DNA of 43,386 nt. Source: a virus (Duplodnaviria; Heunggongvirae; Uroviricota; Caudoviricetes). Positions 1-43,386 of this stretch are shown here, piece after piece; within the stretch, counting starts at the first letter, position 1, and the number at the start of each line of letters is the position of its first letter. The stretch lies in IMG/VR virus record IMGVR_UViG_2563366976_000013. One strand, given 5' to 3'. The position numbers were made by a program, and so were the translations under genes. The notes under the pieces were generated by a model. That model was not told the origin of the DNA and did no database searches. It saw only the letters and a program-made list of their open reading frames with translations.

Positions 1-516
1 ATGAAATTTAAAAAATGTCTTCTGCCTGTGGCAATGTTAGCGTCATTCACTCTGGCAGGATGCCAGTCAAATGCTGACGATCATGCTGCCGATGTTTATC
101 AAACCGATCAACTGAATACCAAACAAGAAACTAAAACCGTTAATATTATTTCCATTCTTCCCGCAAAAGTTGCCGTAGACAACTCCCAAAATAAACGGAA
201 CGCACAAGCCTTCGGCGCGCTTATTGGCGCAGTCGCTGGCGGTGTTATCGGCCACAACGTCGGGTCTGGCAGCAATTCCGGAACGACGGCAGGTGCAGTT
301 GGCGGCGGAGCTGTAGGCGCGGCAGCGGGTTCTATGGTGAATGATAAAACCTTAGTGGAAGGTGTTTCTTTAACCTATAAGGAAGGCACCAAAGTGTATA
401 CCTCTACCCAGGTGGGTAAAGAGTGCCAGTTTACGACAGGTTTAGCCGTTGTTATTACCACGACGTATAACGAAACGCGTATTCAGCCAAATACCAAATG
501 TCCTGAAAAGAGCTAA
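1..516 (+). CDS. Outer-membrane lipoprotein with glycine-zipper region; probable host gene (size and sequence reminiscent of E. coli YfgH, not verified)
   Basis: Signal peptide plus lipobox LAGC; Gly/Ala-rich zipper GALIGAVAGGVIGHNVG; full ORF from position 1; precedes prophage boundary. Confidence 0.6.
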   Translation: MKFKKCLLPVAMLASFTLAGCQSNADDHAADVYQTDQLNTKQETKTVNIISILPAKVAVDNSQNKRNAQAFGALIGAVAGGVIGHNVGSGSNSGTTAGAVGGGAVGAAAGSMVNDKTLVEGVSLTYKEGTKVYTSTQVGKECQFTTGLAVVITTTYNETRIQPNTKCPEKS

Positions 517-531
517 TAATCAGGAGGAGTC

Positions 532-1071
532 ATGAAGAAAGTTTTTCTTTGCGCCATCTTAGCCTCCTTAAGCTATCCGGCTATCGCCTCATCATTGCAG
601 GATCAACTCTCTGCTGTCGCAGAAGCGGAACAGCAAGGTAAAAATGAAGAGCAAAGGCAGCATGACGAATGGGTCGCGGAGCGCAACAGGGAAATCCAGC
701 AAGAGAAGCAACGTCGCGCAAATGCCCAGGCCGCCGCTAACAAAAGAGCGGCAACGGCAGCGGCAAATAAGAAAGCTCGTCAGGATAAACTGGACGCCGA
801 AGCCTCTGCGGACAAAAAACGCGATCAAAGTTATGAAGATGAGCTACGCAGCTTAGAGATTCAGAAACAAAAACTGGCGCTGGCGAAAGAAGAAGCCCGC
901 GTTAAGCGAGAAAACGAATTTATCGATCAGGAACTGAAGCACAAAGCTGCGCAAACCGATGTGGTGCAATCTGAAGCTGACGCCAACAGAAATATGACTG
1001 AAGGCGGTCGCGATCTGATGAAAAGCGTGGGCAAAGCAGAAGAGAACAAATCGGACAGCTGGTTTAATTAA
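532..1071 (+). CDS. Secreted charged coiled-coil protein; probable host gene (reminiscent of YfgI, not verified)
   Basis: N-terminal signal peptide MKKVFLCAILASLSYPAIAS; RBS AGGAGG 6 nt upstream; Lys/Glu/Gln/Ala-rich body. Confidence 0.55.
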   Translation: MKKVFLCAILASLSYPAIASSLQDQLSAVAEAEQQGKNEEQRQHDEWVAERNREIQQEKQRRANAQAAANKRAATAAANKKARQDKLDAEASADKKRDQSYEDELRSLEIQKQKLALAKEEARVKRENEFIDQELKHKAAQTDVVQSEADANRNMTEGGRDLMKSVGKAEENKSDSWFN

Positions 1072-1110
1072 TCGATGTTAGTAACTTCAATCCTATAATT
1101 CTTGAAGATA

Positions 1111-1142
1111 AAAAACCCTCTGTAGTAACAGAGGGTTTTGTT
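1111..1142. terminator. Bidirectional rho-independent terminator between host genes and prophage lysis genes
   Basis: Stem CCCTCTG / CAGAGGG with 6-nt loop, flanked by A-run on 5' side and T-run on 3' side. Confidence 0.7.
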
Positions 1143-1288
1143 CATTCATAGTGCAGGGTCAAATCATTCCCACTCAATTATTTACGATAACCATAACCAA
1201 TTGAGTGATAACATTTTTCCAAATCTCAATTTTTCCCGTACCGTTTTATATACCGTCACCGGAAATCAGTACCATGAAAAATGCCATG

Positions 1289-1771
1289 CTATCTGGTCAA
1301 AGTGTCGTACTGTTTTTCGCAGACTCTTCCGGCTTCGGCTGCCCGGTCAGCATACTCTGCCAGTTGTCTGTTTCTCTCGAGAGATTTGCTGAGCACGTCG
1401 GCAAGCAAAACTCCGGTGTCTGCGGCTGACGACCCAGCGCCGACAATGGCGTTATACTGCCTGAGCTGCTCACGGATGGCAAAGAGTTGTTGCTGCAACC
1501 GGCCAGCGCTAGCGGCAGCATCAAGAGCATCATTGCGCGCCTGGTCGATCCTCTGCTGAGCTTCACGTTCATTGGTCACTTTCTCCTGTTCGTAGTACTG
1601 ACGAACTTTGTCTTCTTCGGCTTTGCGGTCTTCTTCCGCCTGAGCATACCCGGCATCGTACTGGCGACTGCCGTGTATATTCCAGGCAACCACTCCTGAT
1701 ATGACCAGAACAGCAAGCACTGCCACGATAAGAAACTGTTTCCAGTATGCTTTTACGAATGCCCAGATCAT
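1289..1771 (-). CDS. Rz-like i-spanin (lysis)
   Basis: N-terminal TM helix [18 protein letters not shown], coiled-coil periplasmic domain, 4-nt ATGA overlap with endolysin stop; position after endolysin. Confidence 0.75.
1297..1533 (-). CDS. Rz1-like o-spanin lipoprotein, fully embedded in Rz in +1 frame
   Basis: Internal start giving [13 protein letters not shown] (lipobox LAGC), Pro-rich mature part; ORF 1297..1572 lies wholly inside Rz. Confidence 0.65.
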   Translation of the reverse strand: MMLLMLPLALAGCSNNSLPSVSSSGSITPLSALGRQPQTPEFCLPTCSANLSRETDNWQSMLTGQPKPEESAKNSTTL

Positions 1772-2397
1772 ACCGCCAGCACCTTACTGGCAGTGATGTA
1801 CCGCGCTCGCCGGTCGTCGATGCCGTTCCGGCCACCATTGATAATCAGAGTTACACGTGCAATATCGCCGGTATACTTCATGCATCCTTTGCTGGCGAAG
1901 AACCACGCCGCGCTACGAGCCGCATATTCGTCCTGCGCCAGCAGTTCAGGGCTCTCCAGCAGGTCAACCTTCAGACCGTTTCCGCAATCACGATAGTTAT
2001 TCAAACCGGTAATCTGGATAAGTCCGCGCCCTCGGTAATTCCAGCCATCACCAGGGGCATTGTTCCCCATGCGTTTGCTGTATACCAGATTTGCGATTGC
2101 GCGCTGGCGCTCAAGTGGCAATGGTGGTTCACCAGCACGGCGCCCCAGTGCATTAGCCTGCCCCTGAGTGAGACGCCCAGCCCGAACGAAGTTAGCCAGT
2201 CCGCTGACACTGTAGTTGAAATTCTCCTGCAACCTGGTGAAGCCCCCAGACTCATGCCCGGCTTGAGCAATAAACATTGCCTGATCTTCTGCTTTGCTGA
2301 TACCAAACTCTTTCATCGCAGAAGTTATATGCGAGAACCAGCGTGCGGCCAGTGCCTCGCTGATACCAGCAGCTCGCTGGAATTGTTTAATCTCCAT
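1768..2397 (-). CDS. Endolysin, glycoside hydrolase family 19 (chitinase-like lysozyme)
   Basis: Motifs [10 protein letters not shown] and [16 protein letters not shown] typical of GH19 phage endolysins; start taken at MEIKQF with GAGGT RBS (ORF track extends further upstream in frame). Confidence 0.8.
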
Positions 2398-2695
2398 GTT
2401 TAGACCTCGATACTTTAAAAATTTGAACGACGTTACCGCGCGTTTTAATAACCGCAGCCAGCATGACAGCGTTGATAATGACCTCAGATAAATCCACAGC
2501 CATTGGCGTACGTAACCAGATTGCATAGGCGACTCGAACAGGAATACTGGCCGCAGCAACAATCAGGAAATAAGCAAGCCATCCTCCCCACCTTCGATGT
2601 TGAGAGCCGTTACGCCGGAATGTGACAACGCGAATTGCTATGCCAGTGCAAATAACTGCATTAGTGATAAGCAAAAAAAACTCATGCGTTACCAT
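2387..2695 (-). CDS. Holin (three predicted TM helices)
   Basis: 102 aa, hydrophobic segments, charged C-terminus; RBS GGGGAG; overlaps endolysin start by 11 nt. Confidence 0.6.
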
Positions 2696-3086
2696 CGTCT
2701 TTTCTCCCCGGAATTAACTCGCGTGGATTATCGGAACGGTGATAGAGCCATATACCAATACGCACAGCGACAATTGCTGACACGAATGCGCCTGCAGAGA
2801 AAACAATCCCTTTTTCAAAAGAGTCCTGCGTGATGGTAGGGATCAGGCTGGCTATGCCGATAAGAATTGATGCTGCTGGTTTGTAAAAGAGAAGGCCGCA
2901 AAGAAAGCTGAGCATCGACAGGAGCACCCGGCGACGGATGGGGTACTCTACTGCAGAGGTAACAAAAATTACCGCCCCAGCCAAAGCCCCTAAAGCAACC
3001 TCCGGAGGGACACCTGCAATAACTGCAGCAAGAGAACCAAAACTAAGCAACTGATTTAATTGCTCACTTGTTACTTGAGCAGACAT
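2682..3086 (-). CDS. Holin-like / antiholin-like polytopic membrane protein
   Basis: 134 aa with about 4 TM segments; RBS AGGAGA 7 nt upstream; first gene of lysis cassette, overlaps next gene by 14 nt. Confidence 0.5.
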   Translation of the reverse strand: MSAQVTSEQLNQLLSFGSLAAVIAGVPPEVALGALAGAVIFVTSAVEYPIRRRVLLSMLSFLCGLLFYKPAASILIGIASLIPTITQDSFEKGIVFSAGAFVSAIVAVRIGIWLYHRSDNPRELIPGRKDDGNA

Positions 3087-3366
3087 ACTTTCTCCTGTTT
3101 ACTATCTATAAGCCAGTCAATTATTGATGACTAAACCCGCATAGTAAACCATATATGAATCATTATTGTTCCATATCATATATCTCAATAAAAGTACTAA
3201 TGATTTTACAGAACGGGCCAGCAGAGTGGGGGCAGTTGTACAGGAACCATAGACTTAATTTTGTATTTAATAATGCTATGGTGTAATAAACCTGAACATG
3301 TATTTAAAATACGTACTGATTCATGATAGAATTCAAAGATAACTTTTCACCAACTCCGTTTTTGAT

Positions 3367-3394
3367 ACCCGCAATATTTTGCGGGCTTTTTTTT
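3367..3394 (+). terminator. Rho-independent terminator oriented for plus-strand (antisense to late operon)
   Basis: Stem CCCGCAA/TTGCGGG followed by T8 on plus strand; minus-strand version lacks U-run. Confidence 0.45.
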
Positions 3395-6300
3395 AACGTT
3401 CTTCCAGAGACTGAACCCGCTCTTTTATCTTATCCATTTCTCTGCGCTGCCATGCTGCCTCGATATAGAATAAGAGATCAGGTCTGACCCCCCATCTAGA
3501 TCCTGCTGGCGTTATTTCAACGCGCTCAATGATGTCTTCTATTACCATCACTGGATTATCATCCTCATCAACAATGATGCTCCCGTCATTATCAGTCAGC
3601 GGCATTTCCCTTTGGCCAGTAATGACGTCATCATATACTGCGGGATAATCGTCATAGCAAAGAAAGGCATAGCGGCATGTTGTGCTTTCTTCTTCCATGA
3701 GTCCGTGAGAAATAAGAACATCACGAAGTTGCTGCGCGATTACACCATGATGTATCCTCGCCCCTTCTTCCCCCTTTATAGCGACAGCGTTCAGCCATTT
3801 ATAAGCGATATACCTGACGTCACCCCAGGCATCCAGCAATGCTTCGTCAGGAGAGACCGGCTCTGTCTTTAATGTTCCGTCACTGGTAACCACAGGATTG
3901 GAGCCAAGATAAACTATCGAGAACCTGTTTCCCGGACCACCAAGAGCATTTACATTATCAAGATAAGGTTTAACATCTCCGTTCTCAAAAAGATGTTCGA
4001 GTGCGTTATATACCGCGCGACGTGGAGTACTGCTTCCGGAACCATGCAACGTTATCATTGCACCATCTGCTGAAGACGTTGTTTCACCGCCGCTAACGAT
4101 TAATCTCTGAGCGGTAACATCATCAGACGGTACTTTCTTCGCAATAATGGCGTAATTACCCTCAAGTTTGACTTCCGCGCGAACTTGTCCTGATGTACCT
4201 GCATGGACAGTCAGTGACTGGACGGCAACATCATCTGTGAAATCAACGGGTACAGGAACCGTCCTCACGCCTGACGTCGACATAAAAGTAGGAAGCGTTC
4301 TGTTAGGAGTGGCTCCGTAGACAAAATCCCTTGAAACAAATTCTTCCTGTTTAATTTTCACCCTGAAACAATACAAATCAGCCGGGTGACCATCGTGAAC
4401 ATAAGGATATTTTCTGTTGTTATCCCCTATGCTCCATGGGTTTAGAAAGTCTTCCCCACCGAAAATGTAGTACAGCCAGTTGTCTTTGATACAAACTGAA
4501 CCAACACCAACCGCAGAGTTAACTATTCCGCCCTGATAAATCTGATCAGTAACATTAACCCACTCTACATTATCCAGACTCCACTCATTGACGTTAACTC
4601 TGGTCATAAATGTTCTTGGATAATTTCCTGCATAACGGTTATCAGGTTCTCCTCCTTCCCACTCACCAAATGCGCGCTCACTGCCAAAAATAATCAGCTC
4701 ATCGCCAACTTTGGCAAAAGGAAGGTTTGAGTGATGAACATTATTTGGGAAGCGAAGAGAATTCCATGATGTACCTAAATCAGAGCTTCTGTGCAATGAA
4801 CTACCGGGTTGAGTACTTAATGTCCCCCTGGTCGTCAGATACAGAATGCCATCATAATATTTTACACATGGCTCAGATGCATTCGCCTCATATTCTACAG
4901 GTATGCGTCTGCGAACAAAGCTACCAGGAGAACCGAAAGCATCAGAGAAATAGAGTATCCCAAGCTCGCGTGGACCAATATCACCATTATGGTAGCCAAC
5001 AGCAAAACTGTTATCGCTAATCGTCGCAAAACTGTGAATCTCAGTAACAGGAGTGCTTCCGTCAACAAAAGAAGGAATAGTTCCAAGACTGGTTTTTCTC
5101 CATGGTGACGAGTGAAATGATGTGCCAAAACTCCAGTATCTACCCTCGTTATTCTGATCCACATCCTGGGTATTTTGCGTCGTAACTGTAAAGGTATTTT
5201 TATCAATAACAGTAGTCACCGTCATATTCCCGGTAACACCTGTAACACCAGAGTTTGAGAAGTTGACAAAATCACCAGCAAATAATCCGTGATCAGTAAT
5301 GCGAATATAAGCGACTTGCTGATTTGCTGCTTTCGTTATACCACCATAAACGCGAAGGCTGCGACTCATTGGGCGATCCCACAACTCTGCAACCTGCAGT
5401 TTATTTCCTCTCACGGTCCGCGTCTCAATTACAGCAAAAAGGCGATTTCTGACAACCCCCATACTCATGCAGTGATAGTTAACTGTGGGATAGTTTTTAT
5501 GTAAATCTGTAAGCCATTCCGGCGTTGTCCAGGTCTTCCCGTCATCTCCTGAGCGAACCCATGCAACATGGAGGTTATTTACACCATGGCGGTCTCCAGC
5601 CATAAAAGGCGCATAGATGACATTGTCATATACAAACGTTTTATCCTGCGTCCAGGCGTTGTACCACGGTGTATCTGTAATTTTAAATAACTCTCCCTGG
5701 ATAAAATCTTCAGAAGCATAAAAAAGAGGCTGGCCCGGTATTCTCTCAAATAAAAAACGAGCATTTTTAAATCGACTGACATCCGGAAGAGTTGATACTT
5801 TAAAAGTAAGCCCTAATCCGTCAATTTTATAACCTGGAGATGAGGCTTCAAGGCACGCGCTTATTGCAGTGGAATCGTCATTTATACCATCACCAACAGC
5901 TCCAAAATCTTTGGGGCTAATAGCATCACGCATTTTATCCTGGAACGTTCGGTACACAGCCCCAGAACCATACTGAATAAACCAACCAAAACCACCAACA
6001 ACTCCGGAGATTGCAGCATCGACATAATTACGCATTGAGCGATTATTTACAGCGTCCTGCTCAAATGATGGATCTGCAAGGTTAGAAATTTTGTTTTGCT
6101 TTGCATCGTAATATTTTGCAAGCAAAGATGGTTTCATCAATGCACGTCTGAACCACCCAAAACATTGCTGGATCAGCATCGTCAGGTAGTCAAAGGCATC
6201 TTCATGCACTTCGGGGAAAAATTTTCCCTGATTGCGAAGGTCTGTGTCCTGCACTACATCAAGCACACGATCTATCGTAATTCGCCATCCAGTAGCAAGC

Positions 6301-6512
6301 GGAGACGGAAGAACCACAGAACCGCCACTATAAGTGCCCGCCCCAGTTACCGTATAACCGGTATCCAGAACCAATTCTGTTACGTTTCCGTTCAGGTCAG
6401 ACACCTGAACAACCAGGTCTGATTTTCTGAAAATTCGAAAAGTATACGGAAACGATGTCGTAACGCCGTTACCGGTGTATTCGTTGTGGTCAACTTCGGT
6501 TGAGACCGTCAT
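3393..6512 (-). CDS. Tailspike: endo-N-acetylneuraminidase (endosialidase, K1 polysialic acid capsule depolymerase) with T7 gp17-like N-terminal adaptor and C-terminal intramolecular chaperone domain
   Basis: Long colinear matches to K1-phage endosialidase as recalled from memory (GQPLFYASEDFIQGELFKITDTPWYNAW, TVNYHCMSMGV, C-terminal ARIHHGVIAQQLRDV...CRYAFLCYDDYP); N-terminal region resembles T7 tail-fibre N-domain; RBS GGAG. Confidence 0.85.
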   Translation of the reverse strand: MTVSTEVDHNEYTGNGVTTSFPYTFRIFRKSDLVVQVSDLNGNVTELVLDTGYTVTGAGTYSGGSVVLPSPLATGWRITIDRVLDVVQDTDLRNQGKFFPEVHEDAFDYLTMLIQQCFGWFRRALMKPSLLAKYYDAKQNKISNLADPSFEQDAVNNRSMRNYVDAAISGVVGGFGWFIQYGSGAVYRTFQDKMRDAISPKDFGAVGDGINDDSTAISACLEASSPGYKIDGLGLTFKVSTLPDVSRFKNARFLFERIPGQPLFYASEDFIQGELFKITDTPWYNAWTQDKTFVYDNVIYAPFMAGDRHGVNNLHVAWVRSGDDGKTWTTPEWLTDLHKNYPTVNYHCMSMGVVRNRLFAVIETRTVRGNKLQVAELWDRPMSRSLRVYGGITKAANQQVAYIRITDHGLFAGDFVNFSNSGVTGVTGNMTVTTVIDKNTFTVTTQNTQDVDQNNEGRYWSFGTSFHSSPWRKTSLGTIPSFVDGSTPVTEIHSFATISDNSFAVGYHNGDIGPRELGILYFSDAFGSPGSFVRRRIPVEYEANASEPCVKYYDGILYLTTRGTLSTQPGSSLHRSSDLGTSWNSLRFPNNVHHSNLPFAKVGDELIIFGSERAFGEWEGGEPDNRYAGNYPRTFMTRVNVNEWSLDNVEWVNVTDQIYQGGIVNSAVGVGSVCIKDNWLYYIFGGEDFLNPWSIGDNNRKYPYVHDGHPADLYCFRVKIKQEEFVSRDFVYGATPNRTLPTFMSTSGVRTVPVPVDFTDDVAVQSLTVHAGTSGQVRAEVKLEGNYAIIAKKVPSDDVTAQRLIVSGGETTSSADGAMITLHGSGSSTPRRAVYNALEHLFENGDVKPYLDNVNALGGPGNRFSIVYLGSNPVVTSDGTLKTEPVSPDEALLDAWGDVRYIAYKWLNAVAIKGEEGARIHHGVIAQQLRDVLISHGLMEEESTTCRYAFLCYDDYPAVYDDVITGQREMPLTDNDGSIIVDEDDNPVMVIEDIIERVEITPAGSRWGVRPDLLFYIEAAWQRREMDKIKERVQSLEER

Positions 6513-6616
6513 GTTAAATCTCCAGATAGTCGCAGCACCCGTTGCGCCGCATATCTGGTTATTCTATTACCTGGAAAACCACATATGGATAGAAAGGCTG
6601 TAAATACGAATAGATA

Positions 6617-6631
6617 TTACCTTTCAGGTAA
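6617..6631. promoter_or_regulatory. Operator-type palindrome TTACCtttcaGGTAA
   Basis: Perfect 5-5-5 inverted repeat; same motif family as cI/cro operators. Confidence 0.5.
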
Positions 6632-6668
6632 TTTGCAAAACGTGCTGGATAGCAAACAAATTATTTGC

Positions 6669-6688
6669 TACTGTATAAATATACAGTT
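6669..6688 (+). promoter_or_regulatory. LexA (SOS) box TACTGTATAAATATACAGTT
   Basis: 18/20 match to consensus TACTGTATATATATACAGTA, CTGT-N8-ACAG core intact; 20 nt upstream of ATG at 6708. Confidence 0.7.
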
Positions 6689-6707
6689 ATTGCATGGAGA
6701 AGATAAG

Positions 6708-6965
6708 ATGCAGCAGTATCACTATCCACTGGAAGACGGATTTACCGAAAGGATTCACACGCCGGGAGGCGTCAGGTCACTGGTGGAGGGATCGCACTTG
6801 ATGAAATTACTCCGGGATCTCGATAAGGATGGATTTAATGTCGATGGCCCACTTGCCGAACTGACTGCACTGATTAACTACGTCACCAGCTCACAGATGT
6901 CTATGCAGGATCTGCAAACACATCTCGACTATTGTGCCGAACAATTACGAAAACAAACCAGATAA
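6708..6965 (+). CDS. Small SOS-controlled antirepressor-like protein (standalone version of the Ant C-terminal domain)
   Basis: 85 aa from ATG 6708 with RBS GGAGAAG; aligns with C-terminal about 80 aa of the three Ant paralogs (PL..G..IH.P.GV..L.E.S.LM.LL..L..DG..V.G..AELT....Y......DLQTH..Y). Confidence 0.6.
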   Translation: MQQYHYPLEDGFTERIHTPGGVRSLVEGSHLMKLLRDLDKDGFNVDGPLAELTALINYVTSSQMSMQDLQTHLDYCAEQLRKQTR

Positions 6966-6968
6966 GGT

Positions 6969-7011
6969 TTGCAATTACCAAATGGAGTGCTTATATTTAC
7001 CTTTGCGGTAA
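6969..7011 (+). promoter_or_regulatory. Promoter for ant1 leader with overlapping operator
   Basis: -35 TTGCAA (6969-6974), 17-bp spacer, -10 TATATT (6992-6997), palindrome TTACCtttgcGGTAA 6997-7011 over the start site. Confidence 0.55.
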
Positions 7012-7038
7012 ATTTACATCGCACTCCTCTTGTGCCAT

Positions 7039-7090
7039 AGTAATCAGGCACTGGCAAAATCCAGTGCCGGGATTGGTCTCCCGGATTACT
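7039..7090 (+). ncRNA. Conserved structured leader RNA element upstream of ant1 (three-way junction fold), followed by leader terminator
   Basis: AGTAATC...GATTACT outer stem enclosing hairpins GGCACTGG-caaaat-CCAGTGCC and CCGGGA-ttggtc-TCCCGG; near-identical copy in ant2 leader (11160-11213, minus strand). Confidence 0.45.
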
Positions 7091-7104
7091 ACAGAGGCAC
7101 ATAT

Positions 7105-7124
7105 GCCGCATAAGCGGTTTTTTT
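7105..7124 (+). terminator. Leader terminator/attenuator upstream of ant1
   Basis: Short GC stem GCCGC-ataa-GCGG followed by T7 run; analogous stem plus T7 in ant2 leader. Confidence 0.45.
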
Positions 7125-7278
7125 ATGTGTAAAGCGCACCTATTCTATGGTGGGCTGTGTGGGGGCACCGAAAGGTGCGCCGGGTTCCTTTGTAGCCGGT
7201 AAGACCAACTCTGCACAGTTCACCACCATCTGATTGGTCTCAGCGGTGGTGATTAACCTAACTACAAAGGTGATCGCC

Positions 7279-7971
7279 ATGAATACCAAACCTTCCATCT
7301 TTTCCTTTGAGTCATCCTGCCAGATCCGTATGTTCATGATTGACGGAGAACCTTGGTTTGTCACCAAAGATGTGTGCAATGCTTTGAATATTGATGTTAC
7401 ACAAGCGAGAAAACTTGATAAAAAAGGCTGGAACAAAAAGGGGCTGTATTCAATACAGACCCCTGGTGGAATACAAGAACTATCCATCGTTTCAGAATCA
7501 GGTCTCTACATCCTTATTCTGCGTTGCAAAGAGGCAATGACTGAGGGAACGAGAGCATTCAGATTTCTTGAATGGGTTACAGGCGAAGTACTTCCTCAGA
7601 TCCGCCGCACCGGAAGCTACATTAAAAACTCGCTCCCGCAGGAAGAACGCATAAAGATGGTTGCCGACCAGGTAGCCAACGCCACGGCGTCAGCAGTAAT
7701 GCAGGCGATGAAGATAGAGAACAAAACCTACAGCGCCCCACTGAAGCCCGGCTACCGCAGCCTGATTCATTCGCCGTCTGGTGTTCTCGGCCTGACGGAG
7801 AACTCACTGCTGATGAATCTGCTGAACCAGTTACAGGACGACGGGCACGACGTATCGGGCGCGGCGGCGGAGCTGACCACCATGTTCTGCTACATCGTCG
7901 GTGTGAGCAAATGCCTGCGTGATATCCAGACCCACGCGGAATACATCAACGACAAGGCAGGGTTCTTCTGA
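7279..7971 (+). CDS. Antirepressor paralog 1: Bro-N/KilA-N-type N-terminal domain plus shared Ant C-terminal domain
   Basis: IDGEPWFVTKDVCNAL motif (Bro-N-like); C-terminal 100 aa near-identical to the other two paralogs; start at ATG 7279 with RBS AAAGGTGA (ORF track begins at upstream TTG 7234). Confidence 0.75.
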   Translation: MNTKPSIFSFESSCQIRMFMIDGEPWFVTKDVCNALNIDVTQARKLDKKGWNKKGLYSIQTPGGIQELSIVSESGLYILILRCKEAMTEGTRAFRFLEWVTGEVLPQIRRTGSYIKNSLPQEERIKMVADQVANATASAVMQAMKIENKTYSAPLKPGYRSLIHSPSGVLGLTENSLLMNLLNQLQDDGHDVSGAAAELTTMFCYIVGVSKCLRDIQTHAEYINDKAGFF

Positions 7972-8014
7972 CGGGCGGCGGCACAGGGATGTGCCTTTAA
8001 ATAATTCTGTACGA

Positions 8015-8057
8015 TTGCAGACCGGGGGTGAATAGCGTACTATTACCTTAAAGGTAA
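8015..8057 (+). promoter_or_regulatory. Promoter/operator module (J element) upstream of YafO-like cassette 1
   Basis: -35 TTGCAG, 17-bp spacer, -10 TACTAT ending at first T of palindrome TTACCttaaaGGTAA (8043-8057). Confidence 0.5.
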
Positions 8058-8099
8058 ACCTGTTTTTATTTTATACCTGTAACTTACCGGAGATTAAAG

Positions 8100-8426
8100 A
8101 TGACAAAACTTGGATTCGTGATGAGAGGTCCGGTAAGAAGCGGAACTCATGCAAAGCGTAGCAAGAGTCGTATTTTTACTGGTAAGGTTGTAGCACGTAA
8201 ATCAGCTATTGGCTCGTTCAATAGTGAAAATGCGGCATTGCGCCATATTTTTATCAGCACAAAGCCAAGAGCATCCGCTGATGTGCATACAATGTCTATT
8301 CCTATCACAAAGAATATAAAGCGGATAAAAAAGCTCTCATCTGCAGAATCAAAAGAGATATCTTTCCGCCAGCTTAACTCATTAGAAACGCATATGAAGG
8401 AAGAGGAATTCGATGTTTTTGAGTGA
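8100..8426 (+). CDS. Putative antitoxin/partner protein of YafO-like toxin 1 (basic, no recognised fold)
   Basis: 108 aa, RBS GGAG, overlaps toxin start by 14 nt (translational coupling); weak similarity to partner of cassette 2 (ARKSAIGSFNSE vs ARRSFNGSVE). Confidence 0.35.
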   Translation: MTKLGFVMRGPVRSGTHAKRSKSRIFTGKVVARKSAIGSFNSENAALRHIFISTKPRASADVHTMSIPITKNIKRIKKLSSAESKEISFRQLNSLETHMKEEEFDVFE

Positions 8427-8925
8427 GTATAGCGGGAAGGTTATACCTACTGGTGAGTTTAAAACTGATGACTTTCTGATTTCGCTAAAAGATGCTTTTA
8501 AACAACACTGGCGTCATGGTCATCATCCTGATCTGGGAAAAGATACTCTTTTTGAAAGACCAGAGGAAGTATTAGGCTTCCATCTCAGAAAGGTTCATGT
8601 CAATATTGGTGAATATGCATCATATTCATACTCATGTACTGAACAGTGTTGGGATGAGTGGTCATATGGATTGATTGATGAACAAGGAAATTACAGGCCA
8701 AAACCAACCAGTAACGCATATCTCATATATGCAGTCAATGAAATAAGAGATGCAGCCTTACTAGCTTATTGGGACCCGCCCGCACACACCAAAGCTAACG
8801 CAAAAGTTTGGATGGATTCCGTATTGAATTTCACAAAATTATTTCATGAACGAACGAATACAGCTCCACTTAGTAGAAATGTTTATCCGTGGGATTATTC
8901 GTACAAATCCAAAAAGCCTGCATAG
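8413..8925 (+). CDS. YafO-like toxin domain protein, copy 1 (type II toxin, ribosome-dependent mRNA interferase family, by motif)
   Basis: Motifs W.HGHHPDLGKD..FERP...L.FHLRKVHV and AYLIYAV...DAALLAYWDPPAH resemble YafO from memory; paralog of 9440..9985; RBS AAGAGGAA. Confidence 0.5.
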   Translation: MFLSEYSGKVIPTGEFKTDDFLISLKDAFKQHWRHGHHPDLGKDTLFERPEEVLGFHLRKVHVNIGEYASYSYSCTEQCWDEWSYGLIDEQGNYRPKPTSNAYLIYAVNEIRDAALLAYWDPPAHTKANAKVWMDSVLNFTKLFHERTNTAPLSRNVYPWDYSYKSKKPA

Positions 8926-8935
8926 TAGTTTTTTA

Positions 8936-9155
8936 TGGACGAAACAAAAGTCAGTGCTACACTCATTGACGCCACATTGAGGTGGCTTATAGATGGAAAT
9001 TTCACAATGAAAAAAGCATTTGCTGCACTGTTCGTTTTGTTGTCTCTGGTAGCGTCAACTCAGGCCTTTGCCGGTCGTTGTCAGCACGACAGCGACACTG
9101 CTGCTGACGGCTCCCGCTGCGGTGGGCGTTCTGCGGATTCCCGCCCGGGCGGCGG
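8936..9155 (+). repeat. Direct repeat copy A (220 bp, one mismatch to copy B at 10007..10226)
   Basis: Identical sequence block containing small signal-peptide ORF; seen directly. Confidence 0.9.
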
Positions 9156-9174
9156 CACAGGGATGTGCCTTTAA
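9007..9174 (+). CDS. Small secreted Cys-containing peptide (55 aa) or gene fragment, copy 1
   Basis: Signal peptide MKKAFAALFVLLSLVASTQAFA then about 30-aa mature part with Cys residues; ends inside J junction sequence; weak RBS. Confidence 0.3.
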   Translation: MKKAFAALFVLLSLVASTQAFAGRCQHDSDTAADGSRCGGRSADSRPGGGTGMCL

Positions 9175-9205
9175 ATAATTCTGTACAGATTGCAGGTGAA
9201 TAGCG

Positions 9206-9225
9206 TACTATTACCTCAAGGGTAA
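9206..9225 (+). promoter_or_regulatory. -10 TACTAT plus operator palindrome TTACCtcaagGGTAA upstream of cassette 2
   Basis: Same J module as at 8038-8057. Confidence 0.5.
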
Positions 9226-9285
9226 ACGGATTGGTTTCATTTTTATTAATCCGTGTAATGAACTTATGAGATATGAGGTAATGTC

Positions 9286-9465
9286 ATGCGAAACGAAAAA
9301 TTGCAGATGCGTAGAGCGCAAGCTGCCGCAAGACGTTCTTTCAATGGAAGCGTAGAGTACGTAAAAGTTACTATGACAAAAGATCACGCAAGTCGCGTAT
9401 CCCGCGCTTTCTTTGATTCTCGTAACAATAAGGAAAATTATGAGTTCGTCTGCGTCGCAGAATGA
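9286..9465 (+). CDS. Putative antitoxin/partner of YafO-like toxin 2 (59 aa, below ORF-track cutoff)
   Basis: ATG 9286 with RBS GAGGT 8 nt upstream; overlaps toxin 2 start by 26 nt; manual translation MRNEKLQMRRAQAAARRSFNGSVEYVKV... Confidence 0.3.
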   Translation: MRNEKLQMRRAQAAARRSFNGSVEYVKVTMTKDHASRVSRAFFDSRNNKENYEFVCVAE

Positions 9466-9985
9466 TAAAAATCAAATTGTCAGATATAAGGGTCGAGTAT
9501 TGCATACGCAAAATTTCTCGGCCCTTTGTGCATCTGATCTTGAGCTGAAGAAAGTATCTGATGCCTTTACCCAGTATTGGAAAACGGGATACCATCCATC
9601 TCTTGGTAAAGATGCTGCATTTGCTCGTCCGACAGAAATGCTTAAACTAAATGTCAGGCATACTCATGTCGATAACCAAGACTATATTCCAGAAGATAGT
9701 GATAAAAAACACACTGGTAAAAAATCATCTTGGGATGCATGGAAAAATATAGCGTCTGTGCAAGTAAAATGCATACCAACAAGTGATTGCTTTTTAGTTT
9801 ATTCGGTAAATCACAATCGTGATGCGCTGGTTATGTTTTTTGTTGACGCAGATGCCCACAACATAACTGAGCAAGAAGAGTTTAAAGAGGCAGCAATCAC
9901 TATCAGTTATCAATTCTTTGAGAAAACAAAAACAGAACCAATGCCTTTAGAAGAAGATCTTTTTTCTGATAAATGGAAGGAATAG
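9440..9985 (+). CDS. YafO-like toxin domain protein, copy 2
   Basis: Motifs W.TGYHPSLGKD..FARP...L.LNVRHTHV and CFLVYSV...DALVMFFVDADAH; start at ATG 9440 with RBS AAGGA; followed by terminator. Confidence 0.5.
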   Translation: MSSSASQNDKNQIVRYKGRVLHTQNFSALCASDLELKKVSDAFTQYWKTGYHPSLGKDAAFARPTEMLKLNVRHTHVDNQDYIPEDSDKKHTGKKSSWDAWKNIASVQVKCIPTSDCFLVYSVNHNRDALVMFFVDADAHNITEQEEFKEAAITISYQFFEKTKTEPMPLEEDLFSDKWKE

Positions 9986-10005
9986 CCCGCAGCGCGGGCT
10001 TTTTT
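9984..10005 (+). terminator. Rho-independent terminator after toxin 2
   Basis: AGCCCGC-agc-GCGGGCT stem followed by T5. Confidence 0.6.
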
Positions 10006-10006
10006 G

Positions 10007-10226
10007 TGGACGAAACAAAAGTCAGTGCTACACTCATTGACGCCACATTGAGGTGGCTTATAGATGGAAATTTCACAATGAAAAAAGCATTTGCTGCACT
10101 GTTCGTTTTGTTGTCTCTGGTAGCGTCAACTCAGGCCTTTGCCGGTCGTTGTCAGCACGACAGCGACACTGCTGCTGACGGCTCACGCTGCGGTGGGCGT
10201 TCTGCGGATTCCCGCCCGGGCGGCGG
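10007..10226 (+). repeat. Direct repeat copy B
   Basis: 220 bp, one mismatch vs 8936..9155. Confidence 0.9.
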
Positions 10227-10239
10227 TGGCATTCGTTAA
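10078..10239 (+). CDS. Small secreted Cys-containing peptide, copy 2 (variant C-terminus)
   Basis: Same signal peptide and mature region as copy 1; differs only in last 5 residues. Confidence 0.3.
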   Translation: MKKAFAALFVLLSLVASTQAFAGRCQHDSDTAADGSRCGGRSADSRPGGGGIR

Positions 10240-10312
10240 AAACAAGGCCGCGAAAGCGGCCTGTGACATGTCACGATAGTTTCGTTTTGCACATCCCTGT
10301 GCCGCCGTTCTG

Positions 10313-10969
10313 TCAGAAGAACCCTGCTTTGTCGTTGATGTATTCCGCGTGCGTCTGGATATCACGCAGGCATTTGCTCACACCGACGATGTAGCAGAAC
10401 ATGGTGGTCAGCTCCGCCGCCGCGCCCGATACATCGTGCCCGTCTTCCTGCAACTGGTTCAGCAAATTCATCAGCAGTGAGTTCTCCGTCAGGCCGAGAA
10501 CACCAGACGGCGAATGAATCAGGCTACGGTAGCCGGGCTTCAGTGGGGCGCTGTATTCTTTTTTGTCTTCCAGCTTGATCGCCTCCATAATGGCGGGCAT
10601 GAAGCCTGACAAGACCTTCTCCACTTTTGTTTCTTGTTGTCTTAAACGTTTCTCGCATTCAATGAAGTAGCGTCGCACCTGGCGACCTTTTTCGTTACGC
10701 TCGACCATCGCCAGCTCTTTGGCTGTATCAAGGGTGAGGTGGTACTCTTTGCGGTTGTGGCCGCCTCTACCAGATGTTTGCTTTCCCAAATTGGAAAGCA
10801 AAATATAGTCTTGATTTTCAATGAATTCGTATTCTGATATGCGATTTGTAATCCATGCTGCAAACACCTTTTTAACACCTAAAAAAGCGTGCAGATCGCG
10901 GGCATTACAAAGTAGGGCTGTTTCGTTAGATATAGTGCCGTTGAATACGGGGATGAGTTGAGCGTTCAT
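10313..10969 (-). CDS. Antirepressor paralog 2: AntA-type N-terminal domain plus shared Ant C-terminal domain
   Basis: N-terminus [23 protein letters not shown], middle [20 protein letters not shown]; C-terminus near-identical to ant1 and ant3; RBS GGAGACG. Confidence 0.75.
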
Positions 10970-11125
10970 GATGGCGTCTCCACTTAGCGAATTACATCAC
11001 CACCGCTGAGACCAATCAGATGGTGGTGAACTGAACGGAGTTGGTCTTACCGGCCTAAGTGGTACCGGCGTCCTTTCGGACCCCCATTCAGCCCACCATA
11101 ATTCTGGCATGACTGTGCTATACGC

Positions 11126-11285
11126 ATAAAAAAACCACGTCTGGCGTGGTATGCGCCACTTAGTAATCCGGGAGACCAATCCCGGCACTGGATTTTGCCA
11201 GTGCCCGATTACTATGGCACAAGAGGAGTGCGATGTAAATTTACCGAAAAGGTAATGATAAACGCTAAGAAATATTAAAATCAAC
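11126..11285 (-). promoter_or_regulatory. ant2 promoter, operator (11241-11255), structured leader (11160-11213) and leader terminator (11126-11150)
   Basis: Mirror image of ant1 control region with near-identical structured element; palindrome TTACCgaaaaGGTAA. Confidence 0.5.
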
Positions 11286-11402
11286 CATATTTGGTTAATG
11301 CGTATAAAAGAGCCAGCAGCGAGAAATTGTGCCGCGACGTAAAATAACGAGCATCTGCTGGCTTACAACCAGCGATGTTTCAAATTTGTCACTATTATCA
11401 AC

Positions 11403-11750
11403 GTGCCATTCCACGGCGCAGAGCTTTATGTTGTCAATCACAACGGCGAACCGTATACCCCAATGAAACCTATCGTTGAGGGAATGGGGCTAGACTGGAA
11501 ATCTCAACATAAGAAGATTTCTCAACGCTTCTCGAAGGGTATGGTGGAAATCACCATACCTTCTGCCGGTGGGGTGCAAGCCATGATTTGTATGGCTTTA
11601 CGAAAATTGGCAGCTTGGTTGAACAGCATCAGCCCTAACAAAGTCCGTCCTGAAATCCGCGAAAGTATTGAAACATCAACCGTGTCGATATCGATACGGT
11701 TGATTATGACGGTAACTTATTGCCGTGTGTCCTATTTCTCCCACCACTAA
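11403..11750 (+). pseudogene. Probable remnant of an antirepressor N-terminal domain gene (truncated)
   Basis: GTG start; first 90 aa look like a conserved phage antirepressor N-domain (FHGAELYVVNHNGEPYTPMKPIVEGMGLDW), then low-complexity tail; near-palindrome at 11677-11702 at the break. Confidence 0.35.
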
Positions 11751-12047
11751 CTAATTATATTTGTCTTTAAAAATCTCATGGAATGATTGAGAGTAAGACT
11801 TTCCATACTTCAAATAACATTCTTCATCCAACTTTCTTAATGAACTTCGAACCTGTTCGTGGCATACAGCAAAAAAAACAAGTCCGCCGCCTATTAATAC
11901 CCCTATTGATATTGGGTTCGCAACATCCCATAAAAAATCGGCTAACAGAGCAAATACCCCACCGCCGCCAATAAATGCCCCTATAGCTCGGTTCGTTTTA
12001 GCTTGCTCATAGCGTCTCTCTAACTCACTAAACTCTTTAATATCCAT
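11751..12047 (-). CDS. Small two-TM glycine-zipper membrane protein (candidate superinfection-exclusion/moron protein)
   Basis: 98 aa, RBS AGAGGTG, AT-rich, GAFIGGGGVFALLADFLW and GVLIGGGLVFFAV segments; directly follows ejection-protein gene. Confidence 0.5.
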   Translation of the reverse strand: MDIKEFSELERRYEQAKTNRAIGAFIGGGGVFALLADFLWDVANPISIGVLIGGGLVFFAVCHEQVRSSLRKLDEECYLKYGKSYSQSFHEIFKDKYN

Positions 12048-12065
12048 ATAAGCACCTCTATAAAA

Positions 12066-15000
12066 TTACTTCATCACCGGATCCACCTGGTTTATTAGTG
12101 GCGCAATCCAGAACAGGTTATTGCCGGGTATCAGGGTTCGGACATTATGCACAATACGATCACCGGCATCACCATTCAACACTCCTGAGGTCACATCAAT
12201 GATGCTATCCGCAAGACCAAATGACGGTCCGAATAGAGATCCTACGAATCCACGACTGGCATACCTGGACTGTGTGCCAGTGCCAAATAAAGCCCCCAGC
12301 CCAACAGCACCACCAGTCGCCTTTTCAGCCATGTTGTTATATTCCATCAATGGCCCAAGAATACCGGATCTATCTATACCCTCAAGCACCAGCTTCTCTG
12401 GTGACCAGTCAACATTTTTCCCTTTCGATGCTTCTTTAAGCGCATAGACCAGTGAGCCAAGAGCAATCTGAAATGCAGTGCCATAATAAAATTGCGCAGT
12501 TCCTTCCTGTAACCCACCAAGTAGCGCACGGTTGTATGAAGCCGTTGTGAATGATTTAAACTGAAATATCGTTCGCCCCATTGGAGTACTCGCCCATAAA
12601 GGTGTGTCACCAATACCGGGGGTGATGATAGTGTTATTAACGTCTTTCAGAACCGCTGACTGGAATACTCCGGCAACGTACTGATCGTCCCATTTATCAA
12701 AGTTACCAATGTGCCATCCATCAATTACCTCACCATGTTTCTCGAACTCACTGCGAATACGCGCAGCCATATTGTCGTTGATACCGAGTTTTGCCAGGCG
12801 GCGTGCAGGAAATGCACCGGACAAAATACCGTCTGAAATAACCATTCCGTTCATGGATTTGTTTATGTCATTAAAGCGATCCATGAGTGTCAGCTTGCCG
12901 AAGGCATCAGTAATTCGCTCCATTCCGGCTTCGACTGCTGTTGTCCTGGAAGAGCTGTCAACAAGATCACCAATTGCACGAGAGCGTGAATGCAGTACAG
13001 TTTCCAGTCCGATACCCATCTTCAACATCTCTTCTTTGCTGGCCTTAAATGCCGGTGATTGGGATATCTGAGAAGCATAGCCTTTCATGGTGTTACGGAA
13101 ACCATTAACCATAACCCCTCTGGCCAGATCTGGAATAGCTGATACTGTCATTCCACCGAGTTTGGTCGTGAAGTTCACATCCCGCAGAAAAGCGCCAGCA
13201 CGAACAAAAAACGAAGACGGATCATCAGGCATCCCATATGTACCAACAAGACGATCGCGTAATGCTGTTATGTCTCTGAGATCATTTGCTCTTGATTTTG
13301 AAAGTCTGGACTGTTCTTTCCGTAATTCCTTTTCGTACTTTCGCATTAATGAATCGAGTTTACCCTGAGGAACAACTTCACCATTGCTCTCATAACGTGC
13401 TTTCAGATTTGCCACACTTTCGTCATATTTCGCCTTTATTTTTTCAGGCACTTCCCGTAACAGACTGTCATATTCGTCCTCAATTAATTGCAGACGCTCA
13501 GTCATAGTTCGTTTGCCAAATGTTCTCGTCAACTCAATTTCTGCTGCCGCTTCACGGATATGACGTTGCAGCACGTAATTCACATCACTTTCAAGATAAT
13601 CCCTGATAAGACTATCAGGAACATTTAATGTTCTTTCTTTCGTACTACCTGCGGCTTTTACAGAAAATACGCTGACAAAATCCTGTGGAACCTTAGCACC
13701 AGTAATTTTATTAATTACGATATCTGCTGCAATTTCAGCATCCTCAGGAACCAGTGTTTTATTTCCTCTCGACCACCAGTCAACCAAAATACGTCGAAAT
13801 TTATCGCGTTCACTGATTATTTTTCCAACTTTATATATGCGTGGGAAATAGCTTGCCTGGCCTAATGCTTTCAGTTCTTCATCTGGCGGCAATAAACCAA
13901 GCTTTTGCATTTCAACTTTCACCCGATTTAATACAGTTCGCATCGCCTGCGCCGTTTCCTGAACAACAGGATTAGCATGCACATCACCGCTTCGCATAGC
14001 ATTCCCAACCTGCTGACGAAATGAATCAAAACTCATGTCACCACCATCAGCTTTATACTTTGCGTATGCCTGTTTATTTCCGACAACAACAGCAGCTTCT
14101 TCACGCTGCCATCCACGTGTACGGGTTTCTACAGCTACCGGTGTTTCAATCCCCCTTTCATTTCCTTTAAGGGTGAAATTATTTTCGGCTAACTCCAGCG
14201 TTGTTTTTCGCACTGTCCTGGACGGAGACTCCATTAACCTTGTCAAAGGAGTAAGATAGCTCCCTGCTTTCCATGCAGCCTTTCCAACCACCCCACCAGA
14301 AACAGGGGTTAAATCATCCAGAGTCGCTGTATCAATTTTCATAGCACCAACACTACCACCATCGGAAAGCGAAGCGGCAGCCCTGTCAGTCACTGATGTA
14401 ATGCTCATATTATCAAGAGCATCAGCAACCTCACGTGTGGCTGCAGCCCGGACGGATGGCGAAAGCGCAACACCAGCACTGGCAAACACGCCGCTCATTA
14501 TCGCACCCGCTGCAACGTGAGCGGCACTTTCACCCCATGAGCGTGTTATTTGCTGATTATTCAGTACAACCTCGCTTAATGCAGTACCGGCAGCACCAAT
14601 CGCAATCTGTGAGCCAATACGCGCCAGTGCCCCTCCTTGAGCACCTGGGATAAACATTGACGCAACAGTAACCGGGTCAAAAAGCATCGCTGTTGCACTG
14701 GCAATTCCACCAGCTAAGCCTGCTTCAGAGATAAAACGCCGATCTTCATTTTCATCATCTATCTGCTGCTTAATCCACGCTGTTTCTTCTGGCGAGCGGG
14801 AACCTGCAAATTTCGCACCCCAGTATTCATAGCCGTGCAACTCATTTTTATCAGCATATGGGTTATAACCCTCGACCGGTTCAAACTGTCTGGCAGGACG
14901 GAAAAAACCAGCCAGAATATTGTTCTGTCGTATTGCTGCGGCAAGCAATGAAGGCTCTTTTTGGCGAGGCTCAGGGTTCTTACCTTCTGGCGGATGCACA

Positions 15001-15089
15001 TCAAAACTCTGTTCATCAGGTTCAGGAATGGCGCGACCAGCAGAAATAAATCCGTTATTGTTTGATTCAGATACAGGATAGAACGGCAT
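12066..15089 (-). CDS. Large internal virion/DNA-ejection protein (T7 gp15/gp16-class)
   Basis: 1007 aa, position after other internal virion proteins and before tail fibre region; Gly/Ala-rich segments. Confidence 0.55.
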   Translation of the reverse strand: MPFYPVSESNNNGFISAGRAIPEPDEQSFDVHPPEGKNPEPRQKEPSLLAAAIRQNNILAGFFRPARQFEPVEGYNPYADKNELHGYEYWGAKFAGSRSPEETAWIKQQIDDENEDRRFISEAGLAGGIASATAMLFDPVTVASMFIPGAQGGALARIGSQIAIGAAGTALSEVVLNNQQITRSWGESAAHVAAGAIMSGVFASAGVALSPSVRAAATREVADALDNMSITSVTDRAAASLSDGGSVGAMKIDTATLDDLTPVSGGVVGKAAWKAGSYLTPLTRLMESPSRTVRKTTLELAENNFTLKGNERGIETPVAVETRTRGWQREEAAVVVGNKQAYAKYKADGGDMSFDSFRQQVGNAMRSGDVHANPVVQETAQAMRTVLNRVKVEMQKLGLLPPDEELKALGQASYFPRIYKVGKIISERDKFRRILVDWWSRGNKTLVPEDAEIAADIVINKITGAKVPQDFVSVFSVKAAGSTKERTLNVPDSLIRDYLESDVNYVLQRHIREAAAEIELTRTFGKRTMTERLQLIEDEYDSLLREVPEKIKAKYDESVANLKARYESNGEVVPQGKLDSLMRKYEKELRKEQSRLSKSRANDLRDITALRDRLVGTYGMPDDPSSFFVRAGAFLRDVNFTTKLGGMTVSAIPDLARGVMVNGFRNTMKGYASQISQSPAFKASKEEMLKMGIGLETVLHSRSRAIGDLVDSSSRTTAVEAGMERITDAFGKLTLMDRFNDINKSMNGMVISDGILSGAFPARRLAKLGINDNMAARIRSEFEKHGEVIDGWHIGNFDKWDDQYVAGVFQSAVLKDVNNTIITPGIGDTPLWASTPMGRTIFQFKSFTTASYNRALLGGLQEGTAQFYYGTAFQIALGSLVYALKEASKGKNVDWSPEKLVLEGIDRSGILGPLMEYNNMAEKATGGAVGLGALFGTGTQSRYASRGFVGSLFGPSFGLADSIIDVTSGVLNGDAGDRIVHNVRTLIPGNNLFWIAPLINQVDPVMK

Positions 15090-17797
15090 TATTTAGATCC
15101 CCACGAAAAGTAATCTTTAAATTTGTCCATACGTTCGTTATGCAGGCGCTGATACTGCTCATCCAGAGCACGATGCTTGTCTTTGAAGTTTTGTATAGCC
15201 TGTCCACGCATAATTTCTTCCTGCTCGTGCTGCTCCCGTTCCTGCTGCATTTTCTTATAAGGTTCCCAATCTTCTAGTGATGGCCCCCAGCGCATCAGTC
15301 TTCCATGCTTGTCATAAAATAAATCATCCCTCGTAATACCATCTTTATCTTTTGTTCTGATCACAACTGAATAAAGCTTATCTCTCGGAGTTGATAAATC
15401 AGGAACAAGAATCAACTCACCTCCAACCAGTGAGCGTGGTGTATTCAGTCCCAATGCACCAGCCTCAGTTGAAGGTCGGTTAAATGAAGGAGCTGGTTTA
15501 TGCAAGTCATCGCCATACATGATTTTTTCTTTTTCAGCTTTCCATTGCGCTGCAATCCAGCCTGACGGCCCATATTGATAAAGCGCCTCCGGTGCATATT
15601 TCATAAACTGTGCTTCCCCGTTGACCTCGCTGATACTCCAGGTGCGGGCTATCTGCTGGTTGGTCATTTGCTTCGCTACGTCAGCGTTACCACCAGCAAG
15701 GCGATAGTTAACGTCATACAGCATCTGATAGTCATTGCGAAAGAGCGCTGCTTCCGGCGTCTGGTCATCCGCAGACGGATCCCAGCGAAGCCAATGAGCC
15801 ATATTGCTGACAGCAGAATTGGCTGCGCTGTCACGCTCTTTTTTGTATTCTCTTGTACTCTGAACAGATGAGAGCTGCGCCCTTAGTGCATCTGTCTGGT
15901 TGTATGTCTTACTCTGCGCTTCCACAATAGCAGCATCAGAAGACATCCCTGCATCAGTTAGTTGCTTAACAGTCAGATAAAAACCCTGCATATCCTTCGG
16001 CATATTTCCAATAGATGCATTGTCTGTTTCATATAACCGACTAAACAGTTCCGCCGCATTTTTAACCACTTCCTGATTGCTGGATCGGGATACTGCTGAA
16101 AGCTGCGTGATGACCTGCGAAGGCATTATGCCAGTCTGAGCCACAAGCCGAACAACCCCATCATGAGTGGAGGCATCATTAATACGAAAGTTCTGCGCCA
16201 TTTCTGTGTAATCAGCAGCTTTCTGCATTGACTTGTTGCTTGGGTCTAATTTTTCACCTATTGTCAGCGCCTCATTGAATCTGCGTGAATCCCGTTGCGC
16301 CTGAATTGCTTCATTTGATCTCTGAAGCAATGCAGACAATTTTCCGTAAGCATCGAGTTTTAACGCATAGTGAGGATCGTTAACCTCAGGCTTCACTTTC
16401 TGCATTTCTTCTTGCTGCTGAGAAGGAGGCAAATACTGAATTGCCTGGAATATTCTCGCGTTATCAATCGCTATATCCAGTTGATTGATTATTTTATCTG
16501 CGTTTTTTCCATACCCCCTGATGATGGTCTCCTGAGCCGGTATATAATCTGGAACCTCACCGTTATATAGCTGGGCCATGGTGTTATTAATAGCTGGCTC
16601 AAGCTGTTCTAATATTAACTTCCTTTGCTTTTCTATCTGACTATTAGCAAGGTTATCTATTTGATAAATAGTCAGCGGATCCATTCCAGTTTTATTTTTT
16701 CTATATCGGGAAAGCCACCCTTGTGTTTCTGATGGAAGATTTCGGATAAATTCTTCTTCTGATATTTCACCTTTACGCGGATCACCGACTTTGGCGATCA
16801 GTTTATCCACGTTACCCATCCCCCAGTTATATGCTGCTCCGGTCAATATTTCTGAGCCGTACTTACCATACAGTTGATTTACATAGTCACTGGCAAGCAT
16901 TTCATGCTGTTGTTCGTCCGTAGGGTTGTATTCAACGCCACGTTTGGCCGCCAGTTCTTTCCCTGTGCCCGGCATTAACTGGTATTTCCCCTGGGCCCTC
17001 TCTCCAGAAGATGTTTTCGGTCCTTCAAGAATACTACCATCAGGATTAAAGTGACGATCACCTGATTCAACAAGGCGTATGGCACGCATGTCCATGCCTC
17101 CAGAATCATTTTTCTGAAACTGACCATTTAACCATCCTTCCGGGTTAGCAGCGGCATAATTCTTCGCCCGCATTTCTGTGGCACTGCGATCATCACTTTC
17201 TATTTCTTCCAGAATGCGTTCTTGTGACCATCCCCTGGCTGCTCCATATCTGGCAATGGCTACCATTCTGGAATTTCTGGCTAAAGTGGCAGTTTGCGGG
17301 TCATTCCAGGCATCCGCTTCATTTTGTATCCATAATTTTCTCGTTGCCTGATATTGCTCATCTTCATAGGCATTTGTCTGCCCTATCTCATGTCTGAGAA
17401 CTCCAGTACTGAACTGAATTTTCTGTGTTCTGGCTTGTTGCAAAAACATATTTCTTGCTGCTTCATCAGTCAATGAAGCAGCTATTTCTTCCACATCCTG
17501 ATCAAATCCAGATATGTACTCTTGCCCCTTACCAATCGCATTTTTGCCTTGTTGTGCATAAAAACCGGTTTGAGGGTTATAAAGACGTTCATTGCTGCGC
17601 TGATTAAGCTGAAGTATGGCATCCTGAGACAATGCAACATTCGCTTTCTGCCTGGCTTCACCATATGCCACCGCATACTGATCTGCGACATTCGCCAGCA
17701 CCTGACCTGCTTGAGGAACATCGAAGATCTGAAAACCACCGGTTTGCACACCACGACTTTGCACCTGGCGTCCGGATGTAGTAGGAACAACAGGCAT
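15089..17797 (-). CDS. Internal virion protein with soluble lytic transglycosylase (SLT) domain
   Basis: 902 aa; SLT-like motif GERAQGKYQLMPGTGKEL...AAYNWGMGNV; position in ejection-protein block. Confidence 0.65.
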   Translation of the reverse strand: MPVVPTTSGRQVQSRGVQTGGFQIFDVPQAGQVLANVADQYAVAYGEARQKANVALSQDAILQLNQRSNERLYNPQTGFYAQQGKNAIGKGQEYISGFDQDVEEIAASLTDEAARNMFLQQARTQKIQFSTGVLRHEIGQTNAYEDEQYQATRKLWIQNEADAWNDPQTATLARNSRMVAIARYGAARGWSQERILEEIESDDRSATEMRAKNYAAANPEGWLNGQFQKNDSGGMDMRAIRLVESGDRHFNPDGSILEGPKTSSGERAQGKYQLMPGTGKELAAKRGVEYNPTDEQQHEMLASDYVNQLYGKYGSEILTGAAYNWGMGNVDKLIAKVGDPRKGEISEEEFIRNLPSETQGWLSRYRKNKTGMDPLTIYQIDNLANSQIEKQRKLILEQLEPAINNTMAQLYNGEVPDYIPAQETIIRGYGKNADKIINQLDIAIDNARIFQAIQYLPPSQQQEEMQKVKPEVNDPHYALKLDAYGKLSALLQRSNEAIQAQRDSRRFNEALTIGEKLDPSNKSMQKAADYTEMAQNFRINDASTHDGVVRLVAQTGIMPSQVITQLSAVSRSSNQEVVKNAAELFSRLYETDNASIGNMPKDMQGFYLTVKQLTDAGMSSDAAIVEAQSKTYNQTDALRAQLSSVQSTREYKKERDSAANSAVSNMAHWLRWDPSADDQTPEAALFRNDYQMLYDVNYRLAGGNADVAKQMTNQQIARTWSISEVNGEAQFMKYAPEALYQYGPSGWIAAQWKAEKEKIMYGDDLHKPAPSFNRPSTEAGALGLNTPRSLVGGELILVPDLSTPRDKLYSVVIRTKDKDGITRDDLFYDKHGRLMRWGPSLEDWEPYKKMQQEREQHEQEEIMRGQAIQNFKDKHRALDEQYQRLHNERMDKFKDYFSWGSK

Positions 17798-18363
17798 CAG
17801 TAACCTCCTATTTTGAATCGGGAGTCAGAATTCATAAAACCTGAGTTAGATAACATTGGCGTGTTTCCTTGCTTACTAATCGGATTGATACTTCCGCTAC
17901 CCAACTTATATGCACCGTATGCTTTTAGTGGTGCCGTTAACAAAGTGCTGGTCATCGATGATTTAGCAGCCGACTGAGCAGCAGCCCCCTGTGCCTGAGC
18001 ATTCATTCCCTGAACCTGATACCCATATGCCTCACGCTGAGCATTATTCACTGTCGTTAACGCATCAAGAGTGCCGAACTGAGCATTATCCGCAAAAACG
18101 TCAAGAGCTGTTCCGCTACTTAATTCCGCACCGGTAGCCCCCATAGTGGCCGCCGCAGTGCCTGAGCGTTGACGCATTTCACGACGACGCTGATCCGCTT
18201 CAATATTCCCACGATTGATTGAATCCTGTGCCTGAGCTTCAGCAATTTCAGCATTCCGATCAGCTATGGCTGACTGGTATTTTGCCTGCTTGCTCTGGCT
18301 GTACATTGACGCGGCTGTGGATGCCACTGTGACGGCAACCAAAGCGATGGCTGGGTTACACAT
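17797..18363 (-). CDS. Internal virion protein (T7 gp14-class by size/position)
   Basis: 188 aa, Ala/Gln-rich, adjacent to tail-tube genes. Confidence 0.4.
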   Translation of the reverse strand: MCNPAIALVAVTVASTAASMYSQSKQAKYQSAIADRNAEIAEAQAQDSINRGNIEADQRRREMRQRSGTAAATMGATGAELSSGTALDVFADNAQFGTLDALTTVNNAQREAYGYQVQGMNAQAQGAAAQSAAKSSMTSTLLTAPLKAYGAYKLGSGSINPISKQGNTPMLSNSGFMNSDSRFKIGGY

Positions 18364-18827
18364 TATTTTCTCTCCATGTGAAATCTGTGGAAATTAAGAC
18401 CAAGAGCACCATAAGGCGCGGCTTCTTCAAGCCTGAATCCAAGCCAGTGCAGCCATGCTTTGGCAACATGGTTTCGCTCGTCGACATAGTTTTCCAGGCG
18501 CGGATAAACTGCCAGCATCTGCTGCAATACAGGGCGGCAGTGGCGAAGAAATGTCTTCTGATATTTTTCGATACGGCTGGTTCCGACCAGCCAGGGCGTA
18601 CCATTGCCACCGATCATTGACGCCGGAGATACGCCAAACATGGTTACCAGTTCTCCGTTCGCGAACCCTGACCAGGCCATAGTCGCAGTGCGCAGACCAA
18701 CACGCAGCGCATCTTTGGTAGTCATCAGCGATACCGCATACAGTTCGTCAATATCAGCCTGACGAACATCCGGCAAAATCATCTGAAGATGCTCTTCGGT
18801 TGCGGGAATAATTTGAACATCGATCAT
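18363..18827 (-). CDS. Virion protein (T7 gp13-class by size/position)
   Basis: 154 aa between tail-tube B-like and gp14-like genes. Confidence 0.35.
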   Translation of the reverse strand: MIDVQIIPATEEHLQMILPDVRQADIDELYAVSLMTTKDALRVGLRTATMAWSGFANGELVTMFGVSPASMIGGNGTPWLVGTSRIEKYQKTFLRHCRPVLQQMLAVYPRLENYVDERNHVAKAWLHWLGFRLEEAAPYGALGLNFHRFHMERK

Positions 18828-21298
18828 CAGAATCCCCCAACAGTAAGGCGAGGAATAACGGCAAGAACAGACAGCGGCAACGGATCAAGCTGACGGATTT
18901 TTACACGTCCGTTTTTGCCCCAGTTACTGTCCAGTTTCACTTCTACTTTTCCGGTAGCATCATCAACAGGATCATCGTAGAACTCGAATTCACGCTGTGG
19001 ATATTCGTACCATTTACCGCCGGGCGTAGTCGCCCAGATGCCGCGACTGGCATTCACAACCAGAGTAACGGACGGGATCACCTGTTTTTTGTCCAGCAGC
19101 GTTTCCTGTCCGTTAATGTTGATATCCAGTGTTTCGAATTCAGCAGTTATTGGCAGGCCGATGTGCACTACAGCCCCCGGTGATTCCAGCGTGACGGCAC
19201 CTCCGGAAACCACTTTCTGTGGTTCCACGTTCGCATCAGAGAGAATGTTTACGGTCTGGCCTTCAAGATGAGACAGGCCTCCAAATGTCCGGCGCGCCAT
19301 CTGCCAGTTCGTGGTGGCCACATTCCTGAGGGATGGCGGGACGTTCCTGTTAGCACGAACCACTACAGCGGTATTGCTGGTTACAGAAATAATGTCGCAA
19401 CGTAATTCTTTTGACACCTCATCGCCAGTATCAGGATCAGTTCCGGTATAAGGGAACTGTAGTTGCGCGCCGACATCACTACTGGTGAAGTACGCACCAC
19501 CAGAAACACTGATTGTATATTCCGCGCGGTAATCCCATTCGCCAGAACCACCAGTGATGATCATCGTTCTGTCAGACGTATTTCTTCCATCATAGCTAAG
19601 GCCAGAATCAACAAAGAAAGCATCTTCATCGCTGGTAAATAAACGGCTGGACAGTCGCTCGATGTATCTCACTGTTTGCCCGTTAACGGTTCGGTTAACG
19701 ACGAAATACACCGCATCTTCATTGCCTTCGCTGATACTGCATGTGCTTTCATATTTTCCGGTACTGGATTGTGGTGCCCATGCAAAAACCTGCTGATCAC
19801 GCAAATAGGTCATCACCAGTAATTTACCGTCATCACGGATGCAGAAGGCGCTGGAGTAAGGGACTATTGAGAAGCACCAGTCAACAATGCTGTGCTTCTG
19901 AAAAAGATGATTGGCAAGGATAGTAAGGTCGTTCCCCTGATAGCCGTCAACATCGAATGAGTAGGCCAGATCACGGACAACACTGCCTTTCTCCTGGACG
20001 AACAGAGCAATATTCGCCACGGCAATTGGTGGGACATTGCTCGAGCCATTTGATCCCTGAGAGCTGAATGCAAATGATGATGGGGTAAGCACTTTGTTCT
20101 GGTCGCCAGTGATGACGTACTCACCTCCGGAAGTCAGCGCCACCAGCGAACCAACATCAATCAGGTGGCGGATCTCATTAACCTGACGCCCGGCATAGGT
20201 GTAGATAATTCTGTCGTCATCCTGCGTAGGATTGCTTTTGCCAAAATCCTTATAATCCCCGGTACGGCTGGCCCAGATAGTCTGAGGAAACGCAGTCGAT
20301 GCGGCGAAGTAAAGACGTTGTTGATAATAAACAACAGTGCCAGGATAACCATTAACACTGTTCCAGGCATATTTAGCCCATTTATAGCTGGCATTATCCT
20401 CGCCAACTACCTGCGAAGGGATATAGGAAATCACCTCGGCAGTTGCAGTAGTTCCATTTGCAGCAGAGATACGGGCAATGCCAAAACCACTGTGCAGATA
20501 CTCCCACTCAATGCCGGTATCATCATCACCGGATCCGCCCCAGCCATCCCATGATGTGCCTTCTGTATGCGAAGGGCGCAAAGTGCCTGTTTTGCCTACT
20601 GTAACGGCGCGATAGTAGTTACTGTCTGCACGGCGAATATCGCCAATTGACGTACTCTTACTGGTTTCCCATACCGGCACAGAATCCACTGCAGGCTGTT
20701 CCAGATAGAACAATTTGCCTACCTGCTCCGCGCCAAAAATAGAGGCGCTTGCCGTTAACGTAATTGTCCCGGTGCTGGCGCTGGCATAAACCGTCACTGA
20801 CTCGTCAATATTGATATCTTCAAATGGTCCGTTCTTCGTTACCACATCAACCAGTTGCCAGTTGTCATGCGCATAGCGACGCAACTCTTTCGGCGGGTAT
20901 GCCGGATGAACAAGCGTAAGCACGTCGGCGCTTTGCGTGAATTTAATTCGGAACAGATCGGCTTCAGTATATGGCGTGGCAATTTCATAAATAACATTGC
21001 TGCTGTTCAGCACCAACGCACCATCTTTGATAACGCGCATGTACTGGTGTCCGAACTCCAGAGCATAGGTCTGAACCGTCGAGAACTGGAACGGGATCAG
21101 GCGGCATTTCCGATTTGGGTATTTGGCGGCACCGACAAAACGCGTACCTGGTCGATTCTCAACGCCGCCATACTGCCGCACGATAAAGTTATCGCACTTG
21201 CGCAATGCCACCTGGTACTTCGCCATGTCAATACGCCCGTACAACGACGGTCCAATCTCACCACCGGCAAAGCTGGGCTGGATCCAACTGATAGCCAT
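18827..21298 (-). CDS. Tail tubular protein B-like (nozzle)
   Basis: 823 aa, follows 201-aa adaptor-like protein; T7-like order gp11-gp12-gp13-gp14. Confidence 0.5.
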   Translation of the reverse strand: MAISWIQPSFAGGEIGPSLYGRIDMAKYQVALRKCDNFIVRQYGGVENRPGTRFVGAAKYPNRKCRLIPFQFSTVQTYALEFGHQYMRVIKDGALVLNSSNVIYEIATPYTEADLFRIKFTQSADVLTLVHPAYPPKELRRYAHDNWQLVDVVTKNGPFEDINIDESVTVYASASTGTITLTASASIFGAEQVGKLFYLEQPAVDSVPVWETSKSTSIGDIRRADSNYYRAVTVGKTGTLRPSHTEGTSWDGWGGSGDDDTGIEWEYLHSGFGIARISAANGTTATAEVISYIPSQVVGEDNASYKWAKYAWNSVNGYPGTVVYYQQRLYFAASTAFPQTIWASRTGDYKDFGKSNPTQDDDRIIYTYAGRQVNEIRHLIDVGSLVALTSGGEYVITGDQNKVLTPSSFAFSSQGSNGSSNVPPIAVANIALFVQEKGSVVRDLAYSFDVDGYQGNDLTILANHLFQKHSIVDWCFSIVPYSSAFCIRDDGKLLVMTYLRDQQVFAWAPQSSTGKYESTCSISEGNEDAVYFVVNRTVNGQTVRYIERLSSRLFTSDEDAFFVDSGLSYDGRNTSDRTMIITGGSGEWDYRAEYTISVSGGAYFTSSDVGAQLQFPYTGTDPDTGDEVSKELRCDIISVTSNTAVVVRANRNVPPSLRNVATTNWQMARRTFGGLSHLEGQTVNILSDANVEPQKVVSGGAVTLESPGAVVHIGLPITAEFETLDININGQETLLDKKQVIPSVTLVVNASRGIWATTPGGKWYEYPQREFEFYDDPVDDATGKVEVKLDSNWGKNGRVKIRQLDPLPLSVLAVIPRLTVGGF

Positions 21299-21903
21299 CA
21301 GGACAACCTCGCAATGGTAAACTCGTCAACCGGTGGCTGTGGTTCCTGTGATTCATTCTGGCTATGCGAGCCAGCACTAAGAATCACGCGATTGTACATA
21401 TTGAGAGCAAATGTACCGAGATCCGCATTCCCAGTCAGCGCCATGTTAATGGCTGCCGCAAGACGCCAGGCCAGCGCCTCCATAAAAATGGCATCAAACA
21501 TGTTTACATCTGAAACGCGAGAGACATACTTGAGCCATGCCTGCGGCTGGTCTGTGTAGATCAATTTTCCTGTTCCGTTGGTGTCTGCACCAACTTCGTA
21601 CTGAACGCGCATTGCTGCTGTTGGATTGCGTACACCAGGAAGCATAATTTCAGTAATGCGCAGACAATCTGACGGGTACTGGTACGCATATTCCCAGTCA
21701 GGCGGTGGATTGCTCGTATCTGCAAGCGCCACGCGTTTGGTAGCAAAGTTCCAGTCAAAATCAGAAAGCACAGCATCACGGCAGGCCTCAAAGTGCAGCG
21801 AACATTCCCCCGCTTCCTTGCTGGCTTCCGTCAGGCTGTTAATGCTGCGGCTGTTGCCAATATTGGACAGCGCACGATTGCAGATCTCTACTACAGAGGC
21901 CAT
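21298..21903 (-). CDS. Tail tubular protein A-like / adaptor
   Basis: 201 aa, between capsid module and tail tube B-like. Confidence 0.4.
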   Translation of the reverse strand: MASVVEICNRALSNIGNSRSINSLTEASKEAGECSLHFEACRDAVLSDFDWNFATKRVALADTSNPPPDWEYAYQYPSDCLRITEIMLPGVRNPTAAMRVQYEVGADTNGTGKLIYTDQPQAWLKYVSRVSDVNMFDAIFMEALAWRLAAAINMALTGNADLGTFALNMYNRVILSAGSHSQNESQEPQPPVDEFTIARLS

Positions 21904-21959
21904 AAGTTTCTATACTCCTGCAATAAAGGGGCCGAAGCCCCTTGTCTGATTCGCGAGGC

Positions 21960-22295
21960 TTACACGCCCAGTTCTTTACGCTTATCTGCGATCTTCTCGC
22001 GTAGCGTTTCGGCTTTGGCGTTATGGTGTGGCTTCTCGTTAAAGAGCAATTCGTACTCTTCACGGAGCTTATCCAGTTCACCATCATCTGACACATCGTT
22101 GATGATTTTGGTGCTGGTTGCTGCCATTGACACCTTTCCTGCAACTTTTGCTTTTGCCTGTCTGGCTGCATCGTTAACAGGTTCCAGTGCGCTACCAGGC
22201 TCACCTTCGTATTCGATTTCTGCCCCCTCCGGCCACAGAGTGTTATGGATATGAGAGAGGCGCAGAACGCGGTATCTTGGTTTCTCACCTGACAT
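21960..22295 (-). CDS. Hypothetical virion-module protein
   Basis: About 111 aa from ATG 22295 with RBS AAGGTGA; charged, Lys/Glu-rich. Confidence 0.4.
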   Translation of the reverse strand: MSGEKPRYRVLRLSHIHNTLWPEGAEIEYEGEPGSALEPVNDAARQAKAKVAGKVSMAATSTKIINDVSDDGELDKLREEYELLFNEKPHHNAKAETLREKIADKRKELGV

Positions 22296-22305
22296 CGATA
22301 TCACC

Positions 22306-22743
22306 TTAACCAGTTACTTTTGAGCGGATCGGGTACGGCGTATTGGCATCAACATCCAGACTGATACCCGCAGTGAATTTGCCAGCCGTTAGTGGGCCAG
22401 TTGCGACGGAGTAGTTAACACGCAGATATCGCTGAACACCGGCAGGCACCTTTGCAGAAACAACTCGTTTACCTGCTGTCAGGGCGGTCTTTGCCAGTGC
22501 GCCACTATCATAAATAGTGGTCCATGAGCTGTTATTCTCACTCGTCTGCAACTGGATGTTTACAGTTGCATCACCGCTTGCCGCGGCGGCTGCGTTAACC
22601 AGCGCCCAAAACTCAAGCGGGTAACCCACGCCGATATCACGACGTTTTCCGTCAATTGGACCGAGATCGATTACGTCAGTAGAAGCCGCGGTATTCGTAA
22701 CCGCCTGAGCTTCGGAGAACATCAACAGTTTGTCGGTGATCAT
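22306..22743 (-). CDS. Capsid decoration/accessory protein (putative)
   Basis: 145 aa immediately downstream of major capsid gene; beta-rich composition. Confidence 0.45.
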   Translation of the reverse strand: MITDKLLMFSEAQAVTNTAASTDVIDLGPIDGKRRDIGVGYPLEFWALVNAAAAASGDATVNIQLQTSENNSSWTTIYDSGALAKTALTAGKRVVSAKVPAGVQRYLRVNYSVATGPLTAGKFTAGISLDVDANTPYPIRSKVTG

Positions 22744-22794
22744 CTTCTTTCTCCATTAGTGGGTCTGTTACGACCCACAGGTTAATAACAGGCG

Positions 22795-23781
22795 TTACAC
22801 CACGCGGGCTTCTGTTTCCAGAAGCGCATCAGTTTCACGGATTGGTACACCACGGAATGAAGTCCACCACTCGCCTTCAGTCTCTTTTACGCTGATAGCC
22901 AGAGATGTTTTCTCCAGAGATTGCAGATCAAGAGCCTGGCCTACAGTGCGGTTCATGTAGAACACCGGGCGGCCCATGCCACGGTTTGGAATGCGATGCA
23001 GTGCCTTAACCATCAACTTGGCAATATTTGCGGCAGAGGATGGTTCTGAAAGATTGCTGACATCGATGTTTGCAATGCGAACAACATAGCGCCAGTCACG
23101 CAATGTCAGCCCGTTGTCCCACTTATAATGGGTACGATAACCTTCGTACTTGCCGCCATTAGCATCTTCCAGTGTCACCTGGCCTTTATCTTCCATCTGG
23201 ATGCCAGCCTTCTGCCCTTTCGGGAAGATGCCATGCACGGTGTTTTCGCCCCACACCACTAACCAGATTGAAGTGTTATCTGTACCCGTGCCACCAGCAT
23301 CAATGATGTTCTGAGCATTACCCGCAGACAGGCTGGAATAGCGGGAGGACAGTCCCATAAACTGCTGAGGGTTAACGCTGGAATCACCGTAAAACAGCGT
23401 CTGCGCCATCGCCTGATTCATCGCTTCAATAAATGCTCGGTCTTCAGACAGGCGGAATTCGGCAGTATTACCGTTCAGATCAGCCAGAGACTTATCGACT
23501 TCAGCATAGGTTTCCAGCATGCCAATGGAATCAGTGACCTGCACCGTTGTTGATTTGCTCGGTTGTACGCCATAGTTCAGCAAACGCCAGGTAGCGGAAG
23601 GCAAACCAGAACGAATGGTGGTTCGGTGTCCGGTAGGAAGGTTTCCTTCAACAAAAGGCATATCCTGAAGGATTGGGTTGGTTTGACTGAGAAGCTCGAT
23701 AATCTTATCGACTTTCCCGTTTGGATCGACGCGCTTACCCCAGTCAGCCAGCGTTAGCGCAGTTAAGCCTTTAACAGCCAT
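22795..23781 (-). CDS. Major capsid protein (HK97-fold class by context)
   Basis: About 328 aa after scaffold gene; RBS AGAGGAA; start at second ATG (23781) for spacing, 23787 possible. Confidence 0.75.
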   Translation of the reverse strand: MAVKGLTALTLADWGKRVDPNGKVDKIIELLSQTNPILQDMPFVEGNLPTGHRTTIRSGLPSATWRLLNYGVQPSKSTTVQVTDSIGMLETYAEVDKSLADLNGNTAEFRLSEDRAFIEAMNQAMAQTLFYGDSSVNPQQFMGLSSRYSSLSAGNAQNIIDAGGTGTDNTSIWLVVWGENTVHGIFPKGQKAGIQMEDKGQVTLEDANGGKYEGYRTHYKWDNGLTLRDWRYVVRIANIDVSNLSEPSSAANIAKLMVKALHRIPNRGMGRPVFYMNRTVGQALDLQSLEKTSLAISVKETEGEWWTSFRGVPIRETDALLETEARVV

Positions 23782-23795
23782 TGTCATTTCCTCTC

Positions 23796-24491
23796 TTATT
23801 TTCCATAGAGCACTTCGGCCGCACTACGCTGGCCTTCATTACCACCGGTGACCATGCCATCTTCAGACATCGCCTTTCCGATTTTCACGAACGTTTTGAC
23901 CAGATCAGGGTGATTACCCAGCCCGGTGGTGTTCAGATATTCTTTGAGTTCAGGTGTCCCGAACTGGTCAAGCGCACGCTGTGCGGCGCTAAGGTTAGAA
24001 ATCAACTTGTCGCCACCGATTTCTTTGTCAGCTTTTACATCCGCAGCCCACTGCTCGGTTGTTTTCTGCCAGGCTTCTGCCTGGCGCTGCTGAACACCTG
24101 CCAGAATCTTCGGATAAGCATCAACCAGCTTTTGCGCTTGCTCGTTGGTCAGGTTTAGTTCTCGCGCCACCGGCTCGAATTCCTTCAACGCTTCTGTATC
24201 CAGCTCTACGCCTTCGGCAGCCTGAAACTCGTACTTTTCAGGCGCACCCTCTGGTTTATCGCCGTCCTTTTTTTCATCCTGCTTATCGTTTTCAGGCTTT
24301 TTGTCATCAGCAGGTTTATCGCCATCAGCAACAGGTTGTGGCTTATCACCTTCCTGTTGTGATGGATCACCAACTGGAGCAGGGTTATCACCTGCAGGCG
24401 CTGACGGTTCTGACGCAGCCGGAGCTGCTCCACCATCGACTGGTTGCTCATTGCAAAGACGGCGATACAGCAAACGCTCAAATAAATTCAT
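23796..24491 (-). CDS. Scaffolding protein
   Basis: Acidic, Pro/Ala/Asp/Lys-rich low-complexity N-terminus then helical region; between portal and capsid; RBS AGGAG. Confidence 0.6.
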   Translation of the reverse strand: MNLFERLLYRRLCNEQPVDGGAAPAASEPSAPAGDNPAPVGDPSQQEGDKPQPVADGDKPADDKKPENDKQDEKKDGDKPEGAPEKYEFQAAEGVELDTEALKEFEPVARELNLTNEQAQKLVDAYPKILAGVQQRQAEAWQKTTEQWAADVKADKEIGGDKLISNLSAAQRALDQFGTPELKEYLNTTGLGNHPDLVKTFVKIGKAMSEDGMVTGGNEGQRSAAEVLYGK

Positions 24492-24493
24492 GA

Positions 24494-24790
24494 TCACTCC
24501 TGTTCACTGGCCTCTTTGGCCATCTTCAAATACTGTTCAGGGCAATGCGCCATAACGCGCTGAAACAGTTCCAGCGCCAGATTGCGTTGCCCCTCATTAA
24601 ATGCCATTGCCATAGCGTCCATCGGTGAGATAGCGGAAAACACACGGCCTTTCTCCAGCACCGACCAGACAACGCGACGCCCCTGTTCACTGCTCATGAC
24701 AAAGCGAATGTCATCAATTTCACGCTGTGCCATGTCACGTTGCTTACGGGCGTTTTCTTCTTTCAGTTGATCGTCTTCGTAATCTGTCAT
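24494..24790 (-). CDS. Small head-assembly-region protein (hypothetical)
   Basis: 98 aa, ATGA overlap with portal stop. Confidence 0.4.
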   Translation of the reverse strand: MTDYEDDQLKEENARKQRDMAQREIDDIRFVMSSEQGRRVVWSVLEKGRVFSAISPMDAMAMAFNEGQRNLALELFQRVMAHCPEQYLKMAKEASEQE

Positions 24791-26466
24791 TGTGATTGCC
24801 CACCCTGACCACTAACTGCATTCGCCATAGCTGACAAAACACTCGGATCCGAAGTTTTAGCTTCGCTTAGCGTCTTGGCACCCTGTGCCGCCGCCATCCC
24901 CATCGCCATCATTTGTTGCTGCTGTTGTTGCTGTGCCCGTTGCTGGCGAACCTGCTCAACCTGTTCCTGCGGAACAATGACGGTTGGAGACACTCCGGAC
25001 ATATCAGCGAATGCATCGATCGCCTGATCAACGTTGAGTTTGTCGAGAGCTTCTGGTTTCGCTTGCGCAAGTTGACCAATGAAGTTAACCGTGGACGCCA
25101 GACTGGACAGGCCGATAGACTTCTGCGCCTGAGCCATGACGGAAATGTATTCGACCTTCAGGGGCATGCCTTCCATCGCGTCAGGCGGTGGCGGCAGCAT
25201 GTTTTTACGCACCATCATCGAGAAAGCGCGGTCAATGAGAGGATTAAGACATTCGTCGTTCAGACGCTCCAGAACCGGCCCCAACATCAGAAGTTTTTCT
25301 TCTTTCATTTCGATCACCGCTTCAACAGGCATCGAGCGGGTATTGATGTTCTGCAACATCATGAACAGATCGACAAAGTAGGCGCTGTTAATGATTTGAC
25401 GAGTGTCCTGAATGTCTGCCACCAAATCTGCTGTACTGGGGTTAACCAGATAAGCAGGCCTGAAGCCATCCTGACCAGTAATCTGATCGATATACGTGAT
25501 GTCGCCAGGAAGAAGGGAGGCGCGCTGATTCTTGAGGGAAGTCGGAGCAACCATCGGCGGATTGGTGGCTTTATCAATCAACTGCGACTTGCGCTTCTGA
25601 AGAAGCTGCAATGCCTTAACAGATCCAAGCGCCAGCATACCCGGGCATGATGATCCATAAACATCTTCGCCGTTAACTTCCCAGCGCGGAGCCATAATTG
25701 GAAACTCATCGAATCCGGACTCACGCAACAACTTGTCGTTATCGCCACCAACCTCGTAATAAACCGATTTGAATGGCTTGTTCTTGCTATCCAGCTTCGA
25801 TGTATCGCGGTCAATGTTCGGGTAAACCGAATGCATCACTTCAATCCACTTCTCGTAGGTGCCGCTTTCCCACATGCTTTTTACGGATTCGCTGACGTTA
25901 TTTAGCCCGAACTCCTGAACAAGCTGACGAACAGTCATAGAGAACTTGCGGAAACAGGTGTCCACACTGCCACGAGGTGAGTTAGCCAGGTAGTAACTGC
26001 CTATCGGGAATGGCATTGTGCGAATGATGTCCTCGTCATCCTCCAGCACCGCCATTGCACCAGTGCTGTATGTGCCGAGGCTTCCGTATAACTGCGGAAG
26101 GGACTGGTAGAGATTCGACTTATTGAACATATCGTTCATGCGGTTCTGAACTGCCTCAAGCCACAACTTAACAGGGCCATAGTCCATCATTTCAGGATCT
26201 GGCGTAGCCAGGCGAAACCACGGACGGGCGGGGCTTGTTATGCCTGACATCATGCCGCTGGCAAGAGTGCGCGCCGCCATAGTCCCGGTCGAATCAATAA
26301 TGCGTGTATTGCGTCGATCGTTACGGTTAACCTCAGAAGTCAGAAAGCGGGAACCACGCGGGTTGATGTAATCACTCAACTCGCGCCAGTGCGACTCGAA
26401 CGACTGACGCTCGCTTTCAAGTTGTGCGAACTGTTTGTTCAATCGCTCTTTAGTTGTTTCCGCCAT
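24787..26466 (-). CDS. Portal protein
   Basis: 559 aa, first large gene of head module, Gln-rich C-terminus; RBS GGAG. Confidence 0.75.
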   Translation of the reverse strand: MAETTKERLNKQFAQLESERQSFESHWRELSDYINPRGSRFLTSEVNRNDRRNTRIIDSTGTMAARTLASGMMSGITSPARPWFRLATPDPEMMDYGPVKLWLEAVQNRMNDMFNKSNLYQSLPQLYGSLGTYSTGAMAVLEDDEDIIRTMPFPIGSYYLANSPRGSVDTCFRKFSMTVRQLVQEFGLNNVSESVKSMWESGTYEKWIEVMHSVYPNIDRDTSKLDSKNKPFKSVYYEVGGDNDKLLRESGFDEFPIMAPRWEVNGEDVYGSSCPGMLALGSVKALQLLQKRKSQLIDKATNPPMVAPTSLKNQRASLLPGDITYIDQITGQDGFRPAYLVNPSTADLVADIQDTRQIINSAYFVDLFMMLQNINTRSMPVEAVIEMKEEKLLMLGPVLERLNDECLNPLIDRAFSMMVRKNMLPPPPDAMEGMPLKVEYISVMAQAQKSIGLSSLASTVNFIGQLAQAKPEALDKLNVDQAIDAFADMSGVSPTVIVPQEQVEQVRQQRAQQQQQQQMMAMGMAAAQGAKTLSEAKTSDPSVLSAMANAVSGQGGQSQ

Positions 26467-26480
26467 TTCAATGACTCCGG

Positions 26481-26687
26481 TTACTGACCAAGCAGTGTTT
26501 TACCGCTGGTATTAGCGGTTGATGTGTCGCCCTGAGAACCGGTAAGCAGCGTAGAACTACGACCAGCAGCAGCGCGACGGCGACGTGTTTCTTCGTCGCG
26601 GGCATCAACAACGGCGGCATCCTGCTCCTGTGGTGCTGCCTGAACTTCTGGTGTTGCAGGCACTGATGGTGAGCTACCCATGCACAT
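26481..26687 (-). CDS. Small hypothetical protein upstream of portal
   Basis: 68 aa; translation initiation region GGAGTCATTGATATG mirrors that of portal (GGAGTCATTGAAATG). Confidence 0.35.
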   Translation of the reverse strand: MCMGSSPSVPATPEVQAAPQEQDAAVVDARDEETRRRRAAAGRSSTLLTGSQGDTSTANTSGKTLLGQ

Positions 26688-26755
26688 ATCAATGACTCCG
26701 TACGCAATTAAATTATTACCAATTTAACCACATATGATTTATTTATCGTAGATAG

Positions 26756-26792
26756 TTGACATTTAACGCACAAATTATTACCTTTTAGGTAA
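26756..26792. promoter_or_regulatory. -35-like TTGACA and operator palindrome TTACCttttaGGTAA at terminase-portal moron
   Basis: Palindrome 26778-26792; TTGACA at 26756-26761 on plus strand. Confidence 0.4.
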
Positions 26793-27114
26793 CCAAAGAG
26801 TTCATTCCGGTTACTAACCTGACTGGCTTGTCGTTAAATTGAACAGGTGGAGTGAGCTTTTATTTTGAGCAGTACGGCGTATGGCACATGCGCCGATAGC
26901 GGTCTGGATACGTTTAAGGGGCACCCTCCCTTGCTCGGGCAAACGAACCAGGTAGCCGGAATGTGCAAGTCGAGCGGTTTTATTCCGCGCACGGGGATTC
27001 ACCATCCCGGCGATTCGGTGTGACGCCTCGGAAGAGACGAGGGTACAACGATGAGAGCATTTATGGAGCCGCGACAAAGTGTGGCGCCTTAACAGGCTAA
27101 GTGCTCTCAGCGTT

Positions 27115-27191
27115 GTGGCATTAGCTCAGTTGGACAGAGCAACCGCCTTCTAAGCGGTTGGTCGCAGGTTCGAATCCTGCATGCCACGCCA
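27115..27191 (+). tRNA. tRNA-Arg (anticodon UCU, reads AGA)
   Basis: Manual cloverleaf: acceptor GTGGCAT/ATGCCAC, D-arm GCTC/GAGC, anticodon stem ACCGC/GCGGT with loop CTTCTAA, T-arm GCAGG-TTCGAAT-CCTGC, discriminator G, CCA encoded. Confidence 0.85.
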
Positions 27192-27234
27192 GAATCACGC
27201 CTGAGGACCGTGATGCCAGAAGTTCCAGGGGCTT

Positions 27235-27277
27235 GGCGGTGATGGTTTCCCTTGAAGGCCTATCACCGCCCTTTTTA
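27235..27277 (+). terminator. Rho-independent terminator downstream of tRNA
   Basis: GGCGGTGAT...ATCACCGCC stem then CTTTTT. Confidence 0.55.
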
Positions 27278-27353
27278 CAGCAGGACGCCATTGCGATGAC
27301 TTCATGCTGTAAACCCGTACAGCCACGGAAGGCATAACTCATTGCTTCCAGTT

Positions 27354-27379
27354 CGCCCGGTTCGCCGGGCATTTTTTTG
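27354..27379 (+). terminator. Second rho-independent terminator
   Basis: GCCCGG-ttcg-CCGGGC stem then T7. Confidence 0.6.
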
Positions 27380-27394
27380 CCTGATGACCACAAA

Positions 27395-27409
27395 TTACCT
27401 TAAAGGTAT
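27395..27409 (+). promoter_or_regulatory. Operator-like site TTACCttaaaGGTAT overlapping RBS of moron ORF
   Basis: 14/15 match to palindrome family, 5 nt before ATG 27414. Confidence 0.35.
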
Positions 27410-27413
27410 AATC

Positions 27414-28262
27414 ATGAAAAACTTTAAGGTAATTAGTATGTTCGAATCGTTCAAAGAGCTGTTTTTATCTACTGCCAATACTGCCGTGCATCGAGCTAAA
27501 AACCCTGTGCTTGGTGCTTTTGTTATGTCCTGGTGCGCCTTCAACTGGAAATCACTTCTTTATCTGTTTTTTAGCAAATCAAATATAATAGATAAAATTT
27601 CATACATCTCAGATAACAGCACATGGAAAACTGTTATGTTTTATCCATGCTTATCTGTAATTACTATCTGCTGCCTATTACCATGGGTAAACAATATCAT
27701 TAACGTATGGCAAGCAAAACCTCTTGATAATAATGACTCAATCGAAAACCACCGGAAGGCAAGAAAAATACAACGTGAAACACGGCTACAGAGATTGCTG
27801 GCTAAAAAAGACATTACTTACGAAAAAGTAAAAACAGGCGCTGAAAAAAACATTCAAGACATGAAAGAGGAAATAATTCTTTCAAAAGACAGAATGGGAC
27901 AACTCACATCTGAATTGAAAGAGAGGGAGACAGAACTGCGCGCAGCACAAGCTCGTATTTTAGAATTATCTAAGGTTATTGATGAAACAACATCTAAACT
28001 AGAAAATCTAGAAAAAACTCACAAAAATTTAAAAAACGAATATGAGTCCTATAAGAAAAACATTCCTTTGGCAACAAATAATACAATTGCTAATGGGCTT
28101 GTAGGTCTAAAATCATTACAAGACTTTAATGAGTCCGTAAAGAAACTTGGCGTTACTGGAATTAACAATCCAGAAATCAGTACATTATTGAATAATCCTC
28201 TAGTAAATATAAATGGTGATTTAAATTCCACCTATCAAAGAAAATCAAAAACACAAAAGTAA
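27414..28262 (+). CDS. AT-rich moron: membrane-anchored coiled-coil protein (candidate abortive-infection/exclusion factor)
   Basis: 283 aa from ATG 27414; two hydrophobic helices then long Lys/Glu-rich coiled coil; low GC vs flanks; opposite strand to late operon, inserted between terL and portal. Confidence 0.55.
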   Translation: MKNFKVISMFESFKELFLSTANTAVHRAKNPVLGAFVMSWCAFNWKSLLYLFFSKSNIIDKISYISDNSTWKTVMFYPCLSVITICCLLPWVNNIINVWQAKPLDNNDSIENHRKARKIQRETRLQRLLAKKDITYEKVKTGAEKNIQDMKEEIILSKDRMGQLTSELKERETELRAAQARILELSKVIDETTSKLENLEKTHKNLKNEYESYKKNIPLATNNTIANGLVGLKSLQDFNESVKKLGVTGINNPEISTLLNNPLVNINGDLNSTYQRKSKTQK

Positions 28263-28265
28263 AAA

Positions 28266-29735
28266 TCATTCAAATGGGTCATAGTCTGTTATAGCCCTGC
28301 CCTGCTGCTGCCGTGGGTCATTAGTTTTCTTGGCTACCGGGAACGCAAACGTCAGCAGTAGCGCATCGCCTTTACCAGGAGAACGCCCAAGCCGCTCCTT
28401 GATATCTTCCTTCGGTTCGATAACGATTTTACCGTCCACTCGAACTTTGTACTCTGCCGCCGACAGGTCGTCCGCTGTTTCCTGGTCATCAAGCATGCCG
28501 CCCAGCCTCAGCCATGTCTTGCATGAGTTGAACATCTCCCCACGCTTGTTGAGCATCTGCGGGTCAGTAGACGCGCCACCAAACGGAACAAGTTGCCATG
28601 TACGACCCCAGCCGTCACCGATTGACTTCAGACCAGTTCCGTAACCGAAGTCGATGAACACTGCGTCAGCCTGGTACTGGTCTTCAAAGTCAGCGATACG
28701 CTTCGCCATTATCAGATCGTCAGTGGTCTTGTTGCCAGTCCACAGCACCTTACTGTGTAGCCCCTGCCGCAGGTATATCACAGCGTCATCAACGCCGGAG
28801 TATGCCGGGTCAACGCCGATTATCACCGGAGCATGTGCAACCTGCGCAGCGGTTACCACCCGTTTCATTGCCTCGTCAGTAAGACCGGTAGGGATAAACT
28901 GCAATTCAGATGCATCAGGGAATATGCCACGCACACGGATTTTAACGAAGTCGCTGTCTTCCCCGTAGTCATCAACCCATTTCTGCAACTGCTGTTTGTT
29001 GGTACCTTCCACCGTCCGACTGTCAATCTGCGCAGTTTTCCAGCGGTGTTTATACTTGCGGAAACATTCACGGAAACGTCCGGTATTACGCGTCGGGTTT
29101 CCGAACGCCACCCAGATAATCTCAGTGTCTTCGTCCGTAAGCGCACCCTCAGCAACTTCCCACACCAGATCCGCAATGTTCGACGCTTCATCGAATACCA
29201 CGATGATGCGTTTGCGCTCGTTGTGTAGTCCGGCGAATGCCTCAGTGTTGTGCTCAGACCAGGGGATTGCGTCAGCTCGCCACCGCTTGTCGTGCCCAGG
29301 ATCATTGCTGTACATCGCAGTAGCGGTACAGGTAAACCAGTCTTTCGTGATAGCAAGGTTCGACCACTTGATAATTTCCGGCCAGGTCTTCGTTCGTAGC
29401 TGGTTGTCGGTGTTGGCGGTCACCACGACCTTACAATCCTCGCAAGTGGACATGCCCCAGTTGATCAGCATTGAGATGAATGCGGATTTACCAATACCGT
29501 GACCAGAAGCGCGTGCCAGCATAAGCGGCTGATAGCGCGTCTCTGGATTCTGCAGGTGATCACGTATCTCTCGGAACGCATCGGCCTGCCACTGACGTGG
29601 ACCGGTGGCATGTGCCAGTTCAGTACCCTCTTCCCCCCACGGGAACGCATAGAGGGCATAGCCAAGCGGATCGTGAGTGAACCCTGCAATATCCTCGATC
29701 AACTGCTCTTCAGGAGATAACGCTGTATCTGTCAC
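28266..29735 (-). CDS. terL: Terminase large subunit
   Basis: Walker A-like GHGIGKS, nuclease-type acidic motifs in C-half; GTG start overlapping terS stop. Confidence 0.85.
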   Translation of the reverse strand: MTDTALSPEEQLIEDIAGFTHDPLGYALYAFPWGEEGTELAHATGPRQWQADAFREIRDHLQNPETRYQPLMLARASGHGIGKSAFISMLINWGMSTCEDCKVVVTANTDNQLRTKTWPEIIKWSNLAITKDWFTCTATAMYSNDPGHDKRWRADAIPWSEHNTEAFAGLHNERKRIIVVFDEASNIADLVWEVAEGALTDEDTEIIWVAFGNPTRNTGRFRECFRKYKHRWKTAQIDSRTVEGTNKQQLQKWVDDYGEDSDFVKIRVRGIFPDASELQFIPTGLTDEAMKRVVTAAQVAHAPVIIGVDPAYSGVDDAVIYLRQGLHSKVLWTGNKTTDDLIMAKRIADFEDQYQADAVFIDFGYGTGLKSIGDGWGRTWQLVPFGGASTDPQMLNKRGEMFNSCKTWLRLGGMLDDQETADDLSAAEYKVRVDGKIVIEPKEDIKERLGRSPGKGDALLLTFAFPVAKKTNDPRQQQGRAITDYDPFE

Positions 29736-30328
29736 TGATTACCATCCTGACGTTCTTTGAGTCGCTTCCTGGCTGCTGCTATGCGATCAGCAATTGTCAC
29801 ATTCACATTAACATCCAGACGTTCTTTGAACGCGTTGACATCAACATGCTTACCAATCAGCTCAAGGTTCTTCACCTTGTCAGGCCATTTAATTTTTTTG
29901 AGGATTGTCTCTATCGAATCCTCGTTCATGTTCATGATGGTCGATGACAGATCAAAGCCACTAAGCGTAGTGCGCCAGATTTTCGGCCACTCACGGATTG
30001 GTTTAAGGCTCCCATCGTCGTTGAGGATGTCGATCACGTCCATCTGGTCGATCTCCACCAGGCGCATGAGAACGTAATCAGCACTGACACGCATTCGTTT
30101 GTTGCGCTCCTCCATCAACTCGGCAATCCGTTTTTGAATGCGTTCATCGCGCATCATGACACTGGCTTTAACTGCCGCTGTATTTGGGGAGAATCCTGCG
30201 TTAATCGCTGCCTGAGTCTGGTTTTCAGGCGTTTTGATGTATGACTGGCAATAAGCCTCCTGCATTGCTGTTAGTGGCTTAAATTGCGTTGATTTGCGTT
30301 TATAGGTTTTAGGTTCAGCAGGCATCAT
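29732..30328 (-). CDS. terS: Terminase small subunit
   Basis: Position immediately upstream of terL with overlap; start placed at MMPAEPK with RBS GGTGG (ORF track extends to 30406). Confidence 0.6.
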   Translation of the reverse strand: MMPAEPKTYKRKSTQFKPLTAMQEAYCQSYIKTPENQTQAAINAGFSPNTAAVKASVMMRDERIQKRIAELMEERNKRMRVSADYVLMRLVEIDQMDVIDILNDDGSLKPIREWPKIWRTTLSGFDLSSTIMNMNEDSIETILKKIKWPDKVKNLELIGKHVDVNAFKERLDVNVNVTIADRIAAARKRLKERQDGNQ

Positions 30329-30446
30329 AACCACCGTGGTAATAGTTACCGTTTTGGTAATAGTACCATGCAAAATAAAGCCGCCATAGTTGGCGGCAGT
30401 ATTCAAAACCCGTCAAATTCATCATGCATAATCTACTCGTGACATG

Positions 30447-30785
30447 TCACACTATTAATTTCGTTTCATGCCAGCCTTTGGTCACCCAGCATTGCGAGTC
30501 ACCATTACACGGGCATGAATTAACTGGAACTCTCTCGCCGCACTTACCGCAACGTTTTCTGCTGATCGATTTTATACGCCCGCGCACCCGGGCATCATCC
30601 TGGCGGATCAGCAGCGCGATGTACTCGGCCATTTCATAGGGATCTCGACCAGGGCGCCGGGCGGCGCAGTTCCGCTCCAGCATTTCAATTTCCTGAGCAT
30701 CAAGCACAATCTCCAGCTTACGCACACCAGATGCAGCTTGTCTGGCTCTCTGAGCGGCTTTGCGCTCTGCTGCTGATTTAGCCAT
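30447..30785 (-). CDS. Zinc-finger protein, candidate late-gene regulator
   Basis: Cys cluster CGKCGERVPVNSCPC in C-terminus; basic N-terminus; last early gene before terminase. Confidence 0.35.
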   Translation of the reverse strand: MAKSAAERKAAQRARQAASGVRKLEIVLDAQEIEMLERNCAARRPGRDPYEMAEYIALLIRQDDARVRGRIKSISRKRCGKCGERVPVNSCPCNGDSQCWVTKGWHETKLIV

Positions 30786-31059
30786 CAATATTTACCTTTA
30801 TCGCGTATACCTTTACCGGTTTATCGCCGAAGTGGGGATGTGTGATTGTCTTGATTTCATATCCGTCATACGGGACGTCAATTCTACGACTGGAGTCGTC
30901 GCGCTTCGGATATCCCTTTGTGATAATCAGTCGGTCATAATCCCTGAACATAATTCGCTTATTCCAGTAGTCATTACACAGGCGATACTCTTCCGTTTTC
31001 TCTCCGCGAATGATGGCATCGAAGTATTCACCTTTAACGGCTAGTTGCAGGTTAGCCAC
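30778..31059 (-). CDS. ASCH/PUA-like domain protein
   Basis: GTG start with perfect AGGAGG RBS; YFDAI..G.KT.E.R motif typical of ASCH-type small barrels. Confidence 0.5.
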   Translation of the reverse strand: MANLQLAVKGEYFDAIIRGEKTEEYRLCNDYWNKRIMFRDYDRLIITKGYPKRDDSSRRIDVPYDGYEIKTITHPHFGDKPVKVYAIKVNIDG

Positions 31060-31927
31060 GGTTAACCTCCTGCGGCGGTTCTGGTAGAGGCATCCAGTGT
31101 GACGGTTTCCACGACGCACCAGGAATTATCCACCCATCATTAGCGTCAGGATGCCCCGGGATGTAAGTAGCCCATTTCATTCGCCAGTCACCTTTCCTGT
31201 CAAACTCCACGGCAACAAGAACGGCTGTTTTGGTATTCGGCATTCGCTCACTACAGCTTATCCAACCATCCGGAGTTACCGGAACTTGCGGAATGGCTGT
31301 CTGCTCTCGAACGTCATTAGGCGCTATAGGTTCTGCTGCCAACTGACTGGCATATTTGTTAATGGTAACGATAAGCTCTTGCTCAGCCTCATCCAGACAA
31401 TCACCGATACCTCGCCTGTCACCGTCAAAATCATCGAAATCGGCACGAATCTTGGCAACCTTCTGGATTGCGGACAACACCTCACTAGGAATTACCGGAT
31501 AGTTGGTTGACGTTTCCGCGATTTCCCGAAAATTATTGGTTGACGAATTCTTGTTTTCCCGAAAGTTTCCGGACTGAAGCATGGCGGCGCGGCAGGCGTT
31601 CCAGCCTCTCACCTCTGCAATAGCGGCAACAGCATCAACCGCGTACATGCTAAGAGGATTAGGCATTGGTTTTTCTTCCGGTACTACTGGAACGGGGGGA
31701 GCGGCGTAGACCTCAATAATTCCATTATCAATAGGCCATTCTCCATCCTTGAGGTAGTCACTTGTGCCGTCAACTTGCTGTTCTGCAATGTGGAATGCAC
31801 CTATTGGTTTTGCTTCCAGTGATGCCAGTGCAATTCGTGCCAGTTCCATTTGTTCGCCACGAGTAAGTCCGTTATCAAGCGGATTTTTAATGAATAATTC
31901 GATACGTTCTTTGGTTATAGCGCTCAT
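31052..31927 (-). CDS. Hypothetical protein with DUF551-like C-terminal domain
   Basis: C-terminal DGWISCSERMP...W..PSHWMPLPEPP resembles the phage DUF551 domain; start at MSAITKE overlapping upstream stop. Confidence 0.45.
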   Translation of the reverse strand: MSAITKERIELFIKNPLDNGLTRGEQMELARIALASLEAKPIGAFHIAEQQVDGTSDYLKDGEWPIDNGIIEVYAAPPVPVVPEEKPMPNPLSMYAVDAVAAIAEVRGWNACRAAMLQSGNFRENKNSSTNNFREIAETSTNYPVIPSEVLSAIQKVAKIRADFDDFDGDRRGIGDCLDEAEQELIVTINKYASQLAAEPIAPNDVREQTAIPQVPVTPDGWISCSERMPNTKTAVLVAVEFDRKGDWRMKWATYIPGHPDANDGWIIPGASWKPSHWMPLPEPPQEVNRG

Positions 31928-31928
31928 A

Positions 31929-32657
31929 TCACTCTCCTTTGATGCGAATGCCAGCGACGCGTGGCACATTAACTTCCACGATGCGCACAGTTGGTTTGTA
32001 CATCTCAATCGCTGTCAGCCAGTCAGCGCCAGTCATGCGCTTTTCTGCATCGCCATTAGTCCACTTAACCGGTACACCAATAGCCTTCATCGCGATTTCT
32101 ATTTCCCCGGCAATGGCGCTTTTTCCGCAACCAGTAAAACCAGAAACAACGACAAGAACTTCGCCTTTGGCTGGTTTTATTTCCCGCGCTTCCAGTTCTG
32201 CTATGCGCTTCTCTGATGCTTCAAGTAACGCCTGCTTATCGCGTAGCGCTTCTTCCAGTTCAGCAACATGGCACTCACTATCAATAAGGTTGTTCTCTGC
32301 GGCTTCCAGCTCAACACGCAGCTTCCCTACCGTTAGCGCAATATCCTCGTTCTCCTGATCGCGGCTTTTGATGTATTGCAGGTTTCTTTCCCGTTCATCC
32401 AGCAGTGCCAGCACGGTAGCTGGATTGGCTGCGGCGATGAATTCAGCATTGGCCTGCTGCTCCATTTGGAAATCTTCATAGAAACGGCTTTCTGGATGCG
32501 CTCCTTCAATTCTGCAAATGGGAATATATCCAGCAACTTCACGATGAATTAGTGCATCATCACCATCAAATCGGCCATCTCCATATTCGAGCGACCACTC
32601 GCCACACGTTGCTTTCTCTGCCGCCTCACGCAGTGCCTGATAGTCAATCTTGCTCAC
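31929..32657 (-). CDS. Ea22-like early protein (coiled coil)
   Basis: Coiled-coil central region with LEEALRDKQALLEASEKRIAELEA; typical lambdoid early-region family. Confidence 0.5.
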   Translation of the reverse strand: MSKIDYQALREAAEKATCGEWSLEYGDGRFDGDDALIHREVAGYIPICRIEGAHPESRFYEDFQMEQQANAEFIAAANPATVLALLDERERNLQYIKSRDQENEDIALTVGKLRVELEAAENNLIDSECHVAELEEALRDKQALLEASEKRIAELEAREIKPAKGEVLVVVSGFTGCGKSAIAGEIEIAMKAIGVPVKWTNGDAEKRMTGADWLTAIEMYKPTVRIVEVNVPRVAGIRIKGE

Positions 32658-33166
32658 TGGTTGCCTCCTTTGCGAAGCTGGGCGGCGATATCTTCGAGAA
32701 CGCCATCAGAGAATGAGCGGTCAAAATCGCCTTCCGGCGCATTAGCCATAAACTCAGTAGAGGTAAGAATCATCCGGGCAATATCCGCGGCGTTCTTCGC
32801 AGTATCATCAATAAAACCAGCTTCCCAGGCAGCCAGCATTCTGTTCGCCACAAAGTAAGCGCCCTCCTTGCGTGCTTCAGTCTTCACTTCAGCCAGGAAA
32901 GCGTCGGTGGCTGGGGTTTCCGTGAAGTTGTCCTCCCAACCGTAGTACTCCTGACGACAGAAGTTATTAAATTCCTTCTCCGACTGTTTAAGCCCCGCAT
33001 TCTCCGCCGCCAGCGCATTAGCACGCACCAGTTGCACTTCCAGTTGCGTTGCCAAATCGCTGATCAGCTTTGCCACACTGCGCATATCAACGGCACCACA
33101 TTCTGCTTTCAGTTCCGAAGCCATCTCATGCCCGGCGGCAACTAACCCTTTGATATTACTTTCCAT
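32654..33166 (-). CDS. Hypothetical early protein
   Basis: 170 aa, 4-nt overlap with downstream gene. Confidence 0.4.
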   Translation of the reverse strand: MESNIKGLVAAGHEMASELKAECGAVDMRSVAKLISDLATQLEVQLVRANALAAENAGLKQSEKEFNNFCRQEYYGWEDNFTETPATDAFLAEVKTEARKEGAYFVANRMLAAWEAGFIDDTAKNAADIARMILTSTEFMANAPEGDFDRSFSDGVLEDIAAQLRKGGNQ

Positions 33167-33227
33167 CTTTATCCTCGCTTATCCACATAACTTATTGATT
33201 ACATTGATAACTAAAAAGATCGTCGAT

Positions 33228-33836
33228 TCATGCCGATCTATTTTTCATCAGTGATTCATAAAACTTTTGCCACTTATGCCGACCGAAATTAGCCTTCGAG
33301 TTACAGCTCGAACAAAGGCAAATAAGGTTCTCCTGACGACAGTCTTGCTTGTCGTAATTGATGTGATGAGTTGTTAGCCTTTTGTCTGTTCCATCACAAC
33401 CTGGGTTCTGACAAGTAAAACCATCTCGCTCAATAACCCTCTTGCTCGTTTCTCGGAAATCCCACGGATACGGCAATCTCGATAATCCACCAGACCAGTT
33501 TGGATTTCCTTCCCCCTTCATCAGAGAAGAACGCATTATGTTGGAACACTGTTTCGAGCAGCATTTATGACGCTTCTCATGACTCAAGAAAACGGAGAAC
33601 GAAGATCCGCATACGCAGCATATTTTTAATACTCGCTTTAGTTCCCGATTTACCGTCTTGCCTCGCTGTGAAATTCCTACACACTGAAGTGAGCAGAACC
33701 TTGAAGATGAGTTGGCTCGCTTAACCTGATATTGCCTGCCACATACGGAACAAACCTTTTCGATTTTCCCACCCTTCCAATTCGGGTTTTTATCACCGGA
33801 TACAATCAATCCCGCAGCATTGGGCTTCTCGCTCAT
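33228..33836 (-). CDS. HNH endonuclease with N-terminal zinc-ribbon repeats
   Basis: HNH core TTHHINYDKQDCRQENLICLCSSCN; two NPNWKGG/NPNWSGG repeats with Cys pairs. Confidence 0.7.
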   Translation of the reverse strand: MSEKPNAAGLIVSGDKNPNWKGGKIEKVCSVCGRQYQVKRANSSSRFCSLQCVGISQRGKTVNRELKRVLKICCVCGSSFSVFLSHEKRHKCCSKQCSNIMRSSLMKGEGNPNWSGGLSRLPYPWDFRETSKRVIERDGFTCQNPGCDGTDKRLTTHHINYDKQDCRQENLICLCSSCNSKANFGRHKWQKFYESLMKNRSA

Positions 33837-34186
33837 AGTTCCTCAACCTCCCATCCACCACCGAGCTTTTTAGGTTTTGGATAAGCAACCTGAAAGACAA
33901 ACGGATAGCTGTCTGCCGCAACCTTCATCTTGACTCTCGCATCGTCAGTAAAGACTGACTTACTTCCCTTAACGTCCACCATCACCAACTGCCCGTCAGC
34001 CAACATCACGGCAAAATCTACAGTCAGGAAGCAGTTGTCAGCTAACCGCAGCTTGATACCCTCGAATCGATACCAGGCGATTTCCCCTGCACGTTTACGC
34101 TGCTCAAGGTGCTGGCAATACGCAGATTCTGTTTTGTTCATCTGGCCTGTTTTGAGTCGACCAAGAGCCTGTATCTGTTTTCTCAT
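33833..34186 (-). CDS. DUF1064-like protein (putative nuclease fold)
   Basis: Pattern SAYCQHLE..K.AGEI.WY.FEG.KL.L......VDF.V......V.VDVKG. Confidence 0.5.
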   Translation of the reverse strand: MRKQIQALGRLKTGQMNKTESAYCQHLEQRKRAGEIAWYRFEGIKLRLADNCFLTVDFAVMLADGQLVMVDVKGSKSVFTDDARVKMKVAADSYPFVFQVAYPKPKKLGGGWEVEEL

Positions 34187-34189
34187 GAT

Positions 34190-34266
34190 TTACCCTTGAG
34201 GTAATTAAAAACCACATAAGACACGAAATCAATAGATTTTAGAATATTTTATTACCCAACAGGTAA
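34190..34266 (-). promoter_or_regulatory. Internal early promoter bracketed by two operator palindromes
   Basis: TTACCcttgaGGTAA (34190-34204) and TTACCcaacaGGTAA (34252-34266); minus-strand -35 TTGATT / -10 TTTAAT between them. Confidence 0.45.
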
Positions 34267-34303
34267 TTATCAAGACGTAAAAAAATGCGCTATCGCGCTG
34301 GTA

Positions 34304-35086
34304 TTACTTGATAAATCCTGCCGCCTTTCCCCGCCTGTATTCCTCCATCAGCCACTGCGCCGGTGTTATTCCCCCAAGGGTGGCGGCGTTAGGCATGCAC
34401 CCGAAACTTCGCCCTGGTGGATGGTAAACGTCTCTCCCTGTGTCCGGAGGTGTACTCATGGGCTCTCGCTTTGCCTGTATGCTGATCACCGGATCGGGTA
34501 TCTGCTGTCCGGAAGCTACCTTTTTCGCCCAATCATCGAGCAGCCTGCGCGCGTGTTTCTCAACCTCAATCTCGCTAAGCTGGCGCTGATACATTGCACG
34601 GCGGGTATCACATACGACCCAGTACATAACCGGATGTCGCCACGGGAATCTTTCGGGACCACCAGGATATAAACTTTTTTCCTTGCTGTACCGGTGAAAC
34701 TCCGCCATCACATCGTCAATGGTGACGCCAAGAACCATCTTGCTGTCTTTGCACCACTTGATAAATTGCCCTGGCGACGGCCAGAACGGAGATTCACTGG
34801 CGCGGGCGTGGCGCATACCAGCGTTAACCTGTTCCATTGTTGTGATCCCATTCTCCAGAAACGCAAGCATCCATTGTTTTCGAAATTCGTTTAGCTTTCC
34901 TTGCTCGCTGATAGCAGCGATGCTGCCTGGAAATGCAGCCTGTAACTGGACAAACATTTCGTTGAAAATTCTTGCAACCTGCTCCTTCTTTGCCCTTTCA
35001 TCGTCAGCAGAAGCAACCGCCGTCGAGTGGTCATGCCCACCACGAAAGCGATCGTACTCATTAAGAAGTTCTGGAGTTGATTTCAT
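34304..35086 (-). CDS. Replication protein P-like (helicase loader)
   Basis: Strong colinear match to lambda P as recalled (FRKQWMLAFLENGITTMEQVNAGMRHAR...PFWPSPGQFIKWC); RBS GAGGTG. Confidence 0.8.
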   Translation of the reverse strand: MKSTPELLNEYDRFRGGHDHSTAVASADDERAKKEQVARIFNEMFVQLQAAFPGSIAAISEQGKLNEFRKQWMLAFLENGITTMEQVNAGMRHARASESPFWPSPGQFIKWCKDSKMVLGVTIDDVMAEFHRYSKEKSLYPGGPERFPWRHPVMYWVVCDTRRAMYQRQLSEIEVEKHARRLLDDWAKKVASGQQIPDPVISIQAKREPMSTPPDTGRDVYHPPGRSFGCMPNAATLGGITPAQWLMEEYRRGKAAGFIK

Positions 35087-35894
35087 CCCACACCTCATCT
35101 ATCCAGTCAGTGTTATGCCAGTCAAGGCTCTTTCTGACTTCACCTGATTTCTGTCTACAGAACTGGATGCGCCTTGCCAGCTTCTGCTCCCACTGTGCCT
35201 GATGGTATGCCTTACCCTCAGCCATCCAGTAAATTCTGAACTCTGCAAGTTCCTGTGCCGTTGGCAGACTGTCCAGGTAGATCCCCTGCAATGAGCTTTT
35301 CCGAAGAAAGTCATCTGATGGCTGCCATTGTTCATGCATGACAAATTTGCCTAATTGCCCTGGCCCACCAGGAGGAACAAAGTTATTCATCACGGCGTTG
35401 TTTGCGCCGGGGTCATGAGGCACAGAATCCCCGCTTTTTGTCCTGCTCTCCCTCTCTTGGTTAAATGACTGGTTATATGACTGGTTCTGGATCCCGTTTT
35501 TGGGATCATTCAACATCCCGTTTTTGGGATCATTCAACATCCCGTTTTTGGGTATATTCCCGTTTTCGGGTATATTCCCGTTTTCGGGTTCATTGCCCCC
35601 CTCCCGGTTGCCTTTAATGTTCCCGTTTTTGGTTATATTAAGAGAGAAAACCCGCACTCTTTTTGTCGCTCCCTTTCTCTCTCCGGTATCTGAAATAAGC
35701 CCCATTTTCATGAGCGATATAAGCCCGGCCTGCACGGTTTTTTTATTCAGGCAAGTGTCTTTAACGAGGCGTTCTATGCTGGGGTAGCAGAGGTTATATT
35801 CATCGGCTCTGTCAGCCATCGAGAGCAGTATGAGCTTTAATGATGAGCTACCTGGATCTGTCTCCCAGGCCCAATCTGTTGCATGTCTGCTCAT
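35061..35894 (-). CDS. Replication initiator O-like protein (contains origin iterons)
   Basis: Position upstream of P; internal repeat NGNIPENGNIPKNGMLNDPKNGMLNDPKNG encoded by DNA iterons. Confidence 0.65.
   Translation of the reverse strand: MSRHATDWAWETDPGSSSLKLILLSMADRADEYNLCYPSIERLVKDTCLNKKTVQAGLISLMKMGLISDTGERKGATKRVRVFSLNITKNGNIKGNREGGNEPENGNIPENGNIPKNGMLNDPKNGMLNDPKNGIQNQSYNQSFNQERESRTKSGDSVPHDPGANNAVMNNFVPPGGPGQLGKFVMHEQWQPSDDFLRKSSLQGIYLDSLPTAQELAEFRIYWMAEGKAYHQAQWEQKLARRIQFCRQKSGEVRKSLDWHNTDWIDEVWDEINSRTS
35491..35640. repeat. Replication origin iterons
   Basis: Six or more copies of CCCGTTTT(T/C)GGG-containing 18-24 bp units, followed by AT-rich tract. Confidence 0.65.
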
Positions 35895-35909
35895 GATTAA
35901 TCTCCGCTA

Positions 35910-36173
35910 TCAGCTTGAGTGTTGTGGGGAGGAATTAATCATGATCTGCTTAATCTCTGCCCTGATGCGACGGTTTGATTCCATGGTGCACTCAACACAG
36001 TGTCCGTTGTAAACCCAGCGTTCACTGTCATGTCCATGCTTACATGGTTTTCCGGTGTAGTAGCGTTTAAGTCCGCGCTTTGCGGCATCAATACGTGTAA
36101 TGATTTCCATGGTAAGCCCTGTTATTAGTATTGGGATTACGGTCATTTTGTGCTGACACAAAAAAAAGATCAA
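35910..36173 (-). CDS. Small zinc-binding protein in cII-equivalent position (probable start 36110)
   Basis: CKHGH...CVEC motif; between Cro-like and O-like genes. Confidence 0.35.
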   Translation of the reverse strand: MIFFLCQHKMTVIPILITGLTMEIITRIDAAKRGLKRYYTGKPCKHGHDSERWVYNGHCVECTMESNRRIRAEIKQIMINSSPQHSS

Positions 36174-36260
36174 CCAGATTTGGTTTTTTATTACCTTTGA
36201 GGTACGAATAGATATGAAAAGACCGCCGGGTGGCGGTCTACAGAGGGTTGTAGCTGGATA

Positions 36261-36491
36261 TCATGAGTAGAAGAAGTATGCCAGTTCTGCTTTTGAGCGC
36301 AGCCATTGTCTTGTTTTACAGGCTTTAAAAAGCCCATTCATCAATACCTTACCTGGCATTTTGCGCTTACCTGTTAAGTGAGTCTGGATATAGTGACTCG
36401 TCGTTCCGGCTTCCTGTGCGAAGGCTTCACGCTCATCCGGAGTAAGTGCAAGCCAGTGCTTTTTGAAATCGAAATGTCCGTTATCGCTCAT
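36261..36491 (-). CDS. Cro-like HTH regulator
   Basis: 76 aa, first gene of early-right operon divergent from repressor gene. Confidence 0.5.
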   Translation of the reverse strand: MSDNGHFDFKKHWLALTPDEREAFAQEAGTTSHYIQTHLTGKRKMPGKVLMNGLFKACKTRQWLRSKAELAYFFYS

Positions 36492-36527
36492 AGCTATTGC
36501 CTGATATTTATTTCAGATAATAAATAT

Positions 36528-36590
36528 TCACCCATAAGGTAACAAAAATCAAGGATAGTTACCTGTGGGGTGCATTTACCTGTTGGGTAA
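36528..36590. promoter_or_regulatory. Tripartite immunity operator O1-O3 with divergent promoters
   Basis: O1 TCACCcataaGGTAA (36528-36542), O2 TTACCtgtggGGTGC (36559-36573), O3 TTACCtgttgGGTAA (36576-36590); minus-strand -35 TTGTTA / -10 TATTAT overlaps O1. Confidence 0.55.
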
Positions 36591-36645
36591 TATTGCTTTA
36601 AATTGAATCATCTACTGATTCATATATGAGGCGATTTTCCAGAAA

Positions 36646-37230
36646 ATGAAAAGTATCCAGGACGTCCGCAGGCAAAATCTCAACGACTTGATCGACCGTG
36701 AATTCAATGGTGTTCAGACGCGGATGGCAGAAAAACTTGGAACTCAGGCAAATCTGGTAAACCGCTGGGCTCTTGGCAAGAAGGTTATCGGCGACCAGGT
36801 TGCACGAAAAATTGAAGCTGCCGCCAATAAACCCCGTAACTGGCTTGATATTGATCGTTCGCTTTCTCAGGAGGGTTTTCAGCCTGTCGGCCCGAGCGAT
36901 ATAGGTCAGCTGGCGGCTCACAACCTGGAACGCTGGATGAGCGAAAGCCGCGACCTTTCAACACAGGGAAAACTTCACCGCGCATCCGGCGTCGCCCAGG
37001 TGACAATCAGCCGCCTGTTAAACAATGAGGTCAGCGTTTCCATTTCCACCCTGGAGAATGTTGCATCCGCATTCGGGCGTCACGGATATGAACTACTGAT
37101 TCACCCGCACGACCCTGCGACTATCAACTATGACCGCTCGCGCTACGCATTGTTACCCGAAACCGAGAAAGCAAAGATCGAAAGTTACATTGAATTTGTC
37201 ATCAACCAGAACGAAAAAAGCAAAAAATAA
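36646..37230 (+). CDS. CI-like repressor with two HTH regions and no recognisable LexA/S24-type self-cleavage domain
   Basis: 194 aa; HTH-like segments near residues 20-45 and 115-140; C-terminus lacks Ala-Gly/Ser..Lys peptidase signature; divergent from Cro-like gene. Confidence 0.55.
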   Translation: MKSIQDVRRQNLNDLIDREFNGVQTRMAEKLGTQANLVNRWALGKKVIGDQVARKIEAAANKPRNWLDIDRSLSQEGFQPVGPSDIGQLAAHNLERWMSESRDLSTQGKLHRASGVAQVTISRLLNNEVSVSISTLENVASAFGRHGYELLIHPHDPATINYDRSRYALLPETEKAKIESYIEFVINQNEKSKK

Positions 37231-37250
37231 AACTATATTTTTCAGTAAGT

Positions 37251-37275
37251 AAGCCGCCTCATGGCGGCTTTTTTA
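37251..37275 (+). terminator. Rho-independent terminator after repressor gene
   Basis: AAGCCGCC-tcat-GGCGGCTT followed by T6. Confidence 0.7.
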
Positions 37276-37287
37276 TTGCCAGATAGA

Positions 37288-37364
37288 TTACCTTACGGGT
37301 AATTTTTTTAACTCATATCTATTGACAACAAACCAAATAAGCATAATTATTACCTCAACGGTAA
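37288..37364 (+). promoter_or_regulatory. Early-left promoter flanked by two operator palindromes
   Basis: TTACCttacgGGTAA (37288-37302), -35 TTGACA (37322-37327), 17-bp spacer, -10 AATTAT (37345-37350), TTACCtcaacGGTAA (37350-37364). Confidence 0.55.
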
Positions 37365-37383
37365 CAGACCGAGGTAACAAGTT

Positions 37384-37536
37384 ATGCAGTGGAAAATCAT
37401 CAACGGTTGGTACTGCGTTACTGCATGCGGATTCATGAGCTGGAAGTTCTGCACCTTACAGGAAGGCATTAAGTGGGCTTTCGTCAGCAAAGAAGCTCGC
37501 GATGTAGCCAACGATAACGAGATATGGGAGGGCTGA
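37384..37536 (+). CDS. Small early protein (50 aa, hypothetical)
   Basis: ATG 37384 with RBS GAGGT; Cys/Trp-rich; below ORF-track cutoff. Confidence 0.3.
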   Translation: MQWKIINGWYCVTACGFMSWKFCTLQEGIKWAFVSKEARDVANDNEIWEG

Positions 37537-37538
37537 TA

Positions 37539-37838
37539 ATGAACGTTAATCAGCAGAAAAATCTTCAAAAAATCATGCTGGCATTCGACAAGGACTACCG
37601 CCTGTCAGAACAGCTATATGACCGACAAGTTGAACTGATCGAGAGCATCCGGCTTCATCAACTAGCCTCAACTTTCGACGCTGTAACAGGTAAAGGCGTT
37701 CGCCAGGAAGTGCTGGAGGCAGCTAAAGACAGCCCTGAGTTCGAAGAACTTATGGATGCCTACCGGCGCGAGGCAATGGCAATTATCGCCCGCTGGGATC
37801 TGGCGGATCGGATTGATGGGCAGAGGGAAGCGGCATGA
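37539..37838 (+). CDS. Hypothetical early protein
   Basis: RBS GGGAGGG; 99 aa. Confidence 0.4.
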   Translation: MNVNQQKNLQKIMLAFDKDYRLSEQLYDRQVELIESIRLHQLASTFDAVTGKGVRQEVLEAAKDSPEFEELMDAYRREAMAIIARWDLADRIDGQREAA

Positions 37839-38656
37839 AACCGGGAATTTATTTCGACATCAGCAATGAGGACTACCACGCCGGTGACGGCGTGAGTAAG
37901 TCGCAACTGGACATGGTTGCCAAGAATCCGGCGCTTCTTAAATGGGTTCAGGCAGCACCAGAAGACGAAGAGAAAAAGTCTGCACTGGATATGGGAACCG
38001 CATTGCACTGTCTGCTTCTGGAGCCTGGAGAGTTCGACAAACGCTTCATTGTTTCACCGAAATTCGATCGTCGGACGAAACAAGGTAAAGCTGACGAAGA
38101 GGCATTTCTTCGTGATGTGGCGGATATGGGGATTACGGTACTTGATGCCGAGCAGTGGCGGAAACTGGAGCTGATGCGTGATAGCGCAATGGCTCACCCG
38201 GCGGCACGCTGGATGCTGGAAGCACCTGGTTACTGCGAAGCATCAATGTACTGGAATGATGAAGAGACTGGTGAGTTGTGCCGCATTCGTCCAGACAAAT
38301 GGCTGAACGAGCACAACGTGATCGTCGACGTGAAAAAGGTTGCAGATATGGATCGTTTTGCACGCCACATCGAGGAATTCCGCTACCACGTGCAGGACGC
38401 AATGTACCGCGAAGGAGCGATGAGGGTTACTGGTCAGTCGCATGGTTTTTTCTTTCTTGCCGTGAGCGAAAGCATTGATTGTGGTCGGTATCCGGTACGC
38501 ATGTTCGCGCTGGATGCGCCGGATGTCGATGCCGGGCACGCTCTGTTCCGCCGGGATCTGAATACCTATCACGAATGCCGCATCAATGATGAATGGGGCG
38601 GCGTGGAAATCATTAAACGCCCTGAGTGGGCACGCAAACAGGATATGTACGTATGA
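37835..38656 (+). CDS. Exonuclease, PD-(D/E)XK type (RecE-like partner of RecT)
   Basis: Motifs RIRPD and VIVDVKK; immediately upstream of and overlapping recT. Confidence 0.6.
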   Translation: MKPGIYFDISNEDYHAGDGVSKSQLDMVAKNPALLKWVQAAPEDEEKKSALDMGTALHCLLLEPGEFDKRFIVSPKFDRRTKQGKADEEAFLRDVADMGITVLDAEQWRKLELMRDSAMAHPAARWMLEAPGYCEASMYWNDEETGELCRIRPDKWLNEHNVIVDVKKVADMDRFARHIEEFRYHVQDAMYREGAMRVTGQSHGFFFLAVSESIDCGRYPVRMFALDAPDVDAGHALFRRDLNTYHECRINDEWGGVEIIKRPEWARKQDMYV

Positions 38657-39534
38657 GCAATGATATCGCAATCACATCACAACCAGGCGCAACTGTAGGT
38701 ACTGCTGCGGCAATCTTCAGCCCGGAGGGCATGAATCAACTGGTGCGTTTCGCGGAGTTGATGTCACAAAGCAAAGCGACTGTACCGAAACATCTTGAAG
38801 GCAAACCTGCCGATTGTCTGGCGGTGACCATGCAGGCGGCACAGTGGGGAATGAACCCTTTCGCCGTGGCGCAGAAAACGCATGTGGTAAACGGAACGTT
38901 AGGCTACGAAGCACAGTTGGTAAACGCGGTCGTATCCTCTTCCAGCCTGCTGGCGACACGCCTGAATTATCGCTGGAGCGGTGACTGGTCGAATGTTAAC
39001 GGCAAAACAGATAAATCACCGAATCTGACGGTAACTGTGTCAGCAGTTCTTAAAGGAGAAGCAGAACCCCGTGAGCTTACCATCAGTATGGCGCAAGCCG
39101 GAGTGCGTAACTCTCCATTGTGGGAACAGGATCCGCGCCAGCAGCTTGCCTATCTTTGCACGAAACGATGGGCTCGCCTGCACGCTCCTGATGTACTTCT
39201 CGGTGTTTACACCCCTGACGAATTACAGGAAACGGCACCGCGCGTTGAGCGAGATATTACTCCGCAAACGACTACTGCTGCGGGAATGAACAGTCTGATC
39301 AACGCTAAACCAGTGAAAAAGCATGATGAGCAAACGCGTAAAGCGGATAGCCGTGATCCAGAAGAAATGCTGATGGCCTTTACCAGCGCAGCGATGAATT
39401 ACAGCACTGTCTCCGAACTGGATAAGGCTTACAAATACATTGCACAAAAACTTTCAGATGATGACGAACTGCTGGCAAAAGCCACCGACGTTTACAGCGT
39501 TCGTCGGGAAGAATTAAACGAAACATCTATGTAA
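38653..39534 (+). CDS. recT: RecT-family single-strand annealing recombinase
   Basis: Motifs CLAVTMQAAQWGMNPFA...GYEAQLVNAV characteristic of RecT; start at MSNDIAIT overlapping exonuclease stop. Confidence 0.75.
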   Translation: MSNDIAITSQPGATVGTAAAIFSPEGMNQLVRFAELMSQSKATVPKHLEGKPADCLAVTMQAAQWGMNPFAVAQKTHVVNGTLGYEAQLVNAVVSSSSLLATRLNYRWSGDWSNVNGKTDKSPNLTVTVSAVLKGEAEPRELTISMAQAGVRNSPLWEQDPRQQLAYLCTKRWARLHAPDVLLGVYTPDELQETAPRVERDITPQTTTAAGMNSLINAKPVKKHDEQTRKADSRDPEEMLMAFTSAAMNYSTVSELDKAYKYIAQKLSDDDELLAKATDVYSVRREELNETSM

Positions 39535-39583
39535 CCACCACCGCGGCGCCACACGCGCCGCACTGCAACCAAGAGAGGTATTT

Positions 39584-39832
39584 ATGAAAGGTGCATTAGA
39601 TAAGAAGAAACTCCTGGCGGTGGTGCCACTGTCATGGAGCACTATCGACCGTATGGAGCGCGCAGGTGAATTTCCTAAACGCTGGTATATCACTGACAAA
39701 CGCTGCGCATGGAACCGTGACGAAGTTGAGCGTTGGCTTGATGAACGTCAGGCAGCAAGCCCGGCAGAGTTCCAGGGTAAAAAGCCTCCTGTTCAGCAAC
39801 GTGTATATCGTCCTGTGAGAAACGCTGCATGA
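39584..39832 (+). CDS. AlpA-family HTH regulator / excisionase-like
   Basis: LSWSTIDRMERAGEFPKRWYITDKRCAWNRDEVERWL matches AlpA-type fold pattern; RBS GAGAGG. Confidence 0.6.
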   Translation: MKGALDKKKLLAVVPLSWSTIDRMERAGEFPKRWYITDKRCAWNRDEVERWLDERQAASPAEFQGKKPPVQQRVYRPVRNAA

Positions 39833-39941
39833 GTGTGCTGCTAAGGCACTGGAGCAAATGGTCAGGATGGTACTTATTCCTGGCCTCTGTTTCAGCATGG
39901 CTTTATCTGCTGGCATTAATTTTCAGAGAGGGTTGGATTAA

Positions 39942-40241
39942 GTGAGAAAGTTAAGCCGACTTGAAAAATATCACATGAACAAGGTTTCAATGCGCCGTCC
40001 TTCAAAGGTTATCGCCGTTACTCCTGCGGCGATAGAGATCGAAAAACGCGCGATTGAAAGAGAGAAAAAAGGGCAGTTCCGCATTGCCGCTCACCTTTGG
40101 CTTCAGTGTATGGATGTTGCTTATGGTGATGTTGAACGTGCAAGGATCGCGGTTCGCAGGGACCAATGTATCACAAAAGGTAACGGCCTTCGCCGTGGCG
40201 ACTATAGCGGCATAGGATGTTGTGGGGTGGTTTATGACTAA
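39942..40241 (+). CDS. Hypothetical protein (start uncertain)
   Basis: ORF with GTG start; no recognised motif. Confidence 0.3.
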   Translation: MRKLSRLEKYHMNKVSMRRPSKVIAVTPAAIEIEKRAIEREKKGQFRIAAHLWLQCMDVAYGDVERARIAVRRDQCITKGNGLRRGDYSGIGCCGVVYD

Positions 40242-40884
40242 GAAATACACACTAATCTATGCAGATCCACCCTGGGTATACCGGGACAAAGCCGCAGATG
40301 GTAATCGCGGTGCCGGTTTTAAATATCCGGTTATGAGTGTGCTGGATATCTGCCGCCTTCCTGTGTGGGATTTGGCCGATGAAAACTGTCTGTTGGCCAT
40401 GTGGTGGGTGCCAACACAACCACTCGAAGCACTAAAAGTTGTTGAAGCCTGGGGATTCCGTCTGATGACCATGAAGGGCTTCACGTGGATAAAATGTGGT
40501 AGTCGACAACCAGATAAACTGGTTATGGGTATGGGACACATGACTCGCGCCAATAGTGAAGATTGCCTGTTTGCGGTAAATGGAAAACTACCTACGCGCA
40601 TTAATGCAGGGATCGTTCAGTCATTTACCGCACCGCGGCTTGAGCATTCAAGAAAGCCAGATATCGTTCGTGAAAAACTTGTGCAATTGTTAGGCGATGT
40701 TTCTCGCATTGAACTGTTCGCCCGCCAGTCGTCTCATGGTTTCGATATTTGGGGTAATCAGTGCGAAGACCCGGCAGTGCAACTACACCCTGGATACGCG
40801 TTGGATATTGCCAGATTAACAAATGCATTCAGCAATGCTCCGCTGTCACCAACAGACAACCAGGGGCGGGAGCGTGCAGCATGA
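40234..40884 (+). CDS. MT-A70-family N6-adenine DNA methyltransferase (orphan)
   Basis: Catalytic DPPW motif in IYADPPWVY; no adjacent restriction gene. Confidence 0.75.
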   Translation: MTKKYTLIYADPPWVYRDKAADGNRGAGFKYPVMSVLDICRLPVWDLADENCLLAMWWVPTQPLEALKVVEAWGFRLMTMKGFTWIKCGSRQPDKLVMGMGHMTRANSEDCLFAVNGKLPTRINAGIVQSFTAPRLEHSRKPDIVREKLVQLLGDVSRIELFARQSSHGFDIWGNQCEDPAVQLHPGYALDIARLTNAFSNAPLSPTDNQGRERAA

Positions 40885-41129
40885 AGCAGATTATGGTTGC
40901 ACACAACGGCGTCAGGTTTGAAGTCGTCATGGTTTTGACTAAGTACCGCAATGATGAGGTATTGCAGAGAAAAGAAACTGTAACTTACCGTTATAAACAC
41001 CGAAGTTCAGCTGTTAGAACATTACGGAAGATTACGGAAGAACTAAAAAATGATCCTCATCGTGTTATTGAGGTAAAAGGCAACCCATATAAAATCACAA
41101 CTTCAGTGGAGCTAAGACATATGCAATAA
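40881..41129 (+). CDS. Hypothetical small protein
   Basis: ATGA overlap with methyltransferase stop, RBS GGGAG. Confidence 0.4.
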   Translation: MKQIMVAHNGVRFEVVMVLTKYRNDEVLQRKETVTYRYKHRSSAVRTLRKITEELKNDPHRVIEVKGNPYKITTSVELRHMQ

Positions 41130-41453
41130 AATCACGCCTGACGAATCGCGATTATCTCGCTATTGGTATTGCAGAGATTGCTGGACTCAGTGGCGCATGA
41201 TTTGACAATGCCGCCAGAGCTATCGCATACTGACCGCACTAGAACTTCAAAGCGGTCACCCGCACCCGATAGCTTTGCGGCTTTTTTATGCCTGCAATTT
41301 GGCATAGTCACATCCGTACAAAGGTCGGGTGGAGAGGCGTAATACAATACCCAAAAGGGGAATATGCCCGGAGCGTCTTTGAAGGCTCTAGTTGACACCC
41401 GATCACCAGCTACTAACTGGTGATTGCTAACTAAAACTTCAAAGGAGGTCATC

Positions 41454-42104
41454 ATGACCAGTCAACTCATCCCCGTATTCAACGGCACTATATCCAACGA
41501 AACCGCTCTTCTCGTTAATGCCCGTGATTTACACTCTTTCCTCGATGTAGGTAAGCGATTTGCTTCGTGGATTGTCGAACGAATTGCTGAATATGGTTTC
41601 GTTGAAAATCAAGACTTTATGATTATTTCCCAAGTTCGGGAAAAAATAGGCAGAGGCCGTCCTGCAAAAGACTACCACCTCACCCTCGATACAGCCAAAG
41701 AGCTGGCGATGGTCGAGCGTAACGAAAAAGGTCGTCAGGTACGATGCTACTTCATTGAATGCGAGAAACGTTTAAGACAACAAGAAACAAAAGTGGAGAA
41801 GGTCTTGTCAGGCTTCATGCCCGCCATTATGGAGGCGATCAAGCTGGAAGACAAAAAAGAATACAGTGCCCCGCTGAAGCCCGGCTACCGCAGCCTGATT
41901 CATTCTCCGTCTGGTGTTCTCGGCCTGACGGAGAACTCACTGCTGATGAATCTGCTGAACAAGTTACAGGAAGACGGGCACGACGTATCGGGCGCGGCGG
42001 CGGAACTGACCACCATGTTCTGCTACATCGTCGGTGTGAGTAAATGCCTGCGTGATATCCAGACGCACGCGGAGTACATCAACGACAAGGCAGGGTTCTT
42101 CTGA
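41454..42104 (+). CDS. Antirepressor paralog 3: AntA-type N-terminal domain plus shared Ant C-terminal domain
   Basis: High identity to paralog 2 across most of length; RBS AAGGAGG; hairpin CACCAGctactaaCTGGTG just upstream. Confidence 0.7.
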   Translation: MTSQLIPVFNGTISNETALLVNARDLHSFLDVGKRFASWIVERIAEYGFVENQDFMIISQVREKIGRGRPAKDYHLTLDTAKELAMVERNEKGRQVRCYFIECEKRLRQQETKVEKVLSGFMPAIMEAIKLEDKKEYSAPLKPGYRSLIHSPSGVLGLTENSLLMNLLNKLQEDGHDVSGAAAELTTMFCYIVGVSKCLRDIQTHAEYINDKAGFF

Positions 42105-42135
42105 CGGCGGCGGCACAGGGATGTGCCGGGCAAAA

Positions 42136-43386
42136 TTATTCCCCCGCCATCCACTTCTCAAACTTCGACGGGGAGAACGGAATCAGATCCGTATGCTCCC
42201 CGTTAATCCAGGAATCAATCATATCGGCCCACTGCTGCAACATGTAGGCGCGCTGTCTGGCGTATTCCGCTTTGTTATATACGGCGCGCACACCTTTCTG
42301 CTCATGTGCCAGAGCCTTTTCAATCCAGTCTGAAGGATAACCAGCCTCATGCAACAACGTACTGGCTGTACGGCGCATATCGTGTACGGTGAAGCCCTGA
42401 ATATGCTCACCATCTTCATTTATTATTTTCACCGTTCTGTCGATCAGAGAGTTCAGCGCGGCATTAGATAATGGCTTCCGGAAATTGTAACGACCAGGAA
42501 CCAGATATTCACTTCCACCAGCGCACATCTGCAACCCAACCAATATATCCTGTGCCTGTTTAGGCAGGTAAATAACGTGCGCCCGGCTTCCCTTCATGCG
42601 GTCTGAAGGAATTGTCCATGTCCATTTTTTAAAATCTATTTCATCCCACGTTGCATTGGTGAATTCGCCTTTACGAACCATAGTGATAAGCACCAGCTTT
42701 AAAGCCATTTTCATAGTGCCCATAGCACCAATGGCATCCAGCGTGCGGAAGAACAGGCCAATTTCTTCTGGTGTCAGTGTTCGCTCTCGTGGTTTAAATA
42801 TGGCGATAGACGAAGGTTTAATGTCAGCCGCAGGATTAAACAAACCATGACCACGGTCATTGGCGTGACGGTATACGCTGCTGATGATCTCCCTGGCCTG
42901 TACTGCTGTTGCCCGACCACCGCGTTCGACAATCCGGTCACACAAATCACGAACCATCGATGTGGTAATTTCAGCCATCATTTTGTTGCCAAGAACCGGA
43001 AGTATGTCACGGTCGATCACCGCCTGCTTCATTGCGCGGGTACTGTCAGCCAGGATAACGTGTTTCATATAACTGTCGGTATGTACCGCAAACGTCTCGG
43101 CACCACGAATCTTTTTGATACCGTCACGTTTAGCCGCAGCCGGTGACTGGCCTGCTTTAAGCAGCTTCTTTGCAGCAATCAGTTCTTCCCGCGCTTCTGC
43201 CAGGCTGATACCGTCACGCCCATACTGCCCGATTACCAGTGTTTCGCGGCGACCGTTGATACGGTAGTCATAGCGAAACGAGACCGTGCCTGACGTAAGC
43301 ACAGCTACATACAGCCCGTCACGATCGGAGACCTTGTACAGTTTGTCCTGCGGCTTGAGGTTTTTTAATTTTGTATCGGTAAGCAC
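42136..43386 (-). CDS. int: Tyrosine integrase (phage integrase family), N-terminus truncated by window end
   Basis: N-terminal LTDTKLKNLKP...DGLYVAV arm-binding type region and C-terminal catalytic region with HDMRRT and terminal-Y context; ORF runs off window. Confidence 0.85.
   Translation of the reverse strand: MLTDTKLKNLKPQDKLYKVSDRDGLYVAVLTSGTVSFRYDYRINGRRETLVIGQYGRDGISLAEAREELIAAKKLLKAGQSPAAAKRDGIKKIRGAETFAVHTDSYMKHVILADSTRAMKQAVIDRDILPVLGNKMMAEITTSMVRDLCDRIVERGGRATAVQAREIISSVYRHANDRGHGLFNPAADIKPSSIAIFKPRERTLTPEEIGLFFRTLDAIGAMGTMKMALKLVLITMVRKGEFTNATWDEIDFKKWTWTIPSDRMKGSRAHVIYLPKQAQDILVGLQMCAGGSEYLVPGRYNFRKPLSNAALNSLIDRTVKIINEDGEHIQGFTVHDMRRTASTLLHEAGYPSDWIEKALAHEQKGVRAVYNKAEYARQRAYMLQQWADMIDSWINGEHTDLIPFSPSKFEKWMAGE

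Follow-up and report, generated by a model that had tools for sequence, protein, structure and literature searches.

The tailspike gene described here lies on the - strand of the window, by which we mean the whole stretch of 43,386 nt that was analysed, and it is carried by a Uetakevirus (epsilon15/phiV10-like) prophage that sits between yfgI and guaA (Table 1). According to the ORF list and the translation, its frame of 1039 aa is unbroken from an ATG which is also the start annotated in ZX5 and in RefSeq. A terminator consensus scan scored the hairpin behind the stop codon on the + strand. From this stop codon to the holin gene, the ORF list contains no frame that reaches 60 aa. The core sequence at the left prophage boundary is identical to the attP/attB core of phiV10, epsilon15 and ZX5 (PMC9782041). 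An HTH repressor and RecT are also encoded in the window; together with the att core and the tyrosine integrase at the opposite end, they bear out the proposal of the earlier note that the gene belongs to a temperate element. The best matches to the window as a whole were TL-2011b, phiV10 and EC.W1-9, with a backbone identity of 95-97%.

Table 1 Features of the tailspike locus and of the prophage ends (positions refer to the window)
Feature	Position	Strand	Basis
att core ATTGAGTGGGAATGATT, left prophage boundary adjoining yfgI	1162..1178	-	exact match, single, 0 expected by chance
GC-rich hairpin directly after the tailspike stop codon, terminator-like, flanked by an A-run and a T-run	3368..3385	not assigned	
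Complete tailspike gene, endosialidase (predicted) with Uetakevirus anchor	3393..6512	-	ORF list and translation; 1039 codons and stop
C-terminal intramolecular chaperone domain, aa 877-1039	3396..3884	-	PF13884 Peptidase_S74, aa 877-937
2.39-kb cassette, gene nt 699-3091, 99.3% DNA identity to CUS-3 siaK1	3422..5814	-	megablast, blastn
End_tail_spike, trimeric stalk (triple beta-helix), aa 722-876	3885..4349	-	PF12219, E 1.4e-77
End_beta_propel, catalytic six-bladed beta-propeller, aa 272-721	4350..5699	-	PF12217, E 2.7e-232
End_beta_barrel inserted in the propeller, aa 383-465	5118..5366	-	PF12195, E 3.2e-46
End_N_terminal extension, aa 205-271	5700..5900	-	PF12218, E 5.9e-32
Neck/extension, aa 166-204, where backbone-derived DNA stops	5901..6017	-	common to a subgroup of Uetakevirus-type tailspikes
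Virion-attachment anchor, epsilon15/phiV10 type, aa 1-165	6018..6512	-	sequence identity, hhalign, AF2 model
Shine-Dalgarno-like GGAG, 7 nt 5' of the ATG	6520..6523	-	direct reading of the sequence
Tyrosine integrase, opposite prophage end; window stops at its start codon	42136..43386	-	Arm-DNA-bind_3, Phage_int_M, Phage_integrase

The tailspike is already known, and a near-identical gene (full-length nt identity 99.6%) has been published and annotated as ORF7 of vB_EcoP_ZX5 (MW722083). The two proteins are of equal length and share 1032 of 1039 aa (99.3%), the seven substitutions being D89E, S169A, K339E, V539A, I866T, I991M and V1033I, none of them catalytic. Three parts of the ZX5 protein, a T7-like N-terminus, an endosialidase and a chaperone, have been described previously (Pathogens 2022, PMC9782041). 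ZX5 is temperate, forms plaques and was isolated on an O87:H52:K1 host (PMC9782041); it belongs to the same genus, Uetakevirus, and shares the att core and the integration site at the guaA 3' end with the prophage studied here. Outside the tailspike gene the prophage is mosaic: the high-identity match to ZX5 is limited to positions 1162-10138 of the window, and for the virion genes TL-2011b and phiV10 are the closer matches.

Decay is common among E. coli prophages, and IS insertions were found in related prophages, in strain 23CRST038 even inside this gene, so that the gene might be a relic in a defective prophage from which no functional tailspike is made. We consider this very unlikely, since the ORF is intact, is as long as its counterpart in the plaque-forming ZX5 and differs from it by the seven substitutions only, every catalytic residue is conserved, and the window contains full-length ORFs for portal, capsid, tail, internal-core, terminase, lysis, integrase and repressor proteins.

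The earlier note had described the protein as colinear with the endosialidases of K1 phages up to and including the C-terminal chaperone. This was confirmed by the complete Pfam domain order, in which the N-terminal extension is followed by the beta-propeller with its inserted beta-barrel, the stalk and the chaperone, the scores of PF12218, PF12217, PF12195 and PF12219 all lying far above the Pfam cut-offs. Endosialidase searches likewise gave strong similarity to both K1F (62% identity over 844 aa) and CUS-3 (95% over the whole enzyme). In the phmmer search against PDB, the endoNF structures 1v0e and 3gvl matched aa 205-876 with E = 0, the alignment of the stalk to 1v0e extending to the C-terminus of the latter, and the endoNF chaperone domain 3gw6 matched aa 757-1038 with E 1.3e-92. 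In K1F endoNF (Kayfunavirus; 1v0e, 3gvl, 3gw6), the domains from the N-terminal extension through to the chaperone follow one another in the same order, and its catalytic and chaperone residues are conserved in the tailspike. The catalytic residues are present throughout: K1F H350, R549, E581, R596 and R647, whose catalytic and substrate-binding roles are known (PMC12632334), align with H309, R515, E547, R562 and R613, all of them identical. The alignment also places K1F S911 and K916 at S877 and K882, both conserved. Ser877 and Lys882 are presumably, as in the endoNF chaperone, the self-cleavage pair of this domain, and self-cleavage after Ser877 is predicted.

Among the closest known endosialidases is siaK1 of CUS-3 (Lederbergvirus, P22-like, CP000711), which is a temperate phage of K1 E. 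coli, as the prophage described here presumably is. Over aa 234-876, a stretch that includes the catalytic propeller and the stalk, 638 of 643 residues are identical. The record of the CUS-3 endosialidase (strain RS218, K1) holds direct-assay evidence of endo-alpha-sialidase activity. Judging from these near-identical and homologous proteins, the tailspike is probably an endosialidase that cuts the alpha-2,8-polysialic acid of the K1 capsule.

The distribution of the gene among sequenced strains bears on the same question. Of 5,426 complete E. coli genomes, 72 contain a full-length copy, which in these is annotated in RefSeq as an endosialidase; IHE3034, APEC O1, CE10 and IAI39 are among them. 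In none of the complete genomes searched did the matches cover more than 89-90% of either half of the window. Carriers with K1 in their name include CE10 (O7:K1) as well as APEC strains, two of type O1:K1:H7 and one of type O2:K1:H7. In strain N25, a CSF isolate and the closest carrier, the gene is 99.9% identical and the kpsMT-neuDBACES-kpsSCUDEF locus is complete. Support for the K1 host proposed in the earlier note comes from such carriers and from the host range of ZX5, not from the window itself. Eight of the 60 listed carriers recurred in a sample of 60 of the 329 neuS-positive genomes, where ~0.7 would be expected for carriage unrelated to K1. The corresponding count for the CUS-3-type gene (181 genomes) is inflated, as the shared cassette alone makes up 81% of the query, and was not used as a measure of prevalence. 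The neuS of 14 genomes shares no more than 80-90% identity with that of K1, and these genomes may be of the K92 type. The enzyme might accordingly be directed against a polysaccharide other than K1, such as the alternating alpha-2,8/2,9 polysialic acid of K92, in which case the K1 status of the host would not be implied. Such a target seems extremely improbable in view of the near-identity of the propeller and stalk to the endosialidase from the K1 strain RS218, the growth of ZX5 on a K1 host, and the presence of named K1 strains and of a verified K1 locus among the carriers.

The N-terminal part of the protein was assessed separately. Over aa 1-165, the anchor is 68-71% identical to its counterparts in epsilon15, phiV10 and SPN1S, and over residues 1-~200 the identity to epsilon15 gp20 is about 70%. 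Residues 1-205 of the phiV10 protein have been taken as the anchor of the genus (PMC10408124). The region aa 1-204 is common to ~40 representative clusters which have differing C-terminal domains. No match to the P22 Head_binding domain (PF09008) was obtained in the N-terminal 204 aa even at E <= 10, whereas CUS-3, which has this domain in place of the Uetakevirus anchor, gave E 1.5e-67 as a control. The earlier view that the N-terminus is not of the P22 type is thereby upheld, and the resemblance to T7 which the same note proposed holds for the fold but not for the family. When the isolated N-terminus was scanned with Pfam, hits being accepted to E <= 10, PF03906 reached only 16.0 bits (E 0.0099, cut-off 25.2) and covered no more than aa 135-161; the controls gave 249 bits for T7, 63 bits for K1F and 15.5 bits for epsilon15 gp20. 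In the precomputed annotations, PF03906 was absent from the relatives of the anchor and present in all relatives of T7 gp17. BLASTP of the tailspike against T7 gp17 was not significant (E 0.30) and no alignment with the K1F N-terminus was found.

Because BLASTP gave nothing usable and Pfam only a sub-threshold hit, the relationship to T7 was tested by profile comparison and with a structure model. With hhalign, the anchor matched the T7 gp17 family with a probability of 90.7% and E 1.2e-6 over 137 columns, aligning aa 11-171 with aa 10-160 of T7 gp17. The AF2 monomer of the anchor is confident at residues 10-85 (pLDDT ~88) and poor beyond residue 85, with a mean pLDDT of 66. The 20 best Foldseek matches of this model against PDB (E 3.9e-11 to 6.5e-3, 15 of them with E <= 0.001; probability 0.99-1.00) were all fibre anchors or tail-complex chains from tail structures of podophages, among them Carin-1 (8ck1, 47% identity), PhiM1, LME-1, T7 gp17, Kp7, Kp9, P-SCSP1u and HRP29. 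The matches to T7 gp17 in 7boz, 7ey9 and 8dsp had E-values of 1e-4 to 1e-5, the model being confident at residues 10-85 only. These matches were judged by probability, E-value and consistency of the hit list rather than by TM-score, the high rmsd being due to the floppy helical part. The anchor is therefore an outlying member of the T7 gp17 N-terminal superfamily, with a kinship to T7 that is remote and exists at the superfamily level only, and the precise label for the N-terminus is epsilon15/phiV10 (Uetakevirus) anchor. That it is a gp17 anchor proper of the T7 group (Autographiviridae), derived for instance from a lytic phage like K1F whose K1F-type endosialidase moved into a prophage, can practically be dismissed: the endoNF of K1F, a lytic Autographiviridae phage, does have a genuine PF03906 T7 gp17 anchor together with a Tail_spike_N domain, and the ZX5 paper uses the term 'phage T7 like tail fibrin' for the N-terminus (PMC9782041), but against this and the weak PF03906 match stand the sub-threshold score, the BLASTP results, the close relatives of the anchor, which are all of the epsilon15/phiV10 type or from other non-Autographiviridae podoviruses, and the catalytic part, which is 99% identical to CUS-3 and 62% to K1F. 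A T7-like virion module is also encoded in the window, and its T7-type portal (PF12236), gp14-family core protein (T7_gp14) and tail tubular proteins are at most suggestive of docking of the Uetakevirus anchor at the adaptor-nozzle interface. Tail proteins of 201 aa and 823 aa are encoded at 21298-21903 and 18827-21298.

Judged by its sequence, the tailspike gene is a mosaic in which an anchor typical of the genus is joined to an endosialidase cassette at the motif FGAxGDGxxDD, which opens the segment aa 205-271 at the junction of the modules. A conserved anchor combined with a swappable receptor-binding domain is the usual design of Uetakevirus and Lederbergvirus tailspikes. In epsilon15 gp20 (Salmonella phage) and the phiV10 tail fibre, the gene position and the prophage backbone are as here, but the receptor-binding parts are O-antigen-specific beta-helix enzymes and not endosialidases. 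Both genomes also have serotype-conversion genes beside the tailspike gene or close to it, in epsilon15 a beta-polymerase directly downstream and in phiV10 the O-acetyltransferase gene oac. CUS-3 has the phase-variable capsule O-acetyltransferase gene neuO downstream, whereas the CUS-3-like DNA in the window stops inside the gene. The 'eliminase' of EC.W1-9, a sister Uetakevirus with a backbone 97% identical (nt) up- and downstream, is 92% identical over aa 1-227, the FGAxGDGxxDD junction included. After the junction it continues with a domain of the pectate-lyase fold (PF12708) instead of an endosialidase, which shows cassette exchange at the same point. The DNA identity to EC.W1-9 (97.4%) stops at gene nt 596, only 17 of 41 residues are identical to CUS-3 at aa 193-233, and near-identity to CUS-3 begins at aa 234. 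A simple two-parent recombinant between an EC.W1-9-like backbone and CUS-3 was rejected as the whole explanation, since neither parent is matched by gene nt 597-698 (aa 200-233) or by nt 3092-3401.

The Uetakevirus-type and CUS-3-type endosialidase genes were seen together in roughly 15 genomes; in IHE3034, for instance, they form direct repeats ~166 kb apart. As a tentative explanation, which we hold to be somewhat doubtful, the nearly identical genes of the two types may be kept so by ongoing recombination or gene conversion between unrelated prophages that often share one K1 chromosome, with FGAxGDGxxDD as the crossover hotspot.

Taken together, the gene very probably codes for the only receptor-binding tailspike of a temperate podovirus of the epsilon15/phiV10 type, inserted at the guaA 3' end in E. 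coli, and the tailspike would have a mechanism like that of its homologues. By analogy with these, the tailspike would fold as a homotrimer with the aid of the C-terminal chaperone domain, which would then cut itself off after Ser877 and free ~162 residues. The anchor (aa 1-~165) would dock the trimer onto the T7-like tail of the virion and the beta-propeller, with H309, R515, E547, R562 and R613, would cleave alpha-2,8-polysialic acid, so that the phage could make its way through the K1 capsule and reach the outer membrane.

The significance of these results goes little beyond confirmation. The tailspike is a usable and well-precedented candidate K1 capsule depolymerase, and its gene is a candidate marker of a host lineage that is, or recently was, K1. 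It is also an example of tailspike modularity, with one enzyme cassette occurring on anchors of the P22 type, the T7 type (K1F) and the epsilon15 type. If gene conversion between the prophages does take place, K1 E. coli lysogens would be a mixing vessel which spreads one depolymerase cassette across phage genera.

The tailspike gene is a single long ORF with an ATG start (window 3393..6512, minus strand; GGAG 7 nt upstream of the ATG) that encodes 1039 aa. The complete set of endosialidase domains was found in it by Pfam in colinear order (table). Searches of solved structures matched aa 205-876 with endoNF, the endosialidase of the lytic phage K1F (1v0e, 3gvl; E = 0), and aa 757-1038 with the endoNF chaperone domain (3gw6; E 1.3e-92); the phi92 endosialidase (4hiz) was also matched. 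The coordinates, length and colinearity with K1-phage endosialidases proposed in an earlier note, which was made from the sequence alone, are therefore correct. Full-length endoNF is 62% identical to the tailspike over 844 aa. The K1F residues H350, R549, E581, R596 and R647, which are catalytic or substrate-binding according to a deep mutational scan (PMC12632334), all have identical counterparts in the alignment (H309, R515, E547, R562 and R613). Q330, D331, H527, S528, K585 and N699 are likewise identical, and catalytic residues, the absence of which was to speak against the assignment, are thus all present. EndoNF S911 and K916, which we take to be the Ser/Lys pair for self-cleavage of the chaperone domain, align to tailspike S877 and K882. 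Self-cleavage there would free approximately 162 residues.

The gene is a mosaic. Uetakevirus backbone DNA (97.4% identical to phage EC.W1-9) enters the gene from its upstream side, reaches gene nt 596 and picks up again 282 nt past the stop codon. With siaK1, the endosialidase gene of CUS-3, a P22-like Lederbergvirus prophage from the K1 strain RS218, gene nt 699-3091 share 99.3% identity. The stretches nt 597-698 (aa 200-233) and nt 3092-3401 matched neither the EC.W1-9 backbone nor CUS-3 DNA. Protein homology to CUS-3 starts at aa 193, with 17 of 41 residues identical through aa 233 and 638 of 643 thereafter. The modules join at an FGAxGDGxxDD motif that is common to the endosialidase N-terminal extension and pectate-lyase-fold tailspikes. 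The EC.W1-9 tailspike shares aa 1-227 (92%) but continues with a PF12708 'eliminase' domain instead of an endosialidase, and approximately 40 representative protein clusters have aa 1-204 in common and differ in their C-terminal parts. This fits the pattern of a genus-conserved anchor and an exchangeable receptor-binding domain known in Uetakevirus and Lederbergvirus (PMC10408124). The architecture may extend beyond E. coli: in the 277-aa protein P0010 of Kluyvera cryocrescens, an anchor of the Uetakevirus type (79% identical) is followed by the PF12218 endosialidase N-terminal extension.

The N-terminal anchor (aa 1-165) had been described as T7-type. As a resemblance this holds, since both profile–profile comparison and structure matches link the anchor to T7 gp17; as membership of PF03906 it does not. 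The PF03906 score was 16 bits (E 0.0099; cut-off 25.2) and covered aa 135-161 only, compared with 249 bits for T7 gp17, 63 bits for K1F and 15.5 bits for epsilon15 gp20, and BLASTP against T7 gp17 gave E 0.30. The P22 Head_binding control detected the CUS-3 N-terminus at 1.5e-67. The nearest relatives over aa 1-165 are the tailspikes of epsilon15, phiV10, SPN1S and TL-2011b (67-71%); remoter ones occur in Pseudomonas, Xanthomonas, Vibrio, Bordetella BPP-1-like and Pelagibacter podoviruses. The module is very widespread, with 26,273 cluster representatives reaching E <= 0.001. When a profile of 57 anchor relatives was compared with one of 20 T7 gp17-type N-termini, the two were colinear across 137 columns (90.7% probability, E 1.2e-6), T7 aa 10-160 aligning with aa 11-171 of the query. 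An AlphaFold model of the anchor (mean pLDDT 66; about 88 for residues 10-85) was used in a PDB search, in which the best 20 matches were all fibre anchors or tail-complex chains of solved podophage tails, 15 of them at E <= 0.001. They included Carin-1 (8ck1, 47% identity), PhiM1, LME-1, T7 gp17 (8dsp, 7ey9, 7boz), Kp7, Kp9, P-SCSP1u and HRP29. The anchor is thus best placed in the epsilon15/phiV10 family and not in PF03906, and the profiles and the model point to a distant relative of the T7 gp17 anchor that would work like it.

The temperate nature of the element was borne out. E. coli core DNA (yfgH, yfgI; present in 5,422 of 5,426 genomes) occupies window 1-1071, and an exact copy of ATTGAGTGGGAATGATT, the published att core of phiV10, epsilon15 and ZX5, all of which use the 3' end of guaA as integration site (PMC9782041), lies at 1162-1178. 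From there the prophage extends to the window end and carries a DUF2514 protein in the Rz-like spanin position, a GH19 endolysin, two holins, the tailspike, the antirepressor modules, T7-like internal core and tail proteins, capsid, portal (PF12236), terminase and replication genes, an HTH repressor, RecT, a RecE-like nuclease and a tyrosine integrase. The best phage matches were TL-2011b, EC.W1-9, phiv142-3 and phiV10 (95-97% identity), and the closest full-length match of the tailspike gene is in vB_EcoP_ZX5 (ZX5), classified as Uetakevirus. Given the att core, integrase, repressor, gene content and phage matches, the element is a temperate epsilon15/phiV10-like podovirus.

Features of the tailspike and of the prophage (aa, tailspike residues; other positions, window)
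Feature	Position	Remark
End_N_terminal	aa 205-271	Pfam
End_beta_propel	aa 272-721	Pfam, E 2.7e-232
End_beta_barrel	aa 383-465	Pfam, inserted within End_beta_propel
End_tail_spike	aa 722-876	Pfam
Peptidase_S74	aa 877-937	Pfam, 'chaperone of endosialidase'
isrK sRNA and C4 antisense RNA, first pair	7048-7230 (+)	Rfam RF01394, RF01695, above gathering score
BRO-N antirepressor ORF	7234-7971 (+)	directly downstream of first pair
YafO-toxin-like ORF	8413-8925 (+)	PF13957, E 7e-4, under cut-off
YafO-toxin-like ORF	9413-9985 (+)	E 1.2e-5, 25.8 bits
AntA antirepressor ORF	10313-10969 (-)	directly downstream of second pair
isrK sRNA and C4 antisense RNA, second pair	11019-11204 (-)	RF01394, RF01695, above gathering score
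Tyrosine integrase	42136-43386	

Adjoining the tailspike gene, the prophage seems to hold two facing P1 immI-like c4/ant modules with an accessory island between them. The island (8100-9985, plus strand) contains two YafO-toxin-like ORFs; an ORF of strain APEC E18055 like the first is labelled type II toxin-antitoxin YafO family toxin in RefSeq. A phage-borne tRNA-Arg (anticodon TCT; 27115-27191, plus strand) lies between the portal and terminase genes and is followed by an unannotated 306-aa ORF (27342-28262, TTG start) without a Pfam match. The early region, close to the integrase, has an sRNA-Xcc1 match (RF02221; 41323-41412, plus strand; 62.9 bits, gathering score 53). The 306-nt spacer 3' of the tailspike gene (3087-3392) holds no capsule- or O-antigen-modifying gene, no CUS-3 match and, over most of its length (to 3112), no Uetakevirus backbone match. 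Related phages differ in this: neuO with heptanucleotide repeats lies downstream of the CUS-3 endosialidase gene, a serotype-conversion polymerase gene directly downstream of the epsilon15 tailspike gene, and an oac O-acetyltransferase is encoded in the phiV10 genome.

The window contains no capsule locus, and the link to K1 was sought in relatives. The full-length tailspike gene occurs in 72 of 5,426 complete E. coli genomes, among them CE10 (O7:K1), IAI39, IHE3034, APEC O1, APEC O18, two APEC O1:K1:H7 strains and one APEC O2:K1:H7 strain. The CSF isolate N25, whose copy is 99.9% identical, has a complete K1 locus with kpsMT-like ABC transporter genes, neuD-like acetyltransferase, neuB, neuA-like, neuC, neuE-like and alpha-2,8-polysialyltransferase genes, and then kpsSCUDEF. 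Only 329 genomes (6%) have the polysialyltransferase gene. Eight of the 60 listed tailspike carriers were among 60 of these 329 genomes sampled at even spacing; the expected number is approximately 11 if every carrier is K1 and approximately 0.7 if carriage and K1 are unrelated. The strain on which ZX5 was isolated is O87:H52:K1 (PMC9782041). Among relatives, carriage of the gene is strongly tied to K1. In strain 23CRST038 (NZ_AP045810.1, 3431589-3436021) an IS3-family insertion splits the same gene, a case of a prophage endosialidase inactivated in a lysogen.

The observation is confirmed and its interpretation supported; the tailspike itself is already known. ZX5 ORF7, 99.6% identical with 7 aa differences, was described with a 'phage T7 like tail fibrin' N-terminus, an endosialidase middle and an intramolecular chaperone C-terminus (PMC9782041), and RefSeq labels the E. 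coli copies 'endosialidase catalytic beta-propeller domain-containing protein'. Small additions are the exact module boundaries, the near-identity of the cassette to CUS-3, the graded answer on T7 and the co-residence of both gene types. Endosialidase genes of the Uetakevirus and CUS-3 types are frequently found in one K1 chromosome (among others CE10, APEC O18, EC69, N1, N21, N54, ST95-32, F11). In IHE3034 (NC_017628.1) the two genes (2715108-2718053 and 2884245-2887364, same strand) form direct repeats of approximately 2.4 kb with 99% identity, approximately 166 kb apart, on which gene conversion or rearrangement could act. Such co-residence may explain the near-identity of the two gene types.

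What the first reader, a model, noticed from the sequence alone, without database searches (positions are those of the whole stretch)
6617..37364. A single 15-bp palindrome (TTACC-N5-GGTAA) marks an extended prophage regulon
Perfect or near-perfect copies occur at 6617, 6997, 8043, 9211, 11241, 26778, 27395, 34190, 34252, 36191, 36528, 36559, 36576, 37288 and 37350. Three sit in the cI/cro intergenic region overlapping a divergent promoter, and two bracket the early-left promoter, so they behave as immunity operators. The same site overlaps the -10 or start site of promoters for three antirepressor genes, both YafO-like cassettes, the LexA-boxed gene, the tRNA/membrane-protein moron and an internal early promoter. 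One DNA-binding protein therefore appears to control immunity, antirepressors and accessory cassettes together, which is more extensive than the usual two-operator arrangement.
Basis: seen in the sequence. Interest (0 to 1): 0.7.

Follow-up and report, generated by a model that had tools for sequence, protein, structure and literature searches.

The report
Repressor operators scattered across an epsilon15-like prophage
The repeated 15-bp palindrome is real and is almost certainly the binding site of this prophage's main repressor, placed at nearly every promoter, but the same motif is already annotated as the repressor site in the related reference phage epsilon15, so this is an expanded example of a known design.

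Summary
TTACC-N5-GGTAA occurs 12 times exactly (0.02 expected) and 16 times with one mismatch or fewer (0.71 expected). All 17 candidate sites are non-coding.

The window is a phiV10/epsilon15-like (Uetakevirus) prophage. Its repressor (36646..37230) is a full-length homologue of the SPC32H Rep (PDB 5D50). Its small LexA-boxed gene (6708..6965) is 88% identical to the SPC32H antirepressor Ant.

The epsilon15 RefSeq record already annotates seven dispersed "repressor" binding sites, all ATTACC-N5-GGTAAT. The motif, its positions and its spacings (62 bp, 17-18 bp) recur in 11 related phages and prophages. A Providencia relative with altered Rep and Cro recognition helices carries different palindromes instead.

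What is new here:
- The operator sits on two isrK/C4-antirepressor modules.
- It sits on two YafO-like cassettes.
- It sits on one moron promoter.
- A promoter-operator unit is conserved while the cargo after it varies.

The claim that the palindrome controls the LexA-boxed gene is not supported, because that site lies about 38 bp upstream of the LexA box.

Verdict: new member of a known kind, modest interest.

The parts
36646..37230 (+). Rep. This is the prophage main repressor (194 aa), with an N-terminal HTH DNA-binding domain, a second HTH_3-like C-terminal domain and no S24 peptidase domain.
   Evidence: Pfam gives HTH_3 at 106-147 and a YdaS-like HTH at 21-61. It matches PDB 5D50, the SPC32H repressor, over its full length with E 3.4e-42. 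The helix ANLVNRW is invariant in 5 homologues.
36261..36491 (-). Cro-like small regulator, divergent from rep.
   Evidence: It matches phrog_35 'transcriptional repressor' at E 5.6e-13. The motif AGTTSHYIQxHLT is invariant in 6 homologues.
36528..36590 (.). OR, made of three operators: 36528-36542 (one mismatch), 36559-36573 (two mismatches) and 36576-36590 (perfect). The first lies in the spacer of a leftward TTGATT-18-AATATT promoter for cro.
   Evidence: The 17-bp and 47-48-bp spacings recur in 9 genomes.
37288..37364 (+). OL/PL: a distal operator at 37288-37302 and a proximal operator at 37350-37364, 62 bp apart. They flank TTGACA (37322) -17- AATTAT (37345-37350). The last T of the -10 is the first T of the proximal operator.
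   Evidence: The same architecture is seen in 9 genomes.
34190..34266 (-). Second early-right promoter, after the P-like gene and its terminator. Operators at 34252-34266 (distal) and 34190-34204 (proximal) lie 62 bp apart around TTGATT-17-TTTAAT, followed by the DUF1064 gene (33833..34186).
36191..36205 (-). Single one-mismatch operator after the cro terminator, about 60 bp upstream of the predicted start point of a TTGATC-17-CAAAAT promoter for the next early gene.
   Evidence: The homologous GTACC variant is conserved in phiV10 and Tyrion.
30328..30360 (-). Operator pair (30346-30360 perfect, 30328-30342 one mismatch), 18 bp apart, between a terminator and the terS ATG (30328). TACTAT abuts the upstream operator.
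   Evidence: The homologous pair is present in phiV10, epsilon15 (annotated 12-27), Tyrion, SPC32H and the Klebsiella and Citrobacter prophages.
26778..26792 (.). Operator in the divergent region between the head-gene operon (26481..26687 onward, - strand) and the tRNA-Arg/moron side (+ strand).
   Evidence: The epsilon15 homologue 2931-2947 is annotated as a repressor site next to an IHF site.
27395..27409 (+). Operator (GGTAT variant) in the spacer of TGACCA-16-TATAAT, immediately before the moron protein (likely start 27438, end 28262).
   Evidence: The phrog_4780 profile begins at residue 9 of the ORF. The site is identical in sequence to the phiV10 site upstream of int.
6617..6631 (.). 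Operator in the divergent region between the tail-fibre gene (3393..6512, -) and ant. It abuts the palindromic hexamer TTGCAA (6633-6638).
   Evidence: The epsilon15 homologue 19895-19911 is annotated as a repressor site.
6669..6965 (+). LexA box tACTGTATAAATATACAGTt (6669-6688) and ant (6708..6965, 85 aa).
   Evidence: Ant is 88% identical to SPC32H Ant. LexA boxes lie upstream of ant in phiV10, epsilon15, Tyrion and SPC32H.
6969..7971 (+). Antirepressor module 1, in order: TTGCAA-17-TATATT, the operator (6997-7011), TTTACA-17-CATAGT, isrK (7048-7124), C4 RNA (7143-7230) and the Bro-N antirepressor (7234/7279..7971).
   Evidence: Promoter scan. Rfam gives isrK 74.7 bits and C4 78.6 bits. Pfam gives Bro-N at 2e-13.
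10313..11284 (-). Antirepressor module 2, in mirror orientation: TTGATT-18-TATCAT, the operator (11241-11255), isrK (11204-11128), C4 (11103-11019) and the AntA antirepressor (10313..10969).
7975..9174 (+). Cargo slot 1: a terminator hairpin, TTGCAG-17-TACTAT and the operator (8043-8057), then three genes (phrog_5933, a YafO-like protein, a small membrane protein).
9143..10239 (+). Cargo slot 2: the same promoter-operator unit (operator 9211-9225), then phrog_6685, a YafO-like protein and a small membrane protein.

Best explanation
The palindrome aTTACC-N5-GGTAAt is the operator of the Uetakevirus immunity module. It is bound by Rep (36646..37230) through the N-terminal HTH, with two HTH domains contacting half-sites 10 bp apart. 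The Cro-like protein very probably binds it as well.

In the lysogen, Rep occupies an operator at almost every transcription unit. The occupied units are:
- OR (three sites)
- PL and a second early-right promoter, each with a distal site at about -62 and a proximal site whose first base is the last base of the -10
- the site after the cro terminator
- the terS/late operon start
- the head-operon/tRNA divergent region
- the tail-fibre/ant divergent region
- two isrK-C4-antirepressor modules
- two YafO-like cassettes
- one moron

Silencing is therefore direct and genome-wide rather than cascade-based. This much is shown by anatomy and by comparison with relatives.

Rep homologues are tetramers with two DNA-binding units (from the literature). 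I infer that the invariant 62-bp pairs are clamped by one tetramer that encloses the promoter.

Induction is inferred from the homologous SPC32H system plus the LexA box present here. DNA damage removes LexA from the ant promoter. The 85-aa Ant then disassembles Rep, and all Rep-controlled promoters open together. These include the secondary antirepressors, which are additionally gated by the IsrK and C4 RNAs and would lock in the lytic state.
For: Enrichment and placement: 12 exact sites against 0.02 expected, and all 17 sites are non-coding.

Identity of the system:
- The window matches phiV10-like phages at 95-97%.
- Rep is a homologue of PDB 5D50 at E 3e-42.
- Ant is 88% identical to SPC32H Ant.
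- A near-consensus LexA box lies at 6669-6688.

Prior annotation: epsilon15 NC_004775.2 carries seven 'protein_bind: repressor' features, all ATTACC-N5-GGTAAT, at homologous dispersed places.

Conservation:
- The same motif sits at the same relative positions in phiV10, epsilon15, Tyrion, BUCT711, SPC32H and five prophages from Superficieibacter, Erwinia, Klebsiella and Citrobacter.
- The Rep helix ANLVNRW and the Cro helix TTSHYIQ are invariant in the sequenced phages aligned.

Covariation: Providencia Rep (34% identical, helix PNVISRY; Cro helix also changed) lacks the motif. It has TAACC-N5-GGTTA and TAAAC-N5-GTTTA at PL and an equivalent promoter.

Specificity to the resident repressor: the isrK-C4-ant module is shared with Stx phages, Gifsy-1 and APSE-1, but only Uetakevirus copies carry the palindrome upstream.

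Promoter overlap.

Experiments in relatives:
- Overexpressing the ZX5 repressor, which that paper reports as identical in sequence to the phiV10 repressor, cut lysin and holin transcription by more than 99.9%. Its Bro-N antirepressor favoured the lytic cycle (PMC9782041).
- Rep binds palindromic DNA as a tetramer (summarised in PMC9638917 and PMC9986798).
Against: - No binding data exist for this phage, and the primary SPC32H and epsilon15 papers could not be read here. I therefore cannot say which sites have been footprinted.
- All promoter assignments are consensus matches, and the scan found no excess of promoter-like sites over shuffles.
- Several sites sit at about -44 to -70 rather than on core promoter elements (6617, 26778 and 36191, and 6997 and 11241 relative to the conserved isrK promoter). 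At those sites repression of the adjacent gene is not evident.
- The covariation test has one outgroup, and rep and cro changed together in it, so it does not separate the two proteins.
Confidence: 0.85

Rival explanations
1. The palindrome is real, but only the immunity-region sites (OR, PL) are true operators. The dispersed single sites would be architectural loop anchors, Rep reservoirs or activator-type sites. In that case the accessory cassettes and antirepressors are not Rep-repressed.
For: Several dispersed sites lie at -44 to -70 relative to the best promoter candidates. The promoter-like count is not above the shuffle expectation. Site 6617 cannot be a strong repressor of ant if SOS induction is to work.
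Against: At 8043, 9211, 6997, 11241, 30346 and 37350 a -10-like hexamer ends exactly on the first T of the site, pointing toward the downstream gene. At 27395 the site fills the spacer of a TGACCA-16-TATAAT promoter. The sites are kept at each cassette while the cargo changes.
Confidence: 0.12
2. The motif is the target of another phage regulator and Rep binds something else. The candidates are the Cro-like protein alone or the gp55-like 'transcriptional regulator' (30447..30785).
For: The Cro-like helix is as invariant as the Rep helix, and it changed together with the motif in Providencia. The gp55-like gene lies next to the terS site pair.
Against: No other repeated palindrome is seen in the rep-cro and PL regions that could serve Rep. 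The epsilon15 record assigns the motif to the repressor. A late activator would not have sites at OR and PL. In lambda-type switches Cro and the repressor share operators, so Cro binding complements Rep binding rather than excluding it.
Confidence: 0.05
3. The enrichment is a by-product of duplicated promoter modules, that is shared ancestry of flanking DNA, and the 15-mer itself is not under selection.
For: The flanks of 6997 and 11241 are inverted copies of each other, and the flanks of 8043 and 9211 are near-identical.
Against: The other 13 sites have unrelated flanks and different N5 cores. The half-sites are 92-100% conserved while the N5 and flanks drift across six phage genomes (91 sites). 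Positions and spacing are retained in hosts from five further genera.
Confidence: 0.02

Closest known systems
Epsilon15 / SPC32H (Uetakevirus) Rep-Ant immunity system
   Same: - Rep is a full-length homologue (43% identical, PDB 5D50).
- Ant is 88% identical.
- A LexA box lies at ant.
- The operator motif ATTACC-N5-GGTAAT is identical.
- Sites are dispersed in the same places: terS, head operon, ant/tail fibre, PL and the post-replication promoter.
   Different: This prophage and its phiV10-group relatives add operator-bearing accessory units that are absent from epsilon15. These are two isrK-C4-antirepressor modules, two YafO-like cassettes and a moron promoter. OR and PL site counts also differ slightly: epsilon15 has three annotated sites in its PL region, whereas this window has two.
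Phage P1 C1 regulon with the immI (c4-icd-ant) operon
   Same: One primary repressor has many operators scattered at separate promoters. An antirepressor operon preceded by a C4 antisense RNA lies under a repressor-controlled promoter. PMC8201110 states that Ant expression is regulated by C1, C4 RNA and Icd, and it maps C1 operator sites across the genome.
   Different: From my own knowledge, P1 C1 is a different protein that recognises an asymmetric 17-bp operator. P1 is a plasmid prophage. Here the operator is a palindrome bound by an XRE-type tetrameric Rep, and the SOS input comes through a separate LexA-controlled small Ant.
Gifsy-1 isrK-orf45-anrP module
   Same: The isrK sRNA with its terminator is followed by an antirepressor-like gene, and the proximal promoter is conserved (TTGACx-17-CTATAx) (PMC4825925).
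   Different: Gifsy-1, Stx-phage and APSE-1 copies have no TTACC-N5-GGTAA upstream. In the Uetakevirus copies the operator abuts the -35, and a second upstream promoter overlaps it.
Lambda-type OR/OL switch
   Same: The repressor and cro genes are divergent with three operators between them, and there are operators at the early-left promoter.
   Different: Rep has no S24 autocleavage domain. The operators are not confined to the immunity cassette. PL uses a 62-bp bracketing pair rather than three adjacent sites.
Mycobacteriophage L5 stoperators and phiC31 conserved inverted repeats
   Same: A single repressor has more than 15 sites genome-wide that silence the prophage directly (from my own knowledge).
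   Different: L5 sites are asymmetric, orientation-dependent and often lie inside transcription units. Here all sites are palindromic and intergenic.

Membership tests
Uetakevirus (epsilon15/SPC32H-type) Rep-Ant immunity system | Full-length Rep homologue with an N-terminal HTH DNA-binding domain and a C-terminal oligomerisation/Ant-binding domain | tested here: met
   phmmer against PDB chain 5D50_A gives E 3.4e-42 over residues 1-190.
Uetakevirus (epsilon15/SPC32H-type) Rep-Ant immunity system | Repressor lacks a RecA-stimulated S24 autocleavage domain | tested here: met
   Pfam finds only HTH families in the 194-aa protein.
Uetakevirus (epsilon15/SPC32H-type) Rep-Ant immunity system | Small Ant protein encoded next to the tail-fibre gene | tested here: met
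   Gene 6708..6965 is 88% identical to SPC32H Ant.
Uetakevirus (epsilon15/SPC32H-type) Rep-Ant immunity system | LexA box at the ant promoter | tested here: met
   tACTGTATAAATATACAGTt lies at 6669-6688, 20 bp before the ant ATG. It is conserved in four relatives.
Uetakevirus (epsilon15/SPC32H-type) Rep-Ant immunity system | Operator ATTACC-N5-GGTAAT at dispersed promoters | tested here: met
   The annotated epsilon15 repressor sites have this sequence. The window has 16 sites with one mismatch or fewer.
Uetakevirus (epsilon15/SPC32H-type) Rep-Ant immunity system | Rep physically binds these sites and Ant releases it | not testable with these tools
   This needs EMSA, footprinting or ChIP. The primary papers (PMC4983836, PMC3807360, PMC2698709) are not held in the library.
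P1-type C1 regulon / immI | Many operators of one repressor at separate transcription units | tested here: met
P1-type C1 regulon / immI | C4 antisense RNA upstream of the antirepressor gene | tested here: met
   Rfam C4 scores 78.6 and 61.2 bits against a gathering score of 45.
P1-type C1 regulon / immI | Asymmetric 17-bp C1 operator and a C1-family repressor | tested here: not met
   The site is a perfect palindrome, and the repressor is an XRE/HTH_3-type homologue of SPC32H Rep. It works like P1 but is not a member.
Lambda-type CI/Cro switch | S24-peptidase CI repressor cleaved on SOS, with operators confined to OL/OR | tested here: not met
   There is no S24 domain. Twelve of the 17 sites lie outside the immunity region.
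L5-type stoperators | Asymmetric sites within transcription units that act in an orientation-dependent way | tested here: not met
   All sites are palindromic and intergenic.

The most novel reading that the evidence does not exclude
The promoter-operator unit may be a portable 'cargo slot'. Recombination right after the operator would enrol any incoming cassette into the Rep regulon. The heterologous antirepressors held silent by Rep (Bro-N, AntA) would then be released only after LexA/Ant-triggered collapse of Rep. That would make this prophage an SOS-gated relay that induces or interferes with co-resident prophages.

A corollary concerns immunity evolution. Scattering 15 or more operators may have frozen operator specificity across a whole genus, even though Rep has diverged to 43% identity. 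Lambdoid phages, by contrast, swap compact immunity cassettes.
Probability: 0.2. Interest if true: 0.55.

Novelty: new member of a known kind. Interest (0 to 1): 0.3.

Why it matters
It gives a near-complete, testable map of the Rep regulon for the phiV10 group of E. coli prophages. These phages are common in pathogenic E. coli and are used as O157 reporter phages.

It predicts that the YafO-like cassettes, the coiled-coil moron protein and the extra antirepressors are induction-phase genes rather than lysogenic-conversion genes.

It also offers a simple explanation for why immunity specificity appears conserved across a genus.

It does not reveal a new regulatory principle.

Tried and rejected
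- **Covariation within the genus.** I looked for covariation between motif and repressor type, but all four repressor groups (43-99% identity) use the same motif, so the test was uninformative. One Providencia outgroup found through genome contigs gave the only informative contrast.
- **Primary papers.** I tried to read Kropinski 2007 (PMC2698709), Kim & Ryu 2013 (PMC3807360), Kim 2016 (PMC4983836) and the P1 genome paper (PMC523184). None is held.
- **Full-text searches.** Searches for the motif string and for Uetakevirus plus repressor found no description of the operators.
- **LexA boxes at the YafO cassette promoters.** I considered this because of CTGTACAGATTGCAG. The register is wrong, and the only true CTGT-N8-ACAG box in a regulatory region is at ant.
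- **Different geometry of the two 62-bp pairs.** I first thought the 34190/34252 pair had a different geometry from PL. The multi-genome alignment showed the same -62/+1 design.
- **Site 27395 as a copy of an att/int-proximal site.** Its sequence is identical to the phiV10 site upstream of int, but here it sits in a moron promoter.
- **An exactly matching E. coli genome.** No record covered 80% or more of 5500-12500.


Full report
**1. The observation**

TTACC-N5-GGTAA occurs 12 times exactly in 43,386 bases, against 0.02 expected from dinucleotide-preserving shuffles. It occurs 16 times with one mismatch or fewer, against 0.71 expected.

Three carry one mismatch (27395, 36191, 36528) and one carries two (36559).

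Under a crude gene call that is 91% coding, 15 of 17 sites are entirely non-coding. The other two (6617, 27395) fall in 5' ORF extensions. Homologues indicate these extensions are not translated. Ant starts at 6708. The PHROG profile for the moron protein starts at residue 9, which corresponds to 27438.

A pooled profile of 91 sites from six genomes gives aTTACC-(A/T-rich N5)-GGTAAt. The half-sites are 92-100% conserved.

**2. What the window is**

The window is a phiV10/epsilon15-like podovirus prophage (genus Uetakevirus). The immunity region is 95-97% identical to phiV10, phiv142-3, PAS61, ZX5 and TL-2011b. The attachment core ATTGAGTGGGAATGATT lies at 1162-1178, so bases 1-1161 are host DNA. 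The prophage runs off the right end inside int.

The CI-like gene (36646..37230) encodes 194 aa with two HTH regions and no peptidase domain. It aligns over its full length with the crystallised SPC32H repressor, PDB 5D50 (E 3.4e-42).

It is 88% identical to SPC32H Ant. It is preceded by tACTGTATAAATATACAGTt at 6669-6688.

From my recollection of Kim & Ryu 2013 and Kim et al. 2016, Rep is not RecA-cleaved and is disassembled by the LexA-controlled Ant. I could not open either paper. Secondary sources confirm that Rep binds palindromic DNA as a tetramer, with DNA-binding pairs formed across dimers (PMC9638917, PMC9986798).

**3. The motif is already attributed to the repressor in the type phage**

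The epsilon15 RefSeq record carries seven "protein_bind: repressor, lysogeny" features. They lie:
- before terS
- before the first head gene
- between ant and the tail fibre
- three in the PL region
- one before the RuvC-like gene

All seven read ATTACC-N5-GGTAAT. The phiV10 record does not annotate them, but phiV10 has 14 sites with one mismatch or fewer at the homologous places.

**4. Comparative evidence that the sites are functional and tied to rep/cro**

The same motif recurs at the same relative positions in phiV10, epsilon15, Tyrion, Klebsiella BUCT711 and SPC32H. It also recurs in prophages of Superficieibacter, Candidatus Erwinia dacicola, K. pneumoniae and two Citrobacter species.

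Rep identity falls to 43%, yet the putative recognition helix ANLVNRW is invariant. So is the Cro-like AGTTSHYIQxHLT.

The spacings are retained:
- 62 bp at PL (63 bp in Klebsiella)
- 62 bp at the promoter after the replication genes
- 17-18 bp at OR and at terS
- 47-48 bp to the third OR site

One outgroup gives a contrast. The Providencia alcalifaciens homologue is 34% identical and has helix PNVISRY. Its Cro helix is also changed. That locus lacks the canonical motif. It has TAACC-N5-GGTTA and TAAAC-N5-GTTTA at PL and at an equivalent promoter instead. This is a single case and does not separate Rep from Cro.

**5. Architecture**

PL and the second early-right promoter share one design. In order it reads: a distal operator, about 31 nt, ctaTTGAca, a 17-nt spacer, then a -10 hexamer whose last T is the first T of the proximal operator. 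The two sites are therefore centred near -62 and +1.

The same "-10 ends on the first T" arrangement, pointing toward the downstream gene, is seen at 6997, 8043, 9211, 11241, 30346 and 37350.

Other placements differ:
- At OR, the one-mismatch site 36528 lies in the spacer of a leftward TTGATT-18-AATATT promoter for cro. Sites 36559 and 36576 lie upstream of it and over a weak rightward candidate promoter for rep.
- At 27395 the site fills the spacer of TGACCA-16-TATAAT.
- Sites 36191, 26778 and 6617 sit about 58-70 bp upstream of the best promoter candidates. This resembles the distal position without a full proximal partner.

All promoter calls are consensus matches. The scan found no excess over shuffles, so these assignments are inferences.

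**6. The accessory region**

Rfam finds isrK followed by C4 antisense RNA directly downstream of the operators at 6997 and 11241. These lie upstream of a Bro-N antirepressor and an AntA antirepressor respectively.

The isrK-C4-ant module is shared with Stx phages, Gifsy-1 and APSE-1. In those phages similarity starts at the isrK promoter (TTGACx-17-CTATAx) and there is no palindrome. In Uetakevirus copies the operator abuts the -35 of that promoter, and an extra upstream promoter overlaps it.

In Gifsy-1, PisrK drives both the sRNA and, by read-through, the antirepressor-like anrP (PMC4825925). In P1, Ant is controlled by C1 plus C4 RNA and Icd (PMC8201110). The logic here is therefore P1-like, although the proteins are unrelated.

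The two YafO-like cassettes are each preceded by a conserved unit of about 85 bp. The unit consists of a terminator hairpin, TTGCAG-17-TACTAT and the operator. The same unit in TL-2011b and phiv142-3 is followed by different cargo, with sequence diverging within a few bases after the operator.

**7.

- Site 6617 lies about 38 bp upstream of the LexA box. It does not overlap the promoter region where the LexA box lies. If Rep repressed ant strongly, SOS induction could not start. The site more plausibly serves the divergent tail-fibre side or acts as a distal site.
- The "third antirepressor" (11403..11750) is a GTG-started N-terminal fragment. It has no site of its own.

**8. Mechanism and confidence**

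I put 0.85 on the statement that this palindrome is the Rep (and probably Cro) operator and that it marks a prophage-wide set of directly repressed promoters.

Clamping of the 62-bp pairs by one tetramer, and lock-in by secondary antirepressors, are inferences. ZX5 experiments are consistent with them. Repressor overexpression abolished lysin and holin transcription, and the Bro-N antirepressor favoured lysis (PMC9782041).

**9. Novelty**

The motif, its attribution and its dispersal are already in the epsilon15 record. The repressor family is structurally characterised. Genome-wide operator sets are classical in P1, L5 and phiC31 (from my own knowledge).

Three things are new for this prophage:
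- the extension to isrK/C4-antirepressor modules, YafO-like cassettes and a moron
- the cargo-slot pattern
- the genus-wide constancy of the operator

I rate it a new member of a known kind, with interest 0.3.

Noticed in passing
window 7975-8059 and 9143-9227; L010 3834; L011 3154: A promoter-operator unit of about 85 bp (terminator hairpin, TTGCAG-17-TACTAT, operator) is conserved in several phiV10-group phages. The genes after it differ, and sequence similarity ends within a few bases of the operator. This suggests a recombination hotspot or 'cargo slot'.
   Followed up: partly
L016 (Providencia alcalifaciens NZ_ABXW01000046.1) 7675-7707, 9905-9919, 10657-10744, 10901-10915: A distant Rep/Cro pair with changed recognition helices is accompanied by two different palindromes, TAACC-N5-GGTTA and TAAAC-N5-GTTTA, at PL and an equivalent promoter. 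It is unclear which protein binds which palindrome.
   Followed up: partly
window 41323-41412 (+): There is an Rfam hit to sRNA-Xcc1 (62.9 bits, gathering score 53) in the early-left region near the DNA methyltransferase and int end. It overlaps a minus-strand ORF at 41132..41455 that has no Pfam match.
   Followed up: no
window 27115-27191; L001 (phiV10) 2672-2923: A tRNA-Arg(TCT) lies on the strand opposite the structural genes. The annotated phiV10 ORF gp04 appears to overlap the homologous tRNA position on the other strand and is probably spurious. SPC32H annotates the tRNA.
   Followed up: partly
L001 (phiV10) 41-715 versus window 29732-30328: The phiV10 terS start is probably annotated too far upstream. 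The operator pair lies inside the annotated CDS in phiV10, but it lies upstream of the ATG in epsilon15, Tyrion, SPC32H and this window.
   Followed up: partly
window 6708-6965 versus 36646-37230: Ant is 88% identical to SPC32H Ant, whereas its presumed partner Rep is only about 43% identical. This asymmetry is unexpected if Ant contacts the Rep C-terminal domain.
   Followed up: no
window 3393-6512 (-): The tail-fibre gene matches E. coli prophage genes annotated as 'endosialidase catalytic beta-propeller domain-containing protein'. This suggests a K1-capsule-specific tailspike. There is also no oac gene, and no operator between the tail fibre and the lysis genes, unlike in phiV10.
   Followed up: no
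window 1-1178: The host flank encodes a glycine-zipper/TraT-like lipoprotein fragment and a DUF5384 protein. The prophage attachment core ATTGAGTGGGAATGATT lies at 1162-1178.
   Followed up: partly
window 27395-27409 versus L001 26870-26884: The operator in the moron promoter (TTACCTTAAAGGTAT) is identical to the phiV10 site upstream of int. All relatives keep the GGTAT variant upstream of int, where it forms a TATAAT/TATAC -10. This implies that Rep also represses Pint. That site lies beyond the end of the window.
   Followed up: partly

Follow-up and report, generated by a model that had tools for sequence, protein, structure and literature searches.

The stretch of DNA analysed here (43,386 nucleotides in total, referred to as the window) belongs, with a probability of about 90%, to a phiV10/epsilon15-like temperate podovirus (genus Uetakevirus) of Escherichia coli which carries a three-part lytic switch of the SPC32H type; the phage was either integrated in its host or isolated from it. 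We found all features of such a switch that can be checked on a sequence: a small homologue of the antirepressor Ant, a full-length homologue of the repressor Rep which has no S24 domain, a LexA box, and the matching genome context. The gene order is that of SPC32H: ant and the tailspike gene point away from each other, as do rep and a cro-like gene, and the SPC32H orthologues are annotated as ant and rep in GenBank. The Rep–Ant complex of this Salmonella phage is PDB entry 5D50.

As the true relative of the small antirepressor is SPC32H Ant, the finding is a rediscovery: the core switch is already known from genetics and structure (Kim & Ryu 2013 J Virol; Kim et al. 2016 PNAS; PDB 5D50, 5D4Z), and nothing new on the mechanism is added. 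New are the family of free and fused Ant domains, the latter joined to AntA, Bro-N, pRha or ORF6N, the RNA leader behind which each fused copy of the window is placed, and an operator-like palindrome which occurs at two of the three leaders and 91 nt upstream of ant. The coordinates are compiled in Table 1.

Several other features of the window were recorded. A tRNA gene (27115-27188, plus strand; 73.3 bits in Rfam) is located near the terminase and head region, and SPC32H has a tRNA-Arg at the equivalent place. The window starts with a gene for a glycine-zipper/TraT-like lipoprotein (1-516); this end also has DUF5384 and a lysis cassette consisting of an endolysin of the glycoside hydrolase 19 type (1768-2562) and a holin (2682-3086). 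An integrase gene (42136-43386, minus strand) runs off the far end.

Table 1. Genes, regulatory sites and RNA elements of the proposed switch and of the large antirepressor paralogues
Feature	Position	Strand	Match or remark
Probable Rep operator, palindrome TTACCTTTCAGGTAA	6617..6631	.	91 nt 5' of ant ATG, ant/tailspike intergenic region
LexA (SOS) box TACTGTATAAATATACAGTT	6669..6688	.	ends 19 nt before ant ATG
ant, 85-aa antirepressor, SPC32H Ant orthologue	6708..6965	+	PDB 5D50_E, phrog_450
Inverted-repeat arms	6986-7091 / 11161-11266; 7195-7253 / 10996-11054; 7716-7972 / 10312-10568		
Operator-like palindrome	6997..7011	.	directly 5' of the -35 of the isrK promoter-like site
isrK-type sRNA leader of paralogue a	7048..7124	+	Rfam RF01394, 74.7 bits (gathering score 50); ends in intrinsic terminator
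C4-type antisense RNA element, paralogue a	7143..7230	+	Rfam RF01695, 78.6 bits (gathering score 45)
Paralogue a, Bro-N + Ant-like C-terminal domain	7279..7971	+	Pfam Bro-N 1.8e-13; phrog_450 5e-37
Paralogue b, AntA + Ant-like C-terminal domain	10313..10969	-	Pfam AntA 4e-26; 5D50_E E=4.6e-14, residues 136-212
Mirror-image leader of paralogue b	11019..11255	-	operator 11241-11255, isrK 11204-11128, C4 11103-11019
cro-like gene, divergent from rep	36261..36491	-	phrog_35 'transcriptional repressor' 5e-12
Immunity-region operators, cro-like/rep interval	36528..36590	.	TCACCCATAAGGTAA at 36528, TTACCTGTTGGGTAA at 36576
rep, 194-aa repressor: N-terminal HTH, second HTH-like region, C-terminal oligomerisation region	36646..37230	+	PDB 5D50_A, 5D4Z_A
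sRNA-Xcc1-type RNA leader of paralogue c	41323..41412	+	Rfam RF02221, 62.9 bits (gathering score 53)
Paralogue c, AntA + Ant-like C-terminal domain	41454..42104	+	Pfam AntA 9e-28

The antirepressor gene and its LexA box

In the PDB, the 85-residue ant product matches a single sequence, chain E of 5D50 ('Anti-repressor protein'), its residues 2-84 being aligned at E=4e-47, and the identity to SPC32H Ant is 88% over 83 residues. The protein is also matched by phrog_450 (9e-48); a Pfam scan yielded a sub-threshold match to DUF724 only, and no Tum or DinI-type family. The start codon is the ATG at 6708, with a GGAG at 6696-6699, and the gene is read away from that of the tailspike (3393-6512, minus strand), with an intergenic region of 195 nt between the two.

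In gene-caller output the start is frequently placed at 6585, which results in a protein of 126 residues and puts the LexA box inside the ORF; many metagenome gene calls of ant use this extended start (126/127 aa). We rejected the extended ORF (6585-6965) as a real gene, as it is not conserved across related phages. Six of nine related phages have an in-frame stop 6-13 codons upstream of the ant ATG, so that the form with 85 or 86 residues is the conserved one; the frame is open in the window and in SPC32H, and partly open in phiV10 (37 codons).

The ant locus (6560-6970 as query) was detected in 530 of 5,426 complete E. coli genomes, mostly with 95-100% identity. The practical value of the assignment lies in annotation: the gene is called 'hypothetical protein' in the top RefSeq matches listed for E. 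coli and is often miscalled with 126 residues, phrog_450 is labelled 'unknown function' in PHROGs, and Pfam does not contain a model for the Ant family.

A near-consensus SOS box just upstream of the 85-aa ORF had been proposed by the initial annotation, and the site search supports this in full. The sequence TACTGTATAAATATACAGTT agrees with the 20-mer LexA consensus at all but two positions, and it is the only site with three or fewer mismatches in the 43-kb window; 100 dinucleotide-preserving shuffles contained none. Its heterology index is 1.2, as compared with 10.2 for the runner-up in the window, both values being approximate and calculated with a matrix of E. coli SOS boxes.

When the upstream regions are aligned, the box occupies the same columns as the box of SPC32H ant. 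The sister phage SPC32N differs from SPC32H by a single base, C-to-A, within the ACAG half-site of the box; this mutation reportedly makes Ant constitutive and SPC32N lytic (Kim and Ryu, 2013). A LexA-like box is located 18-19 nt upstream of the ant ATG in nine phages of Escherichia, Salmonella, Enterobacter and Klebsiella, embedded in diverged flanks. The three Uetakevirus phages of Klebsiella have ATGT in place of CTGT as left half-site (ATATGTATATATATACAGTA), and their approximate heterology index rises to 6.4, compared with 1-4.5 in the other phages, which suggests that LexA control of ant may be weaker or altered there. A second candidate LexA site in the immunity region, CTGATATTTATTTCAG at 36501, has the pattern CTG-N10-CAG but is not among the eight best LexA-like sites of the window (index above 12.7), and was treated as a chance occurrence.

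A scan for sigma-70 promoters between 6513 and 6707 did not reveal any site above threshold. Our guess for the ant promoter is TGGATA (6646-6651) and TACTGT (6669-6674), separated by a 17-nt spacer and scoring 7/12, the sole hand-picked -35/-10 pair whose distance from the box is constant among the phages; several other hand-picked pairs were discarded because theirs is not. If this guess is right, the -10 element would be located in the left half-site of the LexA box, and promoter and box would overlap.

The repressor and its probable operators

Rep matches chain A of 5D50 ('Repressor') over residues 1-190 (E=3e-42), and its residues 89-190 match 5D4Z_A, a fragment comprising Rep 92-198. The alignment with SPC32H Rep runs from end to end at 43% identity and is gap-free over the last 45 or so residues. 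A repressor with two HTH regions and lacking an S24 peptidase domain had been predicted, and the Pfam domain search agrees: HTH_3 was found in two matched stretches (best 106-147), a weak HTH-type match below the cut-off (YdaS_toxin) covers residues 21-61, and Peptidase_S24 was absent at E<=1. This domain was also absent from 20 other proteins scanned from the early region and the window ends. For SPC32H Rep, the C-terminal 'CAD' domain has been described as responsible for tetramerisation as well as for the contact with Ant (PMC9986798). The DNA-bound form of this Rep is a tetramer, which is broken when an Ant tetramer engages two Rep dimers (PMC9638917).

The cro-like gene has the position opposite rep that SPC32H_042 has in SPC32H. 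The interval between the two genes contains two copies of the palindrome TTACC-N5-GGTAA, and two such palindromes are located between rep and its divergent neighbour in SPC32H. In the window as a whole, the palindrome occurs 16 times where 0.7 copies are expected (at 6617, 6997, 8043, 9211, 11241, 26778, 27395, 30328, 30346, 34190, 34252, 36191, 36528, 36576, 37288 and 37350). Beside those in the rep/cro-like interval, copies flank rep on both sides and are found upstream of ant, at large Ant paralogues and at several accessory cassettes. SPC32H has ten exact copies in equivalent places. The copy upstream of ant is kept at -89/-91 in nine phages, and its counterpart in epsilon15 has been labelled as a 'repressor' binding site in the record of that phage. 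The palindrome is probably the Rep operator, common to phages whose Reps are only 43% identical. The copy at 6617-6631 may act on the ant promoter, on that of the divergent tailspike gene, or on both.

Large antirepressor paralogues and their RNA leaders

It had been noted that the 85-aa ORF aligns with the C-terminal domain of three Ant paralogues. This could be reproduced by tblastn, with 40-42% identical positions in alignments of 74-78 residues (E 8e-18 to 2e-13), and by the common phrog_450 profile, which matches the C-termini of all three at about 1e-36. Identity to Ant is 40% for paralogue a and 42% for paralogue c (E=8e-18), the latter having an AGGAGG ribosome-binding site before its ATG. 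Despite the two kinds of N-terminus, the Ant-like C-terminus of the three is close to identical; the last 80 residues of paralogues a and b agree at 79 positions.

Each paralogue is preceded by an RNA leader. The leader of paralogue b mirrors that of paralogue a, with isrK (67.7 bits) and C4 (61.2 bits) both above the Rfam gathering score. The isrK element of paralogue a ends in a terminator-like stem (7105-7118) followed by a T run, and its start at 7048 fits a promoter-like site composed of TTTACA (7013-7018), a 17-nt spacer and CATAGT (7036-7041). An operator palindrome together with a promoter-like site precedes two of the three leaders, those of paralogues a and b. The window-wide site search did not reveal a LexA box at any of the three large paralogues, which therefore cannot sense SOS by themselves. 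A search for a coupled upstream ORF resembling orf45 revealed none at paralogues a and b, where an ATGA overlap exists but is not the end of any ORF long enough to be of use; paralogue c was scanned with an ATG position displaced by one base. As no terminator was found between ant and the isrK leader, SOS-induced ant transcripts may run on into this leader.

phiV10, Enterobacter phage Tyrion and a Klebsiella phage share the tandem arrangement ant-isrK-C4-large Ant. It is absent from SPC32H, epsilon15, BUCT554 and BUCT711, which do not have a large paralogue; in SPC32H, nothing is located between ant and the tail genes. In phiV10, the Bro-N 'anti-immunity' gene (p23/p22, 3259-3938) appears to be frameshifted inside the Ant-like C-terminal domain, which matches in two pieces, the second of them annotated as a separate 29-aa ORF.

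Paralogues a and b belong to a 4.3-kb cassette (6986-11266) which is bounded by inverted repeats (I1-I3). Within the cassette are two YafO-toxin-like ORFs, 8413-8925 (20.1 bits in Pfam, below the cut-off of 25 bits) and 9413-9985 (25.8 bits). It further contains a duplicated block of 227 nt (8929-9155 and 10000-10226), which encodes small ORFs rich in Cys and Gly that begin with a hydrophobic stretch.

When 1.84 billion representative proteins were searched with a profile, the Ant family proved to be small (65 matches at E<=0.001). Its members are either free (about 80-95 residues) or form the C-terminus of proteins of 130-319 residues, the N-termini of which are AntA, Bro-N, Phage_pRha or ORF6N. 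The earlier suggestion that the effector domain exists both free and fused thus applies to the window and to the family throughout. A word-indexed protein search with the 85-aa query returned stand-alone orthologues only; the fused forms were recovered only by the profile search.

These data allow a tentative reading which we consider possible, with the odds against it. The SPC32H-type Ant would be the free form of a repressor-binding module that is also the last part of classical large antirepressors whose N-terminus is AntA, Bro-N, pRha or ORF6N, and in this phage two tiers would act on the same Rep: the LexA-gated free Ant as trigger, followed by up to three large copies gated by isrK/C4, two of which have a site resembling a Rep operator. 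If this were true, the large copies would be switched on only once Rep starts falling off, or upon entering an immune cell, and might represent a feed-forward amplifier or an anti-immunity weapon. At the family level, the presence of the Ant module at the C-terminus of AntA, Bro-N, pRha and ORF6N antirepressors suggests, as a hypothesis, which half of these large, poorly understood proteins makes contact with the repressor.

Proposed induction pathway and related systems

By analogy with SPC32H, the switch would work as follows. In the lysogen, Rep would hold the lytic promoters off, probably binding the TTACC-N5-GGTAA operators as a tetramer, and host LexA bound at 6669-6688 would keep ant silent. 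Upon DNA damage, RecA would be activated and LexA would cleave itself, allowing transcription of ant. Ant would then bind the C-terminal region of Rep and split the tetramer into dimers that hold DNA poorly, resulting in prophage induction, and Rep itself would stay uncleaved. In this scheme, the sequence shows that Ant and Rep are orthologous to the crystallised pair, that the S24 domain is missing, and what the LexA box is and where it lies; that LexA controls ant, that Ant binds Rep and that the tetramer is thereby taken apart comes from the SPC32H literature. The chain from LexA self-cleavage to Ant synthesis, and the inhibition of a repressor by protein-protein contact with Ant, have been described (PMC7380047). 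As identity to the SPC32H counterpart is just 43% for Rep, compared with 88% for Ant, binding of this Ant to this Rep is inferred. The initial annotation had postulated SOS induction via a LexA-derepressed small antirepressor which acts on a repressor that does not cleave itself; this is supported, as the orthologous SPC32H parts work by that published mechanism.

The unequal divergence of the two proteins opens an alternative in which Ant no longer acts on its own Rep but targets the repressors of other epsilon15-like prophages, the three large paralogues being the real self-inducers. The presence of three extra genes with an Ant domain would fit, and cross-talk by antirepressors acting in trans is documented for Gifsy and Fels-2 prophages (PMC7380047). 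However, ant, LexA box and rep are kept together as a set in nine phages, including SPC32H, epsilon15, BUCT554 and BUCT711 which manage without a large paralogue. In addition, the gap-free C-terminal stretch of Rep is part of the reported Ant-binding region, and the supposed self-inducers are those genes that have no LexA box. We therefore regard this alternative as improbable.

Two further explanations are less probable still. Inactivation of Rep by RecA-stimulated cleavage through a cryptic mechanism other than S24, with the LexA-controlled ORF being an accessory SOS gene unrelated to induction, draws nothing from the sequence. Its one argument is the cleavage common to most lambdoid repressors; against it stand the missing S24 domain and the full-length homology to SPC32H Rep, a protein which, as Kim and Ryu reportedly found in 2013, is not cleaved during the SOS response. 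The LexA box might also control the divergent tailspike gene, its closeness to the 85-aa ORF being incidental, since it lies in the 195-nt divergent intergenic region and no strong promoter can be assigned on either strand. This is hardly reconcilable with a distance of 18-19 nt between box and ant ATG that is fixed in nine phages with differing tailspike genes, nor with the 157 nt which separate the box from the tailspike start; the base difference in the SPC32N box, reported to give constitutive Ant (Kim and Ryu, 2013), also speaks for ant as the controlled gene.

The switch of the SPC32H type, as the preferred reading, was compared with the known systems. With lambda CI and P22 C2, Rep shares the role of a maintenance repressor, the N-terminal HTH and the divergent orientation relative to a cro-like gene. 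It differs from them in having no S24 peptidase, and induction would proceed by an antirepressor rather than by RecA-stimulated self-cleavage. As the S24 domain is missing, a switch of the lambda-CI type is excluded.

Coliphage 186 Tum and the Gifsy systems had been named as models, and as functional analogues they remain appropriate. Tum of 186 and of Fels-2 is, like ant, encoded by a small LexA-repressed antirepressor gene, and binds its repressor rather than having it cleaved (PMC7380047). Kinship is a different matter: neither Pfam nor PDB revealed detectable sequence similarity between Tum and the 85-aa protein, the true relative of which is SPC32H Ant, and 186 is a P2-like myovirus, not an epsilon15-like podovirus. 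GfoA and GfhA of Gifsy-1 and Gifsy-3 are LexA-controlled small antirepressors as well, directed against repressors that do not cleave themselves and able to act in trans on other prophages (PMC7380047). The Gifsy phages are lambdoid siphoviruses, and the 85-aa protein belongs to a PHROG of unknown function that is not annotated as antirepressor. Gifsy antirepressors and prophage cross-talk are reportedly the subject of work by Lemire and colleagues from 2011.

For the large paralogues only, immI of P1/P7 (c4 antisense RNA, icd, ant) and the isrK-orf45-anrP arrangement of Gifsy-1 provide a parallel, as an isrK and/or C4-type leader precedes an antirepressor gene. The antirepressor AnrP of Gifsy-1 is translated under the control of IsrK (PMC4825925). 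The window differs from both in the C-terminal domain similar to SPC32H Ant and in the palindrome of the epsilon15 type at two leaders; an orf45-like ORF was not found upstream of paralogues a and b.

SPC32H itself differs in host, which is E. coli here, and in having none of the three large Ant-domain paralogues with RNA leaders; between the two phages, Rep is far more diverged than Ant. What they have in common is the complete Rep/Ant/LexA arrangement: orthologous Ant (88%) and Rep (43%), a box ending 19 nt before the ATG, the gene order, the palindrome and the genus Uetakevirus.

Follow-up and report, generated by a model that had tools for sequence, protein, structure and literature searches.

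The window analyzed here is a 43,386-nt stretch of viral DNA. Near its left end lies a gene for a stand-alone antirepressor, Ant, followed by two convergent genes, ant1 and ant2, which encode larger fusion proteins and flank an island of YafO-like toxin cassettes. A third fusion gene, ant3, adjoins the integrase gene. The antirepressor and repressor genes are as follows.

6671..6686 (+): perfect LexA box CTGTATAAATATACAG; the stand-alone Ant gene follows 22 nt downstream
6708..6965 (+): Ant, the canonical antirepressor in stand-alone form (85 aa) and fourth paralog of the common domain
7279..7971 (+): ant1, Bro-N N-domain (Pfam Bro-N, E 1.8e-13) and Ant-type C-domain (residues ~149-230)
10313..10969 (-): ant2, AntA N-domain (Pfam AntA, E 4e-26) and Ant-type C-domain
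11403..11750 (+): remnant of a P22-type antirepressor N-domain (Pfam P22_AR_N, E 7e-32)
36646..37230 (+): Rep, prophage repressor by SPC32H Repressor homology, presumed target of the Ant domain
41454..42127 (+): ant3, AntA N-domain (Pfam AntA, E 8e-28) and Ant-type C-domain, then the shared post-stop hairpin motif; adjoins the integrase gene

Ant matches chain E of PDB 5D50, the "Anti-repressor protein" of phage SPC32H, over its full length (E 4e-47), and Rep matches chain A, the SPC32H "Repressor" (E 3.4e-42). Phage ZX5 has a "hypothetical protein" with 100% identity to Ant, which belongs to PHROG 450, labelled "unknown function". In the phiV10 annotation, the small ORF is noted for its similarity to epsilon15 gp19. 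Rep shares 99% identity with the phiV10 and ZX5 repressors. The LexA pattern has three matches in the window vs 0.55 expected, and that at 6671..6686 is the sole one in the locus. LexA-controlled Ant is described in Salmonella prophages, the SPC32H study included (PMC7380047), and the tetrameric SPC32H Ant breaks up the Rep tetramer and binds two Rep dimers (PMC9638917). Rep would maintain lysogeny. Because its gene follows a LexA box, Ant would be produced on SOS induction and would inactivate Rep, as demonstrated in the SPC32H homologs.

The initial annotation described ant1, ant2 and ant3 as paralogs having a common C-terminal domain and exchanged N-domains, Bro-N in ant1 and AntA in ant2 and ant3. 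Protein alignment and Pfam agree. The common domain, antC, begins near ant1 residue 149 and spans ~80 aa, with 95-96% nucleotide identity among the three genes. Unrecognized at that stage were the nature of this domain, which is of the SPC32H Ant type (ant1 C-domain vs 5D50_E, E 1.6e-13), and that of the mirrored leaders, which are isrK and C4 RNAs. The count of three paralogs holds for the fusions but overlooked the copy at 6708-6965; that is, the prophage has four SPC32H-type Ant domains, three of them fused to interchangeable N-domains. By homology, the partner domain of the shuffled N-domains is here a relative of a structurally characterized repressor-binding protein. Among the papers we searched, none describes these fusions as proteins with an Ant domain. 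AlphaFold modeled the C-domain with low confidence (pLDDT 40-55). The N-domain DNA of ant2 is ~91% identical to Stx-phage antirepressors. The remnant at 11403..11750 is flipped relative to an intact P22_AR_N-antC gene of phage TL-2011b, and relatives annotate it as a pseudogene.

The C-domains of ant1-3 are only ~37-39% identical to the stand-alone Ant, and thus the target of a fused Ant domain need not be the resident Rep. The fused paralogs could act in trans, as weapons or cross-talk factors against the heterologous Reps of other prophages, with the phage's own switch using only the LexA-controlled Ant. We regard this as rather unlikely, about one chance in a handful. It accords with the low identity and with the spread of Bro-N-antC fusions across Enterobacteriaceae. 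Stand-alone ~95-aa antC homologs, 60-72% identical, occur in Klebsiella and Raoultella and may be the canonical Ants of other Rep types. Trans-acting antirepressor cross-talk between Salmonella prophages is on record, at least as summarized in PMC7380047 (PMC3121763). Against it stands the behavior of ZX5 ORF4, a Bro-N-antC fusion to which ant1 is 80% identical, with one difference in the 82 residues 149-230 of the C-domain: its overexpression lowered the lysogeny of ZX5 itself (PMC9782041), a phage whose Rep is nearly that of the window.

Leader RNAs and their specificities

Each fusion gene is preceded by a structured leader. The RNA elements below score above the Rfam gathering thresholds.

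6986..7278 (+): leader 1, an outer inverted-repeat arm (Rfam isrK 74.7 bits, C4 78.6 bits)
Leader 1, upstream part: palindrome TTACCTTTGCGGTAA 6997-7011; promoter-like TTTACA-17-CATAGT 7013-7041; isrK 7048-7124, with b1 7073-7079, a1 7089-7097 and terminator 7105-7118
Leader 1, downstream part: C4 RNA 7143-7230, with a' loop 7187-7195 and b' 7202-7208; hairpin with b2 7234-7240; a2 7262-7270 over the ant1 ribosome-binding site
10970..11266 (-): leader 2, the other outer arm (Rfam C4 61.2 bits, isrK 67.7 bits)
Leader 2, ant2-proximal part: a2 10980-10987; b2 11009-11015; C4 RNA 11019-11103, with b' 11041-11047 and a' 11055-11062
Leader 2, distal part: isrK 11128-11204, with a1 11156-11163 and b1 11173-11179; promoter-like sequence 11211-11239; palindrome 11241-11255
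41196..41453 (+): leader 3, of ant3 (Rfam RF02221, sRNA-Xcc1, 62.9 bits)
Leader 3, elements: TTGACA promoter-like hexamer (by eye); upstream a1 41245-41252 before a terminator; C4-like RNA of the sRNA-Xcc1 family 41323-41412, with a' 41377-41384; a2 41437-41444 over the ant3 ribosome-binding site

The mirrored leaders noted earlier are thus real for ant1 and ant2, both with isrK and C4 elements, while the ant3 leader belongs to another RNA family. Stx-phage antB leaders match it at 86.6% identity, and two of these carry the annotation sRNA-Xcc1.

We propose that each fusion gene would form a self-contained unit of promoter with palindrome, isrK-like RNA, C4-type RNA, and sites b2 and a2. By analogy with P1/P7 c4 and Gifsy-1 IsrK, the C4 RNA would mask the ant ribosome-binding site and the isrK RNA would compete for C4. 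In the units parsed, a1, a' and a2 match in 78/78 and b1, b' and b2 in 77/78, with four a-types and two b-types. Covariation is thus three-way and takes in the ant ribosome-binding site, so that the three units have different specificities. This covariation shows the potential of the leader sequences to pair; regulation itself would follow from complementarity and homology. With a and b sites that vary from unit to unit, the three likely act as largely separate locks. Coresident units differ in all 12 of 12 multi-unit loci. Since this would occur by chance with a probability of ~0.06, by our estimate from type frequencies, selection for orthogonality is not established. Crude duplex energies likewise indicate no clean orthogonality, as the unit 1 C4 loop pairs with the unit 3 site at -14.1 kcal/mol vs -15.4 with its own. 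Recombinant leaders also occur, for example in the middle unit of locus L020.

The TTACC-N5-GGTAA palindrome has 16 copies vs 0.71 expected. Its sites include both isrK promoters, both cassette junctions and both sides of rep (36528, 36576, 37288 and 37350). Position and enrichment suggest that the palindrome overlapping the unit promoters is probably the Rep operator. The units thus appear to be wired to their own phage's control, a second point against a purely trans-acting role for the fusions.

The best explanation of the whole, and one we hold to be fairly probable, is an anti-immunity locus in an E. coli prophage that resembles phiV10 and epsilon15 (Uetakevirus-type). In this phage group, where Rep is essentially invariant, the RNA specificities of the ant units would decide which incoming or resident relatives express antirepressor, a heteroimmunity of the P1/P7 type.

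Repeats, cargo and module exchange

The remaining features concern the repeats, the island between the convergent units, and candidate catalysts of exchange.

7716..7995 (+): left inner inverted-repeat arm, the ant1 antC coding part and post-stop hairpin GGCACAGGGATGTGCC
7972..8059 (+): junction 1, with microhomology CGGGCGGCGG, hairpin, promoter-like TTGCAG-17-TACTAT (by eye) and palindrome TTACCTTAAAGGTAA 8043-8057
8100..8925 (+): cargo cassette A, a 108-aa ORF (8100-8426) overlapping a YafO-like toxin gene (8413-8925)
8998..9174 (+): copy 1 of a small protein with a signal peptide; a recombinant joint has replaced its 3' end (microhomology at 9146)
9146..9227 (+): junction 2, which duplicates junction 1 and joins cassettes A and B; palindrome 9211-9225
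9286..9985 (+): cargo cassette B, a 59-aa ORF (9286-9465) and a YafO-like toxin gene (9440-9985)
10069..10262 (+): small signal-peptide protein, copy 2 (10069-10239), and a bidirectional terminator hairpin (10245-10262) between the convergent units
10288..10568 (-): right inner inverted-repeat arm, the ant2 antC part and hairpin motif
37835..39534 (+): phage recombination pair, PDDEXK exonuclease (37835-38656; Pfam DUF3799, E 6.5e-22) and RecT (38626-39534; Pfam RecT, E 9e-32), candidate exchange catalysts

The cassette B toxin matches Pfam YafO_toxin (E 1.1e-5, 25.9 bits), and that of cassette A falls under the cut-off of 25 (E 7e-4, 20.1 bits), with RefSeq relatives annotated "YafO family toxin". 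Cassette A falls in PHROG 1651 and 5933, and cassette B in PHROG 6685 and 1651. The 108-aa ORF is a candidate antitoxin. Copy 1 of the small protein belongs to PHROG 14503, "membrane associated protein", and a direct repeat spans both copies (8929-9155 vs 10000-10226, 99%). The tandem cassettes would have arisen by unequal exchange at the 10-nt microhomology CGGGCGGCGG. Their A-B joint is found in 0/5,426 complete E. coli genomes and is absent from all other painted loci.

Inverted identity between the ant1 and ant2 regions had been claimed, and repeat comparison recovered every repeat described. The inner arms (7716-7972 vs 10312-10568) match over 257 nt at 95%. The outer leader arms match at 6986-7091 vs 11161-11266 (106 nt, 94%) and 7195-7253 vs 10996-11054 (59 nt, 95%), both part of one ~270-nt leader alignment at 84%. 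Inverted repeats do bracket the island, but not as one continuous arm, since unrelated N-domain coding stretches (7279-7715 vs 10569-10969) interrupt them. ant3 forms a direct repeat with ant1 (7716-7974 vs 41849-42107, 95%) and an inverted repeat with ant2 (10312-10750 vs 41667-42105, 439 nt, 96%). The junction 18-mer GGCGGCACAGGGATGTGC has exactly four copies, at 7977, 9151 and 42109 (+) and 10289-10306 (-), with 0 expected by chance. The 22-mer of the initial annotation is exact after ant1, the first small-peptide gene and ant3, but only 19/22 match after ant2.

These arms suggest a simple scheme. Each unit is flanked by its isrK leader and, at the far end, by the Ant domain and post-stop hairpin. 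These flanks would serve as handles for homologous recombination, and the handles of the two convergent units make up nested inverted repeats. Exchange in the outer arms would flip the whole segment, exchange in the inner arms would flip the YafO cargo island, and both together would make the ant modules trade slots. The catalyst would be RecA or the phage RecT/exonuclease pair.

Corresponding isomers occur across related prophages, as the inversion proposed from the first inspection predicted. Between an IMG/VR locus (L015) and E. coli A_5 (L005), a gapless 3,249-nt stretch of 99.1% identity lies in opposite orientation, with ends at the isrK leader arms. In locus L050, the window's ant1 and ant2 modules occupy exchanged slots and the island is unchanged. 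The island is inverted in the finished E. coli genomes MS 196-1 and CUVET21-H2, where identical protein accessions lie in the opposite slot and strand vs MLI109, AH20E044 and UTME-9. Modular shuffling of domains, also proposed, finds support in two results. One C-domain occurs with N-domains of at least eight kinds, which span four Pfam families: four Bro-N, two AntA, one P22_AR_N and one ORF6N. In 23 complete genomes, the integrase-proximal slot holds the ant2 coding sequence of the window (98%). The antC domain is hyper-mosaic, with 84 alleles among 93 copies and Rm ≥ 18 in 256 nt. Its π is 0.041, vs 0.002-0.013 in neighboring coding modules and 0.020 in the 77-nt isrK; the diversity, ~4-fold or more above the flanking coding modules, is mostly synonymous.

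Homologous recombination is the likely cause of the isomers, because a screen of mid-sized ORFs yielded no invertase and the phage encodes the RecT/exonuclease pair. Inverted repeats around cargo do resemble invertible elements, and the short hairpin motif at every junction could conceivably act as a recombinase site. Nevertheless, a Hin/Gin/Cin- or shufflon-type switch, in which programmed, site-specific inversion would toggle the toxin island or choose the antirepressor, is very improbable. The screen of mid-sized ORFs showed neither a serine invertase nor a second tyrosine recombinase; the sole recombinase seen was the integrase, at the end of the prophage. With a length of 270-280 nt and 84-95% identity, the arms are unlike short crossover sites, and exchange points are scattered through antC. 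Recombinant leaders such as that of L020, and the finding that no single-unit locus has an inverted island, also argue against such a switch.

Inverted forms make up ~3/24 of the loci having two antC arms, and may be old events rather than ongoing switching. This scarcity, the single unit in most sampled loci, the decay represented by the P22-type ant remnant and IS elements, and the predicted ant1 × ant3 deletion product in 0/5,426 genomes would fit repeats that are passive footprints of past mosaic assembly, with recombination too rare to matter and ant units that are redundant or decaying baggage. We consider this improbable, somewhat more so than a trans-acting role. None of the three fusion ORFs is disrupted and each has matched a'/a2 sites, antC records its many recombination events along with raised, mostly synonymous diversity, and several independent isomers and slot swaps involve modules 98-99% identical. 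An anti-immunity locus with exchangeable units remains our preferred reading.

Comparison with known systems

The closest relative is the Rep-Ant system of SPC32H, a Salmonella epsilon15-like phage (PDB 5D50/5D4Z; Kim & Ryu 2013, Kim et al. 2016). The phage type is the same, Ant and Rep are homologous, a LexA box precedes Ant, and the Ant gene adjoins the tailspike. In contrast, the window has three extra Ant domains, as C-termini of larger fusions that lack a LexA box and lie under antisense-RNA leaders.

In P1/P7 immI (c4 antisense RNA-icd-ant; Rfam RF01695), a C4-family RNA likewise lies within an antirepressor operon leader and has two recognition elements complementary to upstream and downstream sites. 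Specificity variants occur beside an interchangeable primary repressor, which probably controls the promoter. The window's units differ in lacking icd, with a2 directly on the ant ribosome-binding site, and in carrying the upstream sites on a separate isrK RNA that ends in a terminator. A genome holds several units, and the antirepressors are unrelated to P1 Ant1/2 beyond their general role.

Gifsy-1 isrK-orf45(STnc1160)-anrP (PMC4825925; Rfam RF01394) shares an isrK with its own promoter and leaky terminator, then a structured element and an antirepressor gene. Pairing predicted in cis between the middle of isrK and the downstream element resembles "structure A" (PMC4825925). The upstream ORF is not conserved in the window, with 29 codons in unit 1 vs 3 in unit 2, and therefore translational coupling of the orf45 type is unlikely to be general. 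No antQ-type antiterminator target was identified downstream among the genes examined.

The N-domains of the window belong to the Bro-N/KilA-N/AntA/P22_AR_N antirepressor families (Pfam PF02498, PF08346, PF10547; P22 immI Arc-sar-Ant). In TL-2011b, Arc, sar RNA and a P22_AR_N Ant occupy the same slot. Extensive domain shuffling in this superfamily was reportedly established by Iyer et al. in 2002. What sets the window apart is the exchange handles at the nucleotide level, together with documented natural isomers.

Ant-domain genes and their repressor

The window is an integrated phiV10/epsilon15-like (Uetakevirus-type) prophage of E. coli. The segment 6500–11500 has piecewise matches in phages TL-2011b, phiV10, ZX5, phiv142-3 and others, and is also matched in about 1,000 of 5,426 complete E. 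coli genomes; the full arrangement was found in no single record among these phages and genomes. Its neighbours are as follows.

3393–6512, minus strand: tailspike of 1,039 aa, left neighbour of the locus
12066 onward: internal-virion/injection genes, right neighbour of the locus

Close relatives of the tailspike are annotated ‘endosialidase catalytic beta-propeller domain-containing protein’, which suggests a K1-capsule-specific phiV10-like prophage. At the left end of the window, a glycine-zipper/TraT-like lipoprotein (1–516) and a DUF5384 protein (532–1071) are probably lysogenic-conversion morons.

The initial annotation described three antirepressor paralogs, ant1 (7279–7971, plus strand), ant2 (10313–10969, minus strand) and ant3 (41454–42104, plus strand), which share one C-terminal domain and differ in their N-terminal domains. 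Protein alignment finds the C-domain common to all three, and Pfam places Bro-N in ant1 and AntA in ant2 and ant3, as had been claimed. The C-domain of ant1 (residues 149–225) matches residues 3–79 of Salmonella phage SPC32H’s ‘Anti-repressor protein’ (PDB 5D50 chain E, E 1.6e-13), an 86-aa chain that we regard as matched in its entirety; ant2 and ant3 have the same C-domain. The list of three fusions stands, and it lacked a fourth gene: the stand-alone 85-aa ORF at 6708–6965, just 5′ of leader 1, aligns with that chain (residues 2–84 against 3–85) at E 4e-47. Given these matches, homology assigns the prophage four Ant-domain genes, namely one canonical gene, predicted to be SOS-controlled, and three fusions. 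A perfect LexA box, CTGTATAAATATACAG, lies at 6671–6686, upstream of the stand-alone Ant only. No LexA box is found upstream of ant1, ant2 or ant3; thus, the fusions do not have the LexA-control feature of SPC32H-type Ants, the LexA-dependent production of which is outlined in a summary passage of PMC7380047. A PerC-family regulator (39942–40241) and an MT-A70 DNA methyltransferase (40222–40884) lie directly upstream of the ant3 unit; this order is kept in E. coli 4/4 (L092; L numbers denote loci from related prophages), where the prophage abuts guaA.

The Ant domains of the fusions are ~37–39% identical to canonical Ant. The domain has no Pfam or NCBIfam model, and the ten locus proteins searched had no NCBIfam match; PHROG 450 includes the domain under the label ‘unknown function’. 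Bro-N-antC fusions, where antC is the common Ant-type C-domain part, have 962 homologs in Escherichia, Salmonella, Citrobacter, Klebsiella and Enterobacter, annotated for Bro-N only. These fusions were found only with the full-length query, as the C-domain alone gave 19 matches, all short proteins. In an AlphaFold2 model of ant1, built on a 35-sequence alignment, the N-domain is moderately confident and the C-domain has a pLDDT of 40–55.

The presumed target, Rep (36646–37230), matches the SPC32H ‘Repressor’ (PDB 5D50 chain A) over its full length at E 3.4e-42, and is 98.5–99.5% identical among the E. coli phiV10-like phages listed. In SPC32H, as described in PMC9638917, a tetramer of Ant binds two Rep dimers and dismantles the Rep tetramer. 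That the Ant domains would bind Rep and break up its tetramer has indirect support, from phage ZX5. There, ORF4 is 80% identical to ant1, the C-domains differing at one position, and its overexpression lowered lysogeny about 1,000-fold (PMC9782041). The Rep proteins of ZX5 and the window are 99% identical. ZX5 also has a small Ant that is 100% identical to that at 6708–6965, annotated as hypothetical and not recognised in PMC9782041.

Leader RNAs, recognition sites and a candidate operator

Leader plus gene form units 1, 2 and 3 for ant1, ant2 and ant3, respectively. The leaders contain the following Rfam elements.

7048–7124, plus strand: isrK, RF01394, 74.7 bits (gathering score 50)
7143–7230, plus strand: C4 antisense RNA, RF01695, 78.6 bits (gathering score 45)
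11128–11204, minus strand: isrK, RF01394, 67.7 bits (gathering score 50)
11019–11103, minus strand: C4 antisense RNA, RF01695, 61.2 bits (gathering score 45)
41323–41412: sRNA-Xcc1-family element in the ant3 leader, RF02221, 62.9 bits (gathering score 53)

Both isrK RNAs have a promoter-like TTTACA-17-CATAGT and their own terminator (7105–7118 and 11134–11150), and a tRNA-like CACCACCA 3′ end is seen in the C4 sequence.

The palindrome TTACC-N5-GGTAA occurs 16 times in the window (13 copies exact), against 0.71 expected, at 6617, 6997, 8043, 9211, 11241, 26778, 27395, 30328, 30346, 34190, 34252, 36191, 36528, 36576, 37288 and 37350. Copies 6997 and 11241 overlap the -35 hexamer of the two isrK promoters, 8043 and 9211 are in the two cassette junctions, 6617 is upstream of canonical Ant, and 36528, 36576, 37288 and 37350 cluster on either side of rep. 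All 14 leaders aligned contain it. Judged from these positions, the palindrome is a candidate, and probable, Rep operator. The epsilon15 operator consensus is, we take it, of the form ATTACC...GGTAAT. The junction repeats (7972–8059 and 9146–9227) would be conserved because they look like repressor-controlled promoters of the cargo cassettes. If the palindrome is the Rep operator, the Rep regulon would be wide and would include the toxin cassettes. A phage-borne tRNA lies at 27115–27188 (Rfam, 73.3 bits), with two of the palindromes nearby; its anticodon loop is CUUCUAA, and by eye it reads as tRNA-Arg(UCU).

Fourteen units, taken from the window and from eight relatives, were aligned, and 78 units were then parsed from about 90 loci. 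They show two recognition sites per unit, each in three copies. Site a lies in the isrK linker (a1), in the loop of C4 hairpin 2 (a′) and over the ant ribosome-binding site (a2). Site b is found in the loops of isrK hairpin 2 (b1) and of the hairpin that follows C4 (b2), and in the C4 3′ junction (b′). There are four a-types (CUACAAAGG, CUAAGUGG, CUAAAAGG and CUAGUAG) and two b-types (UUGGUCU and UUGGCGU), seen in six combinations. The types co-vary: the three copies agree at site a in 78 of 78 units and at site b in 77 of 78. The sole exception is a visible recombinant, L020 (IMG/VR UViG 3300045988_096329). This locus has three isrK-C4-ant units at ~6600–10600, and b1 of the middle unit mismatches its own b′ and b2, which points to a crossover inside the leader. 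The a sites of the window are the following.

Unit 1: a′ CCUUUGUAG (7187–7195) against a2 CUACAAAGG (7262–7270)
Unit 2: a′ CCACUUAG against a2 CUAAGUGG
Unit 3: a′ CUUUGAAG (41377–41384) against CUUCAAAG (41437–41444, also 41245–41252)

Units 1 and 2 have a common b-type; in unit 3, only a sites were found. When leader 1 is folded in full, a1 and b1 are predicted to pair in cis with a′ and b′, and in leader 3 a′ is predicted to pair onto a2. In the proposed mechanism, C4 would mask the ant ribosome-binding site and isrK would compete for C4.

Coresident units differ at one site at least in 12 of 12 multi-unit loci, a result expected by chance in ~6% of cases by our estimate from type frequencies and hence suggestive only. 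In an RNAduplex matrix, cognate pairs rank first or nearly first, but energies are crude, noisy for a2 sites and not cleanly orthogonal, and for this reason the matrix is not counted as evidence for clean orthogonality.

A tentative and rather doubtful proposal is that the specificity of immunity and anti-immunity in phiV10-like phages is set by a combinatorial RNA code, not by the repressor, with differently keyed fusions stacked and exchanged through sequence handles. The code may consist of the four a-types and two b-types in isrK/C4/ribosome-binding-site triplets. Several differently keyed Ant-domain fusions would be stacked per prophage as an arsenal; the isrK leader and the Ant domain would serve as built-in cassette-exchange handles; and keys, N-domains and toxin cargo would be traded, via RecT/RecA, among relatives and among the 2–3 slots per genome. 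If the proposal is true, flipping would alter which unit and cargo sit downstream of the SOS-controlled Ant promoter.

Inverted repeats, natural isomers and module exchange

Every repeat described in the initial annotation was found in the window.

7716–7972 against 10312–10568: inner inverted repeat (antC arms), 257 nt, 95%
6986–7091 against 11161–11266: leader inverted repeat (outer arms), 94%
7195–7253 against 10996–11054: leader inverted repeat (outer arms), 95%
ant1/ant3: direct repeat, 259 nt, 95%
ant2/ant3: inverted repeat, 439 nt, 96%

The dot-plot proposed there, carried out by BLAST with 6900–8100 against the reverse complement of 10200–11350, gives inverted identity in a 300-nt block (93%) and a 270-nt block (84%), which are collinear and have unrelated N-domain coding sequence between them. 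The common junction sequence, the 18-mer GGCGGCACAGGGATGTGC, is present exactly four times in the window, against zero expected.

The modules of the window were painted onto eight annotated relatives and 80 IMG/VR loci. The locus is a mosaic of fixed parts: small Ant, isrK-C4-N-domain-antC, junction, cargo, small-peptide gene, and a spacer with terminator. A second, convergent unit is optional, and phiV10 is the minimal one-unit form.

Inversion of the segment between ant1 and ant2 had been predicted, and inverted forms do occur in related prophages. A stretch of 3,249 nt is common to L015 and E. coli A_5 (L005) at 99.1%, ungapped and in opposite orientation, with collinear flanks that stop within the isrK leader arms; this is an outer inversion. 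The inverted island is found in L015, L020 and L055 and in two finished genomes, MS 196-1 and CUVET21-H2. In MS 196-1, the YafO cassette and WP_001244090, an ORF6N antirepressor, are on the minus strand, right of a Bro-N unit, whereas MLI109 has both in its left slot, on the plus strand. CUVET21-H2 has WP_000127505 and its cargo at right, on the minus strand, and WP_000126407 at left, on the plus strand; AH20E044 and UTME-9 show the opposite layout. L050 has the ant2 module of the window at left and the ant1 module at right (98.4–98.5%), with the island direct (98.9%), as would result from an outer exchange combined with an inner one. The inverted island accompanies a second antC arm, or a contig that ends before a possible arm (L055), and is found in none of roughly 55 single-unit loci painted. 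The deletion product of ant1 and ant3, sought as a synthetic junction of Bro-N ant1 and the integrase flank, had no match covering at least 80% of the query in the 5,426 complete E. coli genomes. For ant2 and ant3, an inversion of 31 kb is predicted.

The predicted shuffling of antirepressor domains is borne out by a C-domain that is joined to eight or more N-domain variants, drawn from four Pfam families. At 11403–11750 lies a truncated P22_AR_N N-domain, a remnant that is divergent from leader 2 and has the opposite orientation to the intact Arc-sar-P22_AR_N-antC gene of TL-2011b. In relatives (TL-2011b, L004 5985–7169), this N-domain is complete and linked to the same C-domain, antC, together with Arc and sar RNA; in L020 it is flipped between two isrK units. 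The ant2 coding sequence of the window (98%) occupies the integrase-proximal slot in 23 complete genomes, behind a leader of the leader 3 type, with the crossover at the start codon. The leader and N-domain of ant3 are 86.6% identical to Stx-phage antB.

Diversity of antC and of neighbouring coding modules
Nucleotide diversity π: antC 0.041; neighbouring coding modules 0.002–0.013
Distinct alleles: antC 84 in 93 copies; neighbouring coding modules 3–27
Minimum recombination events Rm: antC at least 18 in 256 nt; neighbouring coding modules 0–3
Variable sites in antC: 43 synonymous-only, 23 amino-acid-changing

In the same analysis, the 77-nt isrK RNA has π 0.020. The antC polymorphism (window 7716–7971 and copies in L001–L091) is mostly synonymous and is shuffled regardless of slot or N-domain type.

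A programmed site-specific switch is an unlikely alternative. Hin/Gin/Cin and the shufflon use an invertase and short fixed crossover sites, whereas here the arms are 270–280 nt and exchange occurs throughout antC. Among the ORFs screened, none was found to have an invertase or resolvase domain, and the phage has genes for RecT and a PDDEXK exonuclease. Exchange between the arms is therefore best explained by homologous recombination.

The island between the arms holds two YafO cargo cassettes, A (8100–8925) and B (9286–9985). Each has a small ORF overlapping a YafO-like gene, followed by a gene for a 56–58-aa signal-peptide protein. Against YafO_toxin (PF13957, cut-off 25 bits), cassette B scores 25.9, just above, and cassette A 20.1, below. 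The small upstream ORFs, possible antitoxins if the YafO-like genes form type II toxin-antitoxin pairs, are assigned only to PHROGs of unknown function. CGGGCGGCGG, a 10-mer, follows the ant1 stop (7972), recurs where the intact peptide gene ends (10217) and is seen again at the joint of A and B (9146), so that unequal exchange at this 10-nt microhomology explains the tandem cassettes; the exchange would also have rewritten the final residues of peptide copy 1. The joint is absent from the 5,426 complete E. coli genomes and from all other painted loci, and thus looks specific to the window. Between leader 1 and the small Ant gene, L007 (E. coli Combat2C1, 2990–4001) has a third YafO-type cassette, on the opposite strand; in several relatives (L002, L003) this slot holds a 729-nt minus-strand ORF.

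Significance and relation to known systems

This locus is made of known parts: the SPC32H Ant/Rep pair, LexA control, the C4 and isrK RNAs, the Bro-N, AntA and P22_AR_N antirepressor N-domains, YafO and mosaic phage evolution. In the literature searched, we found no description of the C-terminal half of the large ‘BRO-like’ family as an SPC32H-type Ant domain, of an Ant under predicted LexA control stacked with several putatively RNA-locked Ant fusions that differ in specificity, of three-way combinatorial covariation of recognition sites, or of nested inverted-repeat geometry with documented natural isomers.

For annotation, the unannotated C-terminal half of common ‘BRO-N domain-containing’ prophage proteins gains a structurally characterised function, that of Rep-binding Ant, predicted by homology. 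A predicted SOS antirepressor is likewise pinned to a gene recorded as hypothetical, including in ZX5, where another gene was studied as ‘the’ antirepressor. With six key/lock combinations, the locus is a natural, sequence-readable test system for P1-type antisense-RNA heteroimmunity in integrating podophages. For genome evolution, the rearrangement of toxin cargo and regulatory modules by nested inverted repeats can be followed down to the nucleotide, in finished genomes too; the rearranged prophages belong to pathogenic E. coli, and the tailspike is suggested to be a K1-type endosialidase.

The Gifsy-1 isrK-orf45/STnc1160-anrP system, related to P4 seqA-CI-seqC in PMC4825925, is alike in layout: isrK, promoter, Rho-independent terminator, then antirepressor gene. 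The predicted cis pairing in leader 1 resembles the inactive ‘structure A’ of Gifsy-1. In Gifsy-1, orf45 is a translated upstream ORF coupled to the antirepressor, whereas a conserved counterpart is absent here. In unit 1, a 29-codon ORF (7148–7234) coincides with the C4 RNA and is reminiscent of orf45. Its counterpart in unit 2 stops after three codons; hence, the ORF is probably not a conserved coding feature, and a conserved orf45 analog inside C4 was rejected.

The immI operon of P1/P7, in which c4 RNA controls ant, is likewise similar in layout, as well as in the sequence and structure of the C4 RNA and in its two recognition elements complementary to upstream and downstream sites. The target differs. 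In P1/P7 it is the ribosome-binding site of icd, translation of which is needed for ant, whereas here an icd-like ORF is absent and a2 precedes the start codon of ant itself by 8–10 nt. Finally, C1 control of the P1 immI operon parallels the candidate Rep operator at the isrK promoters.

Follow-up and report, generated by a model that had tools for sequence, protein, structure and literature searches.

The question that this locus raises is what kind of RNA element precedes the antirepressor-type genes ant1 and ant2, and by what mechanism might it control them? The window (i.e., the whole 43,386-nucleotide stretch of DNA that was analyzed) is a phiV10/epsilon15-like (Uetakevirus) prophage of E. 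coli. When positions 6500-8100, a 1.6-kb segment that holds ant1 and the leader in front of it (module 1), are used as a query, they are 98% identical to a stretch of many E. coli chromosomes and find matches in 543 of the 5426 complete E. coli genomes; the same query is 92-98% identical to phages EC.W1-9 and phiV10 and their relatives. In the one E. coli chromosome that was inspected, the prophage adjoins yfgH/yfgI. The 246-nt leader by itself matches 225 phage records, many Stx phages among them.

IsrK and C4 RNAs upstream of ant1

An initial annotation of the region at 7004-7278 treated it as a single structured leader with an attenuator-like terminator. The region is indeed structured, with both leader copies folding better than shuffled sequences (z = -5.1 and -4.4), yet it is not one cis element. 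A scan of the window with Rfam at curated thresholds resolved it into two RNAs in tandem, IsrK (RF01394) and then the C4 antisense RNA (RF01695), which are followed by target sites. The Rfam matches in the window were isrK, C4 and sRNA-Xcc1, plus a tRNA at 27115, and no other family was matched. We hold it very probable that 7004-7278 is an RNA immunity module of the P1 immI type, in which IsrK serves as a decoy and C4 blocks ant translation. The parts of module 1 are as follows.

6997-7011, no strand assigned: palindrome TTACC-N5-GGTAA resembling an operator, which abuts the module 1 promoter at its -35 hexamer
7013-7041, + strand: sigma-70-like promoter TTTACA-17-CATAGT with a TG-extended -10, predicted start ~G7048
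7048-7124, + strand: IsrK, a putative a1b1 target-mimic element (RF01394, 74.7 bits, E = 2.6e-14; gathering score 50), with hairpin 1 at 7048-7067, hairpin 2 at 7068-7083, terminator at 7105-7118 and T run at 7118-7124
7073-7079, + strand: a1, UUGGUCU, displayed by the loop of IsrK hairpin 2 and pairing perfectly with a' over 7 bp
7089-7097, + strand: b1, CUACAGAGG, part of the IsrK linker, pairing with b' over 9 bp (one of them G-U)
7143-7230, + strand: C4 antisense RNA, 88 nt (RF01695, 78.6 bits, E = 7e-14; gathering score 45)
7149-7227, + strand: predicted mature C4, 79 nt, its ends set by alignment to the annotated 77-nt P1 c4 RNA
7187-7195, + strand: b', CCUUUGUAG, in the second inner hairpin loop of C4, complementary to b1 and b2
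7202-7208, + strand: a', AGACCAA, in the single-stranded C4 junction after the b' hairpin, complementary to a1 and a2
7220-7252, + strand: hairpin TCACCACC-N17-GGTGGTGA, displaying a2 (UUGGUCU, 7234-7240) in its loop
7262-7270, + strand: b2, CUACAAAGG, a perfect 9-bp complement of b', overlapping the ant1 Shine-Dalgarno AAGGUGA (7267-7273)
7279-7971, + strand: ant1, Bro-N antirepressor-type gene (Pfam Bro-N, E = 1.8e-13; same start in RefSeq)

Much of what had been described in the leader can be placed among these parts; the decamer, the two hairpins noted and the differing terminator stems lie at the described positions or no more than one base away. The decamer GATTGGTCTC, said to be displayed in two hairpin loops, occurs exactly at 7071-7080 and 7232-7241 on the + strand and again at 11172-11181 and 11008-11017 on the - strand, with no other exact copies in the window; C4 sits between both copies of the first pair and is complementary to them. 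The GC hairpin with its run of seven T is the IsrK terminator, and its stems do differ in sequence between the leaders while the shape is kept (GCCGC/GCGGT in copy 1 and ACCACG/CGTGGT in copy 2). The second hairpin that had been noted is the one at 7220-7252, whose end is 14 nt upstream of the Shine-Dalgarno and 26 nt upstream of the ATG at 7279. The element shared by the two leaders is nearly identical, as claimed, but its length of ~55 nt was an underestimate: all but two of ~95 aligned positions (6997-7091) are identical, and the conserved block is thus longer and includes the operator and promoter.

The IsrK architecture of two 5' hairpins and a Rho-independent terminator is supported by covariation, with compensatory changes in 8 of 15 pairs among 15 homologues. 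At 7035-7087, the c4-a1b1 model (RF03163) scored below its gathering score of 46.7 (38.4 bits, E = 2e-8), and the homologous elements of P1, Gifsy-1, Stx2 II, APSE-1 and locus L143 pass it, overlapping their isrK matches. C4 folds into a long closing stem around two hairpins, with covariation in 7 of 22 pairs (8 sequences, including P1). Its predicted 5' end lies at a conserved AU/GG site (7148/7149) and its predicted 3' end at ...CACC (ACCACC tail), both of which align with the ends of P1 c4. In the a2 hairpin, 91.6% of cells in the alignment are paired, both sides have changed in 6 of 12 pairs, and none of 500 shuffles was as good. Structure-preserving changes in homologues, which the initial annotation had proposed to look for and whose lack it had set against its claim, are therefore found in IsrK, C4 and the a2 hairpin alike. 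The initial annotation had overlooked the C4 RNA (7143-7230) and a second recognition site, b1/b'/b2, that covers the Shine-Dalgarno.

The promoter has its -10 hexamer, CATAGT, at 7036-7041, and the predicted start at G7048 is position 1 of the isrK model. A TTGAC-N17/18-TAnnnT promoter stands at an equal distance upstream of IsrK in nearly all of 15 homologues, and the homologous position in P1 is that of the annotated promoter P1c4. A consensus scan of the stretch that runs from the IsrK terminator to C4 found no further promoter. The palindrome TTACC-N5-GGTAA has 16 matches in the window (12 of them exact) against 0.71 expected, and one of these, at 11241-11255, precedes module 2 and likewise abuts the -35 hexamer there. 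The P1 record has an analogous operator, Oc4, which overlies the promoter of c4. These palindromes suggest that the prophage repressor may control the promoters of modules 1 and 2 through TTACC-N5-GGTAA.

One explanation for such a leader is that it is a self-contained cis attenuator or riboswitch-like element, in which a three-way junction senses a ligand or protein and controls the T7 terminator. The leader folds well and contains a strong intrinsic terminator, as this explanation would have it, yet we regard it as extremely improbable. The three-way junction described in the initial annotation did not hold up, since its closing helix (7038-7045/7084-7091) uses the -10 hexamer and bases before the predicted start; moreover, the helix is not conserved, as its 8-bp form occurs only in four near-identical phiV10-type sequences, and the 3-5 bp found in the other 11 homologues are taken to be chance level. 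No riboswitch family was matched in the Rfam search, even at E<=1, and the features that are conserved and co-vary are sites of an intermolecular type and do not form a ligand pocket. Among the RNA-level functions that had been suggested, antisense or loop-mediated control was essentially correct, and there is no indication of an attenuator that senses a ligand or the ribosome.

Recognition sites in three modules and their homologues

The window holds two further modules, one upstream of ant2 and one upstream of a third antirepressor-type gene, ant3.

10967-11255, - strand: module 2 (Rfam isrK 67.7 bits, C4 61.2 bits; alignment to module 1)
11241-11255, - strand: module 2 operator
11239-11211, - strand: module 2 promoter
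11204-11128, - strand: module 2 IsrK
11103-11019, - strand: module 2 C4
11179-11173, 11047-11041 and 11015-11009, - strand: module 2 a1, a' and a2, the last in the hairpin at 11029-10997
11163-11156, - strand: module 2 b1, CUAAGUGG
11062-11055, - strand: module 2 b', CCACUUAG
10987-10980, - strand: module 2 b2, CUAAGUGG, over the Shine-Dalgarno GGAG
10313-10969, - strand: ant2, AntA-domain antirepressor gene (Pfam AntA, E = 4e-26), ATG at 10969
41202-41456, + strand: module 3, a C4-clan variant (clan CL00128; sRNA-Xcc1, RF02221, 62.9 bits, gathering score 53)
41202-41231, + strand: module 3 promoter-like TTGACA-18-CATACT
~41237-41288, + strand: module 3 short putative decoy RNA with a terminator, containing b1, CUUCAAAG, at 41245-41252
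41323-41412, + strand: module 3 sRNA-Xcc1-type RNA, containing b', CUUUGAAG, at 41377-41384
41437-41445, + strand: module 3 b2, CUUCAAAGG, over the Shine-Dalgarno AAGGAGG, complementary to b'
41454-42104, + strand: ant3 (Pfam AntA domain), ATG at 41454

All three modules show complementarity of a' to a1 and a2 and of b' to b1 and b2, and in each of them b2 lies on the Shine-Dalgarno. Modules 1 and 2 have the same a sites, and their b1, b' and b2 have changed together (CUACAGAGG/CCUUUGUAG/CUACAAAGG vs CUAAGUGG/CCACUUAG/CUAAGUGG). The a'/a2 pairing spans 7 bp, and the b'/b2 pairing 9 bp in module 1 and 8 bp in module 2. Since a2 is ~40 nt upstream of the ATG, direct occlusion of the ribosome would be possible via b2 only. 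The a2 hairpin and the closing stem of C4 are mutually exclusive because the strand at 7220-7227 is common to both, and in the minimum-free-energy folds of the full leader (both copies) the a1 region is paired with the a' region. Neither an icd-like ORF nor any other ORF lies between C4 and ant1 or ant2, and b2 sits on the ant Shine-Dalgarno itself. A matrix of RNAduplex cross-reactivities among the three modules gave no discrimination, with flanking stem bases included in the calculation and the module 3 decoy mis-set.

The comparison was extended to 160 IMG/VR loci encoding relatives of ant1 or ant2, the upstream regions of which formed 23 clusters. A C4-clan RNA is present in all 20 loci that were scanned with Rfam, which represent most of the clusters, and the distance from its end to the start of the ant match is roughly 27-70 nt in 19 of the 20 (54 nt in L143). 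The order of isrK and then C4 also recurs in six of six further phage records (APSE-1, Stx2 II, a Stx2a phage, IdasGreatGrand, an Actinobacillus phage and phiP27). The a and b sites were located by anchoring on the Rfam matches. In 15 of 15 IsrK/C4 modules (those of P1, Gifsy-1, APSE-1 and Stx phages included), a' pairs perfectly over 7 bp with both a1 and a2, and b' finds its match in b1 and b2; the a and b triplets co-vary, with six different a sequences and thirteen b sequences among them. The b2 site is at or beside the Shine-Dalgarno in these 15 modules and overlaps it in nearly all. The two sites may reassort: a UUGGUCU and a UUGGCGU each occur with b CUAAGUGG, and further b types accompany both (i.e., CUACAAAGG and GUCACAGG with UUGGUCU, and CUAAAAGG with UUGGCGU). 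Across 20 distinct C4-clan modules, a cognate C4 makes 12-16 nt of Watson-Crick complementarity with its own downstream leader, compared with 5.95 +/- 4.0 for foreign pairs, and no foreign C4 outscored the cognate one.

Proposed mechanism of ant control and alternative models

We infer, by analogy with P1 and Gifsy-1, that C4 most likely blocks ant translation and that IsrK is most likely a target-mimic decoy. The same analogy is the source for RNA processing, for read-through and for control of the promoter by a repressor, whereas the complementarity of the sites, the covariation and the layout are observed in the sequences themselves. Transcription would start at ~G7048, from the promoter flanked by the operator-like palindrome. 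The IsrK terminator would stop most transcripts to give a ~77-nt IsrK, in which a1 and b1 are copies of the mRNA target sites, and the transcripts that read through would hold C4, which RNase P may cut at AU/GG, going by the homology to P1, to yield a ~79-nt tRNA-like RNA. The a' site of C4 would pair with a2 in its hairpin loop and b' with b2 on the ant1 Shine-Dalgarno, with the outcome that ant translation is blocked and the antirepressor stays silent in the lysogen. IsrK would act as a target mimic that competes for C4 by the same a and b sequences, such that excess IsrK should relieve repression, and in the unprocessed transcript it would pair with a' in cis. Modules 2 and 3 may work in the same way with other b specificities, and in module 3 with another a as well. 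As for the gene products, the Uetakevirus phage vB_EcoP_ZX5 is among the sequence matches of the 6500-8100 region, and when its Bro-N ORF4 was overexpressed, prophage numbers fell ~1000-fold, which corresponds to less lysogeny (PMC9782041).

The Gifsy-1 isrK-orf45-anrP locus of Salmonella, to which the present locus is homologous, offers genetic data on such pairings. According to the study by Hershko-Shalev et al. 2016 (PMC4825925), a1:a' pairing was proven there by the compensatory mutations G28A/C162U and G31A/C159U; when mapped onto the module, G28A and G31A fall in a1, and C162U and C159U in a'. The same study reports that IsrK in trans lifts anrP translation 139-fold and that an a1-mutant IsrK does not, and its Table 1D shows that a cis a1 mutation moved basal translation up and not down (PMC4825925). 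This last result is not predicted by a pure decoy model and suggests that cis a1:a' pairing affects the folding or maturation of the transcript too.

An alternative mechanism is the one published for Gifsy-1, in which the long isrK-orf-ant transcript is translationally silent, short IsrK opens the RBS of orf45, and translation of orf45 activates ant by coupling. In that model orf45 is a small upstream ORF that starts at the AUG of the AUGG inside C4. The homology of the two loci and the conservation of this AUG fit the model, as does the finding that mutation of the orf45 start codon or an early stop lowered activation (PMC4825925). The reading frame itself tells against it. From the conserved AUG (7147), the ORF is 28 aa long in module 1, where it ends 46 nt before the ant1 ATG, and 3 aa in module 2, and over nine modules its frame shifts and its length runs from 3 to 45 aa. 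In the P1 record, moreover, the conserved AUGG is where the mature c4 RNA, as annotated, has its 5' end, and PMC5320573 describes the GGW motif as the place where RNase P processes P1/P7 C4. The orf45-type stretch also evolves as an RNA, with compensatory changes in its stems. We judge it improbable that the coupling model applies here, and it is unlikely to be general across modules. A conserved leader peptide ('orf45') was rejected as a candidate feature of these modules on the same lengths and unstable frames.

Another possibility, modeled on P4, is that C4 acts mainly on transcription and not by a translational block: its pairing with a1/b1 on nascent IsrK and with a2/b2 would favor termination, either at the IsrK terminator or, through Rho, farther downstream. 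For every IsrK homologue, constrained folding allows an alternative hairpin that joins the 3' end region of b1 to the terminator's 5' arm, with a combined p of ~0.007 in a shuffle test on sequences that are not independent. In P1, polarity on ant is said to follow when icd translation is blocked. A P4 CI analogy for STnc1160 was raised by Hershko-Shalev et al. (PMC4825925). Individually, however, the p values range from 0.03 to 0.6, the register of the hairpin differs among modules, and its helices, at 3-5 bp, are weaker than the terminators. In Gifsy-1, the toxicity of IsrK was not reduced by constitutive STnc1160 (PMC4825925). Translational control is favored by the position of b2, which overlaps the Shine-Dalgarno in nearly all 15 modules. 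A termination mechanism of this kind appears rather unlikely, and a C4-responsive attenuator is a weak possibility.

A more elaborate version of the preferred scheme of translational block and decoy is a three-RNA circuit, in which IsrK would be a sponge for C4, C4 bound at b1 would remove the anti-terminator hairpin and so set its own read-through, and the a and b sites would form a reassorting code. We put this forward tentatively, as a possible if doubtful reading. If that is the case, one prophage could run three separate antirepressor channels, and the a site of 7 nt together with the hypervariable b site of 8-9 nt would constitute a combinatorial specificity code. The circuit would also recast the Gifsy-1 'orf45' as a C4 RNA.

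Relation to known immunity systems

The c4 antisense RNA of P1/P7 immI, with its a and b sites, was reportedly described by Citron and Schuster in 1990. The P1 record (NC_005856) gives the order Oc4 and promoters, a1, b1, the 77-nt c4 RNA, a2, b2, and the RBS and start of icd. The module here likewise consists of operator and promoter, a1, b1, a terminator-like hairpin, C4, a2 a few nt after C4, and b2 on an RBS; it shares with P1 the 7-nt a site and 8-9-nt b site, the Rfam C4 family, the AU/GG at the 5' end and ...CCACC 3' end of C4, and a hairpin displaying a2 that uses the 3' strand of C4. The P1 a1b1 region scores 51 bits with c4-a1b1 and a sub-threshold 35 bits (E = 8.5e-6) with isrK in Rfam, and IsrK is thus homologous to the a1b1 leader of P1. 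The c4 and c4-a1b1 motifs were defined by Weinberg et al. 2010, and PMC5320573 describes how RNase P processes P1 C4 at a GGW motif and how b' occludes the RBS.

The two systems also differ. P1 has icd, whereas b2 here covers the antirepressor's own Shine-Dalgarno; the a1b1 element here is a complete IsrK that ends in a strong terminator; P1 is a plasmid prophage, in contrast to the integrated epsilon15-like podovirus here; and the antirepressors here are of the Bro-N/AntA kind, with three modules in one prophage. These departures (no icd, direct targeting of ant, a full IsrK terminator, and three modules per prophage, two of which share a site) are minor or are seen in other prophages. The module is an already described phage immunity system and not a new kind of system.

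In Gifsy-1 (L164), isrK lies at 1195-1271, and the C4 match at 1297-1380 is the 'orf45'/STnc1160 stretch, such that isrK and C4 stand in tandem directly upstream of the antirepressor gene, as they do here. The a2 hairpin is also alike (TCACCACC...GGTGGTGA), and the 'first AUG of orf45' (A107) corresponds to the AU in the AU/GG that is conserved at the 5' end of C4. The a site differs (UUGGCGU there vs UUGGUCU here), as does b; the 45-codon ORF of Gifsy-1 is not conserved here, and the Gifsy-1 module adjoins a Q-like antiterminator gene, whereas the module here adjoins a tailspike gene. In the available sections of the Gifsy-1 study the 'orf45' stretch is not termed a C4 RNA, and only the P4 CI analogy is drawn for STnc1160 (PMC4825925). 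A stable short Hfq-binding IsrK RNA is known only for Salmonella Gifsy-1 (PMC4825925; PMC7067206).

In APSE phages of Hamiltonella, c4 and isrK sRNAs beside a BRO-family gene have already been reported (PMC7313666). APSE phages resemble the present prophage in having the same Rfam pair upstream of a Bro-N/Ant gene, triplet sites in APSE-1 and, in some phages, an sRNA-Xcc1-type RNA; the sites of APSE-1 differ in sequence (a UUGAGAC, b CUAACAAGG). The P4 CI RNA (seqA/seqB/seqC) is similar in being a leader-processed small RNA that is complementary to repeated sites up- and downstream (an analogy drawn in PMC4825925), but it acts by premature transcription termination. Membership of the P4 family is unsupported here, given that isrK, C4 and sRNA-Xcc1 were the only non-tRNA Rfam matches in the window. 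In P22 immI, a small antisense RNA, sar, similarly restrains an antirepressor gene in a secondary immunity region. The sar RNA is transcribed from the strand that lies opposite its target, whereas C4 is encoded on the strand of its target and acts through short loop sites.

The value of these findings lies mainly in annotation, as neither of the two records that were inspected, one an E. coli RefSeq chromosome and the other the GenBank record of phiV10, annotates the IsrK and C4 RNAs. Set out as a comparative table, the correspondences between IsrK and the P1 a1b1 element, and between the Gifsy-1 'orf45' stretch and a C4 RNA, join two literatures, and equating 'orf45' with C4 suggests a simpler reading of the Gifsy-1 data. 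Inasmuch as the IsrK and C4 RNAs would control antirepressors, they would therefore control prophage induction.

C4 RNA in Gifsy-1 and in existing records

The short terminated RNA IsrK, a probable decoy, and the antisense RNA C4, which probably targets the antirepressor ribosome-binding site, bear on the reading of the Gifsy-1 isrK locus (L164). The stretch of this locus known as 'orf45'/STnc1160 (1297-1380) matches the C4 antisense RNA with 69 bits, and the 'first AUG' of 'orf45' corresponds to the AU|GG conserved at the C4 5' end. In the part of the 2016 Gifsy-1 paper considered here (Hershko-Shalev et al., PMC4825925), the stretch is handled as a coding ORF and is not termed a C4 RNA. Homologues of window 6966-7278 are found in an E. 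coli prophage and in phiV10:

L001 (E. coli RefSeq record, PGAP), 6467-6780
L002 (phiV10 GenBank record), 5467-5778

IsrK and C4 are annotated in neither of these two records, and the phiV10 record marks only a 'putative rho-independent terminator' at the homologue (L002 5467-5778).

A third antirepressor module and a dispersed palindrome

A third antirepressor module lies at 41202-42104, and its RNA subtype differs from that of the other two:

within 41202-42104, short terminated decoy RNA
41323-41412, sRNA-Xcc1-type RNA of the C4 clan

The predicted target site (b2) of this module is positioned on the Shine-Dalgarno of the gene encoding the AntA-domain protein.

The palindrome TTACC-N5-GGTAA has 16 matches in the window, 12 of them exact, versus 0.71 expected. 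The 15-nt sites are spread across the prophage and are frequently paired, with starts as follows:

6617, 6997, 8043, 9211, 11241, 26778, 27395, 30328
30346, 34190, 34252, 36191, 36528, 36576, 37288, 37350

Two sites directly adjoin the -35 hexamers of IsrK promoters, and those at 26778 and 27395 flank a tRNA gene inside the prophage:

27115-27191, tRNA-Arg (anticodon TCT)

The motif count in the window placed no site close to the third module (41202-42104). The palindrome looks like a candidate operator for the prophage repressor, and the dispersed layout recalls that of the P1 C1 operators.

The tailspike and the region between ant1 and ant2

The minus-strand gene at 3393-6512 encodes an endosialidase tailspike of 1039 aa (End_beta_propel, E 2.7e-232) that also carries a Peptidase_S74 chaperone domain, which suggests specificity for the polysialic-acid (K1) capsule. 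In related prophages, an SGNH hydrolase tailspike replaces the endosialidase at the same position.

Between the two convergent ant modules is a 227-nt direct repeat (8929-9155 and 10000-10226, 99% identity). L001, the RefSeq prophage nearest to this one, carries a single ant module and lacks the repeat region. The ant1 gene is followed by two overlapping ORFs:

8100-8426, first ORF
8413-8925, second ORF

The second has a weak YafO-toxin match (20.1 bits, under the Pfam cut-off), and RefSeq relatives label its counterpart a YafO-family toxin. The two ORFs may be a toxin-antitoxin pair that is co-transcribed with ant1.

Shared 3' ends of the antirepressor genes

The stop codon of every ant gene is followed by a conserved GC-rich motif with the hairpin GGCACA-GGGA-TGTGCC, and this motif may mark a transcript end or serve in recombination:

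7972-8012, after ant1
42104-42144, after ant3
about 10305-10285, minus strand, after ant2
9146-9186, additional copy

The 3' (C-terminal) segments of ant1 (7716-7974) and ant3 (41849-42107) are 95% identical, and ant2, compared by eye, is nearly the same over its matching 3' portion (about 10313-10570 on the minus strand). Despite the common segment, the N-terminal domains differ, being Bro-N in ant1 versus AntA in ant3. Common 3' ends joined to unlike N-terminal domains suggest that domains have been shuffled among the antirepressors.

Follow-up and report, generated by a model that had tools for sequence, protein, structure and literature searches.

The window, the whole 43,386-nt stretch of viral DNA analysed here (IMG/VR record IMGVR_UViG_2563366976_000013), probably carries an immI-type accessory locus in which bicistronic toxin/partner cassettes are gated by the phage repressor, kept off in the lysogen and turned on once repression ends. 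Two such cassettes, each pairing a small upstream gene (U) with a downstream YafO-like toxin homologue (T), lie in tandem beside antirepressor genes, and their sequences point to a known kind of toxin, type II toxin-antitoxin (TA)-like, in unusual wiring. All features described in an earlier sequence-only reading of the window were present to within a few bases; its P22-like label has been corrected, the phage being an epsilon15/phiV10-like, Uetakevirus-like E. coli prophage.

T1 (8413..8925, + strand, 170 aa) and T2 (9440..9985, + strand, 181 aa) are YafO-like homologues in the RelE superfamily and paralogues of one another (32% identity, E 7e-28), and both matched phrog_1651 (~1e-52). Both matched the Pfam YafO_toxin profile HMM (PF13957), T2 above the cut-off (25.9 bits, E 1e-5; cut-off 25) and T1 under it (20.1 bits); T1 is linked to T2 through their sequence identity and common phrog_1651 membership. 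A profile built from the 33-member T family retrieved canonical YafO proteins (131-144 aa) at E 1e-8 to 1e-4, proteins that themselves scored 52-93 bits on PF13957. Alignment of the T family with E. coli K-12 YafO by hhalign gave E 3.7e-4 over 110 columns, with a probability of just 36% in this comparison to a single YafO sequence. The residues invariant with canonical YafO were F, the G of FG[KR]D, the H of HxH and the H of AH; when T1, T2 and T3, from a third subfamily, were aligned with six canonical YafO proteins, including that of E. coli K-12, F43, G56, H76 and H140 were invariant, and D58, P64 and Y121 near-invariant. Both T subfamilies also share 23 invariant positions, including His/Arg/Glu candidates, despite 31-80% divergence. 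The T proteins have the RelE-like alpha/beta fold of the RelE/ParE (BECR) superfamily (RelE/HigB fold) and already bear the RefSeq name 'type II toxin-antitoxin system YafO family toxin'. Neither T1 nor T2 had a meaningful sequence match among PDB chains, and a Foldseek search of predicted viral structures (BFVD) yielded none at E <= 0.001. Pfam, profile search and fold agree in upholding YafO-type homology. An intrinsic terminator (9984..10000, + strand) lies 3' of T2.

[quoted passage not shown] Within the window, the putative antitoxin genes U1 (8100..8426, + strand; a basic protein of 108 aa, phrog_5933, no Pfam domain) and U2 (9286..9465, + strand; 59 aa, phrog_6685) run 14 nt into T1 and 26 nt into T2, respectively, bearing out the translationally coupled arrangement proposed earlier. 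Searches of U1, U2 and U3 found no Pfam, NCBIfam or PADLOC domain, DNA-binding domains included, and an AF2 model of U2 consisted of two helices and a disordered tail, with the RHH, HTH and Phd folds absent. [quoted passage not shown] U2 orthologues differ preferentially at third codon positions, and in one relative (L049) T2 is frameshifted and U2 intact.

The U proteins have a C-terminal motif in common (hhalign E 0.012). Cross-family HMMs tied U3 to the U2 group and the partner from locus L051 to the U1/U3 group at scores reached by 0-1 of 1000 shuffles; U1 and U2 showed no direct similarity by BLASTP, nor did the cross-family HMMs link core U1 to core U2, and the linkage between them runs only via U3 and L051-type intermediates. 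Comparison of the U profiles with YafN, the Phd/YefM-family partner of YafO, by hhalign gave E 0.74 and 0.14. The candidate homology between the U C-terminal motif and the YafN C-terminus (E 0.14) was dropped after a test with an HMM of the U C-termini, on which YafN and four other canonical-YafO partners scored no better than 12,000 shuffled decoys. The view that the partners are unlike YafN/RelB antitoxins is supported, but they are less exotic than had been implied, because canonical YafO genes elsewhere likewise have short unannotated upstream partners. A short YafO partner family without Pfam, NCBIfam or PADLOC matches is thereby identified.

Each cassette is preceded by a promoter/operator module (7972-8059 and 9146-9227), of which 41 nt are identical and the next 42 nt 86% identical, in agreement with the near-identical module, a -10 TACTAT fused to a palindrome, previously noted there. 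Module 1 begins 3' of the ant stop codon with the hairpin GGCACA-GGGA-TGTGCC (7980..7995, + strand), followed by an A/T-rich UP-like tract; the hairpin recurs at 9154-9169, with an inverted copy at 10289-10307. Promoter 1 (8015..8043, + strand) reads as TTGCAG, 17 nt and TACTAT at positions kept in relatives, and copy 2 of the module has a 7-nt deletion and loses the -35 spacing found in relatives. Both cassette promoters match the sigma-70 consensus weakly (7/12) and were not detected by a promoter scan.

The palindrome, TTACC-N5-GGTAA, is, judging by its distribution, almost certainly the phage immunity operator and a candidate repressor site. At <=1 mismatch the window holds 16 sites (12 exact, 4 near) against 0.71 expected, a count reached in 0/100 shuffles, and the sites lie beside cro-like/cI-like genes and early promoters, usually fused to a -10. 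The immC operators (36528-36542 and 36576-36590, together spanning 36528..36590) separate a Cro-like gene (36261..36491, - strand, 76 aa) from the divergent gene for a cI-like repressor (36646..37230, + strand; 194 aa, Pfam HTH_3 1e-9), the presumed binder of the palindrome. At the cassettes, TTACCTTAAAGGTAA (8043..8057) overlaps the final base of the promoter 1 -10, and TTACCTCAAGGGTAA (9211..9225) is fused to the -10 TACTAT (9206-9211) of module 2. All U1/U2/U3 cassettes keep the palindrome immediately 3' of the -10, including those with diverged flanks from Salmonella, Serratia and other hosts. The same operator layout is present in phage ZX5, whose ORF21 repressor matches the cI-like protein at 192/194 residues and whose repressor-adjacent gene product matches the Cro-like protein at 76/76; over-expression of ZX5 ORF21 shut off lytic genes/transcription (PMC9782041). 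Enrichment in the window, position at the cI/cro-like genes and early promoters, and conservation after the cassette -10 uphold the earlier suggestion of a repressor operator, and since the palindrome behaves as an immunity operator, the cassettes would be expected to stay silent during lysogeny. The accompanying idea that a homo-immune phage would set them off on infection does not follow logically, since the resident repressor would hold both copies off. Placement of the operator at +1 may be compatible with leaky cassette expression in the lysogen.

The cassette region is an accessory immI-type locus, closer to P1 immI, with its C4 RNA, than to P22 immI. Two inverted units lie on either side of both cassettes, each with isrK and C4 RNAs preceding an antirepressor gene of the Bro-N or AntA type (Rfam, Pfam), as in P1-type immI. 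The left unit, on the + strand, comprises an operator fused to a -10 (TATATT) at 6997..7011, an isrK-family sRNA (7048..7124; Rfam RF01394, 74.7 bits, gathering score 50), a C4 antisense RNA of the P1/P7 immI type (7143..7230; RF01695, 78.6 bits, gathering score 45) and the Bro-N type antirepressor gene antL (7279..7971; Pfam Bro-N 2e-13, phrog_130 anti-repressor); ORF4 of ZX5, the equivalent of AntL, promotes the lytic cycle (PMC9782041). Upstream of this unit, the operator TTACCTTTCAGGTAA (6617..6631) lies 5' of an ORF for an 85-aa stand-alone homologue of the antirepressor C-terminal domain (6708..6965, + strand; tblastn 40-44% identity to both Ant C-termini). The right unit, on the - strand, comprises an operator (11241..11255), an isrK-family sRNA (11128..11204; 67.7 bits, gathering score 50), a C4 antisense RNA (11019..11103; 61.2 bits, gathering score 45) and the AntA type antirepressor gene antR (10313..10969; Pfam AntA 4e-26), whose C-terminal 257 nt form an inverted repeat of 7716-7972 (95% complementary). 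A terminator hairpin (10245..10262, - strand) occupies the interval between the second miniprotein gene described below and this convergent ant gene. The immI-like placement proposed earlier was thus borne out, with a tail fibre gene on one side and large virion/ejection-protein genes on the other, whereas the likeness to P22 was not, given an epsilon15/phiV10-like phage and P1-type C4 RNA.

In the mechanism that we propose, each cassette would be a bicistronic, translationally coupled operon with U first and T second. T would be a long-form YafO-family toxin of the RelE/HigB fold, by homology an mRNA endoribonuclease that blocks translation, and U, a small and apparently largely unstructured partner, would most likely neutralise it in antitoxin-like fashion by direct binding via the conserved C-terminal segment. 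Transcription of a classical type II TA operon is autoregulated by the antitoxin. Here, where U has no detectable DNA-binding domain, control seems to have passed to the phage: the cassette -10 is fused to an operator that would also guard the cI/cro region, the early promoters and both antirepressor units, and owing to this fusion the cassettes are predicted to be off under the immunity repressor in a stable lysogen. Co-expression with early and antirepressor genes would follow induction, infection of a non-immune cell or inactivation of the repressor by an antirepressor, and the likely result would be that translation is inhibited, transiently or progressively, as the phage switches to lytic growth; such inhibition could serve host shut-off or a suicide/commitment function. 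A single promoter for toxin and antidote does not, on its own, account for the timing of free toxin.

A broader generalisation is offered only tentatively: the cassettes might constitute a distinct TA regulatory class, in which the antitoxin either lost its DNA-binding half or never possessed one, transcription is slaved to the immunity repressor, a RelE-type RNase is freed specifically at the lysogeny-to-lysis switch, and immI acts as an exchange site for the induction-coupled toxins T1, T2 and T3. If true, this would describe programmed host shut-off, or a suicide/commitment device set off by derepression of the prophage, whether through a foreign antirepressor or through failure of the repressor.

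Several features would also suit ordinary prophage type II TA modules expressed during lysogeny to the advantage of prophage or host, for example in addiction, stress response or abortive-infection defence against other phages, with the palindrome modulatory or irrelevant. Bicistronic order with the partner first, as in yafNO, the RefSeq label and the moron-type, highly exchangeable nature of the slot all accord with such modules, as does the well-known involvement of prophage TA modules in defence; a YafO-like gene of a Salmonella prophage has been discussed as a possible TA-based defence (PMC9836087). However, the operator sits over the -10/+1 of every cassette and is kept across hosts, as tight repression predicts, U offers no DNA-binding domain for autoregulation, and PADLOC-DB v2, searched at E up to 1, returned no match for T1, T2, U1, U2, the miniprotein or the Ant proteins. 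We consider lysogen-expressed modules of this kind rather unlikely. The earlier billing of the cassettes as a candidate for an undescribed defence or host-shutoff system is likewise overstated, given the lack of a PADLOC match and the existing RefSeq toxin label. It is less probable still that T is a phage early nuclease, acting in host mRNA turnover/takeover or anti-defence, with U as its cofactor, regulator or specificity subunit in an enzyme complex. The predicted co-regulation with early and antirepressor genes, the strict pairing and co-variation of U and T subfamilies, the unlikeness of U to any antitoxin family, and the family-specific N-/C-terminal extensions and W-rich insertion of T, absent in canonical YafO, would be explained in this way, but a small gene overlapping a downstream RelE-fold gene is the canonical antitoxin-toxin layout, similar short partners occur beside canonical YafO elsewhere, and the L049 locus, with T broken and U intact, is consistent with toxin inactivation. 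Retention of invariant His/Arg/Glu candidates across both T subfamilies, purifying selection on the U reading frames and maintenance of the family in several genera, always with the operator, make it very improbable that the T genes are evolutionary baggage, RelE-fold relics devoid of toxin activity in a tandem left as a neutral recombination scar, even though the Pfam scores are marginal, the promoter of copy 2 has lost the -35 spacing of relatives through its deletion, and the tandem is a singleton.

The preferred reading, repressor-gated toxin/partner cassettes, has close counterparts among known systems. Like E. coli yafN-yafO, the cassettes encode a homologous toxin (Pfam match, FG[KR]D / HxH / AH signature, RelE/HigB fold) behind a partner gene whose frame overlaps or abuts that of the toxin. 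In contrast to that system, T has 40-50 additional residues and carries an extension at the N-terminus, an insertion containing W and a PMPL..DLF..KW tail at the C-terminus; its partner lacks any recognisable DNA-binding domain and is no YafN of the Phd/YefM type; and a phage immunity operator takes the place of the LexA-controlled dinB operon or autoregulation. With P1/P7 immI (C1-controlled promoter, C4, icd, ant) the locus shares C4-family antisense RNAs upstream of antirepressor genes, a primary-repressor operator in the promoters, and operators scattered genome-wide as for P1 C1; in P1 immI, too, a host-toxic gene, icd, is expressed together with ant. It differs in belonging to an epsilon15-like podovirus, in having a perfectly palindromic operator rather than the asymmetric P1 C1 site, in carrying the isrK-C4-ant unit in two inverted copies, and in its passenger, a TA-like pair of RelE fold that has an operator-promoter to itself rather than a gene within the ant transcript. 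Repressor-silenced toxins of lambdoid and cryptic prophages (kil, KilR of Rac, DicB of Qin, and YdaS/YdaT under RacR) offer a parallel as host-toxic genes freed by derepression, but they are single inhibitors of cell division or other processes without a cognate antidote and show no sequence or fold kinship to RelE/YafO. The APSE and Gifsy-1 prophages have the same arrangement of isrK, C4 and a Bro-N antirepressor (PMC7313666, PMC4825925), with an adjoining slot that takes exchangeable accessory/toxin cassettes via recombination; the APSE cassettes, however, encode eukaryote-directed toxins (CdtB, Stx, YD-repeat) rather than bacterial RelE-type toxins with partners, and operator-gating has not been described for them.

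Prophage TA modules are usually discussed as constitutive, self-regulated defence or addiction elements. In the window, a RelE/YafO-type pair apparently falls within the phage's own repressor regulon, beside its antirepressors, and an mRNA-cleaving toxin would, if so, be tied to the decision to leave lysogeny. Literature searches on YafO in phages, on Uetakevirus TA modules and on an epsilon15/phiV10 operator turned up a description of neither the cassette nor the operator; the published ZX5 study did not map the operator of the Uetakevirus repressor.

The cassettes had been described earlier as tandem duplicated, a term that suggests a conserved design; the wider sample contradicted such a design. 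All 72 of 72 related viral loci carried just one of the two cassettes in this slot, the T1-to-U2 junction was spanned in 0 of 5,426 complete E. coli genomes, and a 31-mer across the junction was found in none of the viral or genome contig collections, its one occurrence in a metagenome collection being on a contig 100% identical to the window. By sequence comparison, the tandem is a singleton recombinant, not conserved in the phage group, with its apparent joint at a 10-nt microhomology, CGGGCGGCGG (9146..9155), which is found both at the 3' end of the miniprotein gene and in the 3' flank of ant (7972-7981). U1-T1 and U2-T2 would then be alternative alleles of one slot 3' of ant, brought together by a historical accident of recombination between those two sequences, and the window shows how alternative cassettes can be stacked through microhomology. 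An assembly artefact was rejected as the source of the tandem, because the joint is shorter than assembler k-mers and created a chimeric miniprotein 3' end. As the earlier reading had noted at about 220 bp, each toxin gene is followed by a direct repeat encoding a signal-peptide miniprotein (53-55 aa, phrog_14503); its two copies, both on the + strand, measure 227 nt and are 99% identical (8929..9155, with the chimeric gene at 9007-9174, and 10000..10226, with the gene at 10078-10239). The small miniprotein gene stands apart and has no link to the operator.

The window is an E. coli prophage of the epsilon15/phiV10 type, a podovirus of the genus Uetakevirus; Escherichia phage TL-2011b aligns to its first 20 kb (66% covered, 95.5% identity), and vB_EcoP_ZX5, phiV10 and relatives also match this portion. 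Between a tail-fibre gene (3393-6512) and large virion/ejection-protein genes (12066-17797), all on the minus strand, the paired toxin ORFs, small upstream ORFs, repeated promoter module and downstream repeat described in the sequence-only reading were all present. The toxin genes T1 (8413-8925, 170 aa) and T2 (9440-9985, 181 aa), both within phrog_1651 ('unknown function'), are paralogues (32% identity, E 7e-28). Each follows a small ORF for a putative antitoxin, either U1 (8100-8426, phrog_5933, overlapping T1 by 14 nt) or U2 (9286-9465, phrog_6685, overlapping T2 by 26 nt), with one copy of the promoter module per cassette (7972-8059 and 9146-9227) and a 227-nt repeat 3' of each toxin gene (8929-9155 and 10000-10226, 99% identical) that carries a miniprotein gene. 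From left to right, the region begins with an operator-promoter, isrK, C4 and the antirepressor gene antL, followed by cassette 1 (hairpin, UP-like tract, promoter, operator, U1, T1 and miniprotein), cassette 2 (the same order, with U2, T2, terminator and miniprotein) and, convergent to these, antR, C4, isrK and an operator-promoter.

The YafO likeness previously proposed for both toxin ORFs was borne out by profile comparison, with T2 scoring just over the Pfam YafO_toxin gathering score of 25 (25.9 bits) and T1 just under it (20.1 bits), whilst NCBIfam and PADLOC searches gave no match for either. Close homologues are named 'type II toxin-antitoxin system YafO family toxin' in RefSeq. An alignment of 33 T family sequences (A1) contained 23 invariant positions, and its profile, searched against 1.84 billion representative proteins, retrieved only 98 clusters at E <= 1e-3. 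The best ~45 of these were long forms of 165-200 aa, with proteins of 120-150 aa ranking below; of six such shorter proteins checked against Pfam, five were canonical YafO (52-93 bits) and the sixth gave no hit. Comparison of A1 with E. coli K-12 YafO by hhalign aligned 110 columns (E 3.7e-4, probability 36%), and joint alignment of T and YafO revealed a common signature consisting of a phenylalanine, the glycine of FG[KR]D and one histidine each in HxH and AH. Relative to canonical YafO, the T family is extended at the N-terminus, carries a W-x2-W insertion and has an added tail at the C-terminus. The Pfam match, profile retrievals, hhalign result and common signature therefore place T1 and T2, at the level of sequence, among the long forms within the YafO branch of the RelE/ParE superfamily, and we infer a nuclease activity for them.

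The U proteins matched no profile in any library searched and BLASTP detected no similarity between U1 and U2; they are nonetheless real genes and obligate companions of T. Across 72 viral loci and several loci from genomes, each toxin gene has a small upstream ORF that overlaps or abuts its start, and the type of this ORF follows the toxin subfamily, with U1 (105-123 aa) accompanying T1, U2 (59-60 aa) accompanying T2 and U3 (139-175 aa) accompanying T3, a third subfamily found in relatives. Most of the differences among orthologues of U2 affect the third position of a codon. The N-terminal parts of U proteins are variable and basic, and the last ~30 residues have a common motif, (I/V)xx(M/L)(S/T)..E.S..(I/V)S.R(M/F)...E.(F/Y)(D/E). 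Statistics for common ancestry are weak (hhalign E 0.012 between the U2 and U1/U3 groups); cross-family HMMs joined U3 to the U2 group and the partner type of related locus L051 to U1/U3 (0-1 of 1000 shuffles), with no connection between core U1 and core U2. The model of U2 alone (pLDDT 69, pTM 0.35) has two helices, a C-terminal tail that is disordered and no DNA-binding fold, and is compatible with a neutraliser that folds on binding. In one relative (L049, 5233-5924), T2 is split by a frameshift and U2 is intact, the pattern expected of a toxin-antidote pair.

In profile comparisons the U proteins are not YafN-like, in agreement with the earlier remark that the upstream partners do not resemble it. 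Canonical short YafO genes (131-144 aa) of other genomic and metagenomic origin likewise follow short, basic, unannotated ORFs of 54-62 aa that are not YafN-like (L082 1322-1510, L084 915-1082, L086 1046-1210 and L087 about 500-695), so partners that are short and unlike YafN may be widespread in the YafO family; these four ORFs suggest an unrecognised class of small YafO partners. Two more distant phages carry a second U-like ORF directly 5' of the U-T pair (L051 about 1700-1890; L063 about 5650-5840), ending in …MTKEQSKSFSD..HEFVL, which may represent either an orphan partner or a second antidote in tandem. T3 (168 aa) is 44-48% identical to T1, and its partner U3 is much longer (139-175 aa). 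In five related loci (L019, L047, L064, L068 and L077), the U3-T3 pair lies on the opposite strand, about 2 kb to the upstream side of the main cassette, in a slot between a solo antirepressor C-terminal-domain (Ant-C) ORF and isrK with a TTACC-N5-GGTA operator in front; some phages therefore have two YafO-like cassettes at separate sites.

The palindrome TTACC-N5-GGTAA occurs 12 times exactly and four times with one mismatch in the window, against 0.71 expected, and none of 100 shuffles reached 16. Two sites (36528 and 36576) separate the divergent cro-like (36261-36491) and cI-like (36646-37230) genes; others occur in pairs flanking early promoters (37288/37350 and 34190/34252), near a promoter on the terminase side (30328/30346), around the cassettes (6617, 6997, 8043, 9211 and 11241) and at 26778, 27395 and 36191. 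At most sites, the palindrome begins on the final base, a T, of a -10-like hexamer. Its position 5' of U is kept in all cassettes examined of the U1, U2 and U3 types, including those of Salmonella, Serratia and other-host phages with diverged flanks, forming a clear phylogenetic footprint. The palindrome layout of vB_EcoP_ZX5 is as in the window, and its ORF21 repressor is identical to the cI-like 194-aa HTH protein at 192 of 194 residues. Over-expression of ORF21 in ZX5 lowered endolysin and holin transcripts by >99.9%, whilst the Bro-N antirepressor ORF4 drives the phage toward lysis; operators were left unmapped in that study (PMC9782041), and in the literature searched the operator does not appear to have been mapped. 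We thus strongly infer that TTACC-N5-GGTAA is the immunity operator of this phage, and the genome-wide, mostly -10-fused set suggests one repressor acting on dispersed operators, a logic like that of P1 C1, in a Uetakevirus. A palindrome site also lies upstream of the tRNA-Arg(UCU) gene (27115-27191).

We propose that the cassettes are TA-like operons that have ceded control of their transcription to the phage repressor. In the lysogen they would be silent; they would come on with early genes and antirepressors, be it at induction, infection of a non-immune cell or through antirepressor action, yielding a RelE/YafO-type translation inhibitor along with a neutraliser that is short and probably labile. 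The outcome may be shut-off of the host, a device for commitment or suicide, or some other effect. Firing on infection by a homo-immune phage, as once envisaged, is ruled out because the resident repressor would keep both copies silent. The toxin family and gene layout are of known kinds, with the proteins already YafO-like in RefSeq, and we found no literature description of this cassette, the U partners or the operator. The unusual element is a phage immunity operator apparently in place of antitoxin autoregulation, kept across three toxin subfamilies. The proposal is testable and mildly surprising.

Both cassettes are present in the window, but their 'tandem duplication' is incidental. Every related phage locus has either U1-T1 or U2-T2 3' of ant, never both (U2-T2 in TL-2011b, U1-T1 in ZX5), and among 5,426 complete E. 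coli genomes, 472 have one part but not one spans the T1-to-U2 junction. At the recombination joint (9146-9155), the miniprotein 3' end (…CCCGGGCGGCGG) switches into normal post-ant-stop sequence (CGGGCGGCGGCACAGGGATGTGCC…), giving miniprotein copy 1 a chimeric C-terminus. No copy of the junction 31-mer was found among 2.9 million viral contigs or in the genomes of 100,044 species; a metagenome collection had it once, on a contig that matches the window at 100% identity for 7.4 kb and is presumably the window's own source. The tandem is a one-off recombinant. Promoter copy 2 has a 7-nt deletion between -35 and -10, also found in one relative (L024).

The surroundings are a P1-like immI, duplicated and inverted. 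Rfam models located isrK and C4 antisense RNA on the left (7048-7124 and 7143-7230, plus strand) and right (11128-11204 and 11019-11103, minus strand), with the Bro-N type AntL (7279-7971) and AntA type AntR (10313-10969, minus strand) 3' of the respective pairs. Inverted segments comprise the antirepressor C-terminal portions (257 nt, 95% complementary, 7716-7972/10312-10568) and the leader regions (7000-7253/10996-11252). This isrK-C4-antirepressor arrangement is shared with APSE and Gifsy-1 prophages, where isrK-C4-BRO is known (PMC7313666; PMC4825925). The two units differ in their N-terminal domains, have near-identical C-terminal domains and enclose the cassettes in a large imperfect palindrome, which could favour inversion or additional recombination events.

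At 6708-6965, a separate ORF behind its own operator-promoter (operator 6617) encodes an 85-aa protein homologous to the C-terminal domain of the antirepressors; it is kept in most related phages and could modulate Ant or the repressor. A third antirepressor (41424-42104), with an AntA domain and 86% identical to AntR, adjoins the integrase gene and is preceded by sRNA-Xcc1 (41323-41412; Rfam, 62.9 bits) instead of isrK/C4; some APSE phages are reported to pair sRNA-Xcc1 with ORF6N-type proteins (PMC7313666). Immediately beyond the right isrK unit lies a truncated antirepressor fragment of the P22_AR_N type (11403-11750, 115 aa, Pfam 7e-32), which looks like a remnant of another ant allele.

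The 227-nt repeat codes for a 53-55 aa signal-peptide protein (phrog_14503, 'membrane associated protein'). A strong intrinsic terminator lies 3' of T2 (9984-10000), and copy 1 has a promoter-like TTGACG-16-TATAGA (8966-8993) without an operator; the miniprotein gene is probably a separate small moron. In two metagenomic relatives (L003/L004, 6557-6940), a gene with a Rap1a domain (T6SS-immunity-like) takes its place 3' of U1-T1.
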